Below are positions 1 through 41,460 of a stretch of DNA of 41,460 nt, one piece after another. The stretch comes from a virus. Its lineage: Duplodnaviria; Heunggongvirae; Uroviricota; Caudoviricetes. The stretch lies in IMG/VR virus record IMGVR_UViG_2579778753_000003. One strand, given 5' to 3'. Within the stretch, counting starts at the first letter, position 1. The number at the start of each line of letters is the position of its first letter. The notes below the pieces were generated by a model that ran no database searches, was not told the DNA's origin, and saw only the letters and a program-made list of their open reading frames with translations. A program made the translations under genes and the position numbers.

Positions 1-1005
1 TTAATCCCCCGTGGACACTGCGTGGACACTTACGCCACCTTTCAGCGGATTAAGGGCCACCGCATCCTGCAGGTAATCCGGTGCAAAATGCGCATATGCC
101 ATTGTTTGCTGAATGGTTGCGTGACCAAGAATCTTCTGAAGCGCAATAATGTTTCCTCCGTTCATCACAAAATGGCTGGCGAACGTATGCCGCAGCACAT
201 GTGCAGCCTGGCCTTTTGGTAAATCGGGCTTAACTCTTTTCAGCGCCAGGCAGAATTCCCGGTACTTCACCTCAAACAAGCCGCCTGTTTCTCTGGTTTT
301 GATCGCCTCACAAACTGCCTGCGAAATTGGCACTGTTCTCTTCCGGCCATTTTTGGTTTCAAGAAACGTTACACGGTTATGAACTATCTGTTCACCACGA
401 AGCTTACAAGCTTCACTCCAGCGCGCCCCTGTGCTTAAACACAAAAGCGCAACACGCCAGTAGTCGCCCTCCAGTGTATCGAGCAATAGCGCCACTTCCT
501 TCTGTGACAGGAACGCCATTTCTCGTGGAGATACATAAAGAATAGAAATTCCCCTTACTGGATGTTCTGCATCCCAAAGACCTATTTTTTTCAGCACGGT
601 AAACATTCCGGATAACCGATTCATGTACCTGTTAGCAGATGACGGTTTCAATCCTTCAGCTATCTTTTGAGAACGCCACGCGATAATTTTCAGCTTATCA
701 AGATCCACAGCCTGCATATCAGCGCCAAGCTCATTGATTATGTTGCGCAGTTGTTTTCGGTCTTCTTCCGCCTTACGCCTGTGCTGGCCGTGATACATCC
801 ACCACAACTCAAGCAAATCATTTAGCGTTCGACGATCACGGTAGCCCTGTATATATTCCCGCTTTTCAGCGTTCGCCATGATGTAGCGTTCAGTGGCCAC
901 CGCTACCGATTTTTTGTCAAATACCTTACGCACGCGCTTTCCCTTGCGTCCGTTCGGCCTGATGTCCAGCAAATAACGACCATCTTCGAGCTTCTTAATC
1001 GACAT
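1..1005 (-). CDS. int: Tyrosine integrase, P2 Int-like
   Basis: Begins MSIKKLEDGRYLLDIRPNGRKGKR, with a tyrosine-recombinase C-terminal region (ARWSE...HVLRHTFASHF...GHATIQQTMAYAH); GGAGGG Shine-Dalgarno 9 nt upstream. The ORF track extends to 1020 from an upstream Met. Confidence 0.9.
   Translation of the reverse strand: MSIKKLEDGRYLLDIRPNGRKGKRVRKVFDKKSVAVATERYIMANAEKREYIQGYRDRRTLNDLLELWWMYHGQHRRKAEEDRKQLRNIINELGADMQAVDLDKLKIIAWRSQKIAEGLKPSSANRYMNRLSGMFTVLKKIGLWDAEHPVRGISILYVSPREMAFLSQKEVALLLDTLEGDYWRVALLCLSTGARWSEACKLRGEQIVHNRVTFLETKNGRKRTVPISQAVCEAIKTRETGGLFEVKYREFCLALKRVKPDLPKGQAAHVLRHTFASHFVMNGGNIIALQKILGHATIQQTMAYAHFAPDYLQDAVALNPLKGGVSVHAVSTGD
11..29. repeat. Candidate attL core (left copy of 19-bp direct repeat)
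   Basis: gtggacactgcgtggacac here versus gtggtcactgcgtggacac at 40280-40298 (18/19 identical); flanks diverge on both sides. Lies inside the 3' end of int. Confidence 0.4.
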
Positions 1006-1101
1006 TACGAAGCCCTCCAATGAACCGCTCTACAATTTCTCCAGCCTCTTTCCAGCAATAATCAGACCAGACAAAAAGCAGGTCTAACCAGTTTTCTGGC
1101 C

Positions 1102-1422
1102 TCAGCGGGATAATTTTTGGATTGTTTCGGTTGAAACGCGATCTCCCTCCGAATTGCAGGAACCATCAAGAGAGAGAGCCGGAGAAATTTGCCCGACCTC
1201 CGGCATCGTTTCATCTGTTGATAACCAATAAGCATACTTCTTAAATTTAGGGTGTTTCGTAACCTTAAGTAAGGCACCCTCTGTTACTTGCTTCCCCCTC
1301 ACCTCATAGTTAGTTACCGTCCCATAAGGCAGCCCAACACAATCCGCAAACTCCTGGCGGGTCATACCTTCTGCTTCACGAATCAGGCGAAATTTTTCAC
1401 CCATGCTTGACAAAGATGCCAT
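1102..1422 (-). CDS. C: Immunity repressor, P2 C-like helix-turn-helix protein
   Basis: HTH segment MTRQEFADCVGLPYGTVTNYE and a C-terminal KYAYWLSTDETMPEVGQISPALS resembling P2 C; divergent from cox. Start chosen at the Met with a GGAGGA Shine-Dalgarno; the ORF could extend to 1476. Confidence 0.7.
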   Translation of the reverse strand: MASLSSMGEKFRLIREAEGMTRQEFADCVGLPYGTVTNYEVRGKQVTEGALLKVTKHPKFKKYAYWLSTDETMPEVGQISPALSLDGSCNSEGDRVSTETIQKLSR

Positions 1423-1480
1423 ATCGGGCATATCCTCCATCGCAACATGCCACATCGGGCACAAACATAAAAACACTCAA

Positions 1481-1510
1481 ATAAGCCGATATAAGCCATT
1501 TTGAGCCATT
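1481..1510. promoter_or_regulatory. Candidate repressor operator: three tandem 10-bp direct repeats
   Basis: ataagccgat / ataagccatt / ttgagccatt at an exact 10-bp period in the C-cox switch region, about 25 bp upstream of cox. Confidence 0.4.
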
Positions 1511-1535
1511 CGAACGAATTAGGGAGATTACCACA

Positions 1536-1823
1536 ATGAGCGAATCAGAGCTTGGGGGGTTCATTCAGGTAGCACCATATCCACTTGAAGCGGTGCCATA
1601 TCAACTATTCGCCAAGATGATCGGCCGCAAGGAATCCACAGTCAGAACCATGATTGACGCAGCAAAGCTACCGACAATTGACTTTGTGAAACCAGGTTCA
1701 GTAAAGACGCGTGCATCAGAAAACTGGGTATATCTGCCAGCATTTAACGAAGGCATGCGCAAAGCGTTTTTTGAGCAACCGAAAGAACGCCGCGACGCAT
1801 GGTTGTTGTGGCTGGGACTTTAG
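1536..1823 (+). CDS. cox: Cox-like excisionase / switch regulator
   Basis: PYQLFAKMIGRKESTVRTMIDAAKLPTIDF...NWVYLPAFN...WLLWLGL matches recalled P2 Cox motifs; AGGGAG Shine-Dalgarno. Confidence 0.8.
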   Translation: MSESELGGFIQVAPYPLEAVPYQLFAKMIGRKESTVRTMIDAAKLPTIDFVKPGSVKTRASENWVYLPAFNEGMRKAFFEQPKERRDAWLLWLGL

Positions 1824-1829
1824 TCATAA

Positions 1830-2036
1830 ATGACCAGCCATATCATCAGCGCCATTCTGACCCTTGTTTTTATTGAGATAGGCGTAATAGAGATCTATTT
1901 GTTTCGCAAGTTAACGGGACATGAAGAACGCTTTATTGAACTCAGCATTGAATATATCGCCGCTTATACCAAAGGACTTTTCCCGGCAGCTATTGGGGCG
2001 ATGTTTATAGCGTTTGTTATCTGGTTTATCGGGTGA
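1830..2036 (+). CDS. Small hydrophobic (membrane) protein, unknown function
   Basis: 68-aa ORF with two hydrophobic segments, starting 7 nt after the cox stop. Confidence 0.5.
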   Translation: MTSHIISAILTLVFIEIGVIEIYLFRKLTGHEERFIELSIEYIAAYTKGLFPAAIGAMFIAFVIWFIG

Positions 2037-2075
2037 GAAACCTGACAACCCACAACTACTGCAATGAGGGTAATT

Positions 2076-2183
2076 ATGTGTGGCATGGACAAATTGGACC
2101 TTATGTTAATTGTAATACTATCAATTAACTTCGGTTACCTCTTAAGCGGCGCAATTCTCATGTGCGGAGGCAAACGAAAATGA
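2076..2183 (+). CDS. Small ORF (35 aa), hydrophobic peptide
   Basis: MCGMDKLDLMLIVILSINFGYLLSGAILMCGGKRK, with a GAGGG Shine-Dalgarno; not in the ORF track because it is under 60 aa. Confidence 0.25.
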   Translation: MCGMDKLDLMLIVILSINFGYLLSGAILMCGGKRK

Positions 2184-2287
2184 ACCAGCAGTCCGCAAAA
2201 CGTGAAAACAATGCGATGCGATTTAATCGCAAATATTTTGAGTTCGGCCTCTATGCCGGAATAATTAAATCTGTACAGAGTCTTTAA
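2180..2287 (+). CDS. Small ORF (35 aa)
   Basis: MNQQSAKRENNAMRFNRKYFEFGLYAGIIKSVQSL; GGAGG Shine-Dalgarno; ATGA overlap with the previous ORF, and the next gene starts 1 nt after its stop. Confidence 0.25.
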   Translation: MNQQSAKRENNAMRFNRKYFEFGLYAGIIKSVQSL

Positions 2288-2288
2288 C

Positions 2289-2630
2289 ATGAAACAGCAA
2301 CGTAATTCACGCTTTCGCAATGGTGCAGAACGCCACGCTAACCGTTTTGCTACCAGTGCATCACGCAGCAACATCCGCTACAGCCTGAGTGATACACACG
2401 CAACGCCGGATGGCTACCCAGTAAAACAAATCGGCGAGCATGCCTGGCTGATTGAGAAAGCTGGAATCGTGATCCACAAATGCCCACGCAATCCGTTTAC
2501 CGGAAACCGCATTTTTGCTCTAAGCAGTGGCGACAATCAGTTCGGGCAGGATTTCACATTATACGAAGCACTTCGCACGGTTGATCGTCTGCTTCGCGGG
2601 CAAAGTTTTATTAAACAGGCTGATTTATAA
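2289..2630 (+). CDS. Hypothetical early-operon protein
   Basis: 113-aa ORF in the tightly packed early operon between cox and the replication gene. Confidence 0.55.
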   Translation: MKQQRNSRFRNGAERHANRFATSASRSNIRYSLSDTHATPDGYPVKQIGEHAWLIEKAGIVIHKCPRNPFTGNRIFALSSGDNQFGQDFTLYEALRTVDRLLRGQSFIKQADL

Positions 2631-2640
2631 CAGGTGCTTT

Positions 2641-2928
2641 ATGACCAAAGACCATGCACAAGGTGTATTTATCCGTTTTATTGATTTTCGCGGTGAACTG
2701 TTATTACGTGCATCCGCTATTGACGGAGTGACTCCGGCGGGTAAAAACGGAGCCGACGAAGCCACTTACGTTTATCTGAACGGCACGCGACTGCTTGTGG
2801 AACTTCCGTACCAGACCGTACGAGAAATCATTAGCGAAGCTGAAAAGGCACGCCAGGTTAATGGCGATGAACCCTATATCGAAATTATTTGTATGGATTC
2901 AGAAGCTGAAATACAGAAAGCAGATTAA
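2641..2928 (+). CDS. Hypothetical early-operon protein
   Basis: ATG at 2641 (MTKDHAQGVF...); the longer track ORF from 2527 overlaps the upstream gene. Confidence 0.55.
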   Translation: MTKDHAQGVFIRFIDFRGELLLRASAIDGVTPAGKNGADEATYVYLNGTRLLVELPYQTVREIISEAEKARQVNGDEPYIEIICMDSEAEIQKAD

Positions 2929-2936
2929 AGGGCGTT

Positions 2937-3182
2937 GTGATGGGCAAAGAATATAAAACTCTCATTAACAAAGCACTTGAGCGTTTTTATTTTCGCTTAA
3001 GTGCATCAGGCGCTCATGCTGAACGTGCGGCCCGTGACTCATTGACCAGAGCAATCCGAAGTCTGTATGACGTGGCTTTTTACGCTGATGATCTGGATGC
3101 ACTTAACGAACTTTCCGAGCTGATCTGTGCCGCAGAATGCGGGGAACATATTGAACCGTATAAGCTGGGGAATATCGCATGA
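2937..3182 (+). CDS. Hypothetical early-operon protein
   Basis: 81-aa ORF, co-oriented and tightly spaced. Confidence 0.5.
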   Translation: MMGKEYKTLINKALERFYFRLSASGAHAERAARDSLTRAIRSLYDVAFYADDLDALNELSELICAAECGEHIEPYKLGNIA

Positions 3183-3292
3183 GTATATTTATCTCATGGC
3201 TTGTTCTGATTATTTCGGTGGCCTGCGCTATTGGGATTATGCGAATTATTCATTCAATAAAAAAGATTGAACGCTTTTTCACTGGCGAATAA
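3179..3292 (+). CDS. Small hydrophobic ORF (37 aa)
   Basis: MSIFISWLVLIISVACAIGIMRIIHSIKKIERFFTGE; ATGA overlap with the preceding stop. Confidence 0.3.
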   Translation: MSIFISWLVLIISVACAIGIMRIIHSIKKIERFFTGE

Positions 3293-3378
3293 CAGAGCAA
3301 ATAAAACCACAGATTAAATAAGAAAATGTAAAAACAATCCGCATTCGCGGAGGTATTCGCACACGCCAAGGAGGCGTA

Positions 3379-3582
3379 ATGGCAATTAAGCATTTTCCTG
3401 TCGTTCGTTTTACCTCCAGAGGGCGTGAATACGAAGTCGACGAACGCCTGATTACCACAATCGACAAACACCGTTCAGAAAAGGATGCACATCACATCTA
3501 TCTCACTGACGGCACTTACTTCTGCGCCACGAATGTGGTGCGGGTGAACCTTATCCGACAGGTACAGGAGTCACGCAGATGA
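3379..3582 (+). CDS. Hypothetical early-operon protein
   Basis: 67-aa ORF with GGAGG upstream. Confidence 0.5.
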   Translation: MAIKHFPVVRFTSRGREYEVDERLITTIDKHRSEKDAHHIYLTDGTYFCATNVVRVNLIRQVQESRR

Positions 3583-3824
3583 CCATTCTGGACTATATCG
3601 CCGCCAATCCGGGGTGTAGCGGTGGAGAAATCGCCGCAGCACTGAATACCCCAACCACAGCCATTAATGCGGAGTTACGCCGACTCTGGCGCAGCGGTTC
3701 AGTCATAAGAAAAGAGCGCAAAACAGGCGGTCGCTTTTCTTACCAGATAAACCCGATGCCGTTCGGGTGCGGCAATCCACTTACCAACACGTTTAACCAG
3801 CTACTGAAGGAAGCCAGAGCATGA
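3579..3824 (+). CDS. Small winged-helix-like DNA-binding protein (putative)
   Basis: 81-aa ORF; MTILDYIAANPGCSGGEIAAALNTPTTAINAELRRLWRSGSV resembles a winged-helix fold; overlaps neighbours by 4 nt. Confidence 0.5.
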   Translation: MTILDYIAANPGCSGGEIAAALNTPTTAINAELRRLWRSGSVIRKERKTGGRFSYQINPMPFGCGNPLTNTFNQLLKEARA

Positions 3825-4120
3825 GCACCATCAACCACCAGAAGCTACGCGAACTGGCATTTGCCCTGCAACGAATGGCAACGCCTCAAAAATTACTGGC
3901 ATTTCGCGCAATGCTCTCGCCGTCTGCTGTGCTGGCACTGCTGAATGAGCTGGAGCACGCCAGAACCACGGCTCCTGCCATTCGCCTGACGCTCCATCAT
4001 GAAATCGCTGATTTCTGCGCGACGTTGGAGGCGCCGGGCGAACCGGAAACGCCGGAAGCAATACAGCAAGAGCTGCTGCAACGCATTGACAAGGTTTTTG
4101 ATTTTTTTCTGAACCAGTAA
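3821..4120 (+). CDS. Hypothetical early-operon protein
   Basis: 99-aa ORF, translationally coupled to the previous gene. Confidence 0.5.
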   Translation: MSTINHQKLRELAFALQRMATPQKLLAFRAMLSPSAVLALLNELEHARTTAPAIRLTLHHEIADFCATLEAPGEPETPEAIQQELLQRIDKVFDFFLNQ

Positions 4121-4243
4121 GAAACCAGAACATGCACACACAAAAAAACCGCTTGCCATGCCGCAATCAGTCAGGTTACATTTCCGCTGCACCTCATAAA
4201 ACGGGTGCCGGGATTTCCACCCCGCTGACAACTACAGCGCACA

Positions 4244-4263
4244 ACCGCGCCAGCGGTTTTTTT
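4244..4263 (+). terminator. Possible short intrinsic terminator
   Basis: accgc-gcca-gcggt hairpin followed by a T7 run, about 125 nt after the 3821-4120 gene. Confidence 0.3.
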
Positions 4264-4442
4264 GTGCGTACTGTATCGCCACGTCTTTTTCGCACACGAA
4301 TTATGGTGGGGCGTACGGGGCCGACTTCGGTCGGGCCGGGTTCTGTAGTTGCCGGTTGTGGAAACCCTGTACGTCTCACCACCCCGAGTTTTCCACCTCT
4401 GGATGGTGAGTTTTCAAAACTTGCAACTACAGAGGCCACACC

Positions 4443-4673
4443 ATGGCAAACCGCAAACAGCACCGCGCTATCGCGGAGCGTCGTCACATCCAGACTGAAA
4501 TCAACCGCAGACTTTTCCGCGCATCACGCGTCGCGCAAATCATGCACATCAATATGCTGCATGAGCGCAGCCACGCACTATCAAACATCTATTCCGCCGC
4601 TGTTTTCAGCTATCTGGCGGATGATCTGCACGAGCTTCAACAGCTCATCCAGCAGCAAAACAAACTCCATTAA
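4443..4673 (+). CDS. Hypothetical small protein
   Basis: 76-aa ORF (MANRKQHRAIAERRH...), co-oriented with the early operon. Confidence 0.45.
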   Translation: MANRKQHRAIAERRHIQTEINRRLFRASRVAQIMHINMLHERSHALSNIYSAAVFSYLADDLHELQQLIQQQNKLH

Positions 4674-4745
4674 TTCCTGTTCCGGGCCTTTCCTGCACCT
4701 TGCGGCGGGAGGCCTTCGCACATCTGTAACAAGAGGATTGCCGCA

Positions 4746-5111
4746 ATGATTCTCGCCAACGACTTTCTTGAATACCTGCTCAACACAGAGCGTGATCTTG
4801 CCGTTCGCGTGCGTGAACGTTATGACATGTACCTGAAATCCCTGCCTGTACCGCAGCTCGCTGACGGAAAGATTGTTATTGATGGTCGCTACATGATTGA
4901 CAGCCACGAGGGAAATTACAGGCTTTACCGCATTGAAGGTGGCACCCCGTCCGTTATTGGCATTTACCAGCGCCCATCCTCTGCAATCGTCGATGTGATT
5001 GCCGACAGCATCCGCATCACACATCGCCATGCCGACCCAGAAGACACCGTGCTGGAAATTCAGCGGCTGGCTACAGTCTGCCGCGACACCCTGAATGGCA
5101 TGACGAAGTAA
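4746..5111 (+). CDS. Hypothetical protein upstream of replication gene
   Basis: 121-aa ORF ending 7 nt before the replication gene. Confidence 0.55.
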   Translation: MILANDFLEYLLNTERDLAVRVRERYDMYLKSLPVPQLADGKIVIDGRYMIDSHEGNYRLYRIEGGTPSVIGIYQRPSSAIVDVIADSIRITHRHADPEDTVLEIQRLATVCRDTLNGMTK

Positions 5112-5117
5112 ATCACT

Positions 5118-7940
5118 ATGACGGCAGAGTACATCAGGGACTGGCAACAACCGCGCCACGCAGTGGGGCGTGAAGGAACGGGGATCCCCGCTCCTGAATC
5201 CGCACTTTCCTCCTGGCTGGATGCCTACCGGGTAGAGAACGAGCGCCGCCAGGAAATGGCTGATGCGGCGTTCTCCGCCACGCCGCTGGGCAACCTGATT
5301 AATAAAAGCCTGGACGCACAGGAAAAACAGGACAAAACCATCACACTGGCAGGAGACGCCAGAAAACAGGCACGCGGCGCAGTGGATGAAGCCATGGCCT
5401 CGCTGCGCCTGCTGCCGTCCTATCTGCGCGATCCGCTTATTCGCCACCTCTCCTTCCTGCGCAAAAAACAGGAAGCCGATCGCCGGAAAGGCAAAAAGAG
5501 CTGGCAGGCGGAACGCTATGCACGCGGAACCCTGCGCAAAATATTCGAACGTCTGGACCGCACCGATCACCGCTGGCTGACACCGGGTTATCGCTCCCTT
5601 GCCGGACGCGAACGCCTGGACGATTTGCTTTACCTGCCGCAGCTCAACAAACACCAGATACAGACGCTGGCCACCATGACGGCGGCGATGTTCAGCAGCA
5701 CCTTCGAAAAACTCTGCGATGGCTTTGGCGCGACCGATGGCGAGCTGACCATGGATGTAACGCTGAAGGCGTATCAGATGCTGGCCCGCATGGCGTTACA
5801 CCTGCACGCCATGCCTCCACATTATGACGCACTGACAACAGACAAAGACCGGAGGAACGAACCAGACACGGAGCTGCTGCCGGGCGCAATCCTTCGCCTG
5901 ACCTGTGCGGAATGGTGGAAACGCAAACTGTGGCTGTTACGTTGCGAGTGGCGGGAAGAACAACTCCGCGCCGCCTGTCTGGTTTCCAGAAAAACATCGC
6001 CCTATCTGAGCCAGGACGCGTTAAGCGAGTTTCGCGCACAGCGCGAGAAAACACGCGATTTCCTGAAAAGTTTCATGCTGGAAAATGAAGACGGGTTCAC
6101 GATTGATCTCGAGACGGTGTATTACGCGGGAGTAAGTAACCCGGTTCACCGTAAGGCAGAAATGATGGCCACCATGAAGGGACTGGAACTTCTGGCCGAA
6201 GCCCGTGGCGACAGAGCGGTGTTTCTGACCGTCACCTGCCCGTCAAAATACCACGCAACAACGGAGAACGGTCATCCGAACCCCAAATGGAACGGGGCCA
6301 CCATGCGCGACTCTAGCGATTACCTGGTTAACACGTTTTTTGCGGCGGTCCGCAAAAAACTGAACCGCGACGGCCTGCGCTGGTATGGCATCCGCACGGT
6401 GGAGCCTCACCATGACGGCGCTGTGCACTGGCATATGATGGTCTTTGCACATCCGGACGAGATTGAAACCATCGTGTCCCACGTCTGCGATATTGCCATT
6501 CAGGAGGACCGCCACGAGCTGGGCGATGACATAACTCCGCGTTTTAAGGCGGAGTATGTCGACGGCTCAAAAGGCACACCAACCAGCTACATCGCCACCT
6601 ACATCGGAAAGAACCTGGACAGCCGCGCCGTGGATGGCATCGACCCGAAAACGGGCAAGCCACGCGTTGACCACGAAACCGGAAAATCAATGGCCGAGAG
6701 CGTGGAGCGCGCCATCGGCTGGGCGCGCCTTCACCGGGTCCGTCAGTTCCAGTTCTTTGGCATCCCCTCCCGTCAGGTGTGGCGTGAACTGCGCCGCCTT
6801 GCCAGCCAGATGGCACGCAATCCGGAAGGCCCGCAACGGCTGAAAGATGATGCAATGGATGCGGTACTCGCTGCCGCCGATGCCGGGTGTTTTGCCACCT
6901 ACATTGAAAAACAGGGTGGCGTGCTTGTTCCACGCAAGGACTACCTGATTCGCACCGCCTACGACCTCGCAGATGAGCTGAACGATTACGGCGAACAGAG
7001 CGTACAGATTTACGGGATCTGGTCACCACTCATCGGGGAATCCTCCCGTGTGTGCACGCATCCGGATAACTGGAAGTTGGTAAGACGTAAACCAGAACCA
7101 GAAGACAACGCCCACGAAAATGGTTTTGACCTTCAGGGCGGCCCTGCCGCCCCTTGGACTCGTGGCAATAACTGTCCCCGTGTACAGGAAACGGACAACA
7201 ACGGGACAGAACAGCCGGAAGAACGGCCAGCACCGTGGCCGCAGCTCCCTGACGGCGTTGAAGTGAACGAATGGATGCGCTCACTGAAACGACACGAACG
7301 CCGGGCGCTGATGCGTTCGCTTCGTGACAAACAGGCAAAAAACAGCAGCGATGAAATGCAGAGCTGGACACAGAGCCGCAAACAGCAGCGGCCTTTGCCT
7401 GATAACCACGAATTACTCGCTAAAGAATGGCGGGAGTCTGCTGAATCTCTCGGCCTGCATATCGGTGAACAACAGATGCAGCACCTGTTACGGGGCGGCA
7501 GTCTGTACGTTGACGGCAGCATCATTGCACCGCAGGGATTTGAAATTGTACGCAAACCGGATACCCGCCCGGACAGCCGAATCACGCAGCTCTGGCAGCG
7601 CCTGAGCCGTAATCACGGCGTAAGCAGCACGGAGATCCGCCATAACCCGGTCTCCAGCTATCTGGCACAGCTCGGGGCATCAGACCCCGAAGCCGCCGCA
7701 CGCCTGGCATCCACACTTCAGCAGGTCCAGAACACCATGAAAACACCCGTTACCGTGCTTTCTGACATGCTGCGCGCCATTCGTGACGCAGAGCACGCAC
7801 AGAGAATCAGAGAAACCACTGAACGCGCCCGCCGCAAAGCAAACCTGCTGAGGGCTGGCCTGACCAGTGGAAACAAAAAACAGACAGAAACGGGATTCAC
7901 AAATCCCGTAAATGAGCAAAAAACGCGCCGCGATATATGA
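5118..7940 (+). CDS. Rolling-circle replication initiator (HUH endonuclease, P2 gpA-like)
   Basis: 940-aa ORF with an HUH-type motif (GAVHWHMMVFAH) and a paired-tyrosine motif (TSYIATYIGKN). It is longer than the 761 aa recalled for P2 gpA. Confidence 0.8.
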   Translation: MTAEYIRDWQQPRHAVGREGTGIPAPESALSSWLDAYRVENERRQEMADAAFSATPLGNLINKSLDAQEKQDKTITLAGDARKQARGAVDEAMASLRLLPSYLRDPLIRHLSFLRKKQEADRRKGKKSWQAERYARGTLRKIFERLDRTDHRWLTPGYRSLAGRERLDDLLYLPQLNKHQIQTLATMTAAMFSSTFEKLCDGFGATDGELTMDVTLKAYQMLARMALHLHAMPPHYDALTTDKDRRNEPDTELLPGAILRLTCAEWWKRKLWLLRCEWREEQLRAACLVSRKTSPYLSQDALSEFRAQREKTRDFLKSFMLENEDGFTIDLETVYYAGVSNPVHRKAEMMATMKGLELLAEARGDRAVFLTVTCPSKYHATTENGHPNPKWNGATMRDSSDYLVNTFFAAVRKKLNRDGLRWYGIRTVEPHHDGAVHWHMMVFAHPDEIETIVSHVCDIAIQEDRHELGDDITPRFKAEYVDGSKGTPTSYIATYIGKNLDSRAVDGIDPKTGKPRVDHETGKSMAESVERAIGWARLHRVRQFQFFGIPSRQVWRELRRLASQMARNPEGPQRLKDDAMDAVLAAADAGCFATYIEKQGGVLVPRKDYLIRTAYDLADELNDYGEQSVQIYGIWSPLIGESSRVCTHPDNWKLVRRKPEPEDNAHENGFDLQGGPAAPWTRGNNCPRVQETDNNGTEQPEERPAPWPQLPDGVEVNEWMRSLKRHERRALMRSLRDKQAKNSSDEMQSWTQSRKQQRPLPDNHELLAKEWRESAESLGLHIGEQQMQHLLRGGSLYVDGSIIAPQGFEIVRKPDTRPDSRITQLWQRLSRNHGVSSTEIRHNPVSSYLAQLGASDPEAAARLASTLQQVQNTMKTPVTVLSDMLRAIRDAEHAQRIRETTERARRKANLLRAGLTSGNKKQTETGFTNPVNEQKTRRDI

Positions 7941-7998
7941 AGCGCGCACAAAACAGGCGAAAGCGGGATTTAAAAATCCCGTAAACGGTTAATTAACC
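7868..7998. repeat. Two ~35-bp imperfect direct repeats, each with a palindromic core; candidate centromere/operator (or origin)
   Basis: cgggattcacaaatcccgtaaa at 7891-7912 (inside the end of the replication gene) and cgggatttaaaaatcccgtaaa at 7964-7985, with similar upstream flanks; ggttaattaacc palindrome at 7987-7998; parM-like start at 8017. Confidence 0.4.
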
Positions 7999-8016
7999 AA
8001 CATAAGGAAAATCGAC

Positions 8017-8976
8017 ATGAAAATTTGTATCGACGACGGCTCCACCAACATCAAGCTGGCATGGACTGAGAATGGCGAACGCCGCAACGCCATCAGCCCG
8101 AACAGCTTCAAGTCGGAATGGTCTGCGCCGTTCGGTGACATGCAGCCCGCGAACTACATGCTTGATGGCGTGCGCTATGGTTTTGATCCGGTCAGCGATC
8201 GCTTTGTCCAGACGACCGACACGCAATACCAGTACAGCGATGTGAATGTAATCGCCATTCATCACGCGCTGGTCAAATCAGGCATCACGCCACAAGAGGT
8301 GGATGTGGTTGTCACCCTGCCACTGAGCGAGTATTTCGAGACAAACGCACAGCCGGACATGGCCAACATCAACCGCAAAAAAGCGAACGTTATGCGCCCG
8401 GTGGAATACCAGAACGGCGAAGCATTCACTATCCGTAACGTGCGGGTTATGCCTGAATCCATTCCGGCTGGCTTTAAAGCACTGGCTGACATGAGTCCGT
8501 TTGAATCCCTGCTGATTGTGGATTTAGGCGGAACCACGCTGGATGTGGCAAAGGTTCAAGGGCAACTGGCAGGTATCAGCCAGGTGTTTTGCGATCCACA
8601 CGTAGGCGTTTCCCTGATGGCCGATGCCGTACTGTCGGTGATGGCCACTAACGGTATGCGCACCAGTCACCACATCGCCAATACCATTATCGAACATCGC
8701 CATGATGAAGCCTGGCTGCGCCAGCACATCCACAATGACGCGCATTACGCCAGCCTGATGGCGGTTATTCGTGAAAAGGAAGAAACACTGAAACAACGCG
8801 TGATCCGCGCGCTGGCGGTTTTTTCGGGTTACGGGCGGGTGATGGTTGTCGGTGGAGGGGCGGAGATTGTGGCACCCGCTATCCGCGAAGTCTGCGGAGT
8901 TAATGCGACTTTCATCGCGGACGGGGTGCCACAGTTTGCTCTGGTTAATGGGCTGTACGCAATGGACAAGGAGTAA
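8017..8976 (+). CDS. parM: Actin-like partition ATPase, ParM/StbA family
   Basis: MKICIDDGSTNIKLAW..., TLPLSEYFETNAQP...RKKANV..., LIVDLGGTTLDVA..., VMVVGGGAE match the recalled ParM/StbA of plasmids R1 and R100. Confidence 0.8.
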   Translation: MKICIDDGSTNIKLAWTENGERRNAISPNSFKSEWSAPFGDMQPANYMLDGVRYGFDPVSDRFVQTTDTQYQYSDVNVIAIHHALVKSGITPQEVDVVVTLPLSEYFETNAQPDMANINRKKANVMRPVEYQNGEAFTIRNVRVMPESIPAGFKALADMSPFESLLIVDLGGTTLDVAKVQGQLAGISQVFCDPHVGVSLMADAVLSVMATNGMRTSHHIANTIIEHRHDEAWLRQHIHNDAHYASLMAVIREKEETLKQRVIRALAVFSGYGRVMVVGGGAEIVAPAIREVCGVNATFIADGVPQFALVNGLYAMDKE

Positions 8977-8980
8977 ACCA

Positions 8981-9295
8981 ATGACGACACCAACCAGACG
9001 GATAAGTTTCTATCTGAAGCCCGCCGCCGTCAAGAGTGAACAGGAGGCGTGCAATTACCTCGATAGCCTGCCAGCCTCCGAACGCAGCCGCGCGCAACGC
9101 GCGGCCTTTCTGGCTGGGCTAGCGCTCATAAAGCGCAACCCAGCATTTGCCTACTGGATGGCCGAATGGCCAGAGGACAACCTCCCCTTCAATACCGTTA
9201 GCATCAAGGAAACATACCAGGATAATCAGCCTAGCGGAGTTGAATGCAATTTTTATAAAATAAAAAAGAATATTCAGACCTTATTCCCAGAATAA
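8981..9295 (+). CDS. parR: ParR/StbB-like partition adaptor
   Basis: 104-aa ORF 5 nt after parM with an AGGAG Shine-Dalgarno; RISFYLKPAAV...LDSLPASERSRAQRAAFLAGLAL resembles StbB. The track ORF from 8846 overlaps parM. Confidence 0.65.
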   Translation: MTTPTRRISFYLKPAAVKSEQEACNYLDSLPASERSRAQRAAFLAGLALIKRNPAFAYWMAEWPEDNLPFNTVSIKETYQDNQPSGVECNFYKIKKNIQTLFPE

Positions 9296-9343
9296 TCTGA
9301 TAATTGTATGTGAACTAATAAAATACAGACCAACACATCATTC

Positions 9344-9368
9344 TGGCACCCTTGCTAACAGGGTGCCA
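9344..9368. terminator. 9-bp stem hairpin between convergent genes (possible bidirectional terminator)
   Basis: tggcaccct-tgctaac-agggtgcca; lacks a clean U-tract on either strand. Confidence 0.3.
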
Positions 9369-9378
9369 ATGTTTCAAA

Positions 9379-10221
9379 TCATGATGAAATTGCCGAAGTT
9401 TTTTTATCGTGCTGAAGTACCGCAAATGCCATTAAAACCTCAAGAGAATAGCGGCGATAATACTTAACAAAACCATAATAAAATACTCGGGATGCAGCAA
9501 TACAAAACAAGAGAAGAAAACAAAAAGGTAACAGTCTGATATTTATATCTATTAAAAAGGATAGAAGGAGCAGGAACATAAGCAACCAGACTGAAGCGAG
9601 AAAAACAAATGTAATGTTTCTACAAAAACCATACAAAGCAACATAGTTTTGCATTTTCACCTGATGATTTTTAGAATGTTCATACACATAATGATAAGCA
9701 AGGCGAAAAAGATCGCCCCTCAAGCCCTTACGTCGATATAGCGTAGATACAGAAAAAACATTTATATAACCATCTCGTATTTGCGGCCAAAAGACTTTAA
9801 TAAGTATAGAATGCAGTGTGGTTTTATGATGTTCTGCTTTATCAAAAGCTGATACAGGAAATAAAAAAACTCCACGAATAAAATTAACTATACTGAACTT
9901 AGTATTATGTCGTTTTATTTTCAGGGAGCTTCTTTTAGAAAACAGATAAATTGAAGGATACCCAAGTTTACTGTTCATGTATTTTTCAATTAAACAGGAT
10001 GATAGAATAGATATGAAGTGACCTGAAATATATGATAGAACGATTAATACCACATATATAAATACACTTATTATTTCTTTATATTTCAGGATATGGTTAA
10101 GAATACCTTCTATATAAACAGGGTTAATTTCAATAGAAAACAAAAAAAGGATAAACAGGAATAACCCACCTGGAATTAGATAGCCCAAAAAGTCATAAAA
10201 TGAAAACGGATTCTGTGTCAC
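9379..10221 (-). CDS. Multi-pass membrane protein, unknown family (cargo gene 2)
   Basis: 280-aa ORF, AT-rich and codon-atypical for the prophage; hydrophobic helices at both termini (LIPGGLFLFILFLF..., FVFLASVWLLMFLLLLSFL...); no recognisable motif. Confidence 0.7.
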   Translation of the reverse strand: MTQNPFSFYDFLGYLIPGGLFLFILFLFSIEINPVYIEGILNHILKYKEIISVFIYVVLIVLSYISGHFISILSSCLIEKYMNSKLGYPSIYLFSKRSSLKIKRHNTKFSIVNFIRGVFLFPVSAFDKAEHHKTTLHSILIKVFWPQIRDGYINVFSVSTLYRRKGLRGDLFRLAYHYVYEHSKNHQVKMQNYVALYGFCRNITFVFLASVWLLMFLLLLSFLIDINIRLLPFCFLLLFCIAASRVFYYGFVKYYRRYSLEVLMAFAVLQHDKKTSAISS

Positions 10222-10260
10222 ACTTCCCCCTGTGTTACTTGTAAATTAAAGGGTAAAACA

Positions 10261-10758
10261 TTATTTGTTTTTCCGTAAAGGATTAGCTTTCCATCTTCTT
10301 ACTAACCATTCGAATTCTTGATATGTAGTATCCGAATTAATGCTTTCTCTGATTGCTTTAATTAATGGCTCGGCAATATCATATGTCTCTACAACTGTTG
10401 TGTAAGATGTTCTTTTTATCATTTTTTCATCATAAATACCTTCACGAATACTTACAGCAACTCGCTCGTAAAAATTTAAAATATATTGAAATTTTCGACG
10501 CTCGGCCATTTCTTCATCTGTTATTATGCAACCATCACAAGGAAAAACATAAGAACGAAATGATTTGCCTGAACGATGCACTTGTTTCAGGGTATGCAAT
10601 GACTCTATATATTGCATATCTTGCCGACTCTCAAAAAGAAAGTTGGCCGTTTGAGTTTTTTTTGCGGTACGCACATTGTAGATAATGGTTCCAATGGCAA
10701 CCAAAACGCCAAGCAGAACAATAGCATTGCTGATGATTTGTAGTGTTATTGGGTTCAT
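10261..10758 (-). CDS. N-terminally membrane-anchored protein, unknown family (cargo gene 1)
   Basis: 165-aa ORF; N-terminal helix LQIISNAIVLLGVLVAIGTIIY followed by a soluble domain; AT-rich; 39 bp upstream of cargo gene 2 on the same strand. Confidence 0.7.
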   Translation of the reverse strand: MNPITLQIISNAIVLLGVLVAIGTIIYNVRTAKKTQTANFLFESRQDMQYIESLHTLKQVHRSGKSFRSYVFPCDGCIITDEEMAERRKFQYILNFYERVAVSIREGIYDEKMIKRTSYTTVVETYDIAEPLIKAIRESINSDTTYQEFEWLVRRWKANPLRKNK

Positions 10759-10777
10759 CCTATTTCATCCATAAAAA

Positions 10778-10800
10778 AGGCGGGGAGCAAATCCCCGCCT
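10778..10800 (-). terminator. Intrinsic-terminator-like hairpin in the 5' leader of the cargo operon (candidate attenuator)
   Basis: aggcgggga-gcaaa-tccccgcct (9-bp GC-rich stem); on the minus strand it is followed by U6; it ends 20 nt before the ATG at 10758. Confidence 0.5.
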
Positions 10801-10819
10801 CATTAGAGGTCAACGTAGC

Positions 10820-10855
10820 TTAGAAACCATCAAATTCATCATACATTTTTTTCAT
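10820..10855 (-). CDS. Candidate 11-codon leader peptide
   Basis: ATGAAAAAAATGTATGATGAATTTGATGGTTTCTAA (MKKMYDEFDGF) with GAGGGGG 5 nt upstream; its stop lies about 19 nt before the terminator hairpin. Confidence 0.25.
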   Translation of the reverse strand: MKKMYDEFDGF

Positions 10856-10955
10856 ATCAACCCCCTCATAGAAATCATAACCACGTTTTGTGGTTTTTGT
10901 GACGTATAAACTACATCAAAGGCAAGCCACGGTCAAATATATAGGCATGCTTACC

Positions 10956-11101
10956 TGCACAAAAGTGCACAAATTTGCACAATTTTTTTGAACGACTTTT
11001 TACCCTTCCGGCCCGCATGGCGGCTGGATCCGTCAAGGATCCGTGCGTGCACAAAAAAACGCGCTTTTTCTGCGCGCAGGTGACGGGGGAACAGCCCGCG
11101 T
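10956..11101. repeat. Iterated TGCACAA motifs and GC-rich block; candidate cos/packaging region
   Basis: tgcac at 10956, 10966 and 10976 (exact 10-bp period) and again at 11047; ggatccgt repeated at 11026 and 11037; tgcgcgcaggtgacgg at 11071 resembles recalled P2 left-end sequence. The exact cohesive end was not located. Confidence 0.3.
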
Positions 11102-11480
11102 TTCAGGGGGTAAATAGCATTCCCTGAACGATGTCGCAGAGACACAACAGAATGGCCATATTTCTCACGCTGAGCATGAAAAAGGCGTGAGGGCTTTTGA
11201 TTTGATGGGGTGAAAGGTAAGGCCGTCAAAATCGCACTGAGGCAGCGAGAACATACAGTCAACGCGGTGGGATTGCGTAAGAGTCTGACCGTCGATGGTG
11301 GCGATAAACTGGAAGGCGTCGTGAAATTATCTGATTGATACAGGAGCTGGAGAGCCGGGGCATAAATTTTTTATGCCCGGCGAAGCAGCAGACAAGCGAA
11401 GCGCGTCAGTGATGCGGCACCTTGCCGACCACACTTCATAAGTGCAAAATACGAGCAAAGAAATCAATGGAGGCTGTTTT

Positions 11481-12005
11481 ATGGTCATTAATTACAAGCA
11501 GTTACGAGAAAAACGAGAGCAGGTAAAGGAAAGTTTTCGCCGCAATGAAGATCTGACCCCGCTTGTACACCTTGCTCAGGGAATTGTAGATGCTTATGAA
11601 ATCTCTCTGGAGCTGCCATCACAGACATGGACTGATAGCGACGGTAATCGCCAGCATTACGTTTCATGCGGACTGGAAACAACTGAAGGGTTTCGCAGAA
11701 TGCCTTTATCTCAGATTCCTGCCGCTACCCCCAAAGCAAGGGGCGGCAATGATGAGCGAAAACTGATTTTCAGCATTGAGACAGTGGTTGACGACACACC
11801 TGGCGAAGTCGCCTTCGTGCATACTCCTCTTTCGATCGCAATGTATAACGATGAAATACAGGTTCGCGTTAATAATAATATCGTGCCACTTAAAGAAGGT
11901 AATTCACCATACACCACCGTTTGTGAAGCCATTCAATATTACGTTCTCTCTGAAATTGATAATCTCAAGCCTGACGGCACCCAGAAAATGGTTCAACTCT
12001 GGTAA
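11481..12005 (+). CDS. Hypothetical cargo protein
   Basis: ATG at 11481 with GGAGG 7 nt upstream (the track ORF starts at 11442 without a Shine-Dalgarno); 174 aa, no recognisable motif; convergent with the portal gene. Confidence 0.55.
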   Translation: MVINYKQLREKREQVKESFRRNEDLTPLVHLAQGIVDAYEISLELPSQTWTDSDGNRQHYVSCGLETTEGFRRMPLSQIPAATPKARGGNDERKLIFSIETVVDDTPGEVAFVHTPLSIAMYNDEIQVRVNNNIVPLKEGNSPYTTVCEAIQYYVLSEIDNLKPDGTQKMVQLW

Positions 12006-12010
12006 AAAGG

Positions 12011-12036
12011 ACAGCCCCATCACGGGGCTGTTTTTT
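12011..12036. terminator. Bidirectional terminator-like hairpin at convergent gene ends
   Basis: acagcccc-atca-cggggctgt followed by T6 on the plus strand; overlaps the last portal codons. Confidence 0.45.
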
Positions 12037-13066
12037 CATCAAGAAGAGCATAAGAATTAAAACGGATCACCTCTTCGCCAAGCCAGTCATTGATGTGCTT
12101 CATGGCCTCCATGACGGGCATCAGCTCGTTAATTGCGTAAACACGCGCGGCCTTCTCCACATCACCAAACGCACTTTTTTCACCCGGCATCGCCCCCATC
12201 AGTTGCGGCGGAACGCGGTGCGCAGCCAGCACATCATCACGGGATGCCGCCTTAACATTCATGAACTCATCCTTTGCTGTGATCTGCTGGAACGGCAAAA
12301 TTTGCACCCCCTCTTTGCCCCCGTTGGGCGCATGAATGAGCACATTTTTAAACGCACCACCACCACGTGCACCCTGTAGCGTTTCTTTCAGGGAGTCCAT
12401 GCTTTCGCGGTTTACCTGCGCTGCACCGATGTAGATGATGCACCCGGCGTGGGATCCGTTGTCGTAATACAGTTTTCTGAACATGTCCGCCGAATGAGAC
12501 AGGCTGGCCGAGAGTAATGCGCCGAGATATTCCGGCATGCCGTAAATTTCCTGGTTAATGTCAGGATTCATCAGGTGGCACACTTTGCCAGGGCGAAACT
12601 GAAACGCGTCCTTGCCATCCTGCACATACCACCATGATTCAAGATCGCTTCCGCGTCGCATGTATTTCGCCAGGGCGTGCCGTAATTTAAGCGGTTCGCC
12701 GAGCATATTGCTTCGAAGCTCAAGAAATGCGTTACCGAACACAAACCAGTCCAGCGCCAGCGCCGAGAAATCCTGCCGGGAAAGCAGCGGGTGCGGGATG
12801 TAGCAACCGAGTAATACATTGCGCTTAAAGTAAAGCGCAGACTGATGCCAGGACGTTTGCCGGGCAGCTCTTGCCAGACCGTACCAGTCCACCGGGGTTT
12901 CATACCACCGACCGTTATCAGCACAGTACATATTGTCCAGCAGGTCATGCCCGGTCAGGCGGTAAGGACCATCAAATGTGAATGCACTGAGCGACGATTC
13001 TTTCCTGAGCGCATCAGCGAGATCAATGCGTGAACTCATGCGCAATTTTTTATTTTTTCTGCTCAT
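12020..13066 (-). CDS. Q: Portal protein (P2 gpQ-like)
   Basis: 348 aa; ...SWHQSALYFKRN...NPDINQEIYGMPEYL...HRVPPQLMG...GDVEKAARV... resembles recalled gpQ; start overlaps the terminase stop (ATGA). Confidence 0.9.
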   Translation of the reverse strand: MSRKNKKLRMSSRIDLADALRKESSLSAFTFDGPYRLTGHDLLDNMYCADNGRWYETPVDWYGLARAARQTSWHQSALYFKRNVLLGCYIPHPLLSRQDFSALALDWFVFGNAFLELRSNMLGEPLKLRHALAKYMRRGSDLESWWYVQDGKDAFQFRPGKVCHLMNPDINQEIYGMPEYLGALLSASLSHSADMFRKLYYDNGSHAGCIIYIGAAQVNRESMDSLKETLQGARGGGAFKNVLIHAPNGGKEGVQILPFQQITAKDEFMNVKAASRDDVLAAHRVPPQLMGAMPGEKSAFGDVEKAARVYAINELMPVMEAMKHINDWLGEEVIRFNSYALLDEKTAP

Positions 13067-14817
13067 CAGAACTCCATAACCGTGAAACGCTCGTTTTCTC
13101 CTTCGCCGCCAATCGGTTCGTTAATGACAGCAAGCATGGTTGCCCACGCAAGGTCGCCGTGGCTGATCCCCCTCGCACGGTCCGTTTCGTAAGTGATAAA
13201 GCCGCCCGGTGTTTTCACCTTACGCACGGCGTTAAAGGCCGCGACCAGCTCGCGTTCGGCGCGATCGTATTCCCACCGCCCGGCACGCATTATTTGCAGC
13301 ATTTTCAGTACCAGCGACCGTTTTGATGACAGCGTGAAGGTGTACGGAATAGCAGCAGGGAAAAACCGTTTCACTATCTGATAAACAGCCTCCCCGTTCC
13401 CGCCCGTCACATCAATGCCGATGTGTTCCACGTTGTAGCGATACGTGAACTCTTCAATGACTCTGGCCTGTTCTTCAAACTCCAGCCCCTGAACGCGTCG
13501 CGTCTCCACCGTTCGAAAACGGCCACCAGGAACAGCCGGAGGAACCACCACGGACACAGCGCCGCTGTCGCCGTTGCCACTGCTGCCGTTTGCGTCATAT
13601 CCAATCCATACCGGACGATTCCCCATCGGGCGGGGAGCAAAAGGTTTCCAGTCTTTCCAGTCGTCGTATCCATCAACACCGCAGCCAATCAGGATATTCA
13701 GGTTAAATGCCGATTCCCCTTCGCGGACAAACTCACACATATAGAGATTGAGGAACTCGTCTTCGGTGTTTTCATCACGAATTTCGTCGATATCGGTGTG
13801 TTTCCAGCCGTGATTAACCACATCTTCCAGCGTAACAATTTGCCGCCACGTCCGGTCAGGGCAGATAAGCCCGTTATGCAGCGTTTTCCAGTCCACAGAA
13901 AAACGCTGGCGTTTATGCGCGGCCTTTTTCTCGTTCCAGCGGTCGCCGTTCCAGTAGACGTATGCCTCGTGCGTTTCGGTTGATGGCGTGGAGAAGTAGG
14001 TGCGTCGCAGCCCGCTGAGGGTTGCCATAGCGCCAGCCACCTTGCGCAGTTCAGCAAAGCGACTGACCCAGAAAAATTCATCAAAATAAAAATTGCCTGT
14101 GTAGGACTGTGCCGTCGCAGCAGAAGTACCGAGAAAATGCAGTTCTGCGCCGTTGGAGAGGATGATTTTATCGCCCCCTTTCAGCTCCACATCAACTTCA
14201 GATGCAGCCTTCTGAATAATGCTTTTAAACTGGAACGCCTGACGACGCGACGCAGACAAAAAAATCTGGTTACGCTGGTAAGGTTGCGCCACATCGTCAC
14301 GCAGCGCCATCAGCAGTGCTTCCTGTGCAAAATACCAGGTCGCCCCAATCTGTCGGGATTTCAGGATCATCCTGTTACGTATCCCGGCTTCACTGCAAAG
14401 GGTCAGGGAGTCAAACCAGCCCCGCTGATGCCACTCCAGCCTGCTGATGATTTTTTCCCGCAGTGCGGCAATCTGCTCCGGCGTGAAATGATTTTTAAGT
14501 TTTTTCGCCCGGCCTTTCTTTCCTGTGGCCGTCGCATCCGGCTGGCCATCATGCAGTTTTTTAAGCTGCCGGGTCAGCAGGTCTATTTCCTTAAAGTCAC
14601 CACCTGTTTTATTCTGTTTTTCAGTAAGCTGGATGAGGCGCGCATCGATGGACTGCGTGACACGCTGCACGGGTGGCGTTTCATCCCACTGGTCGCGTTT
14701 TTTCCACGCATAAATCGTGTTCGGGTTTATTCCCATCAGACGTGATATTTCTGCGGGCGGATAACCCTGCCAGTAAAGTTGCCGCGCACGCTGGCGCACA
14801 AAAGCGTCCTGAATCAT
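13066..14817 (-). CDS. P: Terminase large (ATPase) subunit (P2 gpP-like)
   Basis: 583 aa immediately upstream of the portal on the same strand; the long soluble ORF matches the gpP position and size. Confidence 0.9.
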   Translation of the reverse strand: MIQDAFVRQRARQLYWQGYPPAEISRLMGINPNTIYAWKKRDQWDETPPVQRVTQSIDARLIQLTEKQNKTGGDFKEIDLLTRQLKKLHDGQPDATATGKKGRAKKLKNHFTPEQIAALREKIISRLEWHQRGWFDSLTLCSEAGIRNRMILKSRQIGATWYFAQEALLMALRDDVAQPYQRNQIFLSASRRQAFQFKSIIQKAASEVDVELKGGDKIILSNGAELHFLGTSAATAQSYTGNFYFDEFFWVSRFAELRKVAGAMATLSGLRRTYFSTPSTETHEAYVYWNGDRWNEKKAAHKRQRFSVDWKTLHNGLICPDRTWRQIVTLEDVVNHGWKHTDIDEIRDENTEDEFLNLYMCEFVREGESAFNLNILIGCGVDGYDDWKDWKPFAPRPMGNRPVWIGYDANGSSGNGDSGAVSVVVPPAVPGGRFRTVETRRVQGLEFEEQARVIEEFTYRYNVEHIGIDVTGGNGEAVYQIVKRFFPAAIPYTFTLSSKRSLVLKMLQIMRAGRWEYDRAERELVAAFNAVRKVKTPGGFITYETDRARGISHGDLAWATMLAVINEPIGGEGENERFTVMEF

Positions 14818-14971
14818 TGCTCCCCCTGAGTAATTACAGGAAGATTACCCGCGCGCGAAACCGTTCTCCTTAACCCCCTGTTCTGGCCGTTTTCTTACAA
14901 CAAAAGCCCTTTGTATCAGCCTGTTACGCTTTGCCATCATGACTGAAGAACCAGTCAGAGGGGCAAAAACT

Positions 14972-15808
14972 ATGGCTAATGAAAAAAAGACATCCCGCAA
15001 AAAGTTTCGCGTGGCTGTCTCCGGATCAACTGTTGATGGCCGTGAAATCAGTCCGGTGCATCTGCGTGAAGCCGCCGAGAACTTCAACCCGGATGTTTAC
15101 GCTGCCCGCGTGAACGTTGAGCACTATCTCTCGCCATGCCCGTCAAGCGAATTTTCCGCAATGGGCGATGTCACCGCACTGAGTACGGAAGACATTACGG
15201 AAGGTCCGCTGGCCGGACGTACTGCGCTGTATGCAGAAATCGAACCGACCGAGCGCATGAAGCAGCTTGTCGCGGACGGCAAGAAAATCTATTCCAGTAT
15301 CGAACTGCACCCGCAGTTCTCCGTTAACGGGCGCGCCTATCTGGTCGGGCTGGCGATGACCGACACCCCGGCAAGCCTGGGCACTGAGCGCCTGAAATTC
15401 ACGGCACAGCAGCGTCAGGCGGTGATGACGTTCAACAGTGTCCAGGGTGAAGCACCGCTCATTTCCGAAGCCATCGAGTCTGAAATCATCGAAATGGCAG
15501 AACAACGCCAGGAAGAAGGCACCCAGTGGTTTAACCGCGTAATGGGGATTATTGGCCGTGGCCGCAAAGCGGATGACGCCAGTTTTTCCCGTATTCAGGA
15601 AGCAGTGGAAGGCGTCGCAACGTCACAGGCTGACATTATCGACCGTTTTAATGTGCTGGAAACCCGCCATCAGCAGGACCGCCAGAAAATTACGTCACTG
15701 ACCACAGAGCTGACAGCACTGAAGGAAAAACTGCGCACGCAGGACGGCGATCCGCAGAACCGGTTCACCGCAACGGGCGCAGCCTCCGACCAGCTGGCTG
15801 ACTTCTGA
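14972..15808 (+). CDS. O: Capsid scaffolding protein (P2 gpO-like)
   Basis: MANEKKTSRKKFRVAVSGSTVDGREISP...YLVGLAMTDTPASLGTE... resembles recalled gpO; divergent from the terminase gene. Confidence 0.85.
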   Translation: MANEKKTSRKKFRVAVSGSTVDGREISPVHLREAAENFNPDVYAARVNVEHYLSPCPSSEFSAMGDVTALSTEDITEGPLAGRTALYAEIEPTERMKQLVADGKKIYSSIELHPQFSVNGRAYLVGLAMTDTPASLGTERLKFTAQQRQAVMTFNSVQGEAPLISEAIESEIIEMAEQRQEEGTQWFNRVMGIIGRGRKADDASFSRIQEAVEGVATSQADIIDRFNVLETRHQQDRQKITSLTTELTALKEKLRTQDGDPQNRFTATGAASDQLADF

Positions 15809-15831
15809 TAAGACAAAGGAGCAAATTTTTT

Positions 15832-16884
15832 ATGAATCTGGTGATGTCAGATATTACCCGCAACAAGCTGGGTTGCTATATGGCGCAGCAGGCGTCGCTT
15901 AACAATATCCCGGTTTCTGCGCTGGTATCGCGATTTACCGTAGAACCCTCGGTGCAGCAGCGTTTTGAAAACGCCTCAAAGGAAAGCACCGAATTTACAA
16001 AAAGAATTAACGTGATCGGCGTGACCGACCAGAAAGGCGAAAAAATCCTCCTGGACACCACCGGGCCAATTGCACGCACGAATACCAGTTATGACGGCAC
16101 AAAACGCCGTAACCCGAATAACGTGGTTGATCTGAAAAACCGCAAATACCAGTGCGAACAGGTGAACTACGACACGTTTATTTCATATCCGCAGCTTGAT
16201 GCCTGGGCGGCACATCCTGATTTTCAGTCCCGCATCAGCGCACAGATTGCCAGACAGGTGGCGCTTGACCGCATCATGATCGGTTTCAACGGCACGTCTC
16301 ACGCGGATGAGTCCAACTTCAGCACCAACAAGCTGCTTCAGGACGTTAACGTGGGCTGGCTGGAGCACATCAGAACCGACGCCAGCGAGCGCGTTATGAA
16401 TGACGTGACGCTGACCTCCCGCAACATGGACAACACCGTGGCGCACGCGGGTAAGTATGCTAACGCTGATGCACTGGTACAGGACGCACGCTCATCCCTG
16501 CTGGATGAATGGCACAAGGAAGCTGACGACCTCGTGGTGATTATGGGGCGCAACCTGTTTAACTCGCTGCGTCTGCCTGTGCTGAACAGCATCAGCGGCC
16601 AGAATCCCAATGCGGAATTACTTGCCGGGCAGCTCATCCTGTCATCGCGCACCATTGGCGGGCTGGGCGTGTTCCTTGCGCCGTTCTTCCCGGATGCAAC
16701 GATGCTGATCACCTCGTTCAACAACCTGTCGATTTACTGGCAGAAAGGTTCAATGCGTCGCCTGATGAAAGACGAGCCGGAATACAACCGCATCGCCACC
16801 TACCAGTCCATCAATGACGCTTATGTCGTTGAAGACTATGGCAAGTGCGCGATGGTCACTGGCCTGAAGTTCGCCGACAGCTAA
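15832..16884 (+). CDS. N: Major capsid protein (P2 gpN-like)
   Basis: 350 aa; FTVEPSV...NVIGVTDQKGEKI...YQCEQVNYDTFISY...MIGFNG...YVVEDYG pattern resembles gpN. Confidence 0.9.
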   Translation: MNLVMSDITRNKLGCYMAQQASLNNIPVSALVSRFTVEPSVQQRFENASKESTEFTKRINVIGVTDQKGEKILLDTTGPIARTNTSYDGTKRRNPNNVVDLKNRKYQCEQVNYDTFISYPQLDAWAAHPDFQSRISAQIARQVALDRIMIGFNGTSHADESNFSTNKLLQDVNVGWLEHIRTDASERVMNDVTLTSRNMDNTVAHAGKYANADALVQDARSSLLDEWHKEADDLVVIMGRNLFNSLRLPVLNSISGQNPNAELLAGQLILSSRTIGGLGVFLAPFFPDATMLITSFNNLSIYWQKGSMRRLMKDEPEYNRIATYQSINDAYVVEDYGKCAMVTGLKFADS

Positions 16885-16929
16885 TCAACTCACGGCGGGC
16901 ATCATGCCCGCCAGTAACGGAGAGAACAA

Positions 16930-17730
16930 ATGATTACTCCTGCACAGCAACACTGGCAGAACGTGATGGCACAGCGCGCAGGCCGGGCGAATGAAGGCGT
17001 GGACCACGCCGCGCGTACCGCGCATGAAGAGGTGCTGTATCGTCTGCGTCTGGCACAGGCCCGGCTTAAGGGCGTACAGGCCAGAAGCGCGAAAGCCGCC
17101 ATCAAAAAAGAGTTGTTGCCGGATTTTTCCGGCTGGATTGAGGGAACGCTGGAGGCTGACGGCGGGCAGCAGGATGAAGTGATTGCCACGCTGATGGTGT
17201 GGGCGATTGACTGTGGCGATCTTCCGCTTGCGCTGCGTATCGGCGCGTATGTGGTCCGTCACAACCTCATCATGCCGGATAACTTTGGCCGTACTGCTGC
17301 CACGGTACTGACCGAAGAAATCTGCAACCCGGTACTGACGCAGGCCGGGACGGATGCCGACGCGGATTTGTCCGCCTTTATCGAACCACTGGACACCCTC
17401 CGGGAGATTGTCACCGACCAGGACATGCCGGACGAAGTGCGCGCCAAATTATGCAAAGCGTGCGCCTTTGCCCGCCGTGGCCTGAGTGATGCGGACAGCA
17501 TGGCCCTGTCACTGAAGCTGCTGCGCGAAGCAATGCACCTGAACCCGAACGCAGGTGTGAAACGCGAGATTGCAACCCTTTCCCGCGCCCTGAAAAAAGC
17601 CGATTCCGCAGCCGCACCAGAAGACGCCAGCGCACAGCAGGCGCAGGACGAAAGCAGCAAAAGTAAAAAGACAACGCGGAAGCCTGCAACACGAAAAACC
17701 ACCGCGACGCAGAAGGCGAAGCGCGGTTAA
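16930..17730 (+). CDS. M: Terminase small / endonuclease subunit (P2 gpM-like)
   Basis: 266 aa at the gpM position, with a basic C-terminal tail. Confidence 0.8.
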   Translation: MITPAQQHWQNVMAQRAGRANEGVDHAARTAHEEVLYRLRLAQARLKGVQARSAKAAIKKELLPDFSGWIEGTLEADGGQQDEVIATLMVWAIDCGDLPLALRIGAYVVRHNLIMPDNFGRTAATVLTEEICNPVLTQAGTDADADLSAFIEPLDTLREIVTDQDMPDEVRAKLCKACAFARRGLSDADSMALSLKLLREAMHLNPNAGVKREIATLSRALKKADSAAAPEDASAQQAQDESSKSKKTTRKPATRKTTATQKAKRG

Positions 17731-17822
17731 CGACTGACCCCGTCAGCGGACGGCGTGCGCGGTGTTCCGGTTTGACTCCGTGACCGTTTACACCGCGCAC
17801 CCACCGCCCGATTTTTTCAGGA

Positions 17823-18326
17823 GTGAACCCCATGAGTATGGTTGCCAGAACCAACCCCGGCCCCGCAGAGGACGACATCACCGATACCGATGATGGTGAT
17901 ACCCGTATTTCAGCGGGTGCATTCTGGCCGGATATTGTGCTGCGTGAACTGCGTCTGGCGGTACGACTGCCGGGCCGTGTGACCACCTCCCGCCTGCTGC
18001 ATACCGCCACCGGGGCCGTGGCACACGTTACCCGCGAGCTGGAAGCGTGGCAGCAGGAACAGCAGGCGGCTGGCCATCAGACGCTGGCCGATGTTCCGGC
18101 ACCCGTAATTAACGGAGAAAGCGTCAATCTCTGGCACTGGCGCAATGCGGTTTACACCGCCACACGCGCCCTGATTCTGGAGCGTTACCGCGATGCGGAC
18201 ACAACGGACAAGGGCGACCGCCGGGCGGACGCACTGGATATACAGACATCGGATTTGTGGCGCGATGTGAGCTGGGCCATCTCTGACATTCTGTGCCGCC
18301 CGCGAATCTTTGCGGAGTTGTGCTGA
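17823..18326 (+). CDS. L: Head completion / stabilisation protein (P2 gpL-like)
   Basis: 167 aa at the gpL position between the small terminase and lysis genes. Confidence 0.75.
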   Translation: MNPMSMVARTNPGPAEDDITDTDDGDTRISAGAFWPDIVLRELRLAVRLPGRVTTSRLLHTATGAVAHVTRELEAWQQEQQAAGHQTLADVPAPVINGESVNLWHWRNAVYTATRALILERYRDADTTDKGDRRADALDIQTSDLWRDVSWAISDILCRPRIFAELC

Positions 18327-18526
18327 TGAAAGTGAAGGTACTGGAAGGCGACACCGTGGATTCGCTCTGTTTCCGGTACTACGGCACGACGCAGGGCGTC
18401 ACCGAAAAGGTGCTGGATGCCAACCCCGGACTCTGTCAGCAGGTATTTCTGGACGCCGGGCAGGAAGTGGAGATGCCGGAGCCGGAGAAGAAGAAACGAG
18501 AAATGATTCAGTTGTGGGGGGAGTAG
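18326..18526 (+). CDS. Tail protein X-like small protein
   Basis: ATG at 18326 overlapping the previous stop; 66 aa (MKVKVLEGDTVDSLCFRYYG...). Confidence 0.6.
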   Translation: MKVKVLEGDTVDSLCFRYYGTTQGVTEKVLDANPGLCQQVFLDAGQEVEMPEPEKKKREMIQLWGE

Positions 18527-18528
18527 CA

Positions 18529-18852
18529 GTGAGCACCATTCAAACAGGGATCACAGAGCAGGTTATTGCGTGGCTCTTTGACCACCTGCCAACGGTGTAT
18601 GCAGTAGGCGCGGCGGTCAGCATTTCCGCGCTGATGAGTCTTTATGACGGACGAACACTGGTTCAGACCGTAACGGGATCGCTGGCGTGCGGCGTTCTTG
18701 CCATGGCCGTGGCCGGGTCGTTGCGCTTCTTCGGTTTTCCTGAAGATGCCGTGACGTTTATCGGCGCATCAATCGGTTTTATGGGGGCAGAGAAAGCACG
18801 CGACAAGGTTATTGCGGCCTTTAATCGCAGGGTGAAGGAGAAGGACGAATGA
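18529..18852 (+). CDS. Holin (putative)
   Basis: GTG start with GGGGGAG Shine-Dalgarno; about 107 aa with hydrophobic helices (VYAVGAAVSISALMSLY, LACGVLAMAVAGSLRFF); sits before the endolysin. Confidence 0.55.
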   Translation: MSTIQTGITEQVIAWLFDHLPTVYAVGAAVSISALMSLYDGRTLVQTVTGSLACGVLAMAVAGSLRFFGFPEDAVTFIGASIGFMGAEKARDKVIAAFNRRVKEKDE

Positions 18853-19241
18853 GCAACACATTTAAATTCAGCAGCCGGAGCGAAAAGAATTTGCAGGGCG
18901 TAAATCCTGATCTGGTGAAAGTGACCCGACGGGCACTGGAAATTTCGAAAGTGGATTTTGGTATCACCGAAGGGTTGCGCAGCCGTTACCGCCAGAAGCA
19001 ACTTGTGGCCACAGGTAAGAGCCAGACCATGAACAGCCGCCACCTTACGGGACATGCCGTGGATGTTGTGGCTTATATCGGCAGCCAGGTGTCATGGGAA
19101 TGGCCGCTGTACGAAAAAATCGCAGCCGCATTCAGACAGGCCAGCCGGGAACTGAATATTCCGGTGGAATGGGGCGGCGACTGGAAGACCCTGAAAGACG
19201 GACCGCATTTTCAGTTACCACACGGAGCCTATCCGGCATGA
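18849..19241 (+). CDS. Endolysin, zinc peptidase (M15-like L-alanyl-D-glutamate peptidase type)
   Basis: 130 aa with SRHLTGHAVDV (HxxGxAxD-type metal motif); located in the lysis cassette. Confidence 0.7.
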   Translation: MSNTFKFSSRSEKNLQGVNPDLVKVTRRALEISKVDFGITEGLRSRYRQKQLVATGKSQTMNSRHLTGHAVDVVAYIGSQVSWEWPLYEKIAAAFRQASRELNIPVEWGGDWKTLKDGPHFQLPHGAYPA

Positions 19242-19645
19242 AGCTCTGGCCAACGCTTGGCGTCGCTTTCCTTCTGATTGCCGGATGGGGAACATCCATG
19301 CGTCTGTCATGGTCGCTGGGCCGGGAGAACGCCAGAAACGAAGCGCAGGCCAGCACCCTGAAACGTACCGCCGACACCCTGAATATCATCAGCGCCGGGG
19401 TACAGGATATGCAGCAGGTGCTGGCGCAACTCCGCGTGGAAAATCAGCAACGCAATCAGGACGGAGAGGCAAGACGTGAACAGCTACGCAACGATATTGC
19501 AAAAGATGAATGCGCCCACGCTTTGCCTGACGTTCGTTTTACTGACAGGCTGCGCAGGCACGCAGAACGCGCTACGGCCAGCGCCGTCAGTCCGGCTTAT
19601 ACCGCAGACGCTGACCATACCGGTAACGCCTCCCCCCTTCCCTGA
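19238..19645 (+). CDS. Rz-like inner-membrane spanin
   Basis: N-terminal membrane helix (MKLWPTLGVAFLLIAGWG) then a coiled-coil-like region; carries an embedded out-of-frame lipoprotein gene. Confidence 0.6.
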   Translation: MKLWPTLGVAFLLIAGWGTSMRLSWSLGRENARNEAQASTLKRTADTLNIISAGVQDMQQVLAQLRVENQQRNQDGEARREQLRNDIAKDECAHALPDVRFTDRLRRHAERATASAVSPAYTADADHTGNASPLP

Positions 19646-19796
19646 CACTCCCACATGGGGAAATCTCGGTATATGGGGCGACCGCCTTCTGGATGCACTG
19701 GAAACCTGTAACGCGGATAAACGGGCCATTGAATTACTGGAACAGCGCAGGCTGCAACGACTGAACAACGAGGACAACAACCATGCTGAAAACTGA
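19506..19796 (+). CDS. Rz1-like outer-membrane lipoprotein spanin
   Basis: MNAPTLCLTFVLLTGCAG (lipobox LTGC), proline-rich, overlapping the Rz-like gene in another frame. Confidence 0.55.
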   Translation: MNAPTLCLTFVLLTGCAGTQNALRPAPSVRLIPQTLTIPVTPPPFPDTPTWGNLGIWGDRLLDALETCNADKRAIELLEQRRLQRLNNEDNNHAEN

Positions 19797-20250
19797 TTCC
19801 CTGCGTGAAGCCATGACCCGTTCATGCCGATGGTGTCAGGCCAACCCGGAAAAATTCACCATTTTCGTGGAGAGCGGCAACATTGAAACGACCGGAGAAA
19901 CGCCCTCGTTTGTTTACCGCTATCAGATGGTGATGTTTGTCATGGATTACGCCGGGGAGCTGGACGACCTCACGTTGCCGCTACTGGCGTGGTTATCCGA
20001 AAATCAGCCACAGTTGTTGCTCAATCCGGAGCGTAATCAGGACATCAAATTTTCCGCCGTTATCAATGACGATGACAGCGCCGATCTCCTGTTTACGCTC
20101 CCCCTGCGGGAACGCGTTCGCATTACGCGCAACAGTCAGGGCACACCGCAGGCAGAACACCTGCCGGAGCCAAAACCCCGTCTGCCCTCTTCCGAAGGCG
20201 ACTGGTCACATGTATTCCAGGATGTGACGTGGGGTGAAAGCGATGGATAA
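19783..20250 (+). CDS. R: Tail completion protein (P2 gpR-like)
   Basis: 155 aa at the gpR position. Confidence 0.75.
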   Translation: MLKTDSLREAMTRSCRWCQANPEKFTIFVESGNIETTGETPSFVYRYQMVMFVMDYAGELDDLTLPLLAWLSENQPQLLLNPERNQDIKFSAVINDDDSADLLFTLPLRERVRITRNSQGTPQAEHLPEPKPRLPSSEGDWSHVFQDVTWGESDG

Positions 20251-20878
20251 GGCATTCACCCGTGTGGATGAAACCTTTGAGGCCATCCGCGACAGCCTGA
20301 ATCAGCAGGCCATCAATAACATCGCCAGAAAGCTGGCACAGGATTTACGCCGCGCCCAGCAGGCACGTATCCGGTCACAGAAAGCGCCGGACGGGACCGC
20401 GTGGACACCTCGCAGACGCCGCGTAACCCGGATACAGGAGCGCATTCGCTTTATCTGGAATAACGAAGCACGCACGCTGAAAAACTGGCATCACGACACG
20501 GGGAAATACGGGCGAACCATTACCGGGTGGGATGAGGATAAAAACAATATCCGCACGTTTTACCGGGATGACATCGACCGTTTTCTGGAAATACGCACCC
20601 GGCGCATCAACCAGGACAGCACAAAGCGCGTCCCCATGTTCGTAAAACTGCGCACCGCCCGCTACCTGAAAGCCCGTGCAAATGCTTCCGGTGTGACGGT
20701 GGGTTACAGCGGCGTGGCCGCACGTATTGCACGCGTTCATCAGTTCGGTGAGCGCGATCAGGTTGCGCCGGGCATTTTCACCGATTACCCGGTACGTGAG
20801 CTGCTGGGTATCAGCCAGGCAGATGAACGCCTGATTTATAACACGGTGCTGGGCCGGATTGCGGAGGCTGTACGGTGA
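20234..20878 (+). CDS. S: Tail completion / virion morphogenesis protein (P2 gpS-like)
   Basis: About 211-214 aa at the gpS position (alternative start at 20243). Confidence 0.75.
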   Translation: MKAMDKAFTRVDETFEAIRDSLNQQAINNIARKLAQDLRRAQQARIRSQKAPDGTAWTPRRRRVTRIQERIRFIWNNEARTLKNWHHDTGKYGRTITGWDEDKNNIRTFYRDDIDRFLEIRTRRINQDSTKRVPMFVKLRTARYLKARANASGVTVGYSGVAARIARVHQFGERDQVAPGIFTDYPVRELLGISQADERLIYNTVLGRIAEAVR

Positions 20879-21456
20879 GCGCAGAACTCATGCGACTGCT
20901 GAGCAACATCATCCGCACCGGGATCATCTCTGAAGTTGATGAGGAATCCTGGTGCGTGCGCGTTCGCAGCGGCGAACTGGAAACAGGCTGGTTGCGCTGG
21001 AACACCACGCGCGCGGGAGCCTTCAATGTGTGGCTGCCGCCATCACCAGGCGAACAGGTGGTAATTGCCTGCATTGGCGGCAACCCGGAAACCGCCATGA
21101 TAATTGGCAGCCTGTGGAGTGATGCCATTCCGGCCCCCGGCAAAAGCCTGAAAGAAATCGTGGTCAGCGCGCCGGATGGCGCGGTGTTCCGCTACGACGC
21201 GGCCGCAGGCGCACTGAGCGCCAGCGGCATGAAAACAGCCACCCTGCAGGCATCCGTCAGCGTGACACTGGACACGCCCGTCGTGGAATGCACAGACCTT
21301 CTGAGAACGGCGACGCTTGACGTCACAAAAGGGGGAAAGATGAGCGGCAATATCACGCACAGCGGCGGCAATTTCACCTCAAACGGCATCACAGTGCATA
21401 CGCATAAACACGGTGGCGTTAAAGGTGGCAGCGATTCGACAGGAGGCCCGCAGTGA
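20875..21456 (+). CDS. V: Baseplate spike protein (P2 gpV-like)
   Basis: 193 aa with a glycine-rich C-terminus (HTHKHGGVKGGSDSTGG); gpV position. Confidence 0.85.
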   Translation: MSAELMRLLSNIIRTGIISEVDEESWCVRVRSGELETGWLRWNTTRAGAFNVWLPPSPGEQVVIACIGGNPETAMIIGSLWSDAIPAPGKSLKEIVVSAPDGAVFRYDAAAGALSASGMKTATLQASVSVTLDTPVVECTDLLRTATLDVTKGGKMSGNITHSGGNFTSNGITVHTHKHGGVKGGSDSTGGPQ

Positions 21457-21803
21457 CAACCCGCTACACAGGAATGAACCCGGACGGAACGGGAAACCTG
21501 AACGATATGGAGCACCTGAAACAGTCAGTCAGGGACATCCTGACCACCCCGCTGGCCAGCCGGGTTATGCGACGGGAATATGGCAGCCTTGTGCCTGATT
21601 TGATTGACGAACCCATGAATAACACCACGCGTCTGCAATGCATGAGTGCTGCCGTGATTGCGCTGACACGATGGGAACCCCGCATTGCCCTGGATGCCAT
21701 CGACGTTGTCTGGAAAGCGGGAGGCCGCGCCGGGGTGACGCTGTCGGGCACTGTCATGCAGACCATGCAGAATGTTGAGTTAACCATCACGCTGAGGGAG
21801 TAA
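21453..21803 (+). CDS. W: Baseplate protein (P2 gpW-like)
   Basis: 116 aa, overlapping start and stop with neighbours; gpW position. Confidence 0.85.
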   Translation: MTTRYTGMNPDGTGNLNDMEHLKQSVRDILTTPLASRVMRREYGSLVPDLIDEPMNNTTRLQCMSAAVIALTRWEPRIALDAIDVVWKAGGRAGVTLSGTVMQTMQNVELTITLRE

Positions 21804-21806
21804 ATC

Positions 21807-22703
21807 ATGCCCGCCGTTGACCTTTCCCAGTTACCGGACCCCGCCATCATCGCGGAGCCTGACTTTGAAGCAATTCTGGCTGACACAAAAGCCATGATGA
21901 TTGCGTCCTATCCCGCCGAACAGCGTGAAGCCGTTTCCGCCGCGCTGGAGCTGGAATCGGAACCCCTTAACGTTATCGCTCAAACCATGTCGTTTCGTGA
22001 AATGCTGTTACGCCAGCGGGTTAATGAGGGCGCACGCGCCTGTATGTTAAGCCACGGTTCAGGGACAAACCTGGACAACCTCGCGGGCAATATGAACACA
22101 AAGCGCCTGGTTATCACTCCGGCAACGGATACCACCGACGCGGTGATGGAGAGCGACACCTCGCTGAGACTGCGGGCGCAGCGGGCGTACGACGGCCTGA
22201 GTGTTGCTGGCCCGTCAGGTGCATACGAGTATTTTGCCCGCAGCGCCAGCGGTCTGGTGCGTGATGCGCGGGCTATCAGCCCGTCTCCGGCAAATGTGAC
22301 GGTTTCCATCCTGTCCACTGAGGGCGACGGCACAGCAACGGAGGCGTTGCTTAATACCGTTCGCGCCGTTCTGAATGCAGAGGATACCCGCCCGGTGGCC
22401 GACCGACTGACCGTACAGAGCGCCAGCATCGTGACATGGCGGCTGAATGCAAAACTGTACTTTTACCCCGGTCCGGAATCCGAACCTATTCTGGCCGCGG
22501 CGGAATCGTCATTCAGGAAGTGGCTGGCTGAACAGGGGCTTATCGGTCAGGACGTGGCGTTGTCCGCCATTGCTGCCGCACTTCATGTACACGGCGTGCA
22601 ACGCGTGGAGATAATCGAACCCACACAGAATATGGCCATCAGCGACATACAGGCGGCGCGCTGTGAGTCATTCACCATCAGCGAAGGTGGGCGTAATGAG
22701 TAA
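21807..22703 (+). CDS. J: Baseplate protein (P2 gpJ-like)
   Basis: 298 aa at the gpJ position. Confidence 0.85.
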   Translation: MPAVDLSQLPDPAIIAEPDFEAILADTKAMMIASYPAEQREAVSAALELESEPLNVIAQTMSFREMLLRQRVNEGARACMLSHGSGTNLDNLAGNMNTKRLVITPATDTTDAVMESDTSLRLRAQRAYDGLSVAGPSGAYEYFARSASGLVRDARAISPSPANVTVSILSTEGDGTATEALLNTVRAVLNAEDTRPVADRLTVQSASIVTWRLNAKLYFYPGPESEPILAAAESSFRKWLAEQGLIGQDVALSAIAAALHVHGVQRVEIIEPTQNMAISDIQAARCESFTISEGGRNE

Positions 22704-23226
22704 TTCACTGTTACCGCCATCAGCCAGCAGTTTCATGCGTTGTGCCGAAGCTGTCGGAACGCGCATTACAGACATCCCGGTAGACCTCAACACACTGTGG
22801 TCGCCGGATACCTGCCCGGTGCATCTGCTGCCTTATCTCGCCTGGGCATTTTCCGTTGACCGCTGGGATCGCAACTGGCCGGAAGAGACAAAGCGACAGG
22901 TTATTCGTGATGCATGGCTGATACACCGACACAAAGGGACCATCAGCGCACTGCGCAGGGCCATTGAACCACTGGGATACCTCATTCGCGTGTCTGAGTG
23001 GTGGGAGTTCGGCGGAGAACCGGGAACATTTACCGTTGAAGTCGGCACACTGGACAGTGGTGTGACGGAGGAAATGTATCTGGAAATGGAGCGGTTGATT
23101 GCTGATGCCCGTCCGGTCAGCCGCCACATGACAGGGCTGAATATCATTCAGGAAATTCCGGGGGATATTTTCGCAGCGGCGGCAACTTATGACGGTGAAG
23201 TTATTACCATTTATCCAGGCGATTAA
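22696..23226 (+). CDS. I: Baseplate / tail protein (P2 gpI-like)
   Basis: ATG at 22696 overlapping the previous gene; about 176 aa. Confidence 0.8.
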   Translation: MSNSLLPPSASSFMRCAEAVGTRITDIPVDLNTLWSPDTCPVHLLPYLAWAFSVDRWDRNWPEETKRQVIRDAWLIHRHKGTISALRRAIEPLGYLIRVSEWWEFGGEPGTFTVEVGTLDSGVTEEMYLEMERLIADARPVSRHMTGLNIIQEIPGDIFAAAATYDGEVITIYPGD

Positions 23227-23228
23227 GT

Positions 23229-25331
23229 ATGAGTACCACAACACGAAAATTTAAAACCGTTATCACCGATACGGGTGCAAAAAAATTAGCTCAGGCAGCC
23301 GCGCCAGATGGTAAGCCTGTCCGCCTGACTCATATGGCCGTGGGCGACGGTGGCGGCACGTTGCCCACACCAGACAGTAAGCAGACCCGTCTGGTGCATG
23401 AGGTGTGGCGACACACTGTTAATCGCGTCATCCTGGACGCAACACATCAGAACCGCATTATTGCGGAGCTGGTTATTCCTCCTGAAACGGGCGGATTCTG
23501 GATCCGGGAAATTGGTGTATTTGATGAGCACGGCGATTTAATCGCGGTGGGCAATACTGCCGAAAGTTACAAACCAACCGTTGCCGAAGGGTCCGGACGT
23601 GCGCAAACATTTCGCACCATTCTGACCGTATCCAGCACTGCCACCGTGGCGCTTACCGTGGATAACACCATGGTGATGGCCACAGTGGATTACGTGGATG
23701 ACAAACTGAAAGAGCATGAACAGTCACGACGTCACCCGGATGCCTCGCTGACCGCAAAAGGCTTTGTTCAACTCAGTAGCGCCACTAACAGCGATTCTGA
23801 AACGCTGGCTGCAACGCCGAAAGCGGTTAAGGCCGCGTATGACCTGGCTAACGGAAAATATACCGCTCAGGACGCCACGACGGCACGAAAAGGGATAGTC
23901 CAGCTCAGCAGTGCAACCAACAGCACGTCTGAAACGCTGGCAGCGACACCAAAAGCGGTTAAGGCGGTAATGGATGAAACGAACAAGAAAGCCCCATTAA
24001 ACAGCCCGGCACTGACCGGAACGCCAACAACACCAACTGCACAACAGGGAACGAATAATACCCAAATCGCAAGCACGGCTTTCGTTATGGCCGCGATTGC
24101 CGCACTTGTAGACTCTTCACCTGACGCACTGAACACGCTGAACGAGCTGGCGGCGGCGCTGGGCAACGACCCGAATTTTGCGACCACCATGACTAACGCG
24201 CTTGCGGGTAAGCAACCGAAAGATGCCACCCTGACGGCGCTGGCCGGGCTTGCTACTGCAGCAGACAGGTTTCCGTATTTTACGGGGAATGATGTTGCCA
24301 GTCTGGCAACCCTGACAGAAGTCGGGCGGGATATTCTTGCGAAATCGACCGTTGCCGCTGTTATCGAATACCTCGGTTTACAGGAAACGGTAAATCAGGC
24401 TTCTGGCGCATTACAGAAAAACCAGAACGGCGCAGATATTCCGGGAAAAGATACCTTCACCAAAAATATTGGGGCCTGCCGCGCATATAGCGCATGGCTG
24501 GATATTGGTGGCGATAGTCAGGTCTGGACAACCGCGCAATTTATTTCGTGGCTGGAGAGTCAGGGAGCATTTAACCATCCTTACTGGATGTGCAAAGGCT
24601 CATGGGCTTATGCAAATAATAAGGTCATTACAGATACAGGTTGCGGAAATATTTGTCTTGCAGGTGCTGTGGTGGAAGTTATTGGCACTCGCGGCGCAAT
24701 GACCATACGCGTTACCACGCCGAGCACGTCCAGCGGTGGCGGAATTACTAACGCTCAATTCACTTATATTAATCATGGTGATGCTTACGCTCCTGGCTGG
24801 CGACGAGACTACAACACGAAAAATCAACAACCTGCATTTGCTTTAGGGCAAACAGGAAGCACTGTCGGAAATGATAAAGCTGTTGGCTGGAACTGGAATA
24901 GCGGGGTCTATAACGCAAACATTGGTGGCGCATCGACATTAATCCTCCACTTCAATATGAATACGGGGAGCTGCCCTGCTGTACAGTTCCGCGTGAATTA
25001 CAGGAACGGCGGTATTTTTTATCGTTCAGCGCGTGATGGTTATGGATTTGAGGCTGACTGGTCAGAGTTTTACACCACGACCCGCAAACCCTCTGCGGGA
25101 GATGTTGGTGCATACACGCAGGCAGAATGTAACTCAAGGTTTATTACAGGTATTCGCCTTGGCGGTCTGTCATCTGTTCAGACATGGAATGGTCCCGGCT
25201 GGTCTGACAGGTCAGGTTATGTCGTTACGGGTTCAGTTAACGGAAACCGTGATGAATTAATTGATACAACTCAGGCAAGGCCAATTCAGTATTGCATTAA
25301 TGGGACGTGGTATAACGCGGGGAGTATTTAA
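23229..25331 (+). CDS. H: Tail fibre protein (gpH-like), constant N-terminus fused to variable C-terminal cassette 1
   Basis: 700 aa with SSATNS.SETLAATPKAVKA repeats; a recombination site at 24361-24386 lies in-frame (encoding [10 protein letters not shown]). Confidence 0.85.
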   Translation: MSTTTRKFKTVITDTGAKKLAQAAAPDGKPVRLTHMAVGDGGGTLPTPDSKQTRLVHEVWRHTVNRVILDATHQNRIIAELVIPPETGGFWIREIGVFDEHGDLIAVGNTAESYKPTVAEGSGRAQTFRTILTVSSTATVALTVDNTMVMATVDYVDDKLKEHEQSRRHPDASLTAKGFVQLSSATNSDSETLAATPKAVKAAYDLANGKYTAQDATTARKGIVQLSSATNSTSETLAATPKAVKAVMDETNKKAPLNSPALTGTPTTPTAQQGTNNTQIASTAFVMAAIAALVDSSPDALNTLNELAAALGNDPNFATTMTNALAGKQPKDATLTALAGLATAADRFPYFTGNDVASLATLTEVGRDILAKSTVAAVIEYLGLQETVNQASGALQKNQNGADIPGKDTFTKNIGACRAYSAWLDIGGDSQVWTTAQFISWLESQGAFNHPYWMCKGSWAYANNKVITDTGCGNICLAGAVVEVIGTRGAMTIRVTTPSTSSGGGITNAQFTYINHGDAYAPGWRRDYNTKNQQPAFALGQTGSTVGNDKAVGWNWNSGVYNANIGGASTLILHFNMNTGSCPAVQFRVNYRNGGIFYRSARDGYGFEADWSEFYTTTRKPSAGDVGAYTQAECNSRFITGIRLGGLSSVQTWNGPGWSDRSGYVVTGSVNGNRDELIDTTQARPIQYCINGTWYNAGSI
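24361..24386. other. Invertase crossover site gixL-like
   Basis: ttatcgaatacc-tc-ggtttacaggaa, matching the recalled Gin/Cin/Pin site (ttatccaaaacc-tc-ggtttacaggaa). Confidence 0.7.
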
Positions 25332-25333
25332 CG

Positions 25334-25867
25334 ATGATGCACTTAAAAAACATTACTGCTGGCAACCCTAAAACAAAAGAGCAATACCAGCTAACGAAAC
25401 AATTTAACATCAAATGGCTTTATTCAGAGAATGGAAAAAACTGGTATGAGGAACAAAAGAATTTCCAGCCAGACACTTTGAAAATGGTCTATGACCATAA
25501 CGGCGTTATTATTTGTATTGAAAAGGATGTTTCAGCAATTAATCCGGAAGGCGCAAGCGTCGTTGAATTACCTGATATTACAGCAAATCGCCGTGCTGAC
25601 ATTTCGGGTAAATGGATGTTCAAAGATGGCGTAGTGGTAAAGCGAACTTATACCGAGGAAGAGCAGAGGCAGCAGGCGGAAAATGAAAAGCAAAGCCTGC
25701 TACAGCTCGTTAGGGATAAAACCCAGCTATGGGACTCACAGCTACGGCTGGGCATCATTTCCGACGAGAATAAACAAAAATTAACCGAGTGGATGCTCTA
25801 TGCGCAGAAAGTCGAATCTACAGACACCTCCAGCCTGCCAGTAACATTTCCCGAACAACCTGAATGA
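25334..25867 (+). CDS. G: Tail fibre assembly protein (gpG-like), partner of cassette 1
   Basis: 177 aa immediately after the tail fibre gene. Confidence 0.85.
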   Translation: MMHLKNITAGNPKTKEQYQLTKQFNIKWLYSENGKNWYEEQKNFQPDTLKMVYDHNGVIICIEKDVSAINPEGASVVELPDITANRRADISGKWMFKDGVVVKRTYTEEEQRQQAENEKQSLLQLVRDKTQLWDSQLRLGIISDENKQKLTEWMLYAQKVESTDTSSLPVTFPEQPE

Positions 25868-25895
25868 GACAAGGCCCGATAGCGGGCCTTAATTT

Positions 25896-26423
25896 TTATT
25901 CAGGCTTTTGTGGCCATTCAGGATTTGCCGTATCCACACGGCTGACCAGAACACTGTAGCGTTCCCATGCTTCCAGTCGTGTGCGTTCCTCGTCTGTTGC
26001 CATATTCAGCCTGACAGCGCGTTCCAGCGGCTGGATGACTGATTCAGCTTCGGAAAGCAATGCGGCCTTTTGTGATTCGGCTTGTTGTTGCTGTTCGTCT
26101 GCCGTATAAATCCGTTTAACTACAGCTCCATCCTTAAACATCCACTTTCCTGAATCATCAGCGCGGCGGTTGGCTGTAATATCTGGAACCTCAACGACGC
26201 TAAAACCTTCAGGGTTAAGCGTGGAGGCATCTTTAGTGATGGCGACAATAATATTATTTGCATCGTAAACAATCTTTATTGTGTCTGGCTGAAAGTTTTT
26301 CACTTCCTCATACCAGTTTTTTCCGTCCTCAGAGTAAAGCCAGATAACTCCGTGTTTCTTTGTTAACTCATACTGTTCCAGTGTTTTAGCGTTACCCGCT
26401 TTTATGTTCTTTAAGTGCATCAT
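25896..26423 (-). CDS. Alternative tail fibre assembly protein, partner of cassette 2
   Basis: 175 aa, about 50% identical to the gpG-like protein (MMHLKNI.AGN.KT.EQY.LTK...), inverted orientation. Confidence 0.8.
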
Positions 26424-26424
26424 A

Positions 26425-27449
26425 TTAAACGCTCGCTACATTATACCAGGTGCCATTTATATACTTTTGAACGGGTCTGTAATAAACGCCCGCTATATTA
26501 TCGGCAGAGTTGGACCCTGTATCCTGAACATTAATACCAGACAATACATGACCTGACGGGCACTGGAAATTCCATGTTTGCCAGTTGTTCACTCTATAAT
26601 ATTGCTGTGAACCAAGTCGAACATCTTTCACATATCTGGAATCAAAATTGCCATAGTTGCCGGGAATAACTTGCGCACCGCAAAGCCAGTTTCCGTTATT
26701 ATCCATGTACGCCTGACCATCGGTGCCATTGGCTGTCCTTGAATTATTAATCATGTAGATGCCAAATTGCTTATTTCCCAGACCGCCAATCATAAATTTG
26801 CGGTCGGCATGGTCCTGACGGAGCAAAGCCTGAGCACCATCAGTGGATACCGCATTACGTCCCATAATAACGTTCTGGTCACGCATATGAATCCACATGC
26901 CTGTACTGCTGTTAATTAAAAAACGGTTTGCAAATATATCTCCTGTAACATCCAGACCATGCCCCATAGTTATGCGACCAGTTCTGAGATTAAGCGTAAA
27001 GGGGCGTAGTGGCCCTATATCGCCATTTTCCCCCTCATTTTCTCGGGTAGGGATGATATGAAGACATTCTTCAGAACGGCGAAAAATAGCACCAAAAGAT
27101 GAATTAAATATCCTCAGTGCATTGACTGTCGATATTTTTACTTCACTGCTGAAAAGGGCTTTAACAAGAACAGACAAAGCATCCCATTTAAGATTCATCA
27201 GGTCTTTTGTTGTGGTGCTTTGTTTGCTTCTCCATTTGAAATATTCATTGCCGTTGTCGCCTGTTTCAAACCACATGTATGAATCAGTATCGCTGTCGGC
27301 ATCATTTTTAAAACCAATCTTTGCCCAGTCAGTATTCCGAATCCAGGCAAGGATTGAGTCGTTTTCAAAAGTAAGCCCACCGGACAAGATATCGCCTGTC
27401 TTTTGGACGGCGTTACCAGCCTTGTTTACCGTTTCCTGTAAACCGAGGT
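26425..27449 (-). CDS. Alternative tail fibre C-terminal cassette 2 (promoterless in this orientation)
   Basis: Frame is open from the centre through ...[30 protein letters not shown]...; no ATG start; would fuse to the constant tail-fibre N-terminus after inversion. Confidence 0.7.
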
Positions 27450-27450
27450 A

Positions 27451-28475
27451 ACCTCGGTTTACAGGAAACGGTAAACAAGGCTGGTAACGCCGTCCAAAAG
27501 ACAGGCGATATCTTGTCCGGTGGGCTTACTTTTGAAAACGACTCAATCCTTGCCTGGATTCGGAATACTGACTGGGCAAAGATTGGTTTTAAAAATGATG
27601 CCGACAGCGATACTGATTCATACATGTGGTTTGAAACAGGCGACAACGGCAATGAATATTTCAAATGGAGAAGCAAACAAAGCACCACAACAAAAGACCT
27701 GATGAATCTTAAATGGGATGCTTTGTCTGTTCTTGTTAAAGCCCTTTTCAGCAGTGAAGTAAAAATATCGACAGTCAATGCACTGAGGATATTTAATTCA
27801 TCTTTTGGTGCTATTTTTCGCCGTTCTGAAGAATGTCTTCATATCATCCCTACCCGAGAAAATGAGGGGGAAAATGGCGATATAGGGCCACTACGCCCCT
27901 TTACGCTTAATCTCAGAACTGGTCGCATAACTATGGGGCATGGTCTGGATGTTACAGGAGATATATTTGCAAACCGTTTTTTAATTAACAGCAGTACAGG
28001 CATGTGGATTCATATGCGTGACCAGAACGTTATTATGGGACGTAATGCGGTATCCACTGATGGTGCTCAGGCTTTGCTCCGTCAGGACCATGCCGACCGC
28101 AAATTTATGATTGGCGGTCTGGGAAATAAGCAATTTGGCATCTACATGATTAATAATTCAAGGACAGCCAATGGCACCGATGGTCAGGCGTACATGGATA
28201 ATAACGGAAACTGGCTTTGCGGTGCGCAAGTTATTCCCGGCAACTATGGCAATTTTGATTCCAGATATGTGAAAGATGTTCGACTTGGTTCACAGCAATA
28301 TTATAGAGTGAACAACTGGCAAACATGGAATTTCCAGTGCCCGTCAGGTCATGTATTGTCTGGTATTAATGTTCAGGATACAGGGTCCAACTCTGCCGAT
28401 AATATAGCGGGCGTTTATTACAGACCCGTTCAAAAGTATATAAATGGCACCTGGTATAATGTAGCGAGCGTTTAA
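27451..28475 (+). CDS. Duplicate (mirror) copy of cassette 2
   Basis: Identical translation to 26425-27387 on the opposite strand. Confidence 0.65.
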
Positions 28476-28476
28476 T

Positions 28477-29004
28477 ATGATGCACTTAAAGAACATAAAA
28501 GCGGGTAACGCTAAAACACTGGAACAGTATGAGTTAACAAAGAAACACGGAGTTATCTGGCTTTACTCTGAGGACGGAAAAAACTGGTATGAGGAAGTGA
28601 AAAACTTTCAGCCAGACACAATAAAGATTGTTTACGATGCAAATAATATTATTGTCGCCATCACTAAAGATGCCTCCACGCTTAACCCTGAAGGTTTTAG
28701 CGTCGTTGAGGTTCCAGATATTACAGCCAACCGCCGCGCTGATGATTCAGGAAAGTGGATGTTTAAGGATGGAGCTGTAGTTAAACGGATTTATACGGCA
28801 GACGAACAGCAACAACAAGCCGAATCACAAAAGGCCGCATTGCTTTCCGAAGCTGAATCAGTCATCCAGCCGCTGGAACGCGCTGTCAGGCTGAATATGG
28901 CAACAGACGAGGAACGCACACGACTGGAAGCATGGGAACGCTACAGTGTTCTGGTCAGCCGTGTGGATACGGCAAATCCTGAATGGCCACAAAAGCCTGA
29001 ATAA
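28477..29004 (+). CDS. Duplicate (mirror) copy of the alternative tail fibre assembly gene
   Basis: Identical translation to 25896-26423 on the opposite strand. Confidence 0.7.
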
Positions 29005-29032
29005 AAATTAAGGCCCGCTATCGGGCCTTGTC

Positions 29033-29566
29033 TCATTCAGGTTGTTCGGGAAATGTTACTGGCAGGCTGGAGGTGTCTGTAGATTCGACTTTCTGCGCAT
29101 AGAGCATCCACTCGGTTAATTTTTGTTTATTCTCGTCGGAAATGATGCCCAGCCGTAGCTGTGAGTCCCATAGCTGGGTTTTATCCCTAACGAGCTGTAG
29201 CAGGCTTTGCTTTTCATTTTCCGCCTGCTGCCTCTGCTCTTCCTCGGTATAAGTTCGCTTTACCACTACGCCATCTTTGAACATCCATTTACCCGAAATG
29301 TCAGCACGGCGATTTGCTGTAATATCAGGTAATTCAACGACGCTTGCGCCTTCCGGATTAATTGCTGAAACATCCTTTTCAATACAAATAATAACGCCGT
29401 TATGGTCATAGACCATTTTCAAAGTGTCTGGCTGGAAATTCTTTTGTTCCTCATACCAGTTTTTTCCATTCTCTGAATAAAGCCATTTGATGTTAAATTG
29501 TTTCGTTAGCTGGTATTGCTCTTTTGTTTTAGGGTTGCCAGCAGTAATGTTTTTTAAGTGCATCAT
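29033..29566 (-). CDS. Duplicate (mirror) copy of the gpG-like tail fibre assembly gene
   Basis: Identical translation to 25334-25867 on the opposite strand. Confidence 0.7.
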   Translation of the reverse strand: MMHLKNITAGNPKTKEQYQLTKQFNIKWLYSENGKNWYEEQKNFQPDTLKMVYDHNGVIICIEKDVSAINPEGASVVELPDITANRRADISGKWMFKDGVVVKRTYTEEEQRQQAENEKQSLLQLVRDKTQLWDSQLRLGIISDENKQKLTEWMLYAQKVESTDTSSLPVTFPEQPE

Positions 29567-29568
29567 CG

Positions 29569-30508
29569 TTAAATACTCCCCGCGTTATACCACGTCCCAT
29601 TAATGCAATACTGAATTGGCCTTGCCTGAGTTGTATCAATTAATTCATCACGGTTTCCGTTAACTGAACCCGTAACGACATAACCTGACCTGTCAGACCA
29701 GCCGGGACCATTCCATGTCTGAACAGATGACAGACCGCCAAGGCGAATACCTGTAATAAACCTTGAGTTACATTCTGCCTGCGTGTATGCACCAACATCT
29801 CCCGCAGAGGGTTTGCGGGTCGTGGTGTAAAACTCTGACCAGTCAGCCTCAAATCCATAACCATCACGCGCTGAACGATAAAAAATACCGCCGTTCCTGT
29901 AATTCACGCGGAACTGTACAGCAGGGCAGCTCCCCGTATTCATATTGAAGTGGAGGATTAATGTCGATGCGCCACCAATGTTTGCGTTATAGACCCCGCT
30001 ATTCCAGTTCCAGCCAACAGCTTTATCATTTCCGACAGTGCTTCCTGTTTGCCCTAAAGCAAATGCAGGTTGTTGATTTTTCGTGTTGTAGTCTCGTCGC
30101 CAGCCAGGAGCGTAAGCATCACCATGATTAATATAAGTGAATTGAGCGTTAGTAATTCCGCCACCGCTGGACGTGCTCGGCGTGGTAACGCGTATGGTCA
30201 TTGCGCCGCGAGTGCCAATAACTTCCACCACAGCACCTGCAAGACAAATATTTCCGCAACCTGTATCTGTAATGACCTTATTATTTGCATAAGCCCATGA
30301 GCCTTTGCACATCCAGTAAGGATGGTTAAATGCTCCCTGACTCTCCAGCCACGAAATAAATTGCGCGGTTGTCCAGACCTGACTATCGCCACCAATATCC
30401 AGCCATGCGCTATATGCGCGGCAGGCCCCAATATTTTTGGTGAAGGTATCTTTTCCCGGAATATCTGCGCCGTTCTGGTTTTTCTGTAATGCGCCAGAAG
30501 CCTGATTT
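29569..30508 (-). CDS. Duplicate (mirror) copy of cassette 1 (promoterless)
   Basis: Translation identical to the tail-fibre C-terminus; frame is open up to the gixR-like site. Confidence 0.65.
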
Positions 30509-30513
30509 ACCGT

Positions 30514-30539
30514 TTCCTGTAAACCGAGGTTTTAGATAA
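30514..30539. other. Invertase crossover site gixR-like
   Basis: ttcctgtaaacc-ga-ggttttagataa; mirror of the left site with two outer-arm mismatches; 37 bp upstream of the invertase gene. Confidence 0.7.
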
Positions 30540-30575
30540 TGGCCGTTTCCGGCCTGCATGGCATGATTTGCGCTT

Positions 30576-31181
30576 TTGGACGGGAGATTCAGCGTGCTGA
30601 TTGGCTATGTAAGGGTATCAACAAATGACCAGAATACAGACCTGCAACGAAACGCTCTTGTTTGTGCAGGATGTGAACAAATATTTGAAGATAAATTAAG
30701 CGGGACAAAGACAGACCGACCGGGATTAAAACGCGCTTTAAAGCGCCTTCAAAAAGGTGACACGCTGGTTGTCTGGAAACTGGATCGCCTCGGGCGAAGC
30801 ATGAAACATCTGATTTCTCTCGTCGGGGAACTACGGGAGCGAGGAATTAATTTTCGCAGTCTGACCGACAGCATAGATACATCTTCTCCAATGGGGCGTT
30901 TTTTCTTCCACGTGATGGGTGCCCTGGCTGAAATGGAACGTGAATTAATTGTTGAACGTACACTGGCCGGACTGGCGGCAGCACGCGCACGGGGGCGCAC
31001 AGGCGGACGTCGACCGAAGCTGACAAAAGAACAGCATGAGCAAATAGCAAGGCTGATCAAAAACGGGCACGACAGAAAACAACTGGCAATAATTTACGGC
31101 ATTGGTATATCGACGATTTATCGTTACCACCCCGCAGGAGAATCAATCGGAACAATAGAGAAGAGTCAGGAAACAAAATAA
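30576..31181 (+). CDS. Serine DNA invertase (Gin/Cin/Pin/Hin family)
   Basis: LIGYVRVSTNDQNTDLQRNAL...DTLVVWKLDRLGRSMKHLI... with a C-terminal helix-turn-helix (GISTIYRY); an alternative GTG start at 30594 gives the canonical N-terminus. Confidence 0.9.
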   Translation: MDGRFSVLIGYVRVSTNDQNTDLQRNALVCAGCEQIFEDKLSGTKTDRPGLKRALKRLQKGDTLVVWKLDRLGRSMKHLISLVGELRERGINFRSLTDSIDTSSPMGRFFFHVMGALAEMERELIVERTLAGLAAARARGRTGGRRPKLTKEQHEQIARLIKNGHDRKQLAIIYGIGISTIYRYHPAGESIGTIEKSQETK

Positions 31182-31212
31182 CCGCTAATCTGACCATTAG
31201 CGGTTTTTGTGT
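31182..31212. terminator. Bidirectional intrinsic terminator
   Basis: ccgctaat-ctgacc-attagcgg (8-bp stem) followed by TTTTTGT on the plus strand and a U-rich run on the minus strand; lies between the convergent invertase and gpU-like genes. Confidence 0.6.
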
Positions 31213-31216
31213 TAAA

Positions 31217-31711
31217 TCAGAACAGCCCTTTAACTGAACTGGCCGCGCTGTTAAGAGATGATGTCACCTTATCTTTGAAGCCGGACAGCATATCGCTGAA
31301 TGATGAGGATTGCAGGCGCTCCCGCAAATCCTCATCACAGCGTTCAAGGGTCAGTGAAAATTCTATCTTTTTCGCCTTACCGTAGCGATCAAACTCGGAA
31401 CGGGTCGTATTCGTTTCAGTCAGCACATACATGCCGTAAATCTGCCCGACACCATCAATCAGAGGCCAGGGGCGTCCTGTATATGCCTGCGTGGTCAGCA
31501 ACGAAAGCGACACTTCGCCACCTGTAATTTCAGGATAAAGCACGCCGGAAAGCACAATGCGATCATCACCTGCACCTATATACTGCCAGCTTGCTGAACG
31601 GTTAACGCGTTCATTTTTCACATGCCGCCAGCTTTTGTTTTGCTGTAACTGCTGATGCGGCAGTGTGCGCAGCTCAAAAACAAACATGCCGTAGATCATC
31701 ATCATGACCAT
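31217..31711 (-). CDS. U: Tail protein (P2 gpU-like)
   Basis: N-terminus MVMMMIYGMFVFELRTLPHQQ resembles recalled gpU (MMMVLGLFVFMLQTVPYQE). Confidence 0.8.
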   Translation of the reverse strand: MVMMMIYGMFVFELRTLPHQQLQQNKSWRHVKNERVNRSASWQYIGAGDDRIVLSGVLYPEITGGEVSLSLLTTQAYTGRPWPLIDGVGQIYGMYVLTETNTTRSEFDRYGKAKKIEFSLTLERCDEDLRERLQSSSFSDMLSGFKDKVTSSLNSAASSVKGLF

Positions 31712-31717
31712 GACTCC

Positions 31718-34534
31718 TCAATCTTTATCGTAAAAACTGCCACGTCCGGCACGGGCGCGCCGTTCCATCTCTGCCCTGACCATTTCACCGACCAGTTTCG
31801 CCAGTTCGCGGGGATTCTGCGTAACAACGTTATGCAGATGAACATGAATTTCACCGCCAAATCTGGAGACAGCAGGCTCCCGGTTACGGGAAGCTGCAGG
31901 AACTGATGCCACTGGCGATCGTATGGCCTCCGCCACCGGGCGGGAGCTGGCCGCAACAACAGGGACCAGCGCCGGAGGCAGCGGAGCCGGGACTACGGGT
32001 GTGATATTAATTGCGGGGGCAGGCTTACTGACCTGCGCAATCTTCCGCTCCTGCCACTCCCCACGAACAGCAAGTGCGCGGGGCAGGTTCTTAAAGACAA
32101 TATCGCCAGGGCCAATGCGTTTTTTCGTCTCATCAACCAGCTTACCTGTGTTATCAGCAATTTTGCTGAGTCTGCGTAGCGTCCCGGTATTGCTGTCTGT
32201 GAGCGGTTTGTTGTCTTTGGGTTTATCACCTCCGGTGCCATTGCCATTTTCCACAGGCTTCGGCGGATTGATTTTCGCAAGGTCCCCCTGAAGCAAGGCA
32301 ACCTTGTCCTGAAGAATGGCCGCACGCTGTGCGTCTTCGATTTTCTTGCGCGCCTTTTCCGCTTCATCCGGAAGGACGCCAAGTTTTTCAAGTATCCACG
32401 CCAGCGTATCCAGTAGCATTTTTGCAGGTGTCAGAACAAGCTGTAACGCACCGCCAAGAACGTTACCGAATATCTCGCCAGCACTGGTACATTTATCCAG
32501 CGTTTCCTTGCTGGACTCCATCGGTGACAGCAGCGATTTAAACCAGTTAAACACCTGGCTGATCCCGCTTCCGATTGCGTCAAAAACAGGACCAAACCGT
32601 TCAAAGGTTTCGCGCAACGGGGTCAGCCTTTCCATAATCCCGCTGAACACCCCGGCAAAAAATGCCCTGATGGGATCCCAGTATTTCCAGATAAGAACGG
32701 CAGCTCCGGCAAGCGCAGCCACGATAAGACCAACCGGACTGATCAGCGCCCCGATAGCGCCTCCCAGTAAAGAAACGGAACCCGTCACCATTCCCCATAG
32801 TGCTGGCAGGACCCTGACAGCATTCATTGATCCGGTCAGGAGAGAAAAACCGAGACGTAACGTAGCCAGCTTCCCGTGAAGCACCCCAATAACCAGAGAC
32901 AACGAACCAACCGTTGCTGTTGTCGCCAGCAGTGCACCTCCCGCTATCAGTAACTGGCGCGTCAGTGCCGGATGGGCCTGCGCCAGTGCCGTCACTTTTG
33001 AGACCACCCGCGTGAGCCACTGCGTGACAGAACGCAGCGGACCGTCAATCAGATCTGCAATGCGGATTCGCAACCCTTCCCATGCACTGCCGAGTGATTT
33101 CAGATCGCCGTCAAGGTTGTTGGCCATAACCTTTGCTGTGCGTTCAGCCTCACCGCGCGCGCCTTCAAGTTCTTTTCTCAGTTTGGGTAAGGAACCGTCA
33201 CCCGCTGCATCAACGAGCGCCATAAACGATGTGAAAGCCTCTTCTCCGGCAATGTCCTTAAAGAACGATACCCGGTCAACTTCCCCGTATTTGCGGGTGG
33301 CTTTATAAAGGTCGGCCAGCACATCCTCCATCGGGCGCATTTTGCCCCCGGCATCCGAGACGGACACGCCCAGCTCTTTCAGAGCTTCTGCCGCCGCCTT
33401 TGGCGGTGATGCCAGACGAGCCAGGCTGGCACGCATTGCCGTCCCGGCATCACTCCCTCTGATGCCCATATTCGCCAGCACGCCAGCCATCGCTGCGGCC
33501 TGCTCCAGCGATATTCCCAGCTTACCCGCCACCGGACCTGCATATTTCATGGTTTCGCCCAGTGCGCGAAGGTCAGTGTTGGTACGGGTAAACGCTGCGG
33601 TGAGTGTGTCACCGACCCGGTCCATCTGGTCAGCAGAAAGGCCGAACTGCGTCAGGATATTTGAGCCAATATCTGCCGTCTCGCCGAGATCCATACCGCC
33701 AGCCGTTGCCATGCTCAGCACGCCGGGAAGCGCAGCCTGAATGGCCTGCGGAGTGAAGCCAGCCATTGCAAGAAATGCCTGTCCACTGGCGGCATCGCCT
33801 GCGGTGAACTGCGTTTCAGAGCCAAGTTTTAACGCCTGCTCACGCAGCGCCTTAAACTGCGGGCTGTTCTGGTCGATTCGCGTCAGTGCCTGAACGCGGG
33901 ACATCTCTTTGCCGAACCCGATCGCAGGCTGCAAAAAACGCCCGGCAGCATAGCCGCCCGCCGCTGCCGCACCAATTGCCAGCGCACCACCTGTTTTCAG
34001 TTTTCCCGCTGTTTCCTGCGCGCGCGAATACCGCTCACGCGCCCGCGTTACACGCGCAAGCGCCTGCCGTTCGCGTTCAAGCTGGTTGTTGTACTGTTCG
34101 GTGCGTCTGATGGCCTGCTGGATGGTGTTATCGCTGCCTGTCAGGGAAATGCCGTGGCGTTTCAGCTCTCCGCCAAGCTCCCGCATTTTCTGAATTTCCC
34201 GTGTGCGCGATTCATTCAGGCGTTCAAGCCGGGTGCTTAACTGCTGCATCAGCTTTTGTTGTTTTTCGCTGAGCACTGTACCCGTGCGTTGTAACTGATT
34301 AAGGGCGTTAAGCTGGCGTCGTGCTTTCACGATGCCAGCATCCGCTTTACTGACAGCGTCACGGGCGCGCTCAAATGAACGCGCCTGACGCTCGAGATTT
34401 TTGATCGCCCCCTGCGTTCGCTGGATGGAGTCACCAAACTGCCCCATCAGGCGGCGGGCGTTTTCGGCAGGCCGGGTCAGCCTGTCAACGGCGCTGAAAG
34501 CGACCCGGATATCAAGAGTCTTCATTATCTGCAT
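31718..34534 (-). CDS. T: Tail tape measure protein (P2 gpT-like)
   Basis: 938 aa, coiled-coil N-terminal half and glycine/alanine-rich hydrophobic middle, upstream of the gpU-like gene. Confidence 0.85.
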   Translation of the reverse strand: MQIMKTLDIRVAFSAVDRLTRPAENARRLMGQFGDSIQRTQGAIKNLERQARSFERARDAVSKADAGIVKARRQLNALNQLQRTGTVLSEKQQKLMQQLSTRLERLNESRTREIQKMRELGGELKRHGISLTGSDNTIQQAIRRTEQYNNQLERERQALARVTRARERYSRAQETAGKLKTGGALAIGAAAAGGYAAGRFLQPAIGFGKEMSRVQALTRIDQNSPQFKALREQALKLGSETQFTAGDAASGQAFLAMAGFTPQAIQAALPGVLSMATAGGMDLGETADIGSNILTQFGLSADQMDRVGDTLTAAFTRTNTDLRALGETMKYAGPVAGKLGISLEQAAAMAGVLANMGIRGSDAGTAMRASLARLASPPKAAAEALKELGVSVSDAGGKMRPMEDVLADLYKATRKYGEVDRVSFFKDIAGEEAFTSFMALVDAAGDGSLPKLRKELEGARGEAERTAKVMANNLDGDLKSLGSAWEGLRIRIADLIDGPLRSVTQWLTRVVSKVTALAQAHPALTRQLLIAGGALLATTATVGSLSLVIGVLHGKLATLRLGFSLLTGSMNAVRVLPALWGMVTGSVSLLGGAIGALISPVGLIVAALAGAAVLIWKYWDPIRAFFAGVFSGIMERLTPLRETFERFGPVFDAIGSGISQVFNWFKSLLSPMESSKETLDKCTSAGEIFGNVLGGALQLVLTPAKMLLDTLAWILEKLGVLPDEAEKARKKIEDAQRAAILQDKVALLQGDLAKINPPKPVENGNGTGGDKPKDNKPLTDSNTGTLRRLSKIADNTGKLVDETKKRIGPGDIVFKNLPRALAVRGEWQERKIAQVSKPAPAINITPVVPAPLPPALVPVVAASSRPVAEAIRSPVASVPAASRNREPAVSRFGGEIHVHLHNVVTQNPRELAKLVGEMVRAEMERRARAGRGSFYDKD

Positions 34535-34778
34535 TCCCGCTGCGAAGTGCCGCCCGCTCGCGCCAGCTAACCACTTCGCCGGGCGTCATCATGAAGATTT
34601 CGGCGGGCGACCAGTTAAAAATGGCGGCAATATCCGCCACCAGATCTTCGATGTGCTCAAAGCACACCAGGGTGATTACGCTGCCGTCTCCTGCACGCTC
34701 TTCGCGCCAGAGTCTGGCTCGCTCATAAAATTTACAGCCACAGCGCACAACTGAATAAAATCGCGTGACGACATTTTT
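34512..34778 (-). other. E' frameshift extension (programmed -1 shift from the gpE frame)
   Basis: The -1 frame is open from the A7 slippery run (mRNA AUUAAAAAAAUG, plus-strand T7 at 34774-34780) to 34512, overlapping the 3' end of the gpE-like gene and the tape-measure start. Confidence 0.5.
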
Positions 34779-35050
34779 TTAATCATCACTTCATCCAGTC
34801 GTGGCGAGGTCACGCGAGGCAACAGCGTAAACATGGTATCCGCTTTCAGATTCAGCACATCAGACAGCGACAGACCACGCAGGGATCCAGCCTGCTCAAT
34901 AGCCCCGGTGATCTCCACATACGTGATTTTTTCGCCACCACGCTCAATTGGTCGGGTCAGTTTTACGCCACGTTCGACAGCCATATCCTCACCTGCCGTC
35001 ACATCATCCGCCACGGTGTTATTCCGGGTTTCAGTATCGATGTCTTTCAT
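34676..35050 (-). CDS. E: Tail assembly chaperone (P2 gpE-like)
   Basis: 124 aa with AAGGAG Shine-Dalgarno; sits between the tube and tape-measure genes and has a slippery A7 run near its 3' end. Confidence 0.7.
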   Translation of the reverse strand: MKDIDTETRNNTVADDVTAGEDMAVERGVKLTRPIERGGEKITYVEITGAIEQAGSLRGLSLSDVLNLKADTMFTLLPRVTSPRLDEVMIKKMSSRDFIQLCAVAVNFMSEPDSGAKSVQETAA

Positions 35051-35105
35051 CAGTTGTCTCCTTTTCAGTCAGAGGCGACGCACTGCGCCGCCTGCATATT
35101 ACTTA

Positions 35106-35618
35106 TCAGCCAAGCCCAAGCGCGGAACGGATACGGTCAGGCACAATGTCCTTGCCGTCCTTCCGGTAGATGTGGTTCAACAGGTCGATTTCCCACAGCG
35201 GGCGATCGTTAACGCTCAGCTTGTAGTAGGTGTTTTTGACAGCGTAAGTGTGTGATGTGGCTTCGCCCTGTTTGGCTTCCCCCATATCAATTTCCGTCAC
35301 ACGCCCGCGCATCTCGATTTCATACAGATCGCTTTCTGCATCGGTGTAGTATTCACCCGCAAAACGCAGCAGCGTGCCGTCAATCGTGCCGCCATATTTA
35401 AGGAACAGCGCACGAACAGCTCCCCCCATGACAAAACTCGCATCAAGCGCGGAGTCGTCCAGACCGAGATCAATACTTACCGCCCCCATCATGCCACCAC
35501 CACGATAGCTGTCGGTTTTGCGCGTCAGTTTGGGCGGCGTGACGGATGTCACTTTACCCACTTCGTTTTCACCATCCACAAACAACGTAAAAAAGCGAAG
35601 ATGTTTTGGTACAGCCAT
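35106..35618 (-). CDS. FII: Tail tube protein (P2 gpFII-like)
   Basis: 170 aa directly after the sheath gene. Confidence 0.85.
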   Translation of the reverse strand: MAVPKHLRFFTLFVDGENEVGKVTSVTPPKLTRKTDSYRGGGMMGAVSIDLGLDDSALDASFVMGGAVRALFLKYGGTIDGTLLRFAGEYYTDAESDLYEIEMRGRVTEIDMGEAKQGEATSHTYAVKNTYYKLSVNDRPLWEIDLLNHIYRKDGKDIVPDRIRSALGLG

Positions 35619-36802
35619 CAGGCACCTCCCAGCACCGCAAATGCGGGACCAAAGAATTCATCAGTAAACGTCTGGTAAAGCTCCATGTCTTCCAGCGGGG
35701 GAACAGGCGTATATTTGTAGCGAATACGCACACGTCCCTGACGTAAATTCGTGGTGCCGTTATCCACCACGTCATACCAGCACTCCGCACCAATCAGTTT
35801 CCCGGCAGTAACCAGCGAATCCAGTTTTGCCCTGATGGCGCTGATAACATCCTTCACGTTCGCAGGTGTCAGTGGACTGTCGATGGTTTCAAACTGCGCT
35901 TCCGCAATTGAATCAGCCAGCACCTGTGCGGTTCGGGTATACACCTCAAAGATGTAGGCGTTCGTTTCCGGTGTGCGGTTGCCCCAGAAGCGGAACCCGT
36001 TGCGACGAATAATGGTCGTGATTTCTTTGTTGTTGAGGCTGTTGGCATCGCTGTCTTCGGCCTGCAACGACCAGAACACATGCCTGGACATTCCCAGCAC
36101 ATTTTTAACCGGAACGTTGGACAGCGATTTGTGCCAGCCCTGCTCATGGTCAATGTACGCACGAAGGCCGCACGCATAAGCAGGCGCGGGGAACGTTTCG
36201 TTTTTGCCACTTTTCGGGTTGTAGGCGATGAAGTCCGGCCATAAGAGCATCACCTCACGTTCGTTGAATTTCTGGCGGTAGGTAATCGCCTCAGCCATCG
36301 TGTTACAGCCGTGACATGAGGCATACACAAACGCGCGCAGTTTACCTGCAATCACGCACAGGGATTTTGTTACAGCCTCCGTGTCCAGCTCCGGCGCGGC
36401 CAGAATACGCGGACGGTATCCGATGCTTTCATCCTGCTCTGCAACAAGCAGCGCATACATCCCCGTATAGCTGCCGTCATCCTCAGAACCACCGATAACC
36501 AGTTGATCCTGCGTCTTTCCGTCTTCTTCTTTGTGTTCAGCCACGCGAACGACGATCACCTTTGTGCTCACCTGGTCTGCGATGGCCTTAAGCGCACGAT
36601 AAAGCGTCCCCGTTGTCCCGCATTTTCCCAGCACGTCATTGACGCGGGTCAGCAGTGTGGGCTTATTCAGCGGGAACAGCTTCGCGTCCGCATCATCCGC
36701 CGTTGCCACGATACCGATAACGCTGGAATCAACATCGTTAATCGCTGTTACCAGGTCGGTATTTTCCGTAACACGGGCACCATGAAAACGAGTTTCACTC
36801 AT
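35618..36802 (-). CDS. FI: Tail sheath protein (P2 gpFI-like)
   Basis: 394 aa; first gene of the sheath-tube-chaperone-tape measure-gpU block. Confidence 0.9.
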   Translation of the reverse strand: MSETRFHGARVTENTDLVTAINDVDSSVIGIVATADDADAKLFPLNKPTLLTRVNDVLGKCGTTGTLYRALKAIADQVSTKVIVVRVAEHKEEDGKTQDQLVIGGSEDDGSYTGMYALLVAEQDESIGYRPRILAAPELDTEAVTKSLCVIAGKLRAFVYASCHGCNTMAEAITYRQKFNEREVMLLWPDFIAYNPKSGKNETFPAPAYACGLRAYIDHEQGWHKSLSNVPVKNVLGMSRHVFWSLQAEDSDANSLNNKEITTIIRRNGFRFWGNRTPETNAYIFEVYTRTAQVLADSIAEAQFETIDSPLTPANVKDVISAIRAKLDSLVTAGKLIGAECWYDVVDNGTTNLRQGRVRIRYKYTPVPPLEDMELYQTFTDEFFGPAFAVLGGA

Positions 36803-36959
36803 AGCTTCAGCCCCTTGTATCCGTTAAATGATTCGGCAACAATCATCACCCACCACGCGCGTAATCTCACCCCTGCGCCGTTCTCCCGACCCGGCGACAA
36901 CAAAAAGCAGTACCCCCCTCCGCACGCACATGCGACCATGCCGCACAGGGAGGGAACAG

Positions 36960-38069
36960 ATGACCGACACCACCATGCAATTGCTCAGTCAGGGCACGGC
37001 CCCCGTGAAAATGCCGGATTTTGATATTCTCTCGGAGGGTAAAACGCTGTCAGGCGTGGCGGAGCGCCTGATGAGCCTGTCACTGACCGACAACCGGGGA
37101 TTTGAGGCGGACCAGCTCACCATCACGCTGGATGATGCGGATGGTCAGTTGCAGCTACCGCCACGGGGCGCGCGCCTGACGGTTCTCATTGGCTGGAAAG
37201 GAGAACCGCTGACAGAAAAAGGCACTTACATTGTTGATGAAGTCGCTCACGAAGGACCGCCGGACAGGCTGACTGTTTCAGCCAGAAGCGCAGATTTTCG
37301 GGATGAATTTAACGTTAAACGTGAGGTGTCCTGGCATGATGTGACCGTTGAGCGTGTGGTATCCGCCATCGCTCATCGGTATGGTCTGAAACCACAAATC
37401 AGCGAAATGCTGATGGATATCGAAATCGACCACGCCGACCAGACCGAAGAAAGCGACATGTCCTTCCTTACGCGCATGGCGGAAATGCTGGGCGCAATCA
37501 CCACGGTAAAAAGCGGCAATCTGTTATTCATCATGCCAGGTGGTGGCGTGAACGCACAGGGCCAGCCGTTGCCCTCGTTCGCCATTACACGCAGCAGCGG
37601 CGATCGCCATCAGTTCCGTATTGCTGACCGCGAGGCGTATACGGGGGTACGCGCCTACTGGCTTGATCTTAATTACGGGAAAAAGAAAAAAGTCAGCGTG
37701 AAACGCCGCAAACCACCAAAACCCCAAAAGGAGAAAAGCAGCAGCCGTGAAGGTGATTATATGGAAGGCGCGGAAGGCAATGTGTTTGTGTTACGCAAGA
37801 CCTATCAGAACGAACAGGCAGCAAGACGCGCAGCGGCGGCAAAGTGGCAGCAACTACAACGCGGAGCCGCATCATTCTCCATCACGCTGGCGCGTGGACG
37901 TGCAGAACTCTACCCCGAAATGCATGGTACGGTAACAGGATTTAAAAGCGAGATTGATAATCAGGACTGGATCATTGCAAAAGCCGAGCACACTATTGAT
38001 AACAGCGGCTTTACCACGCAGCTTGAGCTTGAGGCAAAAATCCCGGAATGGATAGCGGAAACAGAGTGA
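36960..38069 (+). CDS. D: Tail protein / late control protein D (P2 gpD-like)
   Basis: ATG at 36960 with AGGGAGGG upstream (the track ORF from 36828 has no Shine-Dalgarno); about 369 aa. Confidence 0.8.
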   Translation: MTDTTMQLLSQGTAPVKMPDFDILSEGKTLSGVAERLMSLSLTDNRGFEADQLTITLDDADGQLQLPPRGARLTVLIGWKGEPLTEKGTYIVDEVAHEGPPDRLTVSARSADFRDEFNVKREVSWHDVTVERVVSAIAHRYGLKPQISEMLMDIEIDHADQTEESDMSFLTRMAEMLGAITTVKSGNLLFIMPGGGVNAQGQPLPSFAITRSSGDRHQFRIADREAYTGVRAYWLDLNYGKKKKVSVKRRKPPKPQKEKSSSREGDYMEGAEGNVFVLRKTYQNEQAARRAAAAKWQQLQRGAASFSITLARGRAELYPEMHGTVTGFKSEIDNQDWIIAKAEHTIDNSGFTTQLELEAKIPEWIAETE

Positions 38070-38111
38070 GCAACTTAGAATAGCGGCAGCACCACGTTAA
38101 GGGAGGTCGCT

Positions 38112-38372
38112 ATGTTCCGTTGTCCGCTTTGTGGCGCATCTGCCCGTATCCGCACCAGTCGTCCGGAAAATGATTCAAACACCGTGCGGCAAAAGTATTA
38201 CCAGTGTAACAATCTGGAATGCGGCGTATGCTTCTCAACACTGGAAGCCTTCCATAAATTCACATCAAAACACGCCTCCGGCGTTCACTCTTCAGAAGGT
38301 ATCCCGTGGCATGAGCTGCCAGCTTCACACAGGGGAAACAATCAGATGAGTTTGCCTTTACCTCAGAATTAA
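38112..38372 (+). CDS. ogr: Late-gene transcription activator, Ogr/Delta zinc-finger family
   Basis: MFRCPLCGASARIRTSR...KYYQCNNLECGVCFST: a C4 zinc finger as in recalled P2 Ogr (MFHCPLC...YHQCQNVNCSATF). Confidence 0.85.
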   Translation: MFRCPLCGASARIRTSRPENDSNTVRQKYYQCNNLECGVCFSTLEAFHKFTSKHASGVHSSEGIPWHELPASHRGNNQMSLPLPQN

Positions 38373-38562
38373 CAGGCAGAATTGCCGGAGTAACAAAAAA
38401 GCGATAGATTACGCGCGGGTGCCTTTCGGCTGATGGTCGGAGGGAATACCCGATGGCCGGATGTGGAAAGGCCCCGGAAAACACTTTTGTTTAACCGAGG
38501 CCCTAACCGTCTACCCTAAGCAAGTGATAGGTTAGCGCCTCCCCGAAAAAGGAGCAAGCGCT

Positions 38563-38703
38563 ATGTCGCAAAAATCGCTTACGGCCATCACGTTCTGCGT
38601 GACGGTAATCCTCATCATCTGGATGCTGCACGGTTCGCTGTGTGAAATACGGATGAGCTTCTGGGGAGCGGAGTTTGCGGCGTTCTTACAGTGTAAGCAG
38701 TAA
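38563..38703 (+). CDS. Hok/Gef-family type I toxin (putative)
   Basis: 46 aa: MSQKSLTAITFCVTVILIIWMLHGSLCEIRMSFWGAEFAAFLQCKQ; membrane helix plus SLCEIR and E.AAF as in Hok (SLCEIR...EVAAFMAYE); AGGAG Shine-Dalgarno; GC-rich hairpin at 38712-38733 downstream. Confidence 0.65.
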   Translation: MSQKSLTAITFCVTVILIIWMLHGSLCEIRMSFWGAEFAAFLQCKQ

Positions 38704-38965
38704 GGAAACCGCGACGGGGGAGTAATCCCCCGTCAATCGGTTGCTAGGGTAAGGTCGATAAGGCACCCTATCTCACAGCTCTAAATGCAAAAATTCCATG
38801 AAACTGTGGGATTTTTGCATCACATACTGATACAGACCAGCCCTTCTATATGCCTCACTCTATACCAGCTAATCAATTGACACTTATCAATAAAAATAAA
38901 TCTGATAAAATCAAAATGTTTTGTAACAAATATCAACTCGTATTAATCCAAAGGAGGCGGATTAC

Positions 38966-39298
38966 ATGGCATTAATCAAATGTCCTGAATGCCAGAAAGA
39001 GGTGAGCGATTCAGCATTGTATTGCCCTGCTTGTGGTAAACAACTGCAAAAACTTAAGCGTTCATTTTTTGGACGGATCATTAAGTGGGTTTTTATATTA
39101 TTTAATATTTTTATGATCTATACGCTTTTAGTTGGACTAGGAGGCACTAGTGAAATAATAAATAATGCCACATCCGATGCCGAAAAAGCCGGTGCAGTTA
39201 TTGGTACAGGCTTAGGTTTAATTACCATTGGAAGCTTATGGGTTATTGGCGATATCATTATCGGAATTTTAGTATTTCTTACTAAACCAAAGGGATAA
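38966..39298 (+). CDS. Zinc-ribbon membrane protein, unknown function
   Basis: 110 aa; CPEC...CPAC zinc ribbon followed by two hydrophobic helices; AGGAGG Shine-Dalgarno; AT-rich. Confidence 0.6.
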   Translation: MALIKCPECQKEVSDSALYCPACGKQLQKLKRSFFGRIIKWVFILFNIFMIYTLLVGLGGTSEIINNATSDAEKAGAVIGTGLGLITIGSLWVIGDIIIGILVFLTKPKG

Positions 39299-39302
39299 TA
39301 AA

Positions 39303-40196
39303 ATGAAAAATATAATTTTTTCTATAGGTGCATCATTTATATCAATTAGTGTACTGCCTGTTCACGCAGCAACTGAACATAAGAACTTCAATGCAGTACT
39401 CCAGTGCCGAGCAATAGAAAATAATAAAGACAGACTTTCTTGTTACGATAAGTCAATACAACCGACTCGAACGAAAGTTGCTGAAAAATTCGAAAGCAGA
39501 GATCAATGCCCTGATGAGAAAGATGATGATAGACGTTTATCTTGTTATGATCGTTTCTTTTCTCCAACATTTACTCCATCTGTAAACTCAAAATCTAAAA
39601 CGGAAAAGCCAGTAACAACAGAGGCTCAGCAACCAAATCTTTCTGAGATATCTAAATGTCGTGCAGAAAATGATAAAGAAGCCAGACTAAACTGCTACGA
39701 TAAACTATTCCCACAGGATAAAATCGTTCAAGCTGAATCAAAATTAGAGAAAGCCACAGATGTAGGAAAATGGCACACATCCATTACTACATCGCCAATT
39801 GATGATTCGAAAAATGTAATTTTATCGTTAGAAAGTGATGATTATATCAGAACTCCATTTGGAGAAGCGGTTACTCCTACTCTTTTTATAGCTTGCCGAG
39901 AAAAGAAAACCGAAGTATTTCTTAGTTGGGATGTATATTTAGGCCTTGAACAAACCAGCATGCTTTATCGCCTTGATAAACAGAAAGCAGTTGAGCGAAA
40001 CTGGCTAGTATCTACAGATACAAAGGCTGTTTTTTATAAAGGTAATGACATTGATTTCATCCGAAAACTAGCCAACTCAAGCAAAATGTATACAAAAATA
40101 ACGCCTTATAATGAGAGCCCCGTAAGTGCAACTTTCAATTTAAACGGCCTGTCAAACGCGCTAAAACCGCTTCAAGCTGCTTGTAACTGGAAATAG
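39303..40196 (+). CDS. Secreted protein with three cysteine-pair repeats, unknown function
   Basis: 297 aa; signal peptide (cleavage after VHA), three copies of a C-x8/9-RL-x-CYD-K/R motif, then a roughly 150-aa C-terminal domain; AT-rich. Confidence 0.65.
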   Translation: MKNIIFSIGASFISISVLPVHAATEHKNFNAVLQCRAIENNKDRLSCYDKSIQPTRTKVAEKFESRDQCPDEKDDDRRLSCYDRFFSPTFTPSVNSKSKTEKPVTTEAQQPNLSEISKCRAENDKEARLNCYDKLFPQDKIVQAESKLEKATDVGKWHTSITTSPIDDSKNVILSLESDDYIRTPFGEAVTPTLFIACREKKTEVFLSWDVYLGLEQTSMLYRLDKQKAVERNWLVSTDTKAVFYKGNDIDFIRKLANSSKMYTKITPYNESPVSATFNLNGLSNALKPLQAACNWK

Positions 40197-40279
40197 TATT
40201 AAATCATGTGGCTTAGCCACAATCACAGATAACACAAAGCCCGTGAAAACGGGCTTTGTGTTATCTGTAACTCGAAAAT

Positions 40280-40298
40280 GTGGTCACTGCGTGGACAC
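40280..40298. repeat. Candidate attR core (right copy of 19-bp direct repeat)
   Basis: gtggtcactgcgtggacac versus 11-29 (18/19 identical); sits at the transition from AT-rich cargo to the host flk region. Confidence 0.4.
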
Positions 40299-40464
40299 GC
40301 GCTGACATAAATCCTTTTACATCAATAAATTAAGTCATCATTTTTTTCATCAACAAGGATTTTCACGTTTGTGTTACCTGTATGAGACGAGAGTTAACCG
40401 GACAAGTGTGCCATAATCTCGCGGCCAGGCATACTTGCGAAGATTTCAGGTATAAGGATACGTA

Positions 40465-41460
40465 ATGATACAACCTATTTCCGGCCCTCCTCCTGGGCAA
40501 CCACCAGGTCAGGGAGATAACCTGCCGTCTGGAGCGGGCAATCAGCCTTTATCCAGTCAGCAACGTACTTCGCTGGAAAGCTTAATGACGAAAGTGACCT
40601 CACTGACGCAACAACAAAGAGCAGAACTGTGGGCGGGTATCAGGCACGATATTGGTCTGTCGGGAGATTCACCGCTGCTTTCGCGTCACTTCCCTGCCGC
40701 TGAGCATAATCTGGCGCAACGTCTGCTGGCCGCGCAAAAAAGCCATTCTGCCCGCCAGCTTTTAGCGCAATTAGGGGAGTATTTACGTCTGGGGAATAAT
40801 CGTCAGGCGGTCACGGATTATATCCGTCATAACTTTGGTCAGACGCCGCTGAATCAGCTCTCACCGGAGCAATTAAAAACCATTCTCACCCTGTTGCAGG
40901 AAGGGAAGATGGTTATTCCGCAACCACAGCAGCGCGAGGCGACCGACCGTCCTTTATTACCGGCGGAGCACAATGCGCTAAAACAGCTGGTGACCAAACT
41001 TGCGGCGGCAACGGGGGAACCCAGCAAACAGATCTGGCAATCGATGCTGGAACTTTCCGGGGTGAAAGATGGCGAGTTAATTCCAGCGAAACTGTTTAAC
41101 CATCTGGTGACCTGGTTGCAGGCGCGCCAGACGTTAAGCCAGCAAAATACGCCGACGCTGGAATCACTACAGATGGCGCTAAAACAACCTTTAGATGCCA
41201 GTGAACTGGCGGCGTTATCGGCATATATCCAGCAAAAATATGGCCTTTCTGCGCAATCATCGCTTTCTTCTGCCCAGGCCGAGGATATTCTTAATCAGCT
41301 TTATCAACGGCGGGTTAAAGGGATTGATCCGCGTGATATGCAACCGCTGCTTAATCCTTTTCCACCGATGATGGACACGTTGCAAAATATGGCAACGCGT
41401 CCCGCGCTGTGGATACTGTTAGTCGCGATTATCCTGATGCTGGTCTGGCTGGTTCGTTAG
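40465..41460 (+). CDS. flk: Host gene: flagellar regulator Flk-like, C-tail-anchored membrane protein
   Basis: 331 aa; N-terminus MIQPISGPPPGQPPGQGDNLPSG and a single C-terminal helix (ALWILLVAIILMLVWLV) match recalled enterobacterial Flk. Confidence 0.6.
   Translation: MIQPISGPPPGQPPGQGDNLPSGAGNQPLSSQQRTSLESLMTKVTSLTQQQRAELWAGIRHDIGLSGDSPLLSRHFPAAEHNLAQRLLAAQKSHSARQLLAQLGEYLRLGNNRQAVTDYIRHNFGQTPLNQLSPEQLKTILTLLQEGKMVIPQPQQREATDRPLLPAEHNALKQLVTKLAAATGEPSKQIWQSMLELSGVKDGELIPAKLFNHLVTWLQARQTLSQQNTPTLESLQMALKQPLDASELAALSAYIQQKYGLSAQSSLSSAQAEDILNQLYQRRVKGIDPRDMQPLLNPFPPMMDTLQNMATRPALWILLVAIILMLVWLVR

Follow-up and report, generated by a model that had tools for sequence, protein, structure and literature searches.

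In phage lambda, attP contains arm-type sites (P1, P2 and P′1–P′3) that differ from the core in sequence; the N-terminal domain of the integrase (Int) binds them, and IHF bends allow them to be bridged to the core. After integration, these sites are split between attL and attR. In phage P2, the genome record (NC_001895; features 24293–24496) annotates an Int P arm, an IHF site, a core, a Cox site and an Int P′ arm, and the last of these ('protein_bind Int, P′ arm', 24470–24496) lies inside the P2 int CDS. The published arm consensus of the P2 type is tgTGGaCa, which is tied to the N-terminal domain of P2-type Int (PMC3448106). PhiSM, a Citrobacter rodentium phage, was shown experimentally to use a 17-bp integration site at the 5′ end of the K-12 pdxB gene (Magaziner et al. 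2019, PMC6456863). According to the part of that paper used here, a PhiSM TTG codon with AAGGAG reads into pdxB and restores it, and the lysogens grew on minimal medium; the same part reports a 17-bp core (20 bp in our analysis) and makes no mention of arm-type sites.

We analysed a stretch of viral DNA of 41,460 nucleotides (IMG/VR record IMGVR_UViG_2579778753_000003), referred to below as the window. Judging from sequence comparisons, two 19-bp direct repeats in this DNA are very probably the arm-type sites of a heterobivalent Int, encoded by a P2-like prophage (Xuanwuvirus, PhiSM/P88-type) in the 5′ end of pdxB. One direct GTGG(A/T)CAC pair would belong to the P arm and one to the P′ arm of attP (Table 1). 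The initial annotation had read the repeats as the attL and attR crossover cores, an interpretation that is partly supported: the repeats are real and are part of the attachment-site machinery near both prophage ends, but the crossover maps elsewhere.

Table 1 Attachment-site, regulatory and cargo features of the window
Feature	Coordinates	Strand	Basis
int, P2-type tyrosine integrase, 334 aa	1–1005	−	Pfam Int_N 3.4e-23, Phage_integrase 9.9e-23
P′ arm-type Int-binding site pair (putative)	11–29	+	GTGGACACTGCGTGGACAC, 0 mismatches; GTGGACAC twice in direct orientation, starts 11 bp apart
C-type immunity repressor (HTH)	1102–1422	−	weak Pfam HTH_3, below curated cut-off
cox, excision directionality factor and Pc repressor, Cox family	1536–1823	+	Pfam Phage_Cox 1.3e-22
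ogr	38112–38372		Pfam Ogr_Delta
Cargo segment	38563–40196	+	between ogr and attP P arm
Hok/Gef toxin	38563–38703	+	Pfam HOK_GEF
Zinc-ribbon membrane protein	38966–39298	+	Pfam Zn_Ribbon_1
VasI/TagO-like protein	39303–40196	+	Pfam VasI
20-bp-stem perfect hairpin, putative bidirectional terminator	40225–40268	.	folding
P arm-type Int-binding site pair (putative)	40280–40298	+	GTGGTCACTGCGTGGACAC, 1 mismatch against left copy; GTGGTCAC then GTGGACAC, 11 bp apart
IHF-site-like AT-rich block (putative)	40303–40336	+	between P arm pair and core
attR copy of crossover core TTTTCATCAACAAGGATTTT	40344–40363	.	K-12 attB vs 99-3165 attL vs window
Orphaned native pdxB 5′ end, GTG start 40364–40366 and 7 codons	40344–40366	−	K-12 comparison

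The two 19-mers are identical at 18 of 19 positions and are embedded in unrelated flanking DNA. They form the sole such pair in the window, with no other match to the 19-mer at up to three mismatches, and none of 100 dinucleotide-preserving shuffles of the window contained a match; in these respects the initial annotation, which had judged the pair to be beyond chance, was correct. It had also described the repeat as an internal tandem of GTGGACAC, and indeed each copy is made up of two 8-mers (GTGGACAC or GTGGTCAC) spaced 11 bp start-to-start. The heptamer GTGG[AT]CA occurs 14 times on the two strands of the window, and in tandem only within the two 19-mers. Compared with tgTGGaCa, the unit pairs are cGTGGACAc/cGTGGACAc in the left copy and tGTGGTCAc/cGTGGACAc in the right copy, all on the plus strand, so that at least two direct repeats of the consensus are found on each side of the core. 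As had also been noted, the left copy is situated within the 3′ end of the integrase gene (stop at 1–3; protein C-terminus ...SVHAVSTGD*), where it encodes ...SVHAVST... in the last codons. It is extremely improbable that the similarity arose by chance or that the repeats are a relic without function, a view for which only the short unit length speaks: the shuffles gave no match, and P2, P88_4B11, Chuche and PhiSM all keep the tandem, with its place and its sequence.

The assignment of the repeats to Int is based on their near-identity in sequence and position to the annotated sites of P2. The P′ 19-mer is identical at 18 of 19 positions to GTGGACACTGTGTGGACAC within the P2 P′ arm feature, and both phages have it at an offset of 10 nt from the int stop. 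On the other side, the P2 site annotated as 'protein_bind Int, P arm' (ATGTGGTCAaTGtGTGGAC) aligns with ATGTGGTCAcTGcGTGGAC in the window (similarity ATGTGGTCA.TG.GTGGAC), and P2 as well as all the relatives compared have GTGGTCA as the first P arm unit. A short distance left of the P arm site, the hairpin (folding energy of −35.4 kcal/mol on the plus strand and −38.7 kcal/mol on the minus strand) takes the place that the rho-independent terminator at 24265–24288 has in P2, directly before the P arm starting at 24293. To the right of the P arm pair, ATCAATAAATTA at 40321–40332 fits the consensus ATCAANNNNTTR, and a conserved block, ATAAATCCTTTTA..TCAA...ATT, is shared with the P2 'protein_bind IHF' region (24324–24357). 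The protein itself shows a corresponding pattern. The Int of the window is 50% identical to P2 Int overall, but the identity amounts to 30/45 over the first 45 residues, consistent with a P2-type N-terminal arm-binding domain, and to 7/24 over the next 24. A conserved N-terminus followed by a diverged core-binding stretch fits conserved arms combined with a different core. The positions of the repressor gene and cox match those of P2 C and cox, respectively; the repressor gene is named 'helix-turn-helix protein' in the RefSeq annotation of strain 99-3165 and 'C protein' in the PhiSM record.

The repeats might alternatively be bound not by Int but by another phage regulator such as Cox or the C repressor, or be conserved only because the left copy encodes the conserved Int C-terminus SVH(A/T)VST. 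Cox-family proteins too bind direct repeats in att arms about one helical turn apart, and protein constraint could explain part of the conservation of the coding left copy. However, the non-coding right copy is equally conserved between P2 and the window phage while its surroundings diverge, and the P2 record gives both sites to Int and has a separate Cox site in the stretch from the core to the P′ arm. The link between the arm consensus and the P2-type Int N-terminal domain also argues against another regulator. We therefore consider this explanation very unlikely, and the Int arm-site assignment is retained below.

Taking the 19-mers as attL/attR core duplications has an evident appeal: a highly significant direct repeat occurs near both prophage ends, and the window stops short of the real attL, so that nothing else is visible on the left. 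One copy should then occupy the empty site upstream of flk, as the initial annotation had expected. In K-12, the 4.1-kb empty locus (usg-pdxB-flk-yfcJ) contained no match to the 19-mer with up to three mismatches. A base-by-base comparison of attL, attR and attB identified a single common stretch, the 20-bp TTTTCATCAACAAGGATTTT, which in attB is carried by codons 1–8 of pdxB. At the right junction, empty-site genomes match the window only from 40344 rightwards, not from 40299; at the left junction, they match attL only as far as the core edge. The complete attL junction was present in 303 of 5426 E. coli genomes, the others stopping at the core edge. Since the attL core falls outside the window, its position, 183–202 bp left of the window start, was inferred from genomes with 100% identity to window positions 1–1100, strain 99-3165 serving as the comparator. 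The homology breakpoints are thus displaced from the 19-mers, by 45 bp on the right and by 192 bp on the left, which is the outcome (junctions mapping elsewhere) that the initial annotation had itself named as contrary to its reading. Host homology breaks at the core in the first pdxB codons, and the prophage is inserted in the 5′ end of pdxB and not in the intergenic region upstream of flk. The suggestion that the integrase C-terminal codons overlap the att core holds for the overlap only, the overlapped element being an arm-type Int site as in P2.

Phage genomes provide a second line of evidence. In P88_4B11 and Chuche, the predicted junction of P arm, core, P′ arm and int is found as one piece, and in the circular PhiSM genome both 19-mers are identical to the window copies and flank the core. 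All three phages carry two 19-mers, about 270 bp apart, where a core duplication would leave a single copy after excision; the P′ 19-mer is invariant in P88_4B11 and PhiSM and has one change in Chuche. Empty sites lack both the 45 bp at 40299–40343 and the approximately 190 bp left of the window, which the phage genomes contain as contiguous sequence. The pairs therefore lie in phage-derived arms around a distinct core shared with attB. Moreover, P2 has the same repeats with a core (AAAAAATAAGCCCGTGTAAGGGAGATT) and an attB that are both unrelated to those of the window phage, and TTTTCATCAACAAGGATTTT contains the reverse complement of ATCCTTGTTGATGAAAA, the 17-mer to which the PhiSM att site was mapped experimentally (PMC6456863). 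The empty-site and attP comparisons refute core duplication, and we return to the arm-type reading. Escherichia phage 500465-2 (NC_049343) was considered as a divergent attP comparator and rejected, since this record is a predicted prophage extending into the host genes flk and yfcJ; it shares the P arm and the core but not the P′ arm and is uninformative on attP. The prophage in the exact-match genome CRE1540 is shorter than the window.

The initial annotation was right in assigning the right-end cargo, a hok-like gene and two further genes, to the prophage. To the right of the cargo comes the attR core, and the same 297-aa cargo gene stands directly upstream of attP in P88_4B11 and PhiSM, ending in the latter directly upstream of the P arm. 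The annotation of P88_4B11 likewise has the same cargo genes between ogr and attP. Elsewhere in the window, the centre junction of a 6-kb palindrome (24370–30530) was not found in any complete E. coli genome searched.

The arm-type reading suggests the following course of integration. The 19-mers are phage DNA without a part in strand exchange, which occurs within the separate 20-bp core common to phage and pdxB attB. By analogy with P2 and lambda, the conserved N-terminal domain of Int may occupy the arm repeats, and its core-binding and catalytic domains may act on the core; IHF may bend the P arm at the AT-rich block, allowing Int to bridge arm and core in an intasome, and Cox bound to the long P′ arm may direct recombination towards excision. 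Once the phage has integrated, the P pair remains with attR, 45 bp left of its core, and the P′ pair with attL. Split in this way between attL and attR, the arm pairs enclose the prophage and look like att duplications.

The insertion affects the host gene. The K-12 pdxB CDS boundary corresponds to position 40366, and the native pdxB promoter region stays at attR with the orphaned 5′ end, while the remainder of the gene, fused to phage DNA, is situated to the left of the window. The core-adjacent P′ arm probably supplies a Shine-Dalgarno sequence (AAGGAG) and an in-frame TTG that replace the start lost on integration, giving M-SETEKGL-KILVDENMP...; in the lysogen 99-3165, RefSeq pdxB is shortened to 370 aa. 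In the 400 bp around attL, we found one marginal promoter-like match (TTGTCA-17-AAAAAT, 9/12), which is no better than those in shuffles and overlaps the TTG start itself. No intrinsic terminators were found in the 400 bp around attL, including the interval from the int stop to pdxB. These two observations raise the speculative and rather doubtful idea that transcription reading through from the prophage immunity operon (Pc-C-int), and not a promoter of its own in the P′ arm, accounts for most pdxB expression in lysogens. If so, this transcription would run across the Int arm sites at the 3′ end of int and the Cox region downstream, and Int or Cox occupancy could couple host B6 supply to the lysis-lysogeny state of the prophage, as pdxB is needed for vitamin B6 synthesis.

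Conserved arm-type integrase sites near prophage ends can thus pass for att duplications. In the present case, such a mistake would misplace the boundaries by 45 bp on the right and by about 190 bp on the left, and would miss both the insertion in pdxB and the rebuilding of its 5′ end. Correct boundaries matter for the annotation of pdxB in the approximately 5.6% of complete E. coli genomes with the insertion.

The attP of the window phage has an ordinary P2-type architecture, which is already known; P2-type arm sites, the pdxB attB and the phage-supplied TTG start have all been published previously. The integrase and the mapped core place the prophage among the pdxB-integrating PhiSM/P88-type (Xuanwuvirus) elements. 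Its Int is identical to that of PhiSM (genome OR565851, Xuanwuvirus) at 329 of 334 residues, and the 19-mers, the core and the P′-arm AAGGAG/TTG segment are identical in the two phages, whereas the window prophage differs from PhiSM/P88-type phages elsewhere, for example in the tail-fibre region. In P2 and the window phage alike, a terminator (putative in the latter) comes first, then the P arm pair, the IHF block (IHF-site-like in the latter), the core, a long P′ arm and finally the P′ pair within the int 3′ end, with approximately 41–45 bp between the P arm pair and the core. Both encode a directionality factor of the Cox family, and conservation extends to the N-terminal domain of Int. However, the distance from the core to the P′ arm pair is 192 bp here and 89 bp in P2, and the intasome geometry may differ. 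The P′ arm, about 100 bp longer than that of P2, carries the replacement pdxB Shine-Dalgarno sequence and start, and cargo is inserted between ogr and the P arm, unlike in P2. Lambda follows the same arm and core logic with a different sequence, number and arrangement of arm sites, and its arm sites, unlike the P′ pair of the window phage, do not overlap the int coding sequence.

The 19-bp direct repeats that the initial annotation had proposed as attL and attR are real: the left copy (GTGGACACTGCGTGGACAC) and the right copy (GTGGTCACTGCGTGGACAC) are identical at 18 of 19 positions, and a search of the window allowing up to three mismatches gave no further match. None of 100 dinucleotide-preserving shuffles contained a match, placing the repeats far beyond chance. 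The description of the repeat as a tandem of GTGGACAC was also borne out: each copy contains two 8-bp units, the second starting 11 bp after the first. The motif GTGG[AT]CA occurs 14 times in the window (both strands), in tandem only at the two 19-mers. The left copy lies inside the final codons of the integrase gene (int).

As attL/attR cores, the 19-mers were refuted because the excision junctions map elsewhere, the outcome that the initial annotation had itself named as refuting; the 19-mer is also absent from the 4.1-kb empty locus of K-12. Every one of the 5426 complete E. coli genomes contains the right flank (flk); in nearly all of them the match extends only from window position 40344 rightwards. 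This breakpoint lies 45 bp right of the right 19-mer and falls, in K-12, within pdxB, 23 bp from the gene's 5′ end; pdxB is oriented divergently from flk. On the left, strain 99-3165, which is 100% identical to window 1-1100, has about 200 bp of additional non-host DNA separating pdxB from the integrase stop (window position 1). When attB (K-12), attL (99-3165) and attR (window) were compared base by base, exactly 20 bases proved common to all three, TTTTCATCAACAAGGATTTT, which define the core. The whole pdxB-core-P′ arm-int junction was present in 303 of the 5426 genomes, the others matching only as far as the core edge. The annotated placement of the cargo genes inside the prophage holds.

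Coordinates of features in the window, in the attL locus of strain 99-3165 (L003) and in the curated P2 reference record
Feature	Position	Strand	Remark
int	1-1005	-	stop at 1-3; protein ends ...SVHAVSTGD
Left 19-mer	11-29	+	
Right 19-mer	40280-40298	+	
attL core copy	L003:2799-2818		183-202 bp left of window start; three-way att comparison
attR core copy	40344-40363		three-way att comparison
Hairpin	40225-40268		perfect; 20-bp stem
Hok/Gef toxin	within 38563-40196		cargo; 46 aa
Zinc-ribbon membrane protein	within 38563-40196		cargo; 110 aa
VasI-domain protein (type VI secretion-associated, "TagO")	within 38563-40196		cargo; 297 aa
Inverted duplication arms	24361-27449 / 27451-30539		centre 27450; perfect part ~24370-30530
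Outer-end site TTCCTGTAAACCGAGGTTTTAGATAA	30514-30539		inverted copy at 24361-24386
Gin/Cin-type serine invertase gene	30576-31181		Resolvase+HTH_7; adjoins palindrome
P2 terminator			first in P2 order, before Int P arm
P2 Int, P arm	24293-24320		
P2 IHF	24324-24357		
P2 attP core	24356-24383		
P2 Cox	24399-24472		
P2 Int, P′ arm	24470-24496		inside int CDS
P2 int CDS	24462-25475	-	

The predicted excised junction was assembled from window 40101-40343, the core, about 190 bp from outside the window and the int 3′ end, and searched against phage genomes. It was contiguous in Xuanwuvirus P88_4B11 (100% coverage, 94% identity), and phage Chuche matched 77% of it, spanning the core. The excised phage thus has both 19-mers, separated by about 270 bp with one core between them, which is the opposite of what core duplication predicts. 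The P88_4B11 core (L005:2728-2750) reads TTTTCCTCAACAAGGATTTT, with one mismatch (A to C) against the core of the window, Chuche, PhiSM and E. coli attB; depending on the crossover point, this could give a heteroduplex or an altered pdxB codon 6 after integration. In the circular PhiSM record, 8 bp (ACAAGGAT) are apparently repeated across the start/end join (L010:1-20, L009:1-12), which falls within the att core; this is probably a linearisation overlap of the deposited record. NC_049343 ("Escherichia phage 500465-2", a RefSeq "complete phage genome") extends rightwards past the attR core into host flk and yfcJ, which marks it as a prophage prediction whose boundary was set too far out, not as an excised genome.

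Insertion splits pdxB after codon 8. The attR side keeps the native GTG start, seven more codons and the promoter region (window 40344-40366, minus strand). At attL, AAGGAG, followed after a 7-nt spacer by an in-frame TTG, comes from the phage P′ arm (L003:2799-2860). Translation from this TTG would yield M-SETEKGL-KILVDENMP...; RefSeq shortens pdxB of 99-3165 to 370 aa, from Met9. A promoter and terminator scan gave no terminator between int and pdxB and one marginal promoter match only; in lysogens, pdxB transcription may come from a dedicated promoter or from Pc-C-int read-through. In K-12, Magaziner et al. (2019, PMC6456863) mapped PhiSM attachment to a 17-bp site, ATCCTTGTTGATGAAAA, whose reverse complement forms the first 17 bp of the present core; they also described the TTG and SD for pdxB and showed growth of PhiSM lysogens on minimal medium. 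The split and the phage-supplied start are already published for PhiSM.

Between ogr and the attP P arm the prophage carries its low-GC cargo. In a related prophage of strain 23AR0998 at the same pdxB site, Com and a DNA methyltransferase stand instead between hok and the P arm, and Chuche carries the same pair in the cargo position; given this variation, the position behaves as an exchangeable moron slot.

The tail-fibre region contains two essentially perfect inverted copies of about 3.09 kb each, 1 nt apart. The resulting ~6.2-kb palindrome takes in the 3′ portion of the tail-fibre gene as well as the alternative fibre and assembly cassettes, and accounts for the roughly 3 kb by which the prophage exceeds its relatives in length. 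Its outer ends are gix/cix-like sites; at its centre, two copies of one inner half-site meet, a junction found in none of the 5426 complete E. coli genomes. The palindrome is probably an artefact, of fold-back or of assembly, arising at an invertible tail-fibre segment; it may also be a real inverted duplication.

By analogy with P2 and lambda, the Int N-terminal domain would bind the arm pairs, leaving the 20-bp core to the core-binding and catalytic domains of Int. IHF would bend the P arm at 40303-40336, a putative block with a match to ATCAANNNNTTR at 40321, and Cox, acting in the long P′ arm, would favour excision. Integration would cut attP at the core; attR would retain the P pair and attL the P′ pair, so that the two bracket the prophage.

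The P2 P′ arm, GTGGACACTGTGTGGACAC, is identical to window 11-29 at 18 of 19 positions, and in both phages it begins 10 nt from the int stop codon, counted from the codon's first base. The P arm reads ATGTGGTCAATGTGTGGAC in P2 and ATGTGGTCACTGCGTGGAC in the window. The lone mismatch between the 19-mers (GTGGTCA versus GTGGACA) is conserved too: P2 likewise has GTGGTCA as its first P-arm unit. In a four-way attP alignment, the blocks that P2 shares with this phage group are both arm pairs plus the IHF-footprint block ATAAATCCTTTTA..TCAA...ATT; their cores are unrelated. The hairpin is the positional counterpart of the P2 terminator preceding the P arm. The window Int is 50% identical to P2 Int overall, with 30/45 identities in residues 1-45 but 7/24 in the next 24, a pattern that fits retained arm recognition and changed core specificity; PhiSM Int differs little from it (329/334 identical). 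The window also encodes the rest of the P2-type module: a Cox-family protein, an Ogr protein and an HTH repressor. P2-type arms follow the consensus tgTGGaCa, recognised by the Int N-terminal domain (Nilsson et al., PMC3448106). By sequence and position, the 19-mers are the usual, well-studied arm sites of a P2-type attP, in a prophage family whose pdxB attachment site has already been described.

Follow-up and report, generated by a model that had tools for sequence, protein, structure and literature searches.

An IsrK-type leader RNA and a C4 antisense RNA precede an epsilon-like gene in a P88-like prophage and probably form an antisense-RNA immunity cassette

A gap of 320 bp in the early operon of a P2-like E. 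coli prophage contains two small-RNA genes of known families, one for an IsrK-type leader and one for a C4 antisense RNA. Since two elements of the C4 RNA, a' and b', are complementary both to sites in the IsrK-type leader (a1 and b1) and to sites at the ribosome-binding site of the next gene (a2 and b2), the interval probably constitutes a self-contained antisense-RNA immunity cassette of the P1 immI/P4 immunity type, here placed in a P88-like early operon, rather than a generic attenuator.

The window, as we call the whole 41,460-bp stretch of DNA analysed, is a P2-like prophage. Over bases 3500-8000 its identity to Escherichia phage P88 (Peduoviridae, Xuanwuvirus) is 97%, and the 640 bases from 4121 to 4760 share 100% identity with a stretch of the chromosome of E. 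coli strain 4/0. Profile matches revealed that it carries int, C, cox and gene A of the P2 type. The integrase gene (1-1020) and the gene for a P2 C-type repressor (1102-1476; 37% identity to P2 C) lie on the minus strand, and cox (1536-1823) is on the plus strand along with a series of small early genes. The gap itself (4121-4442) is bordered on its 5' side by the stop codon of a 99-aa Ead-like ORF (3821-4120) and ends at the ATG (4443) of a 76-aa gene (4443-4673, plus strand). Downstream, in the same transcription unit as the 76-aa gene, is a 121-aa ORF (4746-5111, plus strand), followed by the P2-type replication gene A (5118-7940, plus strand; Pfam Phage_GPA, E = 1.5e-128); parM (8017-8976) lies beyond gene A. 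The 121-aa ORF shows no similarity to P4 orf151, and NCBIfam returned no matches for the three ORFs searched. The gap lies inside an operon that the early promoter Pe, further upstream, drives. The first-pass annotation, made from the sequence alone, had singled it out as devoid of a convincing ORF; its coordinates hold, and the ORF that spans it (4132-4749) has no coding signature.

That annotation had further suggested a structured or regulatory RNA and proposed a scan with covariance models. Scanning the whole window with Rfam at curated thresholds gave exactly two matches, both inside the gap, on the plus strand and above the gathering scores of their families. The IsrK-type RNA (4189-4263) matches positions 1-77 of 77 of RF01394 with 63.6 bits, compared to a gathering score of 50, and the C4 RNA (4299-4386) matches positions 1-87 of 87 of RF01695 with 80.5 bits, compared to a gathering score of 45 (E = 2.3e-14 over the whole window). 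ARAGORN detected no tRNA or tmRNA despite a tRNA-like ACCACC end. A cis-acting DNA site, which had been offered as an alternative, is not supported.

The three structural elements noticed at first sight all belong to these two RNAs. The IsrK-type RNA consists of two hairpins, a single-stranded spacer and an intrinsic terminator, and is the counterpart of the seqA leader of P4 and of the a1b1 leader of P1. Its terminator (plus strand; stem AACCGC-GCCA-GCGGTT at 4243-4258 and T7 run at 4257-4263), recovered both by a terminator scan and in the Rfam isrK structure, is the terminator-like mini hairpin with a U7 run that had been noted (4244-4263). The flanking long-range complementarity, 4305-4321 with 4365-4383, is the closing stem of C4. 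The hairpin with the UUCG tetraloop (ccgac-UUCG-gtcgg, 4321-4334, plus strand) is the first of the two hairpins that this stem encloses; the second has its stem at 4335-4339 paired with 4352-4356 on the same strand. The minimum free energy (MFE) fold of C4 reproduces the long closing stem around two hairpins (-45.3 kcal/mol). From an alignment to the annotated 77-nt C4 of P1, the mature RNA is predicted to extend from about 4305 to about 4383, a length of about 79 nt.

The hairpins are kept in related phages, with compensatory changes, which is one of the outcomes on which the first-pass annotation had made its RNA reading depend. Of 27 consensus pairs in the C4 scaffold, 15 display compensatory double changes among 18 loci, including 4 of the 5 stem pairs of the first inner hairpin; for the isrK scaffold, 7 of 16 consensus pairs have compensatory changes among 16 loci.

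A candidate sigma-70-like promoter was found on the plus strand by a consensus scan, with a -35 element TTGCCA (4153-4158), an 18-nt spacer and a -10 element TACATT (4177-4182) that ends 7 nt 5' of position 4189, the first base of the isrK match. The candidate matches the consensus at only 9 of 12 positions, at a shuffled expectation of 0.8 sites in the region. Both hexamers are invariant in eight P88-like loci, two of which have an unrelated upstream flank. A promoter here would put the transcription start of the cassette near 4189. Inspection by eye of positions 4100-4450 disclosed no LexA box (CTGT-N8-ACAG) and only a half-site at 4267-4273.

The elements that define a C4 RNA, namely single-stranded stretches complementary to a1/b1 and to a2/b2, had gone unnoticed in the first-pass annotation. 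All of them are on the plus strand. The b' element, TCTGTAGTTGC (4342-4352), occupies the loop of the second inner hairpin of C4, and the a' element, GTGGAAA (4358-4364), forms a single-stranded junction. Upstream, the a1 site TTTCCAC (4214-4220) is located in the loop of IsrK hairpin 2 and is the complement of a', and the b1 site CAACTACAG (4229-4237), in the single-stranded IsrK spacer, is the complement of the b' loop. Downstream, the a2 target TTTCCAC (4390-4396) begins 4 nt past the end of C4, an offset that it shares with P1, and the b2 target GCAACTACAGA (4423-4433) overlaps at its 3' end the Shine-Dalgarno sequence AGAGG (4431-4435), which is positioned 7 nt 5' of the ATG at 4443. Watson-Crick complementarity to b' extends over 11 nt of b2 and 9 nt of b1, and complementarity to a' over 7 nt of both a1 and a2. 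The plus strand of the window has the 9-mer CAACTACAG at b1 and b2 and nowhere else, and none of 20,000 shuffles of the flanks reached all four C4-loop complementarities. There is also a conserved copy of the 5' stem strand of C4, TGGTGAG (4404-4410, plus strand), complementary to the 3' strand at 4375-4381; this copy covaries with the 3' strand in N15, P4 and Stx2 phages. The 272-nt leader as a whole folds with z = -4.6 relative to shuffles, and in its MFE fold b' and a' are paired with b2 and a2 and the Shine-Dalgarno sequence is buried.

The same tandem of isrK and C4 was found in 12 other loci, comprising 11 phages (N15, ST64B, cdtI, Stx phages and a Yersinia phage among them) and one IMG/VR contig. 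Across 17 loci from diverse phages with differing a' and b' sequences, a' and b' vary in concert with all four targets, and a1 covaries with a' in every locus compared. Complementarity was much longer between cognate than between non-cognate partners: 8.9 compared to 4.6 nt for b'-b2, 7.1 compared to 4.2 nt for a'-a2, 7.0 compared to 4.4 nt for a'-a1 and 7.5 compared to 4.6 nt for b'-b1. The b'-b2 duplexes are predicted to reach -15 to -23 kcal/mol when cognate, compared to -6 to -16 kcal/mol when non-cognate. In eight P88-like loci whose identity is otherwise 80-94%, variable columns are concentrated in the six interacting sites (33/52, compared to 61/241 elsewhere; Fisher p = 3e-7). In the Shae_phiSM type, CAACCAAAG takes the place of CAACTACAG at b2. 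Extending the comparison to 91 P88-like loci gave 14 parsed a'/b' combinations, drawn from 11 b loops and 5 a junctions, and all four targets are exactly cognate in 13 of these 14; with two further loci read by eye, the number of a/b specificity combinations is at least 15. This is the pattern behind the heteroimmunity of P1 and P7, seen here at a larger scale and with reassortment of a and b modules.

The position of the cassette relative to the gene that follows is also constant. In 12 diverse loci the geometry of b2, Shine-Dalgarno sequence and start is kept, the start codon lying 54-58 nt past C4 (48 nt in P1), and 83 of 83 epsilon-like loci fetched from public collections have a single C4, which ends 57±1 nt ahead of the start codon. 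Each of the 62 epsilon-like loci for which full flanks were available has a P2-type gene A further down, and none of the 83 has the alpha primase of P4. These figures describe close epsilon-like contexts, as the best 80 matches of the alignment-based viral scan all had at least 92% identity, and the single-protein scan of genome contigs returned three close relatives only. A degenerate DNA pattern for the C4 core was tried against viral contigs and rejected: it hit 32 loci, nearly all by chance, with locus L008 as the only real C4. C4 loci were instead taken from BLAST and covariance-model matches. Of 5,426 complete E. coli genomes, 1,294 (~24%) carry the cassette, ST131, UTI89 and O157:H7 among them. 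In phage 520873, bases 3830-4630 are deleted and the cassette is absent; because some relatives do without it, the cassette is dispensable for the P2-type switch.

The 76-aa product of the gene at 4443-4673 is, by sequence comparison, a homologue of the P4 antirepressor epsilon. It matches the Pfam family PF25738 'Derepression' (31.8 bits, cut-off 27), to which P4 epsilon itself scores 170 bits, as well as phrog_3688 (E = 3e-46), and BLASTP aligned it to P4 epsilon with 29% identity over 66 aa (E = 2e-8). The gene bears a clear coding signature, as 34% of codon differences are synonymous in its frame compared to 7-9% in the other frames. Other phages have, at this position after C4, a gene for a Rha-type or P22-type antirepressor or for an Icd-like peptide. 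The P4 E protein binds and thereby inactivates the C repressor of P2 (PMC2995052), suggesting by analogy that the 76-aa protein may bind a P2-type C repressor. In the resident C, the Thr equivalent to Thr67 of P2 C, the site of the E-insensitive sos mutation, is kept; this residue is not conserved in other relatives. The idea that the epsilon-like allele tracks the resident repressor was rejected, as alleles and repressors are not coupled: P88 and the window have 100% identical epsilon-like proteins and identical RNA cassettes, yet their C repressors are only 32% identical, and the repressor of an O157 relative gives no significant alignment with P2-C-type repressors. Self-derepression is therefore uncertain, and the cassette behaves as an autonomous module whose protein may have a broad target or one in other prophages; the target might be another prophage or something else. 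According to Asadulghani et al., mitomycin C induces the P2-like O157 prophage Sp13, which carries an epsilon-like gene, and in this respect Sp13 differs from P2; the RNAs go unmentioned in their study (PMC2669165). The main text of a paper on Hfq-CLIP in EHEC contains no mention of Sp13, isrK or P2-like elements.

Analogy with the characterized systems makes it most likely that C4 blocks translation of the antirepressor, with the short IsrK RNA serving as a C4 decoy. Transcription would start at about 4189 from the promoter at about 4153-4182, and most transcripts would end at the U7 terminator, yielding an IsrK-type RNA of about 75 nt that contains a1 and b1. Read-through of this terminator, which was demonstrated for IsrK of Gifsy-1 (PMC4825925), would be needed for both C4 and the downstream mRNA. 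From the read-through transcripts, C4 would be excised as a stable RNA of about 79 nt, a step carried out by RNase P in P1. Its b' and a' elements would then pair with b2 and a2, either on the precursor itself (in cis) or on any mRNA copy (in trans). With b2 reaching into the Shine-Dalgarno sequence, such pairing would shut off translation of the 76-aa epsilon-like gene. The unprocessed transcript may even silence itself, given that its computed MFE fold pairs b' and a' with b2 and a2 in cis. Since the short IsrK RNA carries a1 and b1, it could sequester C4; titration of C4 would lift the block, which fits the activation by IsrK of the Gifsy-1 antirepressor. The a/b sequences would provide specificity, so that a resident prophage would silence an incoming antirepressor only if both share the same specificity, as in the heteroimmunity of P1 and P7. 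We infer that the promoter is active, that C4 is processed and represses translation, that IsrK works as a decoy, that the epsilon-like protein binds a P2-type C repressor, and that there is polarity on gene A and a gating of gene A by the cassette.

A broader scenario can be put forward tentatively. P88-like phages may possess a second, RNA-based layer of immunity that is independent of C and Cox, the isrK-C4-epsilon cassette being shared with parasitic P4 satellites. The at least 15 recombining a/b specificities would then result from an arms race among co-infecting P2-like phages and satellites. IsrK would be a dedicated C4 sponge, and the ratio of IsrK to C4, set by terminator read-through, would decide on the synthesis of a broadly acting antirepressor and hence on induction or cross-induction and, via polarity, on gene A. 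If true, this scenario would explain why Sp13-type P2-like prophages are inducible and P2 is not.

The first-pass annotation had also considered an attenuator before the replication genes. As a generic attenuator this did not stand, given the a'/b' elements, whose targets extend to the ribosome-binding site of the gene that follows. This 76-aa gene would be the direct target, and the replication genes could be affected only through downstream polarity. A more specific version, modelled on P4, holds that the main output is transcription termination: pairing of C4 with a1/b1 and a2/b2 of nascent early transcripts, together with the IsrK terminator, would end transcription ahead of the 121-aa ORF and gene A, thereby providing a second RNA-based immunity gate on replication like that of CI RNA on the alpha operon of P4. 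We regard this as possible but doubtful. The CI RNA and the seqA leader of P4 match the same two Rfam families, an intrinsic terminator is present within the operon (4243-4263), and gene A is downstream in every related locus with full flanks. Moreover, Rho-dependent polarity is a common consequence of blocked translation of a first cistron and is established for icd-ant of P1. Premature termination through pairing with seqA and seqC is known for CI in P4 (summarised in PMC4825925). However, no terminator-like site was found on the plus strand between 4443 and 5200, leaving the IsrK terminator as the sole one found, and the overlap of b2 with the Shine-Dalgarno sequence points to translation as the primary contact. 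Furthermore, because relatives lacking the cassette keep the same gene A arrangement, control of replication is independent of the cassette. Attenuation of the P4 type is compatible with a C4-mediated block of translation and could be an additional output.

Transposing the Gifsy-1 IsrK model literally to the window would assign a different role to the C4 region. In Gifsy-1, experiments showed expression of the downstream gene from the isrK promoter, translational silence of the long transcript and its activation by IsrK in trans; the C4 region was read as mRNA with a translated 'orf45', not as a trans repressor, and its overexpression did not repress (PMC4825925). Applied here, the region would be a silent mRNA with a small ORF starting at the AUG of AAUUAUGG (4303), short IsrK would only activate this mRNA by refolding it, and the small ORF would be translationally coupled to the next gene. 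The Salmonella model rests on genetics and structure probing (PMC4825925), an AUG exists in the window at the equivalent position (4303-4305), and the leader folds closed in cis. This reading is nevertheless improbable. The ORF from 4303, instead of stopping close to the next start, runs on to 4749, across the epsilon-like gene, so that the arrangement needed for coupling is missing; the frame also lacks a coding signature. According to a later review of the Salmonella study, orf45 is conserved in its nucleotides and variable in its amino acids. The region itself fits the C4 model at 80 bits, 15 of its pairs covarying, and a stable processed RNA, STnc1160, arises from the equivalent region in Salmonella (PMC4825925).

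Lastly, the notion that the gap codes for a protein, the 'Ash family' ORF at 4132-4749 on the plus strand, with incidental hairpins, can be set aside with near certainty: its 205 codons are open in 6 of 8 relatives (ending ~10 codons early in the other two) and it scores just above the cut-off of Pfam Phage_ASH (27.2 bits, cut-off 26), but only 14% of its codon differences are synonymous compared to 21% in each other frame, 231 nt of it overlap the real epsilon-like gene out of frame, the isrK-to-C4 spacers of different phages (35, 24, 25 and 107 nt) differ by numbers that are not multiples of three, no Shine-Dalgarno sequence precedes it according to the first-pass annotation, and the P4 ORF that anchors Phage_ASH is the old 'cI protein' frame over the CI RNA. 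Phage_ASH appears to model the translation of RNA genes.

The kind of regulator described here is already known; its context, with an epsilon-like cargo directly after C4 in a P2-like early operon, is hardly described, and our literature search found no description of an isrK-C4-epsilon arrangement in a P2-like phage. Both RNAs are annotated in one GenBank record of an Stx phage. They are unannotated in all six RefSeq E. coli records inspected, in five of which the interval is empty; in the remaining one, a partial CDS for an 'ash family protein', flagged as a pseudogene, overlies it. Several other phage records have over-long CDSs drawn across the interval. P2 is the textbook example of a non-inducible temperate phage, and P4 epsilon is the textbook satellite weapon that derepresses it. 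A very common lineage of P2-like prophages would carry its own epsilon homologue under antisense control of the P1/P4 type, and the cassette offers testable routes to the induction of P2-like prophages and cross-talk between them, to heteroimmunity among phages that share structural genes, and to gene exchange between helpers and satellites.

Four groups of known systems resemble the cassette. The anti-immunity locus of N15 and the lambdoid isrK-C4-Rha cassettes of Stx, ST64B and cdtI phages share with it the isrK and C4 families and a start-codon spacing of 54-58 nt, but they carry an antirepressor of the Rha or P22-Ant type or an Icd-like peptide as cargo instead of an epsilon-like protein. 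In the isrK-orf45/STnc1160-anrP locus of the Salmonella prophage Gifsy-1, an IsrK-type RNA with a leaky terminator is likewise followed by a C4-type element and then by an antirepressor. Unlike in the window, this antirepressor is AnrP, the cascade includes the antiterminator AntQ downstream, the prophage is lambdoid, and a coupling frame of the orf45 type exists.

The immunity region of P4 (PLE-seqA-CI RNA (seqB)-seqC, followed further down by epsilon and alpha) is similar in that CI RNA matches the C4 family (74.9 bits) and seqA the isrK family (60.8 bits), in that a CI-type RNA lies between two complementary sites, and in that epsilon and replication genes are downstream in the operon. However, an Icd-like ORF (the kil/eta region) is the first after CI in P4 and epsilon comes ~245 nt further, whereas the epsilon-like gene of the window starts 57 nt past C4. 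The replication gene is the alpha primase in P4 and a P2-type A in the window. The P4 cassette heads its own operon, whereas that of the window is inside the Pe-driven operon. Finally, P4 is a satellite (alpha primase, sid, psu, delta), whereas the window is a full P2-like phage, the type of helper attacked by P4 epsilon. In sequence, the C4 scaffold of the window resembles those of lambdoid phages and P1 more than that of P4.

The immI region of P1 and P7 (c4-icd-ant), in which C4 represses Ant synthesis in P1 (PMC8546580), differs in its leader, which in P1 is of the c4-a1b1 family (RF03163) and in the window is of the isrK type, with three hairpins and its own terminator. It also differs in its cargo, as the first regulated protein of the window is epsilon-like, without similarity to P1 Icd, and no Ant1/2 gene follows, and in its setting, as the P1 cassette heads its own C1-operator-controlled operon and that of the window lies within a P2-type early operon. 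The RNA family is nonetheless the same, P1 C4 scoring 68.8 bits against RF01695, and the predicted output is likewise an antirepressor. The order and spacing of a1, b1, C4 (a', b'), a2, b2, Shine-Dalgarno sequence and start are almost superimposable on annotated P1, with a gap of 4 nt between C4 and a2 and of ~10 nt between b2 and the start codon. As in P1, specificity in the window would be set by a few a' and b' bases that covary with their targets, which is the basis of the heteroimmunity of P1 and P7.

The window's P2 C-type immunity repressor gene (1102-1476, − strand) and its epsilon-like gene (4443-4673, + strand), which codes for a homologue of the P4 antirepressor epsilon, were compared with P88 (L001) and the comparison loci L055 and L056. 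The cassette of predicted isrK and C4 RNAs, together with the epsilon-like gene, is 95-100% identical among phages whose immunity repressors are mutually only 32-48% identical. Despite a 95-100% identical cassette and epsilon-like gene, the repressor of O157 strain 350 gave no significant alignment with P2 C-type repressors. Since the cassette remains near-identical while the repressors diverge, we conclude that it undergoes recombination separately from the C/Cox immunity region.

The Xuanwuvirus relatives 520873 and 503458 lack the Ead-like gene and both the isrK and C4 RNAs, and just the final 43 nt of their epsilon-like gene remain. This arrangement, seen at 1830-1852 of phage 520873 (matched against window 3830-4630), looks like a deletion derivative. 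An enterobacterial C4/epsilon-like module with 88% amino-acid identity was also found on a contig labelled as Firmicute (NZ_JBQPOM010000071.1, 'Vagococcus sp. WN89Y'), an occurrence that probably reflects assembly contamination or mislabelling.

Between a2 and b2, the C4 targets upstream of the epsilon-like start codon, the 5′ stem strand of C4 recurs as a second copy (4404-4410), which is complementary to the C4 3′ strand (4375-4381). This third complementarity is conserved, occurring at the equivalent position in N15, P4 and the loci L034/L039, and the stem-strand copy covaries (GGTGGTAGC in N15, GGCGATAGC in P4 and GCGGTGG in Stx2 phages). If the copy paired with that 3′ strand, an alternative hairpin could arise, displaying a2 in its loop. 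Separately, the b′ loop of the C4 RNA at about 3857-3944 of IMGVR_UViG_2537561977_000015 reads GTTCTGCGTTTG, apparently a single base away from matching the b1/b2 targets of that locus, and may represent an immunity-escape or decaying variant.

Protein annotations overlie these RNA genes. Pfam family PF10554 ('Phage_ASH') matched the translated isrK-C4 interval (window 4132-4749, + strand) with 27.2 bits, the obsolete 'cI protein' ORF on top of the CI RNA of P4 (8168-8584, − strand) with 59.7 bits, and also locus L050 (1201-1464); RefSeq overlays the interval with a partial 'ash family protein' pseudogene. Because the Phage_ASH frame of the isrK-C4 interval carries no coding signature, PF10554 was probably modelled on RNA genes. 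Annotated CDSs of approximately 850-1160 nt in PhiR49_2 ('hypothetical protein'), cdtI, Stx2a_WGPS2 and ST64B ('transcriptional regulator' in all three) begin 5′ of isrK and extend in the same frame through isrK and C4 into a Rha-type antirepressor, the real start of which is most likely an ATG 55-58 nt 3′ of C4. Further Rfam matches near the cassette were sRNA-Xcc1 (79.6 bits) at 3523-3606 of the O104:H4 Stx phage P13374, beneath an annotated 'antB2' CDS, and ryfA (134.6 bits) at 1149-1447 of Yersinia phage vB_YpM_39.

Replication gene A of the window (5118-7940) codes for 940 aa, with about 178 residues N-terminal to the GPA domain, whereas P2 A is shorter (about 760 aa, from its 2,286-nt CDS). 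Downstream of gene A lies a ParM-type actin-like segregation gene (8017-8976), which is unusual in an integrating P2-like prophage; P88 likewise carries a ParM-type gene, plus a partner partition gene.

Follow-up and report, generated by a model that had tools for sequence, protein, structure and literature searches.

A ParM/ParR-type DNA-segregation cassette with a pair of candidate binding-site repeats in P88-like P2-type prophages of Escherichia coli

Results

The window (the whole stretch of DNA analysed, 41,460 nucleotides) contains a P88-like (Xuanwuvirus) P2-type prophage of E. coli located at pdxB. Integrase, Cox, gpA, portal, and terminase genes and the pdxB attachment site are present, and the element adjoins pdxB in the nearest genome, which bears out the earlier note's description of the host as a P2-like integrated prophage. 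The gene for the replication endonuclease gpA lies at 5118–7940 on the plus strand. Its product matched Pfam Phage_GPA (E 1.5e-128) and PHROG 91, "nicking at origin of replication", and was 30% identical to P2 gpA. Its length of 940 aa had been called unusual but is normal for the clade, the P88 gpA being equally long.

The next gene, parM, at 8017–8976 on the plus strand, encodes a predicted actin-fold, filament-forming ATPase of 319 aa. The protein gave a full-length Pfam match (StbA_N, E 2.9e-82; ParM C-terminal domain, E 1.1e-68) and matched the structures of R1 ParM (1mwk and others, E 4e-93). IDDGSTNIKL, VMPESIPAG, DLGGTTLD, and GGGAE align identically with R1 ParM, and all nucleotide-binding motifs are kept. 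Identity to the IncF plasmid (R1/IncF) ParM was 47%, and even the closest plasmid ParMs were only 47–51% identical. The sequence suggests a ribosome-binding site, AAGGA, at 8004–8008 (plus strand), with the parM ATG 8 nt further on; R1-type parM has the ATAAGGA leader too (compare L004, ...CCATAAGGAGTTTTATAAATG). Directly after parM comes parR (stbB), at 8981–9295 on the plus strand, with its ATG at 8981, 4 nt past the parM stop codon, and GGAG 7 nt upstream. It encodes a predicted adaptor protein of 104 aa that matched Pfam Plasmid_stab_B (ParR/StbB, PF10784; E 7.7e-29) and PHROG 2515, "partition protein" (1e-54). These homology searches confirmed both gene assignments made earlier, ParM/StbA for 8017–8976 and a StbB/ParR-like protein for the gene that follows.

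ParR consists of an N-terminal ribbon-helix-helix-type domain, a linker, and a conserved C-terminal tail. In 37 ParR homologues, the beta-strand R6–P14 (RRISFYLKP) and the tail residues N97, I98, F102, and P103 were invariant, and residues 64–92, the linker, were hypervariable. The tail KKNIQTLFPE, encoded at 9263–9292 (plus strand), aligns with the R1 ParR tail ...TKKNAMKLIN. An AlphaFold model of moderate confidence (pLDDT 66) has helices at 20–29, 32–52, and 54–61 in the N-terminal domain, a disordered linker, and a C-terminal helix at 90–101; a fold search with this model gave no match. Polymorphism of parR is high: at the 80% level, at least nine alleles can be told apart. The gene also contains a recombination breakpoint at 9035–9036, about codon 18, where the variable gpA-portal hotspot has its left edge. 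The DNA is near-identical to P88 up to this point, and beyond it ParR diverges to 52% protein identity; variable cargo begins after or inside parR. Between the convergent parR and cargo gene is a hairpin, GGCACCC-N9-GGGTGCC (9345–9367), which we infer to be a candidate terminator, and to which a terminator scan gave no score.

Upstream of parM, a repeat search found a 39-nt direct repeat at 7874–7912 and 7947–7985, the two copies being 82% identical and their starts 73 nt apart. Each has an 18-bp palindromic core, CGGGATTCACAAATCCCG at 7891–7908 in the distal unit and CGGGATTTAAAAATCCCG at 7964–7981 in the proximal unit, the latter 53 nt 5' of the parM ATG. Because the gpA stop codon is at 7938–7940, the distal unit lies inside gpA and overlaps its last codons. 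Two direct repeats with palindromic cores, the first within the end of the replication gene, had been described before; the arrangement holds, with a length of 39 nt rather than roughly 35 bp. As had been supposed, the repeats are the obvious candidate cis site for the parMR pair, the distal unit as candidate ParR-binding site 1 (parC) and the proximal unit as candidate site 2 (parC/operator). CGGGATT-N4-AATCCCG (14 specified bases) occurs with no mismatch at only these two places in the 41,460 bases, and of three occurrences of YGGG-N10-CCCR in the window, the sole pair 70–76 nt apart is formed by the repeat cores. Since both the exact palindrome and the spaced pair are confined to these two places, the repeats are not due to chance.

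The spaced pair was also found in other genera. YGGG-N10-CCCR pairs 72–73 nt apart are located at −126/−53 from parM in E. coli, −129/−56 in Hafnia, and −132/−60 in Plesiomonas, each being the sole such pair of its locus. In P88, Hafnia, and Plesiomonas alike, GGG-N10-CCC is kept equally far from parM, and the flanks are not conserved. The pair survives even though ParM is only 62% identical, and it is still present in Plesiomonas, where the part of gpA that contains the distal site (the tail beyond about aa 700) has an unrelated sequence; in Hafnia, the distal site falls in a different ORF, not gpA. The inner stem does not keep its complementarity, which points to a site for a protein rather than to an RNA hairpin. 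Next to the proximal unit, TTAATTAA at 7989–7996 (plus strand; TTAATyAA across genera) consists of invariant columns in a four-lineage alignment and may serve as a weak −10 element or as an additional contact; a promoter scan scored no consensus sigma-70 promoter upstream of parM. The upstream element of the Serratia/Enterobacter clade is built differently, and the site model therefore cannot be extended to every phage-borne copy.

The P2 origin has a counterpart elsewhere in gpA. The P2 sequence GCCGCGCCTCGGAGTCCTGTCAATAACTGT, with the nick annotated at NC_001895:29892 inside gene A, was identical at 25 of 30 positions to GCCGCCCCTTGGACTCGTGGCAATAACTGT at 7146–7175 of the window (plus strand), about 750 nt upstream of the repeats, and protein alignment put the two sites at one gpA position. 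This counterpart indicates that the repeats are not the replication origin, as the earlier note had allowed they might be.

The gpA-parMR-portal order was also present in P2-like prophages of Hafnia, Plesiomonas, Serratia, and Enterobacter, with a ParM identity of 53–62%, and the synteny was alike in all five genera. Phage-borne ParMs grouped together, apart from plasmid and ICE ParMs. The GC3 of parM here was 0.644, compared with 0.645 for gpA and 0.355 for IncF parM, and parM GC3 equalled gpA GC3 in four lineages. Because of the shared position, the ParM grouping, and the GC3 match, we concluded that the cassette is an old resident and not a recent pick-up, so that the suggestion of a moron from a plasmid is not supported. 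The cargo beside it changes across genera (DUF4760, DUF3800, HicAB, KAP NTPase) while parMR is kept. Among 110 distinct E. coli-clade loci, parM was intact in 108 and parR in 106, with dN/dS values of 0.077 and 0.30, respectively; parM is under strong purifying selection and shows little diversity.

The cassette DNA was present in 1,358 of 5,426 complete E. coli genomes (25%) and also in P88, phiSM, 520873, and other Xuanwuvirus phages. PGAP and PHROGs already name the genes ParM/partition protein, and a putative partition system has been reported in about one quarter of E. coli P2-like phages (Rousset et al. 2022, PMC9122126); no experiments on this parMR cassette were found in the literature searched. 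The cassette is therefore already annotated and published and common in such prophages, and a parMR pair in a P2-like element is not unusual, let alone unexpected as first thought. In the complete genomes, 1,514 of the 1,516 cassette places were chromosomal, suggesting that plasmid lysogeny is unlikely. The PLSDB record NZ_CP148288.1, a circular "plasmid" of 34,461 bp, consists of an entire P88-like phage genome, integrase included; the other plasmid records were an IS26-bracketed fragment in an IncC plasmid, a linear IS1-ridden contig, and very large records. With such a chromosomal majority, the idea that the cassette stabilises an episomal state is possible only in a transient sense, not for a lasting episome.

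Discussion

Judged from gene matches and layout, the actin-type (ParM/ParR) DNA-segregation cassette of the prophage is complete and includes two candidate binding-site repeats. To the published annotation we add that the module is old and phage-adapted, that the site pair is found across genera, that ParR has an invariant/hypervariable layout, and where the ori nick site is located. We think it probable that the cassette is a functional type II (ParMRC, actin-type) segregation system, a long-standing module of the P88-like P2-type lineage, that acts on the free phage circle. ParR dimers would bind the two 18-bp inverted repeats (YGGG-N10-CCCR) via the RRISFYLKP strand of the N-terminal ribbon-helix-helix domain. 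The 73-bp spacing is about seven helical turns, which would place the repeats on the same DNA face, and the repeats upstream of parM together with ParR dimers may form a small partition complex. The conserved tail KKNIxxxFPE would then capture the ends of ATP-ParM filaments, and filament growth between two such complexes would push sister DNA circles apart. In this scheme we infer the binding of ParR to the repeats, the ParR-ParM contact, the expression time, and the life-cycle stage that benefits.

Given that nearly all copies are integrated, the likeliest substrate is the phage genome in its free circular form, which exists between infection and integration and again once the prophage has been excised and gpA-driven replication is producing monomeric circles. 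A gap of 76 nt separates the cassette from gpA, which lies upstream and is read in the same direction. Neither a terminator nor a good promoter was found in between, suggesting that the cassette is probably made with the early replication genes; because the promoter scan scored no sigma-70 consensus in front of parM, the expression timing is a guess. Lysis by P2-type phages follows within a single generation, so a need for segregation to daughter cells in the lytic cycle is not obvious. Furthermore, the candidate centromere consists of two palindromes, is far smaller than R1 parC and unlike it, and thus may be only an operator.

In a rival reading, the cassette has the role that is canonical for ParMRC and lets these P2-like phages persist in lysogens as low-copy plasmids (facultative plasmid prophages), as the earlier note and, in passing, Rousset et al. 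2022 (PMC9122126) suggested and as the circular NZ_CP148288.1 might indicate. We consider this unlikely, given the chromosomal location of nearly all copies, remaining plasmid records that are not free phage genomes, and the retention of integrase, Cox, and the att site; moreover, no plasmid-type replication control gene was seen, the sole replicon being the lytic-cycle gpA nicking system, and the single circular record may simply reflect assembly of the excised form during its replication. The ParM and ParR families are otherwise typical of IncF and other plasmids, with a ParR relative in 1,754 plasmid records, and the protein database has truncated ParM clusters (P0006, P0009, P0017), as would be expected of a recent plasmid moron or a decaying relic without a role for the phage. 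That explanation has very little chance of being right: it is contradicted by the low identity to plasmid ParMs, the gpA-like GC3, the synteny in five genera, and the low dN/dS with nearly all distinct parM copies intact.

The cassette borders the P2 tin/old hotspot, a collecting place for defence systems (PMC9122126), and this position, together with the many parR alleles and the breakpoint at codon 18, would fit a non-partition role at the gpA-portal hotspot, such as exclusion, defence, competition (titrating or mis-segregating a same-site competitor), or a ParR that is a transcription regulator only. Such a role appears rather improbable, as PADLOC gave neither ParM nor ParR a match, ParM evolves under strong purifying selection and varies little, unlike typical hotspot cargo, the cassette is constant across genera while the adjoining cargo changes, and the ParR polymorphism is in the linker and not in the DNA-binding strand or tail. 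The repeats themselves, instead of being a centromere, could be a signal related to gpA, the replication origin, or, at the RNA level, a structure such as a terminator or attenuator in the gpA-parM interval; the distal repeat is inside gpA, the RNA fold of the region is more stable than shuffled controls (z −3.7), and a weak terminator-like hairpin was scored on the minus strand (7909–7890). However, the P2 nick-site counterpart is elsewhere, the stems vary across genera with only GGG/CCC at fixed spacing retained, a T-run is absent after both hairpins on the plus strand, an Rfam search gave no match, and it is from parM, not from gpA, that the distal site keeps a constant distance, the gpA tail being different or giving way to another ORF. 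Thus, we regard a non-centromere function of the repeats as most improbable.

The segregation cassette acting on the free phage circle, which we favour, resembles R1/IncF ParMRC (stbA/stbB/parC) in the gene order parC-parM-parR with cis repeats upstream of parM, in the ParM features and leader described above, and in ParR, which is 36% identical in the N-terminal domain with an aligned C-terminal KKNxxxL tail. Unlike the plasmid system, it is on an integrating P2-type phage, its GC3 is 0.64 and not 0.36, it has no clear promoter of its own, and its ParR is shorter (104 aa with a hypervariable linker, compared with 116–117 aa). R1 parC has 2 x 5 direct 11-bp A/C-rich iterons round a strong promoter, whereas the prophage has two 18-bp palindromes 73 bp apart. 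The sole solved structure with detectable sequence similarity to the prophage ParR is that of pB171 ParR (PDB 2jd3, "StbB protein"), which aligns weakly (E 0.012) over residues 6–57, the ribbon-helix-helix DNA-binding/dimerisation part; its site sequences and the remaining protein are unrelated.

Among temperate phages with plasmid-type segregation systems are P1 (ParAB), N15 (SopAB), and Clostridium phage c-st (TubZR), whose lysogens keep them as plasmids, whereas the prophage described here has an integrase and is almost always chromosomal. The c-st TubZR system is discussed in PMC4446434. The variable gpA-gpQ locus of P2 (orf91, tin, old; PMC9122126) has the same position, from replication gene A to portal gene Q, but parMR is a conserved inner flank in the P88-like lineage rather than variable cargo and is without a PADLOC match. 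In prophage CGP3 of Corynebacterium glutamicum, the actin-like AlpC works with the adaptor AlpA, which binds repeats upstream of its own operon; the system is switched on early, and efficient replication of the excised circle depends on it (PMC4446434). CGP3 AlpC/AlpA/alpS (PMC4446434, PMC5539076) is likewise an integrated-prophage system of an actin-like filament protein, a DNA-binding adaptor, and upstream sites, with a proposed action on replicating excised circular phage DNA rather than plasmid inheritance. It belongs to another actin-like family in another host phylum, with the adaptor gene first; the likeness lies in a possible mode of working and not in family membership.

A ParM-ParR pair and two upstream palindromes

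The open reading frame at 8017-8976 (+ strand) matched the ParM family over its full length in Pfam (PF06406, StbA_N, E 2.9e-82; PF21523, ParM C-terminal domain, E 1.1e-68), and it also matched PHROG 691 'partition protein' and the solved structures of R1 ParM (E 4e-93). The protein is 47% identical to the ParM of an IncF plasmid, and its phosphate-binding and adenosine motifs (DDGSTNIK, PES, DLGGTTLD and GGGAE) are identical to those of R1 ParM, so that the actin-fold ATPase of a type II (ParMRC) system is present with its nucleotide-binding motifs intact. The other protein of such a system, a small adaptor of apparent ribbon-helix-helix type encoded directly downstream in the same operon, was found at 8981-9295 (+ strand), where the parR ATG lies 4 nt past the parM stop codon and is preceded by GGAG. 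Its product matched PF10784 (Plasmid_stab_B; E 7.7e-29) and PHROG 2515 (1e-54), and residues 6-57 weakly matched the pB171 ParR structure 2jd3. Upstream of parM are two direct repeat units of 39 nt (7874-7912 and 7947-7985), 82% identical and 73 nt apart, whose 18-bp palindromic cores are CGGGATTCACAAATCCCG and CGGGATTTAAAAATCCCG; the first lies within the last codons of gpA (stop codon 7938-7940), and the exact palindrome pattern had no further occurrence in the window. The earlier note had named the two genes ParM/StbA and StbB/ParR and had pointed to two upstream repeats with palindromic cores, one of them inside the end of gpA. Since the repeats and both gene identities were found, that observation is confirmed. 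Among 110 distinct E. coli-clade loci, parM was intact in 108 (mean dN/dS 0.077) and parR in 106 (mean dN/dS about 0.30).

The anatomy of ParR, as read from its sequence, fits that of its family. In an alignment of 37 homologues the strand R6-P14 (RRISFYLKP) was invariant, the first 63 residues were well conserved, and residues 64-92 were hypervariable. N97, I98, F102 and P103 were invariant in the tail, forming a motif, [KR]xNIxxxFP, that aligns with the C-terminus of R1-type ParR (...TKKNAMKLIN), which is reportedly the ParM-binding part of that protein. An AlphaFold monomer model of moderate confidence (pLDDT 66) placed helices at 20-29, 32-52, 54-61 and 90-101, with residues 62-89 disordered. 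Its N-terminal helix pair fits a ribbon-helix-helix fold, the strand being absent in the monomer model, and a Foldseek search of this model against the PDB returned nothing meaningful. Because the model is moderate and the fold search uninformative, we base the assignment on Pfam and the weak 2jd3 sequence match, with which a ribbon-helix-helix N-terminus is consistent.

The cassette is common in P2-type prophages of E. coli

The window is a P2-type prophage, and the nearest complete genome is 99.9% identical over the query. The prophage in that genome encodes an integrase, a C-like repressor, Cox, small early genes and a 940-aa gpA, followed by ParM, a 'plasmid partitioning/stability family protein' and two hypothetical genes, and then by the portal, terminase, capsid and tail genes; the insertion site of its prophage adjoins pdxB. 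The same stretch was found at 96-99% identity in phages P88, 520873 and P884B11 (genus Xuanwuvirus, family Peduoviridae), and in Citrobacter phage phiSM and others. One record deposited as a circular E. coli plasmid (L003, NZ_CP148288.1, 1-34461) comprises an entire P88-like phage genome, in which the integrase, Cox, gpA, ParM/ParR and every structural gene are present. A ParM locus with 97% identity was also seen on a contig of 226 kb that is assigned to a Firmicute, Vagococcus sp. (L008, NZ_JBQPOM010000071.1), most likely through contamination or mislabelling of the assembly.

The 1.7-kb cassette stretch was present in 1,358 of 5,426 complete E. coli genomes. The NCBI pipeline already names the genes 'plasmid segregation protein ParM' and 'plasmid partitioning/stability family protein', and a survey of the gpA-gpQ locus in P2-like prophages of E. 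coli noted a putative partition system in about one quarter of these phages (Rousset et al. 2022, PMC9122126). The cassette, which had been called unexpected in a P2-like element, is thus frequent there and already reported. As a sequence finding it is ordinary, its novelty being low because the feature is both annotated and published, although we found no published test of its function in the literature searched. What the present analysis adds is small: a two-palindrome site that is conserved, and a ParR of modular build.

The palindromes are kept across genera

Both palindromes occur in essentially all E. coli-clade loci, where they vary mostly in the inner four bases or at single outer bases. 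Across genera, a YGGG-N10-CCCR pair with a spacing of 72-73 nt is kept near the same distance from the parM ATG, with the distal and proximal sites at -126 and -53 in E. coli, -129 and -56 in Hafnia, and -132 and -60 in Plesiomonas. It is the sole pair with such spacing in each locus, there being 2-3 YGGG-N10-CCCR matches per 9-41 kb. The distance of the distal site to parM is kept although the gpA tail of Plesiomonas is unrelated to that of E. coli, and in Hafnia the distal site lies within a separate 167-aa ORF. In each of the three lineages, a TTAATyAA motif and an ATAAGGA leader stand 3' of the proximal site. What is kept across genera is the GGG/CCC triplets with their spacing, and not the inner sequence or the hairpin potential, which speaks for DNA bound by a symmetric protein rather than for a structured RNA. 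The conservation of the repeats looks like that of a protein-binding site belonging to parMR, and the two inverted palindromes, whose distance from parM is fixed in the three diverged lineages, are candidate ParR sites.

In the Serratia/Enterobacter clade, parM is preceded by a different conserved element, which consists of a long inverted repeat, CGGGAACGAnATAGAAAAAT-N27-ATTTTTCTnTTTCnTnCCC, and a GnCGTTTAAACGGC palindrome (5880-5970 in L093, with equivalents in L094, L098 and L099, all compared records). The arms of this inverted repeat are about 20 nt and its spacer varies from 26 to 28 nt; the ParR of this clade differs in the DNA-binding region (NRKISFYLKP).

The repeats had also been suggested to be a replication origin. 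In the P2 record the ori nick is annotated within gene A. The P2 nick sequence, GCCGCGCCTCGGAGTCCTGTCAATAACTGT, is matched at 25 of 30 positions by window 7146-7175, which the gpA alignment puts at the same place. The origin therefore lies about 750 nt upstream of the repeats, and we rejected 7874-7985 as a P2-type origin. An RNA structure was rejected as well: a stable fold arose only through pairing of the two palindromes with each other, and this pairing is not kept in other genera. An Rfam search of 7000-11500 gave no credible match, and no T-run follows either hairpin on the + strand.

A sigma-70 promoter scan upstream of parM gave no site and inspection by hand showed only a weak -10-like TTAATT, so we claim no parM promoter. 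Because the gap from gpA to the cassette is 76 nt, and neither a terminator nor a good promoter was found in it, the cassette is probably expressed together with the early replication genes. The gpA protein itself had been described as unusually long. It does exceed the P2 (761 aa) and Plesiomonas (789 aa) proteins, but P88 has the same extension. The C-terminal 240 or so residues (about 700-940; window 7220-7940) have no counterpart in the Plesiomonas protein, and the alignment with P2 gpA ends near residue 800 of the window gpA. By these alignments, the length of 940 aa is a clade-specific C-terminal extension that is common to P88.

The cassette is an old part of the phage lineage

ParM relatives were searched among 5.8 billion proteins, and diverged loci were inspected by contig look-ups. 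A tight E. coli group at 91-98% identity was followed by relatives in Hafnia and Plesiomonas (62%), Serratia (57-59%) and Enterobacter (53-54%), with the bulk at 51% or less. Close-relative scans with the E. coli ParM found only copies at least 97% identical, and the Hafnia ParM had no match in IMG/VR. All looked-up relatives at 53-62% identity are in P2-like prophages, with ParM-ParR between gpA and the portal gene, as is a 92%-identical E. coli variant. The three contexts sampled at 47-50% identity were a plasmid, an integrated plasmid and an ICE, the latter two at 48-50%. A neighbour-joining tree (no bootstrap) put the prophage-borne ParMs together, apart from the plasmid and ICE ParMs. The GC3 of parM equals that of gpA lineage by lineage (parM and gpA, respectively: 0.644 and 0.645 in E. 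coli, 0.589 and 0.580 in Hafnia, 0.472 and 0.490 in Plesiomonas, 0.702 and 0.673 in Serratia); that of IncF parM is 0.355. The gpA-portal synteny across genera, the unbootstrapped tree and the GC3 values argue against the proposal of a moron from a plasmid. Judging from these comparisons, the cassette is an old part of the phage lineage and not a recent plasmid pick-up.

ParR variation and neighbouring cargo

Polymorphism is far stronger in parR than in parM: at an 80% identity level, the E. coli clade has at least nine parR alleles. The variation lies at 9035-9262 (codons ~18-94), the part that holds the hypervariable linker. Comparison with P88 shows an abrupt recombination breakpoint near codon 18 (window ~9035), and the left recombination boundary of the hotspot therefore falls inside parR. 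Among the E. coli-clade loci, the inner 4-nt spacer of the proximal site showed no correlation with the parR allele, which would be expected if the outer triplets are what the invariant ParR strand reads.

Downstream of parR, within the gpA-portal hotspot, are two genes on the - strand (9379-10221 and 10261-10758) with GC contents of 0.32 and 0.35, versus about 0.55 for the phage backbone. One encodes a protein of 280 aa whose sequence resembles that of a multi-pass membrane protein (PHROG 12528; weak PADLOC match to Csx27 at 1e-5), and the other a DUF4760 protein (Pfam E 1.8e-34); both genes are likely to be accessory or defence-type cargo. Of the complete E. coli genomes, 226 contain the full cargo region. 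A 174-aa ORF at 11481-12005 (+ strand), located between this cargo and the portal gene, matched PHROG 5091 and gave no Pfam match. The same gap in the nearest genome (L001) is about 610 nt shorter with no gene annotated, and this part of the hotspot therefore also varies. A 228-kb conjugative IncC KPC plasmid, pC-Ec2-KPC (L179, NZ_MK439959.1), carries more than 20 kb of this prophage between IS26 copies, including early genes, gpA, parMR, the same DUF4760 cargo, and head and baseplate genes.

Further along the window is a perfect inverted repeat of 3,089 nt (24361-27449 and 27451-30539; 100% complementary, 1 nt between the arms) that covers the 3' part of the tail-fibre gene, tail-fibre assembly genes and alternative fibre segments. 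A crossover-like site of about 50 nt lies at its centre (27450-27499) and at its outer end (30482-30531), and the neighbouring gene (30576-31181) encodes an invertase-type recombinase; in the closest genome the segment is present only once. The repeat is either a real inverted duplication made by the invertase or an assembly artefact of an invertible segment present in mixed orientation.

Proposed role of the cassette

We think it probable that the cassette is a working ParMRC system that acts on the free circular phage genome. The two palindromes, with about seven helical turns between them, would bind ParR dimers and serve as centromere and operator, the ParR tail would capture the ends of ParM filaments, and the substrate would be the free circle that follows infection or excision. 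We favour this substrate because the copies are almost always chromosomal and an integrase is present, and because plasmid-type replication control is absent and expression is probably that of early genes. More tentatively, the cassette may be an actin-based machine for positioning or segregating the free phage circle from a minimal two-operator centromere, rather than for plasmid maintenance, and may act during establishment of lysogeny or gpA-driven replication, a choice of stage that we offer on the same tentative terms.

That the phage instead lives stably as a plasmid in its lysogens, the episomal state raised in the earlier note, seems unlikely to us. One circular record of 34,461 bp does comprise the whole phage genome, but 1,514 of the 1,516 places of the 1.7-kb stretch in complete E. 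coli genomes are chromosomal. Of the other 'plasmid' records that were checked, one is a linear contig riddled with IS copies and one an IncC plasmid with a phage fragment flanked by IS26; the remaining ones are very large. A tyrosine integrase and Cox are present, the prophage is inserted beside pdxB, and the sole replication gene seen is the P2-type gpA nickase; phage-plasmids are extrachromosomal in lysogens and have a plasmid-type initiator and copy control, usually without an integrase, and neither property was found here. If these phages also live as plasmids, the counting of P2-like prophages would change, as would the view of how their defence cargo spreads. The position of the cassette at the hotspot edge and the polymorphism of parR could point to defence or competition, but PADLOC gave no match for ParM or ParR, and the pair is kept across genera while the adjoining cargo varies. 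Defence cargo of the gpA-gpQ hotspot combines a defence-family match with variable presence, a combination that parMR does not show, and we consider such a role very unlikely.

The interest of the cassette lies in the long retention of an actin-type segregation system by a phage lineage that integrates, given that in one quarter of complete E. coli genomes the cassette lies within an integrated prophage, which should not need plasmid partition. If the free-circle reading is true, about one quarter of E. coli P2-like prophages would hold a Gram-negative counterpart of the AlpAC system of prophage CGP3, and the notion that viral DNA rides on actin-like filaments would extend from one actinobacterial prophage to a very common group of enterobacterial phages. 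The cassette would also show from nature how small a number of ParR sites suffices for a ParMRC system, and would offer a compact variant (two sites, 104-aa ParR) for studying minimal centromere size.

Comparison with known systems

The parC of plasmid R1 consists of ten A/C-rich direct iterons of 11 bp around a TTGACA promoter, whereas the prophage site consists of two inverted palindromes. In the Corynebacterium prophage CGP3, the actin-like AlpC and its adaptor AlpA bind repeats upstream of their own operon, are induced early, and are needed for the normal copy number of the excised circle (PMC4446434). The likeness to AlpAC is a functional analogy only: AlpA is encoded upstream of AlpC, whereas the prophage cassette has the motor gene first, as in ParMR.

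Follow-up and report, generated by a model that had tools for sequence, protein, structure and literature searches.

What does a P2-like prophage gain from the pair of membrane-protein genes held in the variable slot between its replication and portal genes? The window, i.e. the whole 41,460-nt stretch of DNA that we analyzed, carries this pair on its minus strand, and an earlier note had read it as an uncharacterised operon in which a membrane-anchored sensor and a membrane effector could serve defence or exclusion. Both open reading frames were located exactly where the note had placed them: one starts with ATG (10261-10758, minus strand, 165 amino acids) and the other with GTG (9379-10221, minus strand, 280 amino acids), and the 39-nt gap between them includes GGGGGAA and is terminator-free. 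As described, the slot is flanked by the gene of the replication endonuclease gpA (5118-7940) and by the portal gene (12020-13066), with the terminase gene beyond the latter (13066-14817). The pair is thus present in the slot, but it is not the only cargo, since ParM (8017-8976), a ParR/StbB-like gene (8981-9295) and a 174-aa ORF (11481-12005) are found there too. The low GC content that had been taken as a mark of foreign origin was confirmed: 500-nt windows go down to 0.30-0.32 in the cassette versus 0.53-0.60 in the flanks, the 165-aa and 280-aa genes have a GC content of 0.349 and 0.317, and their GC3 values are 0.27 and 0.26 versus 0.59 for the portal gene and 0.65 for gpA. Past the stop of the 280-aa gene, between the convergent cassette and ParR-like gene, we read a minus-strand hairpin, GGCACCCT-gttagca-AGGGTGCC (9345-9367), which is devoid of a T-run and may act as a terminator. 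No match to the P2 cos 19-mer was found with up to 3 mismatches allowed, and no Rfam family scored above threshold in 10650-11450.

The prophage is P2-like and integrated beside dmsA in Escherichia coli of the ST131 lineage, EC958 and JJ1886 being examples. Copies of the cassette with at least 99% identity are present in 297-299 of 5,426 complete E. coli genomes, which belong to unrelated lineages. The gpA-portal slot has been shown experimentally to be an anti-phage hotspot, and the cassette's pair is its third most frequent E. coli cargo (Rousset et al. 2022, PMC9122126). The pair is not new: it was already catalogued as the P2-hotspot system #3 'DUF4760', with 1,102 E. coli occurrences (Table S5B of the same study, Cell Host Microbe 30:740), and the window proteins are identical to it residue for residue, in the same hotspot. 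Neither sequence appears in the tables of validated or additionally tested systems of that study. Likewise, PADLOC-DB 2.0.0, which covers systems described up to 2023, gave no match to a validated system but only to Csx27, to tm_4 and, weakly and partially, to PDC-S35 (E between 0.004 and 0.014). PADLOC, Pfam, NCBIfam and PHROGs together returned no family besides DUF4760 and Csx27/tm_4. The three-hypothetical-protein system (3HP) of Rousset was also considered as the identity of the locus and dropped, PADLOC giving no such match.

Both proteins had been said to belong to no known family, and this does not hold. The 165-aa protein matches the Pfam family DUF4760 (PF15956) with E=1.8e-34 and 119.3 bits for a cut-off of 25, over positions 2-141 of a 141-position model; all 28 aligned relatives match it as well, and the protein also hits phrog_2284 (E=7.7e-74). 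Its hydropathy profile displays a single transmembrane (TM) segment at residues 8-26, followed by RTAKK, in agreement with the N-terminal membrane helix and soluble domain described before, and its AF2 model has a pLDDT of 92.2. The DUF4760 protein is predicted to be anchored in the inner membrane, with an all-helical conserved domain on the cytoplasmic side. The family comprises 2,638 cluster representatives at 50% identity. No domain fusion was observed: each of the best 150 of these representatives consists of one domain and measures 150-200 residues, and Pfam recognised no additional domain in the longer ones. One long member, P0109, looks like an assembly chimera whose final 47 residues are identical to those of the window protein. 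We found no paper that assigns a function to DUF4760; the one full-text mention retrieved, in a paper on a Serratia genomic island, just names the domain.

As for the 280-aa protein, it matches the PADLOC Csx27 model PDLC01605 (E=1.1e-5), as do all 21 members of its family, i.e. itself and 20 relatives (best E=5.6e-8). The similarity spans positions 4-179 of the 206 of the model and is remote, with E-values between 1e-5 and 6e-8. The tm_4 model is matched by 6 of the 21 members, no further membrane-effector model of PADLOC recognizes the family, and the protein hits phrog_12528 (E=1.1e-71). On these profile matches, it is assigned to the Csx27 superfamily as a 4-TM protein. The Csx27 family is said to have been analyzed by Makarova et al. 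in 2019. That the protein is multi-pass, as proposed, is borne out by three TM segments in the hydropathy profile and a fourth (about 229-250) read from the sequence, with which the helices of the AF2 model (pLDDT 69) are consistent; in the Phobius annotation of Rousset 2022 (PMC9122126), protein 1 has 1 TM and protein 2 has 4 TM. A basic loop of 143 residues (21 K+R versus 6 D+E) is probably cytoplasmic and contains most of the invariant motifs of the family, whose alignment A2 has 77 invariant columns. There is no cas13b gene or CRISPR array near the 280-aa gene, its neighbors being ParM, ParR, DUF4760 and the P2 structural genes.

We then asked how tightly the two genes are associated, searching 169 related loci with HMMs for both of them. 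They occur together in 19 loci, each of which holds either the near-identical cassette or its 87% variant. DUF4760 stands without the 4-TM gene in 75 loci, and in 75 others the 4-TM gene is found without DUF4760. Solo DUF4760 genes lie in P2 hotspots of other genera and in phage phiSM, whose layout is gpA-ParM-ParR-[DUF4760]-portal. DUF4760 homologues are also encountered directly 3' of cI-like repressors (L172, L173, L176), ahead of a holin (L170), amid tail genes (L174, L159-L163) and as single-gene chromosomal islets among housekeeping genes, where the yfaE-glpT site is common to three genera (L019, L022, L024); solo 4-TM homologues lie beside xis/int of lambdoid prophages. When solo, either gene comes with a promoter and a terminator of its own. 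In solo P2 cassettes the terminator stands about 20 nt past the DUF4760 stop; it is absent from the window cassette, in which the 4-TM gene sits at its place and would thus be transcribed through from the same promoter. Conservation is uneven: DUF4760 relatives keep 60-88% identity, but beyond the cassette lineage even the closest relatives of the 4-TM protein are at 42-49%. As judged from the sequences, this distribution shows that the two genes are independent modules, i.e. two morons, that have been joined only recently.

The span 9379-10758 given to the cassette proved too short, for a conserved ORF of 11 codons and a terminator (together 10771-10867) had been missed. The mini-ORF, read from the sequence, encodes MKKMYDEFDGF (ATG to TAA, 10820-10855, minus strand), is preceded by the Shine-Dalgarno (SD) sequence GAGGGGG at 10861-10867 and is unannotated in RefSeq EC958. 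Of 52 non-redundant DUF4760 loci, 51 have such a mini-ORF with a strong SD ahead of the gene, as do 5/5 distant homologues and phiSM, an isolated phage. The upstream ORFs counted were those of 8-20 codons that combine a strong SD with an acidic-aromatic C-terminus, features that the window peptide all displays; they have 8-12 codons, and their C-termini include FDEFDGF, DEYEGF, DGWEDY, DTWDD and DVIDGL. Over the final six codons, 841 pairwise differences are synonymous versus 258 non-synonymous, which indicates selection on the peptide, and the coding tail has a nucleotide identity of 0.82, versus 0.38 over the 15 nt past the stop. One variant of the cassette (L048/L116) is missing the mini-ORF and keeps both genes intact. 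A promoter-like site, GTCACA - 18 nt - TATGAT (10874-10903, minus strand), found by a consensus scan alone, lies 5' of the leader; it is a weak candidate, as the region shows no overall enrichment in sites of this kind, and its position fits the conserved leader start.

Between the mini-ORF and DUF4760, a terminator scan identified an intrinsic terminator, GAGGCGGGGA-TTTGC-TCCCCGCCTT plus a T-run (10771-10801, minus strand), whose hairpin has a predicted energy of -19.4 kcal/mol (z = -3.8, none of 200 shuffles being as stable). A perfect hairpin of 7-12 bp with a T-rich tail is present in 33/33 leaders examined, 16-19 nt past the mini-ORF stop in most enteric loci, and the differences between clades in its arms are fully compensatory. 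The consensus predicted by RNAalifold for 24 leaders aligned with MAFFT had no pairs, the hairpins being out of register, and hairpins were scored sequence by sequence in place of a consensus fold. The DUF4760 start lies less than about 20 nt from the T-run; the SD of the gene is weak, and it does not have a separate promoter. The conserved spacer GTTGACCTCT (10805-10814, minus strand) is an anti-Shine-Dalgarno element that can pair with the SD region of the mini-ORF: GGGGGUUGAU is paired with GUUGACCUCU in the minimum free energy fold of the leader, at least 5 SD-region bases are paired with the post-stop spacer in 22/33 leaders, and the motif AACCTCT is conserved throughout the enteric clade. 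In the distant clade there is no terminator, and the mini-ORF stop abuts or overlaps the DUF4760 start. The mini-ORF is thus kept either with a terminator or with a stop/start overlap, which favours a role for the peptide itself. Altogether, these comparisons of sequences have shown a predicted promoter, mini-ORF, terminator, DUF4760 and second terminator to form an old, self-contained mobile unit, found solo in P2 hotspots, beside repressor genes, amid tail genes and in the chromosomal islets.

We propose, tentatively and giving the whole somewhat less than an even chance, that the locus is a lysogen-expressed membrane cassette, probably anti-phage, made of two morons, in which a micropeptide governs DUF4760. 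The cassette would be an accessory unit on the cos side of the P2 hotspot, at its very edge, with three coding elements and not two. Expression in the lysogen would fit the homologues found beside cI-like repressors, a holin and tail genes, and the 4-TM gene found beside xis/int. That the function is an anti-phage one, exerted at the inner membrane of the lysogen, seems to us evenly balanced. The detailed mechanism, in which a trans-acting micropeptide restrains DUF4760 until infection releases it, is more doubtful. With the downstream genes throttled by the terminator and the weak SD, the micropeptide would be far more abundant than DUF4760, and it would act in trans on the cytoplasmic domain to hold DUF4760 inactive. 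An infecting phage could cut the supply of a short-lived micropeptide, or titrate it, and the released DUF4760 would then damage or gate the inner membrane; the co-transcribed Csx27-like protein could add to this effect in the window cassette, and infection would be aborted or excluded. On the other hand, trans-acting peptides of 8-12 residues are rare and the enteric leader resembles a classical cis-acting attenuator; the variant that keeps both genes without a mini-ORF speaks against governance by the micropeptide; and a defence reading has against it that neither protein belongs to a validated PADLOC family and that Csx27 natively represses Cas13b interference and is not cell-killing. The interpretation of the earlier note as a whole is partly supported, and a defence or exclusion role, as drawn from position, is plausible.

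Other readings have to be weighed against this one. The 165-aa protein could be the membrane-anchored sensor of an obligate abortive-infection or exclusion system, with the 280-aa protein as its dedicated effector: the 39-nt terminator-free gap and the single upstream leader in common would suit such a pair, the curation of Rousset counts it as one system, and a preprint reports that hotspot recombination yields functional chimeras (bioRxiv 10.64898/2026.02.27.708500). Among the 169 loci, however, the genes are adjacent nowhere but in the near-identical cassette, and the 75 + 75 solo loci (other genera's P2 hotspots and phiSM among them), the separate promoters and terminators and the uneven conservation make the sensor-effector pairing improbable. 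One could also assume that the mini-ORF is a purely cis-acting leader, the nascent peptide or the translation status setting terminator read-through or re-initiation, so that a disturbance of translation, e.g. by infection, is required for DUF4760 and the 4-TM protein to be produced, and the free peptide is functionless. The enteric leaders do have the full attenuator layout (SD, short ORF, anti-SD spacer, perfect terminator), DUF4760 follows closely behind the T-run, and arrest peptides, TnaC and the Erm leaders for instance, typically have conserved residues at their C-terminus. But the distant homologues have the peptide without the terminator, so that the peptide is the only constant feature; we found no stable antiterminator, the fold of the truncated leader being no more stable than that of shuffled sequences (-9.7 kcal/mol, z = +1.0); the spacer leaves a terminating ribosome several nucleotides before the hairpin; and a leader copy without DUF4760 persists on a phage-plasmid. 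A role in cis alone seems possible, if unlikely.

A function unrelated to defence, in lysogenic conversion or maintenance, appears rather unlikely to us. The cassette could be an addiction module, made of a peptide antidote and a membrane toxin, that stabilises a prophage which might persist as a plasmid, or provide a membrane or stress-physiology factor of benefit to the host. ParM and the ParR-like gene adjoin the cassette, about a quarter of P2-like phages carry ParM/ParR, and a highly expressed small first gene followed by a throttled second one recalls toxin-antitoxin logic, the gene order and the presumed expression ratio being compatible with a type II-like module. The authors of the phiSM study count the neighboring cargo as fitness factors (PMC6456863), and the chromosomal islets amid housekeeping genes, some at sites common to different genera, could reflect a role in host physiology. 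Yet DUF4760 is frequent in P2 hotspots devoid of ParMR and in tail-gene or repressor-proximal spots typical of exclusion genes; it is nearly absent from plasmids (8 of 72,556 records, four of the 8 being of chromosome size, 2.2-4.1 Mb); and frameshifted or truncated copies exist (L018, L023, L025, L026), which implies that its loss is tolerated.

A further reading comes from the DUF4760 model, whose best PDB matches are the EP domains of the plant proteins EDS1, PAD4 and SAG101 (4nfu, 7xey, 8zf0). Structure comparison placed the model within the EP-domain fold, with Foldseek E-values of only 0.18-0.56 and a score inflated by an alignment that takes in the predicted TM helix; sequence identity is 6-10%. 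No sequence link was found: the Pfam EP-domain family, which we take to be PF18117, matched none of the 28 DUF4760 members at E up to 10, and profiles of 28 and of 77 DUF4760 sequences retrieved no EDS1-family chain from the PDB sequences. The EP fold is not known to occur outside seed plants, and no bacterial EP-like domain was apparent among the literature matches listed. DUF4760 could be the prokaryotic counterpart of the EP domain in both fold and function, binding a TIR-type nucleotide messenger (pRib-AMP or ADPr-ATP) as a membrane effector or a phage-encoded sponge. We regard this as very improbable, given the missing sequence signal, the inflated score with its poor E-values, the lack of domain fusions and the fact that no TIR or other signalling gene adjoins DUF4760 in any locus inspected. 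A broader hypothesis, which we consider quite unlikely, would be that DUF4760 and its micropeptide of 8-12 residues form an unrecognised, very widespread class of peptide-gated, membrane-anchored modules of prophages and chromosomes (2,638 clusters), that their cytoplasmic domain is the first prokaryotic relative of the EP domain and that the module of the ST131 P2-like prophage recruited a Csx27-family protein as an extra effector.

These results have practical consequences. The cassette is present in about 5% of complete E. coli genomes, including pandemic ST131, and, if it blocks phages, would bear on the host range of phage therapy. By the comparison of loci, the unit to clone or mutate is the mini-ORF with DUF4760 rather than DUF4760 with the 4-TM gene. 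The 11-codon gene is overlooked by standard annotation, and standard defence-discovery pipelines will therefore miss it too. Control of a membrane protein by a conserved micropeptide, if it holds throughout thousands of gene families, would be a new regulatory or immune principle. The cassette also offers a natural example of two independent morons fused as one operon at a recombination hotspot, and the EP-like fold gives a concrete, testable starting point for explaining where a key domain of plant immunity came from.

System #3 as listed by Rousset is a two-gene system, and the pair itself was thereby already known. The listing mentions neither the mini-ORF nor the terminator, and it is likewise silent on the independence of the two genes, the kinship with Csx27 and the EP-like fold. 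In the same hotspot, Rst_2TM_1TM_TIR of the P2-like phage AC1 also combines 1-TM and multi-TM proteins and has been validated against lambda, LF82_P8 and P2 (Rousset 2022, PMC9122126). However, it depends on a TIR protein, which the window cassette does not have, and PADLOC gave no match to the Rst_2TM_1TM_TIR models at E up to 1. Csx27 (Smargon et al. 2017), a membrane protein that accompanies type VI-B1 CRISPR-Cas as an accessory and that repressed Cas13b interference in E. coli (bioRxiv 10.1101/092577), shares with the 280-aa protein four predicted TM helices; the latter differs by its 143-residue basic insert and its prophage-moron context. Unlike EDS1, PAD4 and SAG101, DUF4760 is membrane-anchored and has no N-terminal lipase-like domain, and the heterodimers, nucleotide ligands and partner NLRs known for the plant proteins are not known for it.

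A parallel can be drawn with mccA (the microcin C heptapeptide), tnaC and the erm leaders, in which translation of a very short first ORF is efficient and a terminator behind it limits expression of the genes further on; for mcc, the outcome is an excess of the heptapeptide over the proteins that act on it. These leaders have no sequence relationship to that of DUF4760, which belongs to no recognisable class of enzyme, and the distant DUF4760 loci swap the terminator of such designs for a stop/start overlap. Finally, lambda RexA/RexB, P2 tin/old, P22 SieA/SieB and HK97 gp15 are likewise prophage genes expressed in the lysogen from accessory or repressor-adjacent slots, although PADLOC, Pfam and PHROGs revealed no homology with the window proteins. 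Tin and Old are soluble, unlike the latter, whereas RexB is a 4-TM protein and HK97 gp15 a single-TM moron amid tail genes. Some DUF4760 homologues lie directly 3' of a cI-like repressor, as rexAB does; but Rex is an obligate pair, and DUF4760 and the 4-TM protein are not.

The two minus-strand reading frames described in the earlier note lie exactly at the positions it gave: a DUF4760 ORF at 10261-10758 (ATG, 165 aa) and, 39 nt past it, a 4-TM ORF at 9379-10221 (GTG, 280 aa). Their low GC relative to the flanking phage genes was borne out as well, with 500-nt windows at 0.30-0.32 within the cassette versus 0.53-0.60 in the rest of the phage DNA. The DUF4760 and 4-TM genes have a GC of 0.349 and 0.317 and a GC3 of 0.27 and 0.26, compared with a GC3 of 0.59 for the portal gene and 0.65 for gpA. 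In E. coli ST131 strains such as EC958 and JJ1886, the surrounding P2-like (Peduoviridae) prophage is integrated beside dmsA, and the 1.6-kb region is found at 100% identity in three deposited phage records. The pair does occupy the slot between the replication endonuclease gene gpA (5118-7940) and the portal gene (12020-13066), but not alone. The slot also contains three plus-strand genes. The first two encode ParM (8017-8976), with StbA_N (E=2.9e-82) and ParM C-terminal (E=1.1e-68) domains, and a 'Plasmid_stab_B' protein resembling ParR/StbB (8981-9295); the third is a 174-aa ORF without Pfam family (11481-12005; phrog_5091), which separates the portal gene from the region upstream of the cassette. 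The ParM and ParR-like genes (8017-9295) are convergent with the cassette in the same hotspot and may enable the phage to persist as a plasmid. A 46% identical copy of the 174-aa ORF adjoins gpA in Trabulsiella. Elsewhere in the prophage, the tail-fiber region (25334-31181) looks invertible; it contains mirror-image 320-aa fiber-tip ORFs with identical Pfam scores (26425-27387 minus, 27513-28475 plus), which flank tail-fiber assembly genes of either orientation, along with a gene for a serine invertase (30576-31181; Resolvase and HTH_7, E=1.5e-50). Near the far end, a plus-strand ORF (39303-40196; GC 0.35-0.37) encodes a T6SS VasI-family domain (E=5.1e-25); ORF1 of the Citrobacter rodentium phage phiSM is a VasI-family cargo gene (PMC6456863).

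Neither protein had been assigned to a known family in the earlier note. However, the 165-aa protein belongs to Pfam DUF4760 (E=1.8e-34) and to phrog_2284. Pfam has no family for the 280-aa protein, which matches the PADLOC Csx27 model (E=1.1e-5). Since this model was matched by all 21 members of the 4-TM alignment (best E=5.6e-8) and, apart from a model of type VI-B-associated 4-TM proteins (6 of the 21), no other membrane-effector model in the PADLOC library was matched, we treat it as a remote member of the Csx27 superfamily. The cassette is known but uncharacterized hotspot cargo and no new sighting. In a survey of this same gpA-portal locus in E. coli, a pair with identical sequences is listed as system #3, 'DUF4760', with 1,102 occurrences and the annotation '1 TM in protein 1, 4 TM in protein 2' (Rousset et al. 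2022, PMC9122126, Table S5B). It is outranked there by the ParM/StbB partition genes (system #1, 4,592 occurrences) and a HEPN/methylase system, and the 174-aa ORF is a further 'hypothetical' of the same hotspot arrangement. The cassette's two protein sequences are absent from the tables of validated and additionally tested systems of that study. Our literature search found no paper assigning DUF4760 a function, its sole full-text match being a Serratia genomic-island study.

Relatives of either protein were collected from GTDB species genomes, IMG/VR viral contigs and assemblies with specific homologues, and all six-frame ORFs of these loci were searched with HMMs of both families. Among the 169 loci, a DUF4760 gene was present in 94 and a 4-TM gene in 94, but both in only 19, all of which are the same cassette (4-TM at least 96%, DUF4760 at least 99% identical) or an 87% variant (L043). 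DUF4760 relatives at 33-90% identity were never accompanied by a 4-TM gene. These counts speak against the sensor with a dedicated effector proposed earlier. The initial observation stands, and its interpretation is supported in part only. The cassette was found in 297-299 of 5,426 complete E. coli genomes; as almost all copies are at least 99% identical across unrelated lineages, this points to the recent spread of one fused version. The isolated Citrobacter phage phiSM displays the layout of the window, gpA-ParM-ParR-[DUF4760]-portal, but without the 4-TM gene. Solo P2 cassettes have their own strong terminator about 20 nt past the DUF4760 stop, whereas in the window this terminator is absent and its place is taken by the 4-TM gene, which has a Shine-Dalgarno (SD) sequence of its own. 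Mini-ORF, terminator and DUF4760 gene form a foreign, self-contained unit, joined in one transcription unit to an independent Csx27-like moron (an accessory prophage gene), and the joined unit stands in a validated defense hotspot.

DUF4760 relatives come right after the portal/cos region in P2-like phages of Klebsiella, Enterobacter, Kluyvera, Xenorhabdus and others, where the cargo separating them from gpA varies. They are also found amid tail genes of other prophages and as single low-GC genes flanked by housekeeping genes, the yfaE-glpT site being common to three genera. Distant homologues (23-34% identity) immediately follow cI-like repressors in Pseudomonas prophages, precede a holin, stand amid tail genes, or lie between aspS and glyA. 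4-TM relatives (36-49% identity) occur solo at the end of lambdoid prophages, immediately upstream of xis/int. Such positions are typical of lysogen-expressed genes. One solo 4-TM homologue (288 aa, 44% identity; L027-L031, 6001-6867) is very common in E. coli and Shigella, with over 2,000 index blocks of the assembly collection containing it; the gene, part of a lambdoid prophage and close to the lexA-dinF-zur region, is preceded by yfdP/yfdQ/yfdR-like genes and followed by an excisionase-like gene. In a P2-like phage (L129, 5864-9030), two ORFs encoding 578 and 477 aa (GC 0.31-0.32) come after a solo DUF4760 cassette; their N-termini look ATPase-like and P-loop helicase-like and suggest a possible Gabija-like pair. 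DUF4760 genes are frameshifted (two fragments) or truncated in four genera, Pantoea, Photorhabdus, Trabulsiella and Scandinavium (L018 4007-4521, L023 7842-8461, L025 983-1276, L026 93-317), which indicates that the gene can decay.

Judging from sequence, the conserved partner of DUF4760 is an unannotated mini-ORF, absent from RefSeq annotation. On the minus strand of the window, a promoter-like site (10903-10874) and the SD sequence GAGGGGG (10867-10861) precede an 11-codon ORF, ATG to TAA, encoding MKKMYDEFDGF (10855-10820). Then come a spacer, GTTGACCTCT (10814-10805), and a GC-rich hairpin of 10 bp, perfectly paired and with a T-run (10801-10771; -19.4 kcal/mol, z = -3.8). The DUF4760 start codon lies 12 nt further, with only a weak GGA ahead of it. 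Of 52 non-redundant loci, 51 have the same arrangement ahead of DUF4760, as does phiSM; the single exception is a rearranged variant with its breakpoint inside the hairpin loop. In this variant (L048/L116, IMGVR_UViG_2718217897_000009), everything upstream of the terminator loop is swapped for unrelated sequence, with loss of the mini-ORF and the 5' arm, and the DUF4760 and 4-TM genes are both intact. A 7-12 bp hairpin, free of mismatches and ending in a T-rich tail, is present in each of the 33 leaders examined; its arm sequences differ wholly between clades with pairing kept. Pairing of the mini-ORF SD with the post-stop spacer is predicted in 22 of these 33 leaders. No Rfam family was matched by the leader element. 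Right after the terminator T-run, a ATGGATGAAA motif (10759-10780, minus) is conserved across loci; in several homologues the DUF4760 reading frame starts with it (MDEK...), and in the window it leads into a dead frame of 5 codons, MDEIG*, with an ATGA overlap between its stop and the annotated ATG. An orphan leader with MKKRYDEFDGF, anti-SD spacer and terminator occurs on a 46-kb phage-plasmid-like replicon of E. coli (pGPT24-02-C, NZ_OZ282456.1; L177, 2501-2622), followed by a 33-codon ORF only and no DUF4760; 7 of 312 E. coli matches are plasmid-borne.

The encoded peptides follow M-K-K-x-F-D-E-F-D-G-F with close variants (MSIHDEYEGF, MEAMFDEYDWF, MKRIICDEFEWV), and MRDVIDGL and MKDVIGGF in high-GC phages. 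A strong GGAGG or GGGGG stands about 6-8 nt ahead of nearly every ATG. Third positions of the last six codons vary freely (GAT/GAC, GAA/GAG, GGT/GGC, TTT/TTC), with 841 synonymous versus 258 non-synonymous pairwise differences, and the coding tail has a nucleotide identity of 0.82, versus 0.38 for the 15 nt past the stop. This synonymous excess and the higher identity of the coding tail show that selection acts on the peptide. A mini-ORF preceded by a strong SD, whose peptide has a related acidic-aromatic tail, likewise occurs in five distant homologues (MKNYPRDGWEDY, MNKRGMDGWEDY, MNNYLMDGWEDY, MYRSDDYEGF, MLHDTWDD). In three of them the terminator is absent and the mini-ORF stop abuts or overlaps the DUF4760 start; since the mini-ORF persists where this coupling replaces the terminator, the peptide is the constant feature across two coupling architectures. 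Its acidic tail with a terminal aromatic residue is reminiscent of how single-strand DNA-binding proteins end at their C-terminal tips, a possible lead.

The DUF4760 model is confident (pLDDT 92.2, pTM 0.79) and displays a long N-terminal helix with a TM segment, then a compact helical bundle. Foldseek placed EDS1-family chains on top (probability 0.94-0.99, TMq 0.52-0.58 for the best hits), every other hit having a TMq of at most 0.32. We regard this as a real fold-level resemblance of uncertain evolutionary meaning, since the sequences are only 6-10% identical, Pfam and two profile searches of PDB sequences gave no sequence link, and the structural alignment takes in the predicted membrane helix. 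The family counts 2,638 representatives at 50% identity and, in the best 150 of these, consists almost wholly of single-domain proteins of 150-200 residues; L94-N95-x-x-E98, E111, K115, R137, T144 and W156 are near-invariant. For the 4-TM protein, model confidence is only moderate (pLDDT 69), and the structure search returned no informative neighbor. The 77 invariant columns of the 4-TM alignment cluster in an N-terminal QNPFSFYDFLGYLIPGG motif, a 143-residue basic loop with a conserved GDLFRLAYHYVYE..HQ.K.QNYVALYGFCRN, and a C-terminal FVKYYRRYSLEVLMAF helix. The positive-inside rule would put this loop and this helix on the cytoplasmic side. The conserved parts of both proteins are predicted to be cytoplasmic.

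As our preferred model, we tentatively propose that the peptide restrains DUF4760. Given the strong mini-ORF SD, the terminator and the weak DUF4760 SD, we infer a large excess of peptide over DUF4760 protein. This short-lived acidic peptide could bind the cytoplasmic domain of DUF4760 and hold it off. If an infection stopped host expression or titrated the peptide, DUF4760 would be set free and, here with the 4-TM protein, could compromise the inner membrane, infection being thus aborted or excluded. The main alternative, itself possible at best, takes the mini-ORF for a cis-acting leader. The enteric leader does resemble an attenuator, but the peptide persists where the terminator is absent and no antiterminator was found.

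The cassette could also serve as an addiction module or in host physiology, outside defense, which seems to us rather doubtful. With the two genes so seldom together, an obligate sensor-effector pair is unlikely. Finally, the likeness to the EP domain of plant EDS1, PAD4 and SAG101 could hint at a nucleotide receptor or sponge, although we consider this a long shot. What is new here is the anatomy of the cassette, with three coding elements in two independent modules, together with the family-wide micropeptide, the remote Csx27 kinship and the predicted EP-like fold. In its general kind, the cassette joins the prophage-encoded membrane modules of defense hotspots.

What the first reader, a model, noticed from the sequence alone, without database searches (positions are those of the whole stretch)
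10778..10855. Leader peptide plus terminator hairpin immediately upstream of the cargo operon: attenuation-like control
On the minus strand an 11-codon ORF (MKKMYDEFDGF) with a strong GAGGGGG Shine-Dalgarno ends about 19 nt before a 9-bp GC-rich hairpin followed by U6, and the cargo gene's ATG follows 20 nt later. There is no room for a promoter between the terminator and the gene, so operon expression must depend on read-through. That layout is classic for attenuation, or the hairpin is the 3' end of a small RNA. Either way expression of the cargo appears tightly gated, as is common for toxic effectors.
Basis: seen in the sequence. Interest (0 to 1): 0.55.

Follow-up and report, generated by a model that had tools for sequence, protein, structure and literature searches.

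The report
Conserved phage micropeptide gene before DUF4760
The 'leader peptide plus terminator' is real, but it is a deeply conserved, so far undescribed 11-residue micropeptide gene (…DEFDGF) that always precedes the DUF4760 membrane protein and also occurs alone in many phages; its terminator probably fixes a peptide-over-protein ratio rather than sensing anything.

Summary
On the minus strand lie SD GAGGGGG, an 11-codon ORF (MKKMYDEFDGF, 10855-10820), a 9-10 bp GC hairpin plus T6 (10801-10773), and the DUF4760 ATG at 10758.

The window is a P88/P2-like prophage of E. coli ST131. The element heads the most common unexplained cargo of the gpQ/cos-gpA defence hotspot.

It is not a chance ORF:
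- 26 of 26 DUF4760 homologues fetched by protein similarity alone, down to about 30% identity, carry an upstream mini-ORF. It ends in a shared acidic-aromatic motif (DEFDGF, DEYDWF, NEGWDGF, EGFDGI…).
- In the last six codons all six third positions vary, against 3 of 12 first and second positions.
- The same peptide gene stands alone in at least 118 viral contigs (lambdoid, ε15-like, T4-like). A composition-matched control pattern gives 10 hits against at least 120.

Classic attenuation is not supported. I found no antiterminator, and the leader shows no run or excess of any one amino acid's codons. The terminator is clade-specific: it is replaced by TAATG coupling in Pasteurellaceae.

Best reading: a micropeptide/DUF4760 two-gene module in which a constitutive, leaky terminator makes peptide far exceed membrane protein. 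The peptide's target and function remain inferred.

The parts
10906..10934 (-). Predicted sigma-70 promoter of the mini-gene: -35 TTGACC (10934-10929), 17-nt spacer, -10 TAGTTT (10911-10906). The transcription start is inferred at about 10899.
   Evidence: Read from the sequence. The same TTGACY-17-TA[AG][TA]TT arrangement lies 51-73 nt before the mini-ORF ATG in 15 of 22 homologous leaders. The built-in scan did not list it, because its -10 hexamer falls below that scan's cut-off. Inferred, not mapped.
10879..10895 (-). 5' stem-loop of the transcript (AACCAC-AAAAC-GTGGTT).
   Evidence: Folding results. A stem-loop at this position, with a different sequence each time, occurs in most homologous leaders. 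This suggests a 5' stabilising hairpin (inference).
10861..10867 (-). Shine-Dalgarno GAGGGGG, 5 nt before the ATG.
   Evidence: GGAGG or GGGGG is conserved at this position in all aligned leaders.
10820..10855 (-). Mini-ORF: 11 codons plus TAA, encoding MKKMYDEFDGF. It belongs to a micropeptide family ending in [FY]DEFDGF-COOH.
   Evidence: synonymous variation, 26 of 26 co-occurrence with DUF4760. (at least 120 viral loci against 10 for the control).
10816..10829 (-). Small 4-bp hairpin (UGGU/GCUA) with the last codon and the stop codon in its loop.
   Evidence: RNAalifold. 3 of its 4 pairs show changes on both sides across 18 leaders. Function unknown.
10805..10814 (-). Anti-SD segment GUUGACCUCU, which pairs with the SD region (10866-10857) and so encloses the mini-ORF in a stem-loop of -9.5 kcal/mol.
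   Evidence: The minimum-energy fold pairs the SD with ACCUC in 15 of 18 homologous leaders. 81% of cells are paired.
10773..10801 (-). Rho-independent terminator: stem GAGGCGGGGA/UCCCCGCCUU, loop UUUGC, U6.
   Evidence: (-18.9 kcal/mol). 98% of cells are paired across 18 leaders, with one GC-to-AU compensatory pair. Non-homologous terminators sit at the same place in L055, L202 and L204.
10261..10758 (-). DUF4760 protein: 165 aa, an N-terminal TM helix plus an all-helical cytoplasmic domain. It is the partner gene of the mini-ORF.
   Evidence: Pfam PF15956, E = 1.8e-34. PHROG 2284, function unknown. AF2 model pLDDT 93.8. It is system 3 of the P2 hotspot in Rousset et al. 2022, Table S5B.
9379..10221 (-). 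280-aa protein. Rousset et al. 2022, Table S5B, record 4 TM helices for the same sequence. It is the second cargo gene of this lineage only.
   Evidence: PHROG 12528. Present only in close relatives of this prophage; absent from the other mini-ORF/DUF4760 loci. Listed as protein 2 of system 3 in Table S5B.
11059..11077 (-). Upstream terminator-like hairpin (GCGCGC…GCGCGT plus T7), which would insulate the mini-gene from minus-strand transcription coming from the gpQ side.
   Evidence: Its role is inferred.

Best explanation
The region is a self-contained micropeptide gene, and it is the conserved first gene of the DUF4760 module.

A sigma-70 promoter (10934-10906) drives an RNA with five features in order:
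- a 5' stem-loop;
- a strong SD;
- an 11-codon ORF (MKKMYDEFDGF);
- an anti-SD that closes the ORF into a stem-loop;
- a strong intrinsic terminator.

Most transcripts end at about 10773, giving a stable RNA of about 125 nt that makes the peptide. A minority read through into DUF4760 and the 280-aa membrane protein, for which no other promoter is visible.

The hairpin therefore acts as a fixed, non-sensing attenuator that sets peptide far above membrane protein, as the terminator between toxI and toxN does in ToxIN. The peptide acts in trans through its acidic-aromatic C-terminus, most probably on the cytoplasmic domain of DUF4760.

Shown:
- the anatomy;
- selection at the level of the peptide;
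- strict co-occurrence with DUF4760;
- recurrence of terminators at this position;
- absence of an antiterminator;
- stand-alone copies of the peptide gene.

Inferred:
- the promoter and transcript ends;
- the excess of peptide;
- trans action of the peptide;
- DUF4760 as its target.
For: (1) Co-occurrence. All 21 DUF4760 loci fetched from GTDB genomes by protein similarity alone have an SD-preceded 9-15-codon ORF just upstream ending in the motif. So do 5 of 5 far more distant representatives: MREVIDGL, MKPEGFDGI, MLTTLATFFEGDYGF, …KDGWEDL, …SWEDR.

(2) Peptide-level selection. In 15 distinct versions of the last six codons, 6 of 6 third positions vary against 3 of 12 first and second positions. 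The replacements are conservative: F/Y, G/W, D/E, F/L.

(3) The terminator recurs but is not universal. It is present in nearly all Enterobacterales leaders (98% of cells paired). It is present with unrelated sequence in L055, L202 and L204. It is replaced by TAATG stop/start overlap in Pasteurellaceae. The constant feature is therefore the peptide-protein pair.

(4) No antiterminator. The terminator persists when the ORF is masked, and the only competitor is a 4-bp CCUC/GAGG helix.

(5) Action in trans is plausible:
- an 80%-identical copy lies on phage-plasmid pMS21199B with no same-strand gene downstream;
- 118 of 143 viral loci with the motif have no DUF4760 in the stretch held;
- in ε15-like phages the mini-ORF is the last gene before a convergent terL;
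- in some phages the motif is a C-terminal tail of larger proteins;
- tandem versions exist, such as MKDEFEWCDEFDGF and MMCSEGWDVCNEGWDGF.

(6) The second peptide variant (NEGWDGF), linked to DUF4760 in Pasteurellaceae, also has stand-alone phage copies.

(7) The locus is the known P2 defence hotspot, and DUF4760 is its third most frequent cargo.
Against: - There is no expression data. The promoter, the 3' end, terminator efficiency and translation of the ORF are all predictions.
- Nothing here shows that the peptide binds DUF4760. Co-occurrence would also fit a cis-acting leader.
- The terminator stem sequence is almost invariant among the Enterobacterales copies. Its conservation there could reflect recent common ancestry rather than selection.
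- SD sequestration (-9.5 kcal/mol) would reduce, not increase, peptide synthesis from the full-length short RNA.
- DUF4760 toxicity or defence activity has never been demonstrated. It was catalogued, and I found no test of it, in Rousset et al. 2022.
Confidence: 0.5

Rival explanations
1. Nascent-peptide (arrest-peptide) leader. The conserved C-terminal residues stall the ribosome at the stop codon in response to a small molecule or a phage cue. The stalled ribosome changes RNA folding, termination or downstream translation, so DUF4760 is induced only on signal (TnaC/SpeFL/ErmCL-like logic).
For: - The conserved residues sit exactly at the C-terminus next to the stop codon, as in arrest peptides.
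- A covarying 4-bp hairpin holds the stop codon in its loop.
- The SD is sequestered by an anti-SD just after the stop.
- In the lambdoid 8-codon versions the stop lies only 5 nt from a terminator-like hairpin that a stalled ribosome would mask.
- In Pasteurellaceae the ORF is translationally coupled to DUF4760.
Against: - In the window the stop is 19 nt from the stem, so a ribosome there cannot prevent hairpin formation, and no alternative structure exists.
- The last residue varies (F, L, I, R, N, G) across the family.
- Many copies have nothing downstream to regulate: a convergent gene or the end of an operon.
- The motif also occurs as the tail of 70-aa and of gp49/66-family proteins.
Confidence: 0.2
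2. The peptide is an independent phage effector aimed at a host or rival-phage protein: an acidic tail ending in Phe, mimicking docking tails such as SSB-Ct or polymerase clamp-binding tails. DUF4760 is linked to it for another reason, for example as a guard or immunity partner, and the terminator simply ends the peptide gene.
For: - Most copies are stand-alone, in lytic and temperate phages of unrelated types. Their neighbourhoods are accessory or anti-defence-like: Tad2-like, ClpX zinc-finger, N4 gp49/Sf6 gp66 family, and near gp47 in Karamvirus PG7.
- Fused-tail and tandem forms exist.
- From my own knowledge, there is a resemblance to the RB69 polymerase tail KKASLFDMFDF and to SSB DFDDDIPF. 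I did not test this.
Against: - It does not explain 26 of 26 co-occurrence with DUF4760 across about 30%-identity homologues, nor the parallel divergence of peptide and protein.
- The SSB-Ct hallmark Pro-Phe and the clamp motif QL[SD]LF are absent from the peptide.
Confidence: 0.15
3. The roughly 125-nt terminated transcript is a regulatory small RNA (an Hfq-type sRNA or an RNA antitoxin), and the ORF is incidental.
For: The architecture of 5' hairpin, internal stem-loop and terminator with a U-tail resembles an sRNA. The transcript ends before the cargo gene.
Against: - Third-codon positions vary freely while the amino acids stay fixed.
- The 5' part is not conserved in sequence.
- No Rfam family reaches threshold; the best sub-threshold hit is SorX at 19.3 bits against a gathering score of 46.6.
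- Distant homologues keep the peptide but not the RNA sequence.
Confidence: 0.05
4. A chance short ORF next to an ordinary terminator that ends some upstream transcript.
For: Short ORFs with SD-like sequences are common; other chance candidates turned up in the blind scan.
Against: The motif-bearing ORF is found in 26 of 26 independent loci. There is at least 12-fold enrichment over a composition-matched control pattern. Synonymous substitutions predominate in the last six codons.
Confidence: 0.01

Closest known systems
Leader-peptide transcription attenuators (trp, his, pheA, thr operons of enterobacteria)
   Same: A short SD-preceded ORF is followed by an intrinsic terminator directly upstream of the structural gene. 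No promoter lies in between, so expression needs read-through.
   Different: There is no antiterminator/terminator alternative. The leader shows no run or excess of any one amino acid's codons. The peptide sequence itself is conserved across phyla. The mini-ORF exists without any downstream gene. The terminator is dispensable in some clades.
ToxIN (type III toxin-antitoxin), where a terminator between toxI and toxN sets the antitoxin:toxin ratio (own knowledge)
   Same: The first, small component is separated from the second, protein component by a leaky intrinsic terminator inside one transcription unit. The setting is a mobile or phage defence context. Phage-borne copies of the small component are conceivable as mimics.
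   Different: The small component here is a translated 8-19-residue peptide, not an RNA repeat. Toxicity of DUF4760 and neutralisation by the peptide are untested.
Regulatory arrest peptides (TnaC, SpeFL, ErmCL, cat/cmlA leaders) (own knowledge)
   Same: A very short ORF whose conserved residues lie at the C-terminus next to the stop codon, upstream of a regulated gene.
   Different: The geometry in the window does not let a stalled ribosome touch the terminator. Stand-alone and fused-tail copies argue for a trans-acting product.
Very small phage or plasmid peptide genes: mccA (7 codons), T4 Stp (26 aa), arbitrium AimP (own knowledge)
   Same: These are genuine genes of a few codons with sequence-specific function, carried by mobile elements.
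   Different: There is no sequence similarity, no modification enzyme (MccB) and no secretion or processing signal. The partner here is a DUF4760 membrane protein.
EP domains of plant EDS1/PAD4/SAG101 (for the partner protein DUF4760)
   Different: Sequence identity is 7-10%. Foldseek E-values are not significant (0.34 or worse). The fold is all-helical and so prone to spurious matches. There is no lipase-like domain. This is a lead, not a membership claim.

Membership tests
Classical leader-peptide attenuator (trp/his type) | Short translated leader ORF with SD upstream of the operon | tested here: met
   SD GAGGGGG, ATG 10855, 11 codons; conserved in homologues. Translation itself was not measured.
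Classical leader-peptide attenuator (trp/his type) | Leader enriched in tandem codons for the regulating amino acid | tested here: not met
   MKKMYDEFDGF has no tandem run. What is conserved across homologues is a sequence motif (DEFDGF / NEGWDGF / EGFDGI), not a composition.
Classical leader-peptide attenuator (trp/his type) | Mutually exclusive antiterminator and terminator hairpins coupled to ribosome position | tested here: not met
   With the ORF and footprint constrained as unpaired, the terminator still forms (-26.4 kcal/mol structure). The only competitor is a 4-bp helix. The stop codon is 19 nt from the stem.
Classical leader-peptide attenuator (trp/his type) | Intrinsic terminator immediately before the first structural gene, with no intervening promoter | tested here: met
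   Hairpin 10801-10777 plus T6, ATG at 10758, and no promoter-like site in between.
Arrest-peptide regulators (TnaC/SpeFL/Erm leaders) | Peptide sequence conserved near the C-terminus or PTC | tested here: met
   The last six codons are under purifying selection.
Arrest-peptide regulators (TnaC/SpeFL/Erm leaders) | Ribosome stalling on the leader | not testable with these tools
   Needs toeprinting or Ribo-seq.
Arrest-peptide regulators (TnaC/SpeFL/Erm leaders) | Always placed so as to control a downstream gene in cis | tested here: not met
   Stand-alone copies are followed by a convergent gene or by nothing on the same strand: pMS21199B and an ε15-like phage. 118 of 143 viral loci have no DUF4760 in the stretch held.
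Toxin-antitoxin-like pair with terminator-set stoichiometry (ToxIN-like logic) | Two components strictly co-inherited, with the small one first | tested here: met
   26 of 26 DUF4760 loci have the mini-ORF upstream.
Toxin-antitoxin-like pair with terminator-set stoichiometry (ToxIN-like logic) | Terminator between the two components | tested here: inconclusive
   Present in most Enterobacterales and in L202/L204. Absent in Pasteurellaceae, L203 and L205.
Toxin-antitoxin-like pair with terminator-set stoichiometry (ToxIN-like logic) | The second component is toxic and is neutralised by the first | not testable with these tools
   Needs expression experiments. The only indirect hint is IS421 inserted in the hairpin in 9 genomes.
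Known RNA families (Rfam 15) | Match at or above the gathering score | tested here: not met
   Only C4 and isrK, at 4189-4386, pass in the window. In 10700-11100 the best hit is SorX at 19.3 bits against a gathering score of 46.6.
P2-like gpQ/cos-gpA hotspot cargo (Rousset et al. 2022, PMC9122126) | Located between portal gpQ and replication gene gpA of a P2-like prophage | tested here: met
   gpQ 12020-13066(-), gpP 13066-14817(-), gpA 5118-7940(+). The annotated phage relatives show the same order.
P2-like gpQ/cos-gpA hotspot cargo (Rousset et al. 2022, PMC9122126) | Same proteins as catalogued system 3 (DUF4760 plus a 4-TM protein) | tested here: met
   The Table S5B protein 1 sequence equals the window's DUF4760, and protein 2 equals the 280-aa ORF. 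The table records 1102 occurrences.
Known anti-phage defence systems (PADLOC-DB 2.0.0) | HMM match of the cargo proteins | tested here: not met
   DUF4760 gives no hit. The 280-aa protein gives only a weak Csx27 hit (1.1e-5, 23.9 bits).
SSB C-terminal tail / clamp-binding tail mimics | Consensus D-D-D-I-P-F-COOH, or QL[SD]LF | tested here: not met
   The peptide ends FDGF. It lacks Pro-Phe and it lacks Gln/Leu. The consensus motifs are quoted from my own knowledge. The resemblance is limited to acidic residues plus a C-terminal Phe.

The most novel reading that the evidence does not exclude
DEFDGF-type micropeptides (8-19 residues, core E-(G)-[FWY]-[DEG]-[GWD]-[FLI]-COOH) are the cognate ligand or antidote of the DUF4760 family of membrane-anchored, EP-domain-like proteins. 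DUF4760 would then be a widespread but uncharacterised prophage defence effector. The many stand-alone, tandem or fused copies in lytic and temperate phages (ε15-like, lambdoid, T4-like Karamvirus) would be counter-defence mimics of that peptide. This would be a peptide-based toxin/antitoxin-like immunity system, with one of the smallest functional genes known and a matching phage escape strategy.
Probability: 0.3. Interest if true: 0.9.

Novelty: new variant of a known kind. Interest (0 to 1): 0.7.

Why it matters
DUF4760 is the third most frequent cargo of the E. coli P2-prophage defence hotspot, with 1102 occurrences in Rousset et al. 2022, and it has no known function. It is carried by the pandemic ST131 lineage.

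Every family member examined is preceded by a conserved micropeptide gene that annotation pipelines miss, and the same peptide is carried alone by many unrelated phages. That turns an opaque 'hypothetical protein' into a testable two-component hypothesis: peptide plus receptor or effector, with terminator-set stoichiometry and possible phage mimicry.

It also adds a well-supported case to the very small set of functional bacterial or phage genes shorter than 12 codons. And it warns that 'leader peptide plus terminator' layouts in defence islands may hide real trans-acting products.

Tried and rejected
- Rfam at gathering and at E-value thresholds: no family covers the element.
- Full-text literature searches for 'DEFDGF', 'DUF4760', small-ORF/anti-phage terms and EP-domain/prophage terms: nothing relevant, apart from the hotspot catalogue.
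- PADLOC gave nothing useful for the cargo, and PHROGs returned only unknown-function families.
- A promoter between hairpin and ATG, or one overlapping the leader: none in the scan. The TTGACC at 10814-10809 (inside the anti-SD segment) has no acceptable -10 and is not conserved as a promoter.
- An antiterminator: sought by folding the nascent RNA without the 3' arm and by constraining the ribosome footprint. Only a 4-bp CCUC/GAGG helix was found.
- tblastn of the 21-aa T4-like peptide against the phage collection gave no match; the cause was not established.
- BLAST of a NEGWDGF phage contig against the phage collection gave no match, so its host remains unknown.
- The idea that the 280-aa protein is an obligatory partner was rejected: it occurs only in close relatives of this prophage.
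- A peptide-DUF4760 complex model was not attempted. The structure tool as described folds one protein per job and accepts only window or database sequences.
- A search of the 70-aa PF26882-type protein against my Pfam copy gave no hit.
Full report
**1. Observation**

On the minus strand the sequence reads as follows:
- GAGGGGG (10867-10861), then 5 nt.
- ATG AAA AAA ATG TAT GAT GAA TTT GAT GGT TTC TAA (10855-10820; MKKMYDEFDGF).
- 19 nt, then AGGCGGGGA-TTTGC-TCCCCGCCT (10800-10778; 10 bp if G10801·T10777 is counted).
- A T-run to 10773, then 14 nt, then the ATG (10758) of a 165-aa ORF. GenBank and RefSeq annotate the same start.

The hairpin is the strongest terminator-like site in 9000-12500 and folds at -18.9 kcal/mol. 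The leader folds better than 200 of 200 shuffles (z = -3.0). No promoter-like site lies between hairpin and ATG.

**2. Context**

The window is a P88-like (Xuanwuvirus; P2-like Peduoviridae) prophage that is common in E. coli ST131. Its layout is:
- gpP at 13066-14817 and gpQ at 12020-13066, both on the minus strand;
- gpA at 5118-7940, followed by ParM and a partition gene, on the plus strand.

The element therefore heads the cargo of the gpQ/cos-gpA hotspot that Rousset et al. described as a reservoir of anti-phage systems (PMC9122126). Backbone homology with other P88-like phages ends near 10955, so the promoter, mini-ORF and terminator belong to the variable cassette.

The cargo is a Pfam DUF4760 protein (E = 1.8e-34) plus a 280-aa protein with four TM helices. 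Both sequences appear verbatim as 'system 3, DUF4760, 1102 occurrences in P2 hotspot' in Table S5B of that paper. No function is given there and the mini-ORF is not mentioned. PADLOC has no model for DUF4760, and PHROGs lists both proteins as unknown. The 280-aa gene is confined to close relatives of this prophage, so the recurring unit is mini-ORF plus DUF4760.

**3. The mini-ORF is a conserved coding gene**

A sensitive BLAST of the 221-nt leader found two diverged copies:
- one 80% identical, on phage-plasmid pMS21199B, with no DUF4760 and no same-strand gene after it;
- one 76% identical, in another P2-like prophage, upstream of DUF4760 alone.

The three peptides are MKKMYDEFDGF, MKKRYDEFDGF and MNKAFDEFDGF. 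They differ by synonymous changes, and the stop codon switches between TAA and TGA.

For an unbiased test I fetched DUF4760 loci from GTDB genomes by protein similarity only and read upstream of each. I then ran a blind search for an SD followed by a 7-16-codon ORF. All 21 loci have such an ORF ending in a related motif:
- MKKLFDEFDGF, MTKAYDEFDGF and MKKWFDEFDGF in several genera;
- MEAMFDEYDWF (Rahnella);
- MQLDEYDGF (Pantoea);
- MIKFIRDEFEGF (Morganella);
- MRYSDEYEGL (Entomohabitans);
- MKGLNEGWDGF and MNKFDLNEGWDGF (Pasteurellaceae, 32-34% identical DUF4760);
- MTLNEGWGG (Rhodovulum);
- …QEGFGGN (a Pseudomonadota MAG).

In the 15 distinct Enterobacterales versions of the last six codons, all six third positions vary but only 3 of 12 first and second positions do. 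Pairwise, there are 261 synonymous against 110 non-synonymous codon differences, and the latter are conservative.

A profile search shows that DUF4760 is a large family, with 2584 clusters at E ≤ 1e-3. Five distant representatives were looked up, and all five again have the upstream ORF: MREVIDGL, MKPEGFDGI, MLTTLATFFEGDYGF, MFLSTMLPVVLGKDGWEDL and MKFKDSWEDR. The family-wide core is roughly E-(G)-[FWY]-[DEG]-[GWD]-[FLI]-COOH.

**4. The same peptide gene exists on its own in many phages**

A control with the same codons in permuted order (DGFDEF-stop) hits 10.

The forms found:
- 8-residue MxDEFDGF, where x is H, K, Y, T, R, N, L or F;
- 10-residue MKKFDEFDGF;
- 13-residue MKKKRMNDEFDGF;
- tandem MKDEFEWCDEFDGF and MLDEFEGFDEFDGF;
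- a 21-residue MFSLRKFDEEDFEFFDEFDGF, annotated as CG98_gp053 between a-gt.2 and gp47 in the T4-like Karamvirus PG7.

Their positions and neighbours:
- In ε15-like/TL-2011b-like phages MHDEFDGF sits between a 112-aa regulator-like gene and terS.
- Elsewhere the ATG overlaps the stop of an N4 gp49/Sf6 gp66-family gene.
- Other neighbours include Tad2-like, ClpX zinc-finger, metallophosphatase and WYL proteins.
- In one ε15-like phage the mini-ORF, there fused in frame to the gp49/66-family CDS, is followed by a convergent terL. It is therefore the last gene of its operon.
- A 70-aa family carries the motif as its C-terminal tail (…FYDEFDGF).

Only 25 of the 143 motif-bearing viral loci contain a DUF4760 within the stretch held.

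The Pasteurellaceae variant NEGWDGF behaves the same way. One viral locus has it coupled to DUF4760. Six have it stand-alone as M(M)CNEGWDGF, including the tandem MMCSEGWDVCNEGWDGF.

**5. RNA anatomy and the attenuation question**

A sigma-70-type promoter (TTGACY, 17 nt, TA[AG][TA]TT) lies 51-73 nt before the mini-ORF ATG in 15 of 22 leaders. In the window it is TTGACC 10934-10929 and TAGTTT 10911-10906. It is followed by a 5' stem-loop whose sequence differs between lineages.

The SD pairs with an ACCUC-containing segment just after the stop. In the window this is 10866-10857 with 10814-10805, at -9.5 kcal/mol. The pairing appears in the minimum-energy fold of 15 of 18 leaders.

Counts on the 18-sequence alignment:
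- 89% of cells are paired, against 39-59% when the partners are slid.
- The covariation score is 0.226, against 0.04-0.09.
- A 4-bp hairpin with the stop codon in its loop has compensatory changes in 3 of its 4 pairs.
- The terminator stem is 98% paired but almost invariant, with one GC-to-AU pair in two sequences.

Terminators of unrelated sequence occupy the same position in Pantoea (L055) and in two metagenomic homologues (L202, L204). Pasteurellaceae, L203 and L205 have none, and instead show stop/start overlap or a gap of 8-26 nt.

I found no antiterminator. With the SD-to-stop region plus 10 nt beyond the stop codon constrained as single-stranded, the terminator still forms. In the nascent RNA lacking the 3' arm, only a 4-bp CCUC/GAGG helix touches the 5' arm. 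A ribosome at the stop codon would reach to about 10808-10810, taking the footprint size from general knowledge, and so ends short of the stem at 10801.

The layout is attenuator-like in anatomy: the terminator lies inside the 5' part of the transcription unit and read-through is obligatory. It lacks the defining switch of classical attenuation.

**6. Most likely mechanism**

I take the element to be a micropeptide gene whose terminator acts as a fixed, leaky valve. The promoter makes mostly a short, structured and therefore probably stable RNA that encodes the peptide. A minority of transcripts extend into DUF4760 and the 4-TM protein, giving peptide in large excess over membrane protein.

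Three observations make a trans-acting peptide that works with or on DUF4760 the most economical reading (confidence 0.5):
- strict co-occurrence across the whole DUF4760 family;
- parallel divergence of peptide and protein;
- the existence of terminator-free but still tightly linked arrangements.

The logic resembles ToxIN, where a terminator between the small and the large component sets their ratio (own knowledge).

What is shown is the anatomy, the conservation, the co-occurrence and the lack of a switch. What is inferred is the transcript ends, the stoichiometry, peptide-DUF4760 binding, and any toxicity or defence role.

The rivals are a nascent-peptide sensor (0.2), a peptide with an independent host or phage target (0.15), an sRNA (0.05) and chance (0.01). 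Their evidence is listed in the respective fields.

**7. The partner protein**

AF2 gives a confident all-helical model of DUF4760 (pLDDT 93.8): one long N-terminal helix that includes the TM segment, and a helical bundle.

**8. Novelty**

I found no publication mentioning the peptide motif. For DUF4760 I found only catalogue entries. The regulatory layout is a variant of a known kind: an upstream small ORF plus a terminator. The peptide family and its obligatory pairing with DUF4760 appear to be undescribed.

If the peptide proves to be the ligand or antidote of DUF4760, and the stand-alone phage copies prove to be mimics, this would be a new type of peptide-based immunity module (probability about 0.3).

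Noticed in passing
window 10777-10801; L003, L018, L027, L036; E. coli genomes H123-H131: IS421 (IS4 family) is inserted inside the terminator hairpin, with target duplication GGGATTTGCTCCC. This separates the promoter and mini-ORF from DUF4760 in 9 complete E. coli genomes. Viral contigs show the IS in both orientations at the same site, which implies independent insertions: either target preference or selection against DUF4760 expression.
   Followed up: partly
[not shown]
   Followed up: partly
window 4189-4386 (+): An isrK-like RNA (63.6 bits) is followed directly by a C4 antisense RNA (80.5 bits). Both pass the Rfam gathering scores. This is an immI-type antirepressor control region elsewhere in the prophage.
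   Followed up: no
window 10955-10980 (-): Three GTGCA repeats at a spacing of about 10-11 nt (GTGCAAATTTGTGCACTTTTGTGCAGG) lie just upstream of the mini-gene promoter, at the edge of the conserved backbone. Similar repeats occur in other P2-like prophages (L041, L042, L044). The start of the Xuanwuvirus P884B11 record maps to about window 11001, so these may belong to the cos/terminase-binding region.
   Followed up: no
L082, L175, L010 (viral contigs, some from phages of 80-170 kb): Further mini-ORFs or protein tails ending in …DEHPDF, or containing DEFEGF, lie next to the DEFDGF mini-ORFs. An example is MPCVLDEFEGFDEHPDF in L175. This suggests a wider family of acidic-aromatic peptide genes.
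   Followed up: no
L071/L091/L137 upstream, and L095/L083/L152/L158 downstream, of the 8-codon mini-ORF: A perfect palindrome GTGACATGTCAC accompanies the stand-alone mini-ORF in ε15-like/lambdoid phages, next to a terminator-like hairpin. It may be an operator or protein-binding site.
   Followed up: no
L024/L029, L081/L086/L090/L107/L150: There are decayed or start-less copies of the mini-ORF. In one group the ATG is lost and the terminator eroded. In another, only …LNDEFDGF* is left, out of frame with the upstream gene. Copies can therefore be lost or recombined away.
   Followed up: no
L040 (IMGVR_UViG_3300007747_000080) against window about 10928-11012: One otherwise identical viral contig lacks about 85 bp, including the GTGCA repeats and the -35 hexamer of the mini-gene promoter. 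This may be a junction at the cos ends or a real deletion.
   Followed up: no
L202 about 330-420: A distant mini-ORF/DUF4760 pair lies directly after a sequence that looks like a tRNA gene, flanked by regulator genes. This suggests a small island integrated at a tRNA. I did not run ARAGORN on it.
   Followed up: no

Follow-up and report, generated by a model that had tools for sequence, protein, structure and literature searches.

The DNA analyzed here, a stretch of 41,460 nt hereafter called the window, carries a P2-type prophage that extends over 38,372 bp from int to ogr, or over 35,291 bp when an extra arm in its tail-fibre region is left out. A PADLOC scan of the cargo genes returned one weak match, to Csx27 at 1e-5. 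The tail-fibre region contains the following features:

23229-24360, + strand: constant N-terminal part (Sc) of a P2 gpH-like tail-fibre gene (ORF 23229-25331, 700 aa)
24361-24386, + strand: left 26-bp crossover site, gixL-like, TTATCGAATACC TC GGTTTACAGGAA, within the fibre gene (2 mismatches to Mu gixL)
24370-27449, + strand: arm 1, the orientation-invariant unit X of 3,080 nt, one genuine copy of the invertible segment
up to 25331, + strand: Sv1, in arm 1
25334-25867, + strand: chaperone U1, in arm 1
25896-26423, - strand: chaperone U2, in arm 1
26425 to about 27444, - strand: Sv2, in arm 1
27450, no strand: centre base, the probable join of two contig ends (N in KK736492.1, A in the window)
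27451-30530, - strand: arm 2, exact reverse complement of X, in all probability an artefactual second copy (missing from close relatives)
30514-30539, + strand: right 26-bp crossover site, gixR-like, TTCCTGTAAACC GA GGTTTTAGATAA (1 mismatch to Mu gixR)
30594-31181, + strand: Gin-family serine DNA invertase, 195 aa, GTG start (Pfam Resolvase 1.3e-50, HTH_7 1.6e-13)

Judged by its sequence, the real element at this locus is a tail-fibre switch of the known Gin type (as in the Mu G segment), carried by a P2-type, P88-like prophage of E. coli. The invertase gene adjoins the segment, is intact and encodes the Resolvase and HTH_7 domains of Pfam, while the two crossover sites, which are inverted with respect to each other and consist of 12-bp half-sites around a 2-bp core, both agree with the published consensus (PMC4134206 Table 3). 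The crossover site inside the fibre gene leaves both frames open, giving a fibre of 700 aa in state A and one of 721 aa in the simulated state B; the Pfam families Phage_tail_fib and Phage_fiber_2 were matched on a protein identical to the 700-aa fibre. Two Caudo_TAP genes are present, one chaperone for each fibre C-terminus. Downstream of the right site, positions 30540-30900 of the window match the equivalent region of Mu gin at 92.8% identity; a Fis-dependent recombinational enhancer may lie towards the 5' end of the invertase gene.

An inverted repeat search of the window returned arms of 3,089 nt at 24361-27449 and 27451-30539 with 1 nt between them, and a base-by-base check bore out the statement of the initial annotation that a palindrome is present and mirrored about base 27450. 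Its perfection over 6.1 kb holds for 24370-27449 and 27451-30530 (3,080 nt per arm) but not for the outermost 9 nt of the arms, where two mismatches (24369/30531 and 24366/30534) are found because the outer half-sites of the two crossover sites are non-identical. The cassette set is indeed followed by its own mirror image, the arms being reverse complements with zero divergence between them, and a perfect inverted repeat of 3 kb cannot have arisen by chance. Complete gix-like sites are confined to the outer ends (24361-24386 and 30514-30539), as had been described, and none is present at the centre, which reads TTCCTGTAAACC-GAGGTAACCTC-GGTTTACAGGAA; the earlier description of two inner half-sites facing each other across an 11-nt spacer can thus be read directly in the sequence.

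We also agree that an invertase did not produce this centre. When exchange at the 2-bp cores was worked through, both within and between molecules, every route left only the 2-nt core between the inner half-sites, instead of 11 nt. A hairpin formed at a recombinase-cleaved end does not fit either, since the cleavage point, GA, precedes the observed fold by 3-4 nt, and snap-back priming at the site was rejected because its lone self-complementarity, AAACC-GA-GGTTT, predicts a 2-nt centre.

The window derives from the E. coli draft scaffold KK736492.1 (GCA_000692755.1), which is identical to window positions 13229-35331 at 22,102 of 22,103 bases. The sole difference falls on 27450, corresponding to scaffold position 2,516,835, which is N in the record and A in the window; the record therefore lacks a fully called sequence through the centre of the palindrome, and it is the rendering of this N as A that makes the 6.1-kb palindrome look seamless. 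A single N could, in principle, represent one uncalled base within genuinely contiguous sequence. From the KK scaffold accession and a scaffold of 2.86 Mb we infer that short reads and a jumping library were assembled with a scaffolder of the ALLPATHS-LG type. A literature search by accession found no paper on the assembly project or method of GCA_000692755.1, and the papers on ALLPATHS-LG, though they mention efasta ambiguities, yielded no definite explanation of what a lone N in its output means.

The two orientation states were then simulated from the single-copy layout, with k values of 31, 55, 96 and 127. At every k tested the unit common to both simulated states is 24370-27449, which is exactly one arm, and the window equals stateA[:27449] + 1 base + stateB[24370:]. 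Immediately past the shared unit, one state has T where the other has A, and the N falls on this base. The outer junctions belong to different states, the left one being Sc-Sv1 (H::Sv1, state A) and the right one Sv1'-invertase (H::Sv2, state B). Hence the fold point is not independent of assembly-graph topology, the arms matching the orientation-invariant graph unit to the base.

Comparison with related prophages, proposed in the initial annotation as a check, shows that the close relatives are all single-copy and lack the second arm. The doubled layout occurs in 0 of 5,426 complete E. coli genomes, in none of which a single locus reaches 80% coverage of the 8.4-kb query; in the best relatives the match extends over 5,320 bp, compared with 8,401 bp for the query, and the difference of 3,081 bp corresponds to one arm plus the centre base. 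The exact 31-nt centre has no match in viral contigs or in the contigs of GTDB-representative genomes, so that neither layout nor centre gives a sign of heritability in related genomes. Both orientations are represented among relatives that are at least 99% identical. The complete genome CP159994.1 is in state A, with a single-copy segment that has 3 mismatches to X and an identical 700-aa fibre, whereas the relative L001 carries a single copy in the opposite orientation (state B), its 721-aa fibre sharing 715 of 721 residues with the one simulated for state B. In CP103557.1 the homologous segment folds back on itself, with the centre of the fold inside a cassette and imperfect symmetry near that centre. 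We rejected it as a sign of a recurrent real phenomenon, since its junction is private to one assembly, imperfect and within a cassette, and a shared biological mechanism is unsupported.

These comparisons bear on the possibility that this strain really carries an inverted duplication formed by fold-back (template switching). By that route, replication would have copied X, moved to the complementary strand where the right site has its inner end, copied X back, and rejoined the original template through the 29 nt of inverted homology at the outer site. Such events are consistent with the window sequence, the sites at the outer junctions are intact, and CP103557.1 also folds back in the homologous segment. 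We nevertheless consider this origin very improbable. The fold point lies exactly on a branch point of the assembly graph and not on a microhomology, the sole snap-back pairing at the site (AAACC/GGTTT around GA) would leave a spacer of 2 nt instead of 11 nt, the centre base is N in the record, the arms are without any divergence, and the structure was not found in any relative, the case of CP103557.1 being private to one assembly. Moreover, SbcCD+ cells of E. coli, including those that are rec+, do not survive a chromosomal perfect palindrome of 460 bp (PMC4245961), and lethality would be expected for perfect palindromes of at least this length in an SbcCD+ strain. It is equally hard to believe in a real spacer-less palindrome of 6.1 kb that folded back at a Gin-type site and is either tolerated despite SbcCD or has just formed. 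If it were true, the prophage would be fixed on a single type of tail fibre, and one uncalled base would account for the lone N. The previously proposed lock into cassette 1 is therefore logically right for a real palindrome, but becomes moot when the duplication is not real.

An artefact could also have arisen from chimeric hairpin or fold-back molecules in the library, or from reads of that kind, instead of from the scaffolder pairing of orientation-specific contigs. Molecules of this sort break at random, whereas the break here coincides exactly with the graph branch, and the junction is an N and not read-derived sequence; we thus give little credence to this source, even if fold-back chimeras are a known library artefact for which Forde et al. 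screened contig ends (hairpin artefacts; PMC4134206). CP103557.1, with its imperfect centre within a cassette, may itself be one.

Least probable of all, to the point of being negligible, is a true shufflon with multiple cassettes, like Min of p15B, whose two halves could invert independently by means of two sites that overlap at the centre (TTCCTGTAAACC GA GGTAACCTCGGT and its complement). Each central site does retain one perfect inner half-site and the GA/TC core, and the invertase is intact, but the outer half of each is formed by the core region of its neighbour and has little resemblance to the half-site consensus (PMC4134206 Table 3). Multiple inversion systems have more than two distinct cassettes, with a complete crossover site between one and the next; the window contains just two, each present twice at 100% identity, an arrangement that brings no gain in host range. 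The N at the centre and the occurrence of the layout in none of the 5,426 genomes speak against it as well.

The results of our analysis instead indicate, with a probability of roughly 93%, that the palindrome is a scaffolding or assembly artefact in which one switch was written twice, once per orientation, and joined by an N. This reading is built directly on that N, on the coincidence of the arms with the orientation-invariant unit, and on relatives that are single-copy and occur in two orientation states. The real layout would be one 3.1-kb segment, in the order Sc / site / Sv1-U1-U2'-Sv2' / site / invertase, and the sequenced culture would have contained cells of both orientations, as the chimeric junctions lead us to infer. 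The assembly graph would then represent the segment between the sites as a single unit, each end of which joins either flank. A first contig would comprise the left flank and X, with the left junction of state A, and the next one the reverse complement of X and the right flank, with the right junction of state B; the two would have been set side by side in the scaffold with a single N between them. This N may stand for a gap of minimum size (the true gap being about minus 3.08 kb), or it may encode the ambiguity at the first base of the branch. Both the identity of the assembler and its behaviour in these steps are likewise deduced. The reading has a precedent in the work of Forde et al. [quoted passage not shown] Of the three origins put forward in the initial annotation, the chimeric assembly of both orientations is consequently supported, but neither duplication by fold-back nor a shufflon of several cassettes; its presentation of the palindrome as a biological structure is likewise unsupported, the evidence favouring an assembly artefact.

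As biology, the palindrome has no significance, for the element beneath it is a textbook host-range switch of the Mu-G type in a common P2-like prophage. The artefact nevertheless gives indirect evidence of active inversion of the switch in the culture that was sequenced. It also indicates that in-line mirror duplications can occur at invertible segments in draft scaffolds, where they mislead gene counts and scans for 'novel architecture', and that the conversion of N to a base can create seamless-looking junctions: here the N shown as A hid the single clue to the join.

One of the closest known systems is the G segment of phage Mu. It resembles X with 93% DNA identity over 2.1 kb and has the common layout Sc / site / Sv-U-U'-Sv' / site / invertase; the invertase of the window is 85.6% identical to Mu Gin over 181 aa, and, of its crossover sites, one differs from gixR by 1 base and the other from gixL by 2. 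In contrast to Mu, the switch of the window resides in a P2-type (P88-like) prophage and is fused to a gpH-like constant region, and the doubled copy forms no part of the biology.

The Phi4 prophage of EC958 provides a second parallel, since its Phi4_5prime site is identical to the left site of the window (TTATCGAATACCTC GGTTTACAGGAA) and it also has an invertible segment of about 3.1 kb in a P2-like prophage (PMC4134206). Mixed orientations in one culture and the side-effects of these on assembly were documented in the EC958 study (PMC4134206). The alternative orientation appeared there as a separate spurious contig, whereas in the window it would have been scaffolded in line to yield a palindrome; the Phi4 invertase is, moreover, truncated (PMC4134206), whereas that of the window is intact.

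The engineered palindromes studied in E. coli by the Leach laboratory have perfect arms and no central spacer, as the window would if its palindrome were real (PMC4245961). They measure 460 bp and are already lethal with SbcCD (PMC4245961), against 6.1 kb in a natural isolate for that of the window, a comparison which argues against its existence.

The best match in the phage collection is Escherichia phage P88 (Xuanwuvirus, Peduoviridae), with 95.3% identity. Its genome of 35,814 bp compares with 35,291 bp for the prophage of the window without the extra arm, and it carries a fibre, two chaperones, an alternative fibre and a DNA invertase as in the window prophage, but in a single-copy layout. 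Finally, p15B Min, as Sandmeier is said to have described in 1994, has several Sv cassettes together with a Gin-family invertase. In this and similar shufflon-like systems complete sites lie between distinct cassettes, whereas in the window two cassettes are duplicated exactly around a centre that has no complete site.

Base-by-base comparison of the inverted-repeat arms returned by a repeat search of the window (24361-27449 and 27451-30539, with one base in between) confines the perfect portion to 24370-27449 and 27451-30530, 3,080 nt each, hereafter X and its reverse complement. The initial annotation had described 24361-30539 as a perfect palindrome; the mirror is indeed present, but two mismatches lie within the outermost 9 nt of the arms, where each arm ends in the outer half of a 26-bp crossover site. 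These gix-like sites at the outer ends, correctly recognized before, differ from Mu gixL (left site) and gixR (right site) by two bases and one base, respectively.

Features of the tail-fibre region (window positions; genes from ORFs and Pfam)
23229-25331, + strand, gpH-like fibre with C-terminal cassette Sv1
24361-24386, left crossover site, TTATCGAATACC TC GGTTTACAGGAA, within the tail-fibre gene
25334-25867, + strand, Caudo_TAP chaperone U1
25896-26423, - strand, chaperone U2
26425 to about 27444, - strand, alternative cassette Sv2
27451-30530, exact mirror of the fibre-cassette/chaperone arm
30514-30539, right crossover site, TTCCTGTAAACC GA GGTTTTAGATAA, immediately upstream of the invertase
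30594-31181, + strand, serine invertase

The centre of the palindrome reads TTCCTGTAAACC GAGGTAACCTC GGTTTACAGGAA, namely two inner half-sites facing each other across 11 nt, as originally noted. Since recombination by the invertase would leave the inner half-sites only a 2-nt core apart, this origin was rejected, in agreement with the earlier view that the centre is not a simple invertase product. The multi-cassette shufflon also proposed needs distinct cassettes and complete internal sites, neither of which is present in the window, and was discarded.

Searching the 700-aa fibre as an exact protein matched two contigs, KK736492.1 and CP159994.1. The former, a 2.86 Mb E. coli scaffold of GCA_000692755.1, holds the doubled layout and is the source of the window, being identical to window positions 13229-35331 at 22,102 of 22,103 positions. 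The two differ only at the centre of symmetry, position 27450, where the record has N and the window A; hence this A is not sequence data and the middle base of the 11-nt spacer is undefined. The N-to-base conversion concealed the sole trace of a join and produced a seamless-looking palindrome, and the same silent substitution may affect other windows.

We then rebuilt the single-copy segment in one orientation (state A) by removing one arm and the centre base from the window, and in the other (state B) by inverting state A between the two core dinucleotides, in serine-invertase fashion. The stretch with k-mers common to both states is 24370-27449, exactly one arm, at k = 31, 55, 96 and 127, and stateA[:27449] + one base + stateB[24370:] reproduces the window. 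Past the shared unit, the next base is T where the invertase side follows and A where the reverse complement of the fibre side does, so that the N falls on the first branching base of the graph. Moreover, the left outer junction, between the constant N-terminal part of the fibre (Sc) and Sv1, is that of state A, and the right one (Sv1'-invertase) that of state B. The N at the branch and these junctions favour the chimeric assembly of both orientations listed among the initial candidates: the palindrome is present in the window yet is not a real biological feature, and we put the probability of a scaffolding artefact at about 0.93. The culture would have been mixed for both orientations, with one contig ending in flank plus X and the next starting with the reverse complement of X plus flank; the scaffolder would have placed the two next to one another and, faced with a true gap of about minus 3.08 kb, written a minimal N. 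Its accession type and scaffold size suggest that KK736492.1 was made by a short-read plus jumping-library scaffolder. For E. coli EC958, about half of the PacBio reads supported each orientation of the prophage Phi1 segment, and spurious alternative-allele contigs were obtained; the authors caution that building such contigs into an assembly creates artefactual duplications in phage regions (Forde et al., PMC4134206), an account that describes the doubled layout of the window.

A real fold-back duplication of X in the strain, also among the initial candidates, would need a fold point equal to the graph branch to the base, and this without supporting microhomology, for the AAACC/GGTTT pairing of the site predicts a 2-nt centre. 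Its product would also have to survive SbcCD, which cuts both replicated copies of a 460-bp perfect palindrome in the E. coli chromosome; such a palindrome is lethal even to recombination-proficient cells, and a 20-bp central spacer rescues them (Azeroglu et al., PMC4245961). On this basis, a normal isolate should be unable to maintain a palindrome of 6.1 kb whose spacer is 1 nt or shorter, and all real readings taken jointly are very unlikely. Chimeric fold-back reads, a different route to an artefact, would break at random sites and leave determined sequence instead of an N at the branch; we consider them very unlikely. For quality control, the case is a reminder that draft scaffolds can contain mirror duplications and that converting N to a base can hide a join.

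Comparison with related prophages, suggested earlier as a check, did not recover the doubled layout. Matches to the 8.4-kb region occur in 3,181 of 5,426 complete E. coli genomes, in no case reaching 80% of its length, and the best relatives have 5,320 bp versus 8,401 in the window, the difference of 3,081 bp being one arm plus the centre base. The complete genome CP159994.1, with identical fibre, flanks 99.2-99.9% identical and three mismatches to X, carries the segment once in state A, while CP132979.1 (99.2% identical) has a single copy in state B, its fibre agreeing with the state-B simulation in 715 of 721 residues. Near-identical prophages thus carry the segment in either orientation and never more than once. 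In viral and species-representative genome collections, the exact 31-nt centre has no match.

Two other E. coli assemblies are irregular in the homologous segment. The 'complete' ST131 genome of strain 4993 (NZ_CP103557.1) has its own fold-back at 3802-6930 of the compared locus, with arms of 1,564 nt (3802-5365 and 5367-6930; 98% complementarity) and an imperfect centre within the 3' end of Sv2, most of which is missing. This junction is unique to that record among the 5,426 genomes, other ST131 genomes being 100% identical only until the fold point, and is probably a long-read misassembly or private rearrangement. In strain WAT (NZ_CP012380.1), the segment (3362-6496 of the compared locus) is a mosaic of near-mirror blocks (308, 147 and 367 nt; 98-100% complementarity) that contains several fibre and chaperone pseudogenes, frameshifted or partial, and looks like a consensus of reads from both orientations. 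Together, these records suggest recurring assembly problems at invertible tail-fibre segments rather than palindromes as a typical trait of the phage family.

The host element is a P2-type prophage extending from integrase (1-1020) to ogr (38112-38372) and adjoining flk in the E. coli chromosome. Its gpA-like replication protein (5118-7940, +; 940 aa) has the Phage_GPA domain at residues 179-503 only, the approximately 440 C-terminal residues having no family match. Right behind it lies a full-length ParM/StbA-type actin-like segregation protein (8017-8976, +; Pfam StbA_N 2.9e-82, ParM C-terminal 1.1e-68), a plasmid-partition-type gene that is unexpected in an integrated P2-type prophage. The variable region between the replication and portal/terminase genes, a known defence-gene hotspot in P2-like phages, holds two cargo genes (9379-10758, -), encoding a DUF4760 protein (10261-10758; 1.8e-34) and a 280-aa protein without Pfam match and with a weak PADLOC match to Csx27 (1.1e-5). 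The host flank past ogr, by flk (38966-40196, +), contains a Hok/Gef-type gene, a zinc-ribbon protein and a TagO/VasI-type 'type VI secretion-associated' protein (Pfam VasI, 5.1e-25), and is common as a whole to about 225 of the 5,426 genomes.

The nearest phage is P88, whose genome of 35,814 bp is near the int-to-ogr length without the extra arm (35,291 bp; 38,372 bp with it). The invertase (Resolvase and HTH_7 domains) is 85.6% identical to Mu Gin, the Mu G segment is 93% identical to the window segment across 2.1 kb, and the fibre gene stays open over the junction peptide in either orientation (700 aa in state A, 721 aa in state B). The underlying element is an already known Gin-type host-range switch, an invertible tail-fibre segment whose left site is identical to the 5' crossover site of EC958 prophage Phi4 (PMC4134206, Table 3).

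Follow-up and report, generated by a model that had tools for sequence, protein, structure and literature searches.

Sequence evidence for a Gin/Cin-type tail-fibre inversion switch in a P2-like prophage of Escherichia coli

In a P2-like Escherichia coli prophage of the P88/Xuanwuvirus type, lodged between pdxB and flk, the tail-fibre gene very probably belongs to a Gin/Cin-type inversion switch, by which one of two receptor-binding ends, each with its own assembly protein, would be joined to a common fibre shaft. The stretch of DNA analyzed (41,460 nucleotides, hereafter the window) contains two inverted gix-like sites, two fibre cassettes and an invertase gene, and genomes of other E. coli strains carry near-identical prophages in either orientation. 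The window displays the invertible segment twice; this doubling is an artefact of assembly and scaffolding, and in the genome itself the segment is present once. Feature coordinates are collected in Table 1.

Table 1. Features of the tail-fibre inversion locus, in window coordinates.
Feature	Position	Strand	Description
Tail-fibre gene (P2 H-like)	23229..25331	+	700 aa; constant part Sc (to about 24372) plus cassette A
Crossover site L	24361..24386	+	26 bp, TTATCGAATACC-TC-GGTTTACAGGAA; central TC at 24373-24374
Shared core ACCTCGGTTTACAGGAAACGGTAAA	24370..24394	+	25 nt, perfect in every inverted-repeat copy
Variable cassette A	24396..25331	+	311 aa, expressed receptor-binding end; homologue of the Mu S' variable part
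Assembly protein of cassette A	25334..25867	+	177 aa; Pfam Caudo_TAP; 97% identical to Mu U'
Terminator-like hairpin between convergent assembly genes	25871..25890	+	Consensus match only
Assembly protein of cassette B	25896..26423	-	175 aa; Pfam Caudo_TAP; 91% identical to Mu U; silent in window orientation
Variable cassette B	26425..27449	-	Silent in window orientation; Mu S-like mosaic; Pfam Gp34_trimer
Scaffold gap	27450	.	"A" in the window, "N" in public record KK736492.1
Second segment copy	27451..30530	.	Cassette B and chaperone on +, chaperone and cassette A on -; assembly duplicate
Crossover site R	30514..30539	-	TTATCTAAAACC-TC-GGTTTACAGGAA on the minus strand
DNA invertase, serine recombinase family	30594..31181	+	195 aa, GTG start at 30594
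Candidate recombinational enhancer stretch	30612..30683	+	nt 19-90 of the invertase gene; position as annotated in P1 cin
Two-way terminator-like hairpin, invertase gene versus convergent gpU gene	31180..31205	.	Consensus match only

A P2-like prophage with two gix-like sites

The window covers a whole P2-like prophage, from the integrase gene to flk, and is colinear with the prophage found between pdxB and flk in E. coli MDR_56. Of the phage records, that of P88 (genus Xuanwuvirus) matches the window best; P88 has the same gene order, down to the FI-U tail block, which is encoded on the other strand. A search for gix-like secondary sites that would explain this inverted tail block yielded none above background.

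Crossover sites were searched for across the 41-kb window with the pattern TTATCNAANACCTCGGTTTACAGGAA, allowing up to three mismatches, and the outcome was compared with that for 100 shuffles. Exactly two matches were found, namely sites L and R, and none was expected from the shuffled sequences. The two 26-bp sites have imperfect dyad symmetry, are inverted relative to each other and have the same TC centre, as is characteristic for the sites of an invertase switch. Aligned with known invertase sites, they match Mu gix (TTATCCAAAACC-TC-GGTTTACAGGAA in the annotated Mu record) at 24 (site L) and 25 (site R) of 26 positions, with the centre and the inner half-site of both identical to gix. Both sites are also identical to those of phage P88. 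P1 cix differs from them in having TT as its central dinucleotide and in having other half-sites (TTATCCAATACC-TT-GGTTTAAGAGAA in the annotated P1 record).

Site L lies in frame within the 700-aa tail-fibre ORF, as a preliminary description of this DNA had claimed, and its residues are VIEYLGLQE. Together with the shared sequence downstream it encodes V378-389, the central TC falling within codon L382. The two pattern matches, taken with the open alternative fusion reported below, confirm the crossover site that the preliminary description had pointed out.

Two in-frame ends for one fibre

The tail-fibre ORF matches the Pfam families Phage_tail_fib and Phage_fiber_2, and has a P2-type tail-collar fibre N-terminus and fibre repeats. 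The frame of cassette B is open from the shared core (LGLQETVN) down to a stop at 26425. When the constant part is joined to the reverse complement of 24370-27449, an uninterrupted protein of 721 aa results, versus 700 aa for the fusion present in the window. It had been proposed that the minus-strand cassette stays open through the LGLQETVN junction, and the 721-aa fusion bears this out.

The silent cassette lacks its own start codon. In the relative L003, which has a single copy of the segment, the silent frame is closed by a TAA that sits in site R, within its outer half, one codon before the crossover and the shared core. Promoter scans within the segment gave matches no more numerous than in shuffled sequence, which is weak evidence. 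The outcome of these scans agrees with promoterless cassettes.

The two alternative C-termini had been regarded as unrelated in sequence. This is correct over most of their length, but the C-terminal ~75 residues share 35% identity (E 2e-7) and the ending INGTWYN. The two assembly proteins are also more similar than the earlier estimate of about 50% identity suggested, as the computed value is 58%. The locus has the composition of a fibre-switching module, with a crossover site within the fibre gene, alternative C-termini in frame and a separate assembly chaperone for each cassette. Inversion had been expected to swap the C-terminal domain together with its partner assembly protein, and the two convergent cassette-Caudo_TAP pairs that we find between the inverted sites support this.

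An invertase related to Gin

The invertase matches the Pfam families Resolvase (1.5e-50) and HTH_7 (1.8e-13), which places it among the serine recombinases, and Ser9 in the motif YVRVS is invariant in an alignment with Gin and Cin. Overall, the protein is 98% identical to the P88 enzyme, 81% identical to Mu Gin and 72% identical to P1 Cin. It is nearly identical to Gin across the first 120 residues, whereas the C-terminal DNA-binding domain has diverged, with about 52% nucleotide identity to Mu gin over the last 200 nt. Invertases of the Gin/Cin family are interchangeable between sites, and on this basis we assume that the window enzyme would recognize gix-like sites. The list of open reading frames puts the start of the gene at an upstream TTG, at position 30576.

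In the P1 record, an inversion enhancer is annotated at nt 19-90 of cin. The corresponding stretch of the window gene is identical to Mu gin at 72 of 72 bases and to P1 cin at 55 of 72, which suggests that it may act as an enhancer and that Fis may play a role here as well. By the same analogy, the invertase would be expected to catalyze inversion in this strain.

Relation to other inversion systems

The logic of the locus had been likened to that of the Mu G and P1 C segments. As the cassettes have direct homologues in Mu S'/U' and S/U, this comparison stands, and it is one of homology rather than mere analogy. Cassette A and the variable part of Mu S' share 308 of 311 residues (99%), and cassette B, a mosaic, has 68% amino-acid identity to the C-terminus of Mu S. 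The layout is also that of the Mu G segment, with two convergent cassette-chaperone pairs and the invertase gene just beyond the right site. Mu is a transposable phage, whereas the module in the window sits in a P2-like prophage, and Mu Sc is unrelated to the constant part of the window fibre, which is P2 H-like. DNA similarity to Mu starts exactly at the outer half of site L, with none upstream, so that the locus can be described as a Mu G-segment-plus-gin module on a P2-type fibre shaft.

At the DNA level, the segment is 92-96% identical to P88 and to the corresponding invertible segments in the phages Mu, D108, SfMu and P7. For the P7 C segment, the identity is 92.8% to window positions 24408-27398, which lie within the segment. 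The P1 C segment with Cin follows the same logic as the window locus, likewise with an enhancer inside the invertase gene. It measures 4256 bp in its record, and relative to S, its invertase gene cin is on the opposite side from the one in the window. The inverted repeats of the P1 C segment are long (about 0.6 kb).

For P88, the record annotates an invertase and two fibre/assembly gene pairs. The cassette expressed in P88 is a different version, with a fibre gene of 2295 nt versus 2103 or 2166 nt in the window prophage. The paper on P88 host range contains neither "invert" nor "inversion" (0 occurrences).

The Mu record carries the annotation that S is responsible for host range. As cassette A is almost the same as Mu S', this annotation suggests that the two fibres may bind different receptors. 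Host range may then depend on the orientation of the segment, as the resemblance of cassette A to Mu S'v (99%) and of cassette B to Mu S (68%) also suggests.

Both orientations among E. coli genomes

The E. coli strains GF8 and GF161, chicken-meat isolates from one study, contain the same prophage with the segment in opposite orientations and flanks that are 99.9% identical. GF8 has its fibre gene joined to cassette A (2103 nt), and GF161 has it joined to cassette B (2166 nt). The outer half-sites remain with the flanks, and the exchange between the two genomes is confined to the 25-nt core. Judging from these sequences, strand exchange must fall inside this core (24370-24394).

In a set of 5426 complete E. 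coli genomes, 126 contain sequence running across the Sc-A junction, and 358 do so for the reconstructed Sc-B junction. Inversion of the segment with outer half-sites that stay with the flanks is thus documented by the GF8/GF161 pair, by the presence of both junction types and by source contigs in opposite orientations (see below). Independent draft assemblies are interrupted at these repeats. A contig of 3028 nt, present in three samples, consists of the segment interior only and is cut at both repeats, and another independent draft contig starts right after the shared core.

These data also bear on the possibility that the architecture is intact, but the switch silent and held in one fixed orientation, the doubling in the window then being due to a mis-walk of the assembler through the 25-nt repeat. 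An assembler with k ≤25 could indeed mis-walk the 25-nt core and produce a second contig without any heterogeneity, so that the doubled segment alone is no proof of active inversion. We nevertheless consider a silent switch improbable, given that near-identical prophages occur in both orientations and that other draft assemblies likewise break at the repeats. Moreover, the invertase ORF is intact and has its catalytic serine, the stretch at the enhancer position is the same as in Mu gin, and both sites are intact with identical central dinucleotides.

That comparable segments of P2-like prophages undergo phase variation in culture is a further argument against a silent switch. The P2-like prophages of EPEC E2348/69 have invertible tail-fibre loci with Hin-family invertases (Goldberg et al., 2014; PMC4272514), and according to sequencing, both orientations of the tail-fibre segments coexist in clonal cultures (PMC4272514). 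One EPEC E2348/69 locus has three repeats and four variants in a shufflon-like arrangement, whereas the window locus has two complete sites only.

An apparent palindrome across a scaffold gap

From 24370 to 30530 the window reads as a perfect palindrome (6.16 kb), with 3080-nt arms that show zero differences and a single centre base at 27450 (CCGAGGT-A-ACCTCGG). The whole invertible segment is therefore present twice in the window, as mirror images. An exact-protein look-up of the fibre returned two records, CP159994.1 and KK736492.1 (GCA_000692755.1). CP159994.1 is a complete genome that encodes an identical H protein and has one segment copy. The KK736492.1 scaffold carries the doubled segment, and matches window positions 13229-35331 (22,103 bases) except for base 27450. 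Since KK736492.1 has an N at this position, the palindrome centre is a one-N scaffold gap, and the doubling of the segment in the window results from the joining of two contigs over this single letter. What concealed the artefact is that the window has a base in place of the gap character. A literature search on the assembly accession GCA_000692755.1 found nothing.

The left contig runs up to 27449 and the right one from 27451 onward; these two positions are the last bases common to both possible flanks. The order is Sc-L-A><B in the left contig and B><A-R-invertase in the right one. In the simplest reading, assembly proceeded from each flank through the single segment, in one orientation from the left and in the other from the right, as far as the branch point, and the two resulting contigs were then scaffolded adjacent to each other. 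The sequenced culture probably contained both orientations. The "left/right" layout of the window is distorted by the assembly artefact.

It is very unlikely that the mirror duplication is real, i.e., that two head-to-head copies form a palindrome of ~6.2 kb with an unsequenceable centre, even though the window and the source scaffold both show the segment twice and the scaffolder set the two contigs adjacent. The centre is an N gap and not sequence, the contigs stop precisely at the divergence of the flanks, where a graph assembler would stop, and the arms are without differences over their entire length. The palindrome centre is spanned in 0 of the 5426 complete E. coli genomes, and it is absent from pattern scans of three collections (viral_contigs, genome_contigs and metagenome_contigs). 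A continuously sequenced centre and support in other assemblies, as would be looked for in a large natural palindrome, are thus both lacking. In addition, CP159994.1, with its identical H protein, has a single copy, and long perfect palindromes are not stable in wild-type E. coli because of SbcCD. If the duplication were real, a long palindrome would be tolerated in the E. coli chromosome, inversion between the outer sites would be silent, as it leaves the order of genes unchanged, and the fibre could not leave its Mu S'-like state A.

Several mechanisms for the origin of the centre were considered. A Gin crossover would create a join at the central GA/TC, 4 nt from the observed centre, and since the centre lies outside the crossover dinucleotide, normal Gin chemistry cannot give it. 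Fold-back priming at a Gin-made break predicts a different centre, and a de Bruijn hairpin predicts a centre of even length. All of these mechanisms were dropped after the source record showed an N at 27450. A four-site, shufflon-like reading (a multi-site system such as p15B Min) was rejected because only two complete sites exist; the partial sites at the centre are the contig ends that flank the N.

Dispensing with the invertase altogether, one could attribute the between-strain inversions to general, RecA-dependent recombination between the inverted repeats of 25-50 nt, which is hardly credible: the genome comparison narrows the exchange only to the 25-nt core, in which the central dinucleotide and the rest are indistinguishable, but a 25-nt perfect repeat is a poor RecA substrate, and every component of a dedicated invertase system is present, with 95-100% conservation of the catalytic domain and the enhancer-position stretch between the window and Mu.

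Proposed switch and implications

In the Gin/Cin-type switch that we favor, the invertase would pair the inverted sites L and R, and by analogy with Gin and Cin, a Fis-dependent enhancer inside the invertase gene would assemble the synapse together with host Fis. Strands would be exchanged at the central TC/GA dinucleotide, and the segment of roughly 3.1 kb between the sites would flip. The late operon, running through V-W-J-I-H, would continue either into cassette A and its chaperone or into cassette B and its chaperone. As gene H reads through site L in frame and the repeat encodes LGLQETVN, the same N-terminal 380-odd residues would be combined with a different receptor-binding C-terminus in each orientation. 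Orientation A would yield a Mu S'/U'-like fibre of 700 aa and orientation B a Mu S/U-like fibre of 721 aa. The unexpressed cassette, devoid of a start codon, would be shut by the TAA within the outer half-site of R.

Gin/Cin-type switches have been understood since the 1980s. The locus described here is a known system in a common prophage and therefore of low novelty; it adds little biologically, being another copy of a known switch in a prophage present in hundreds of E. coli genomes. Draft scaffolds can carry invertible segments twice, in mirror image, and then mimic giant palindromes or four-site shufflons. Such doublings, and contig breaks at the repeats, hint at the presence of both orientations in culture, so that draft assemblies may be mined for active invertons.

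An assembly gap and a possible recombination boundary

Position 27450 reads 'N' in KK736492.1, the public scaffold from which the window derives, and 'A' in the window. The base is thus a converted scaffold-gap character, and its rewriting makes two contigs appear as unbroken sequence.

When the window was compared with the colinear prophage of E. coli MDR_56, identity was found to shift at the left crossover site, with 97.5-98.6% on the left (window 1-24401) versus 99.65-99.7% on the right (24361-41459). Such a step hints that recombination once took place with its boundary at this site or close to it. An arm of the MDR_56 prophage also carries an IS421 insertion, flanked by the DUF4760 and portal genes (11412-13399 of its locus, L002), which is absent from the window at ~10795-12045.

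Features of the window discussed in this section
Feature	Position	Strand	Remark
ORF	8017-8976		colinear with an MDR_56 prophage gene
Direct repeat, first copy	23738-23833		constant part of fibre gene
Direct repeat, second copy	23870-23965		constant part of fibre gene
Cassette B	27477-28475		silent Mu S-like fibre C-terminus
Invertase gene	30594-31181		
Tail block FI-FII-E-T-U	31217-36802	-	strand opposite to H and the gpD-like gene
gpD-like gene	36828-38069	+	

Mosaic fibre and invertase genes

Relative to Mu S, cassette B is a mosaic: its two ends are near-identical blocks, whereas the middle, at about residues 88-180 within the variable part, is divergent, as is an additional patch close to the C-terminus. 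Within its constant part, the fibre gene contains a 96-nt direct repeat, the two copies of which are 75% identical and correspond to the two Phage_fiber_2 repeats (SATNS.SETLAATPKAVKA).

The invertase gene is likewise mosaic. Compared with the Mu invertase gene gin, identity is 95% over the first 360 nt but only about 52% over the last 200 nt, which encode the DNA-binding domain. The expected target sites of the invertase are almost identical to gix, the Mu crossover site, despite the diverged DNA-binding domain.

An inverted tail block

In P2, the genes from FI through D share the direction of H, whereas in the window the block FI-FII-E-T-U runs opposite. The same inverted block is present in MDR_56 and in L003, a relative with a single copy of the invertible segment, and the portion of the tail block that lies within the locus of P88, the closest phage record, is inverted as well. 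No gix-like sites were found at the borders of the inverted block in the window.

Maintenance genes

By colinearity, the counterpart of the ORF at the left of the window is a gene of the MDR_56 prophage annotated as ParM-like, which in the MDR_56 record is directly followed by a partition/stability gene. A Hok/Gef toxin gene is also annotated in that record, close to the prophage's right end (L002 36836-36976). The ParM-like, partition/stability and Hok/Gef genes are plasmid-type maintenance genes within a P2-like prophage.
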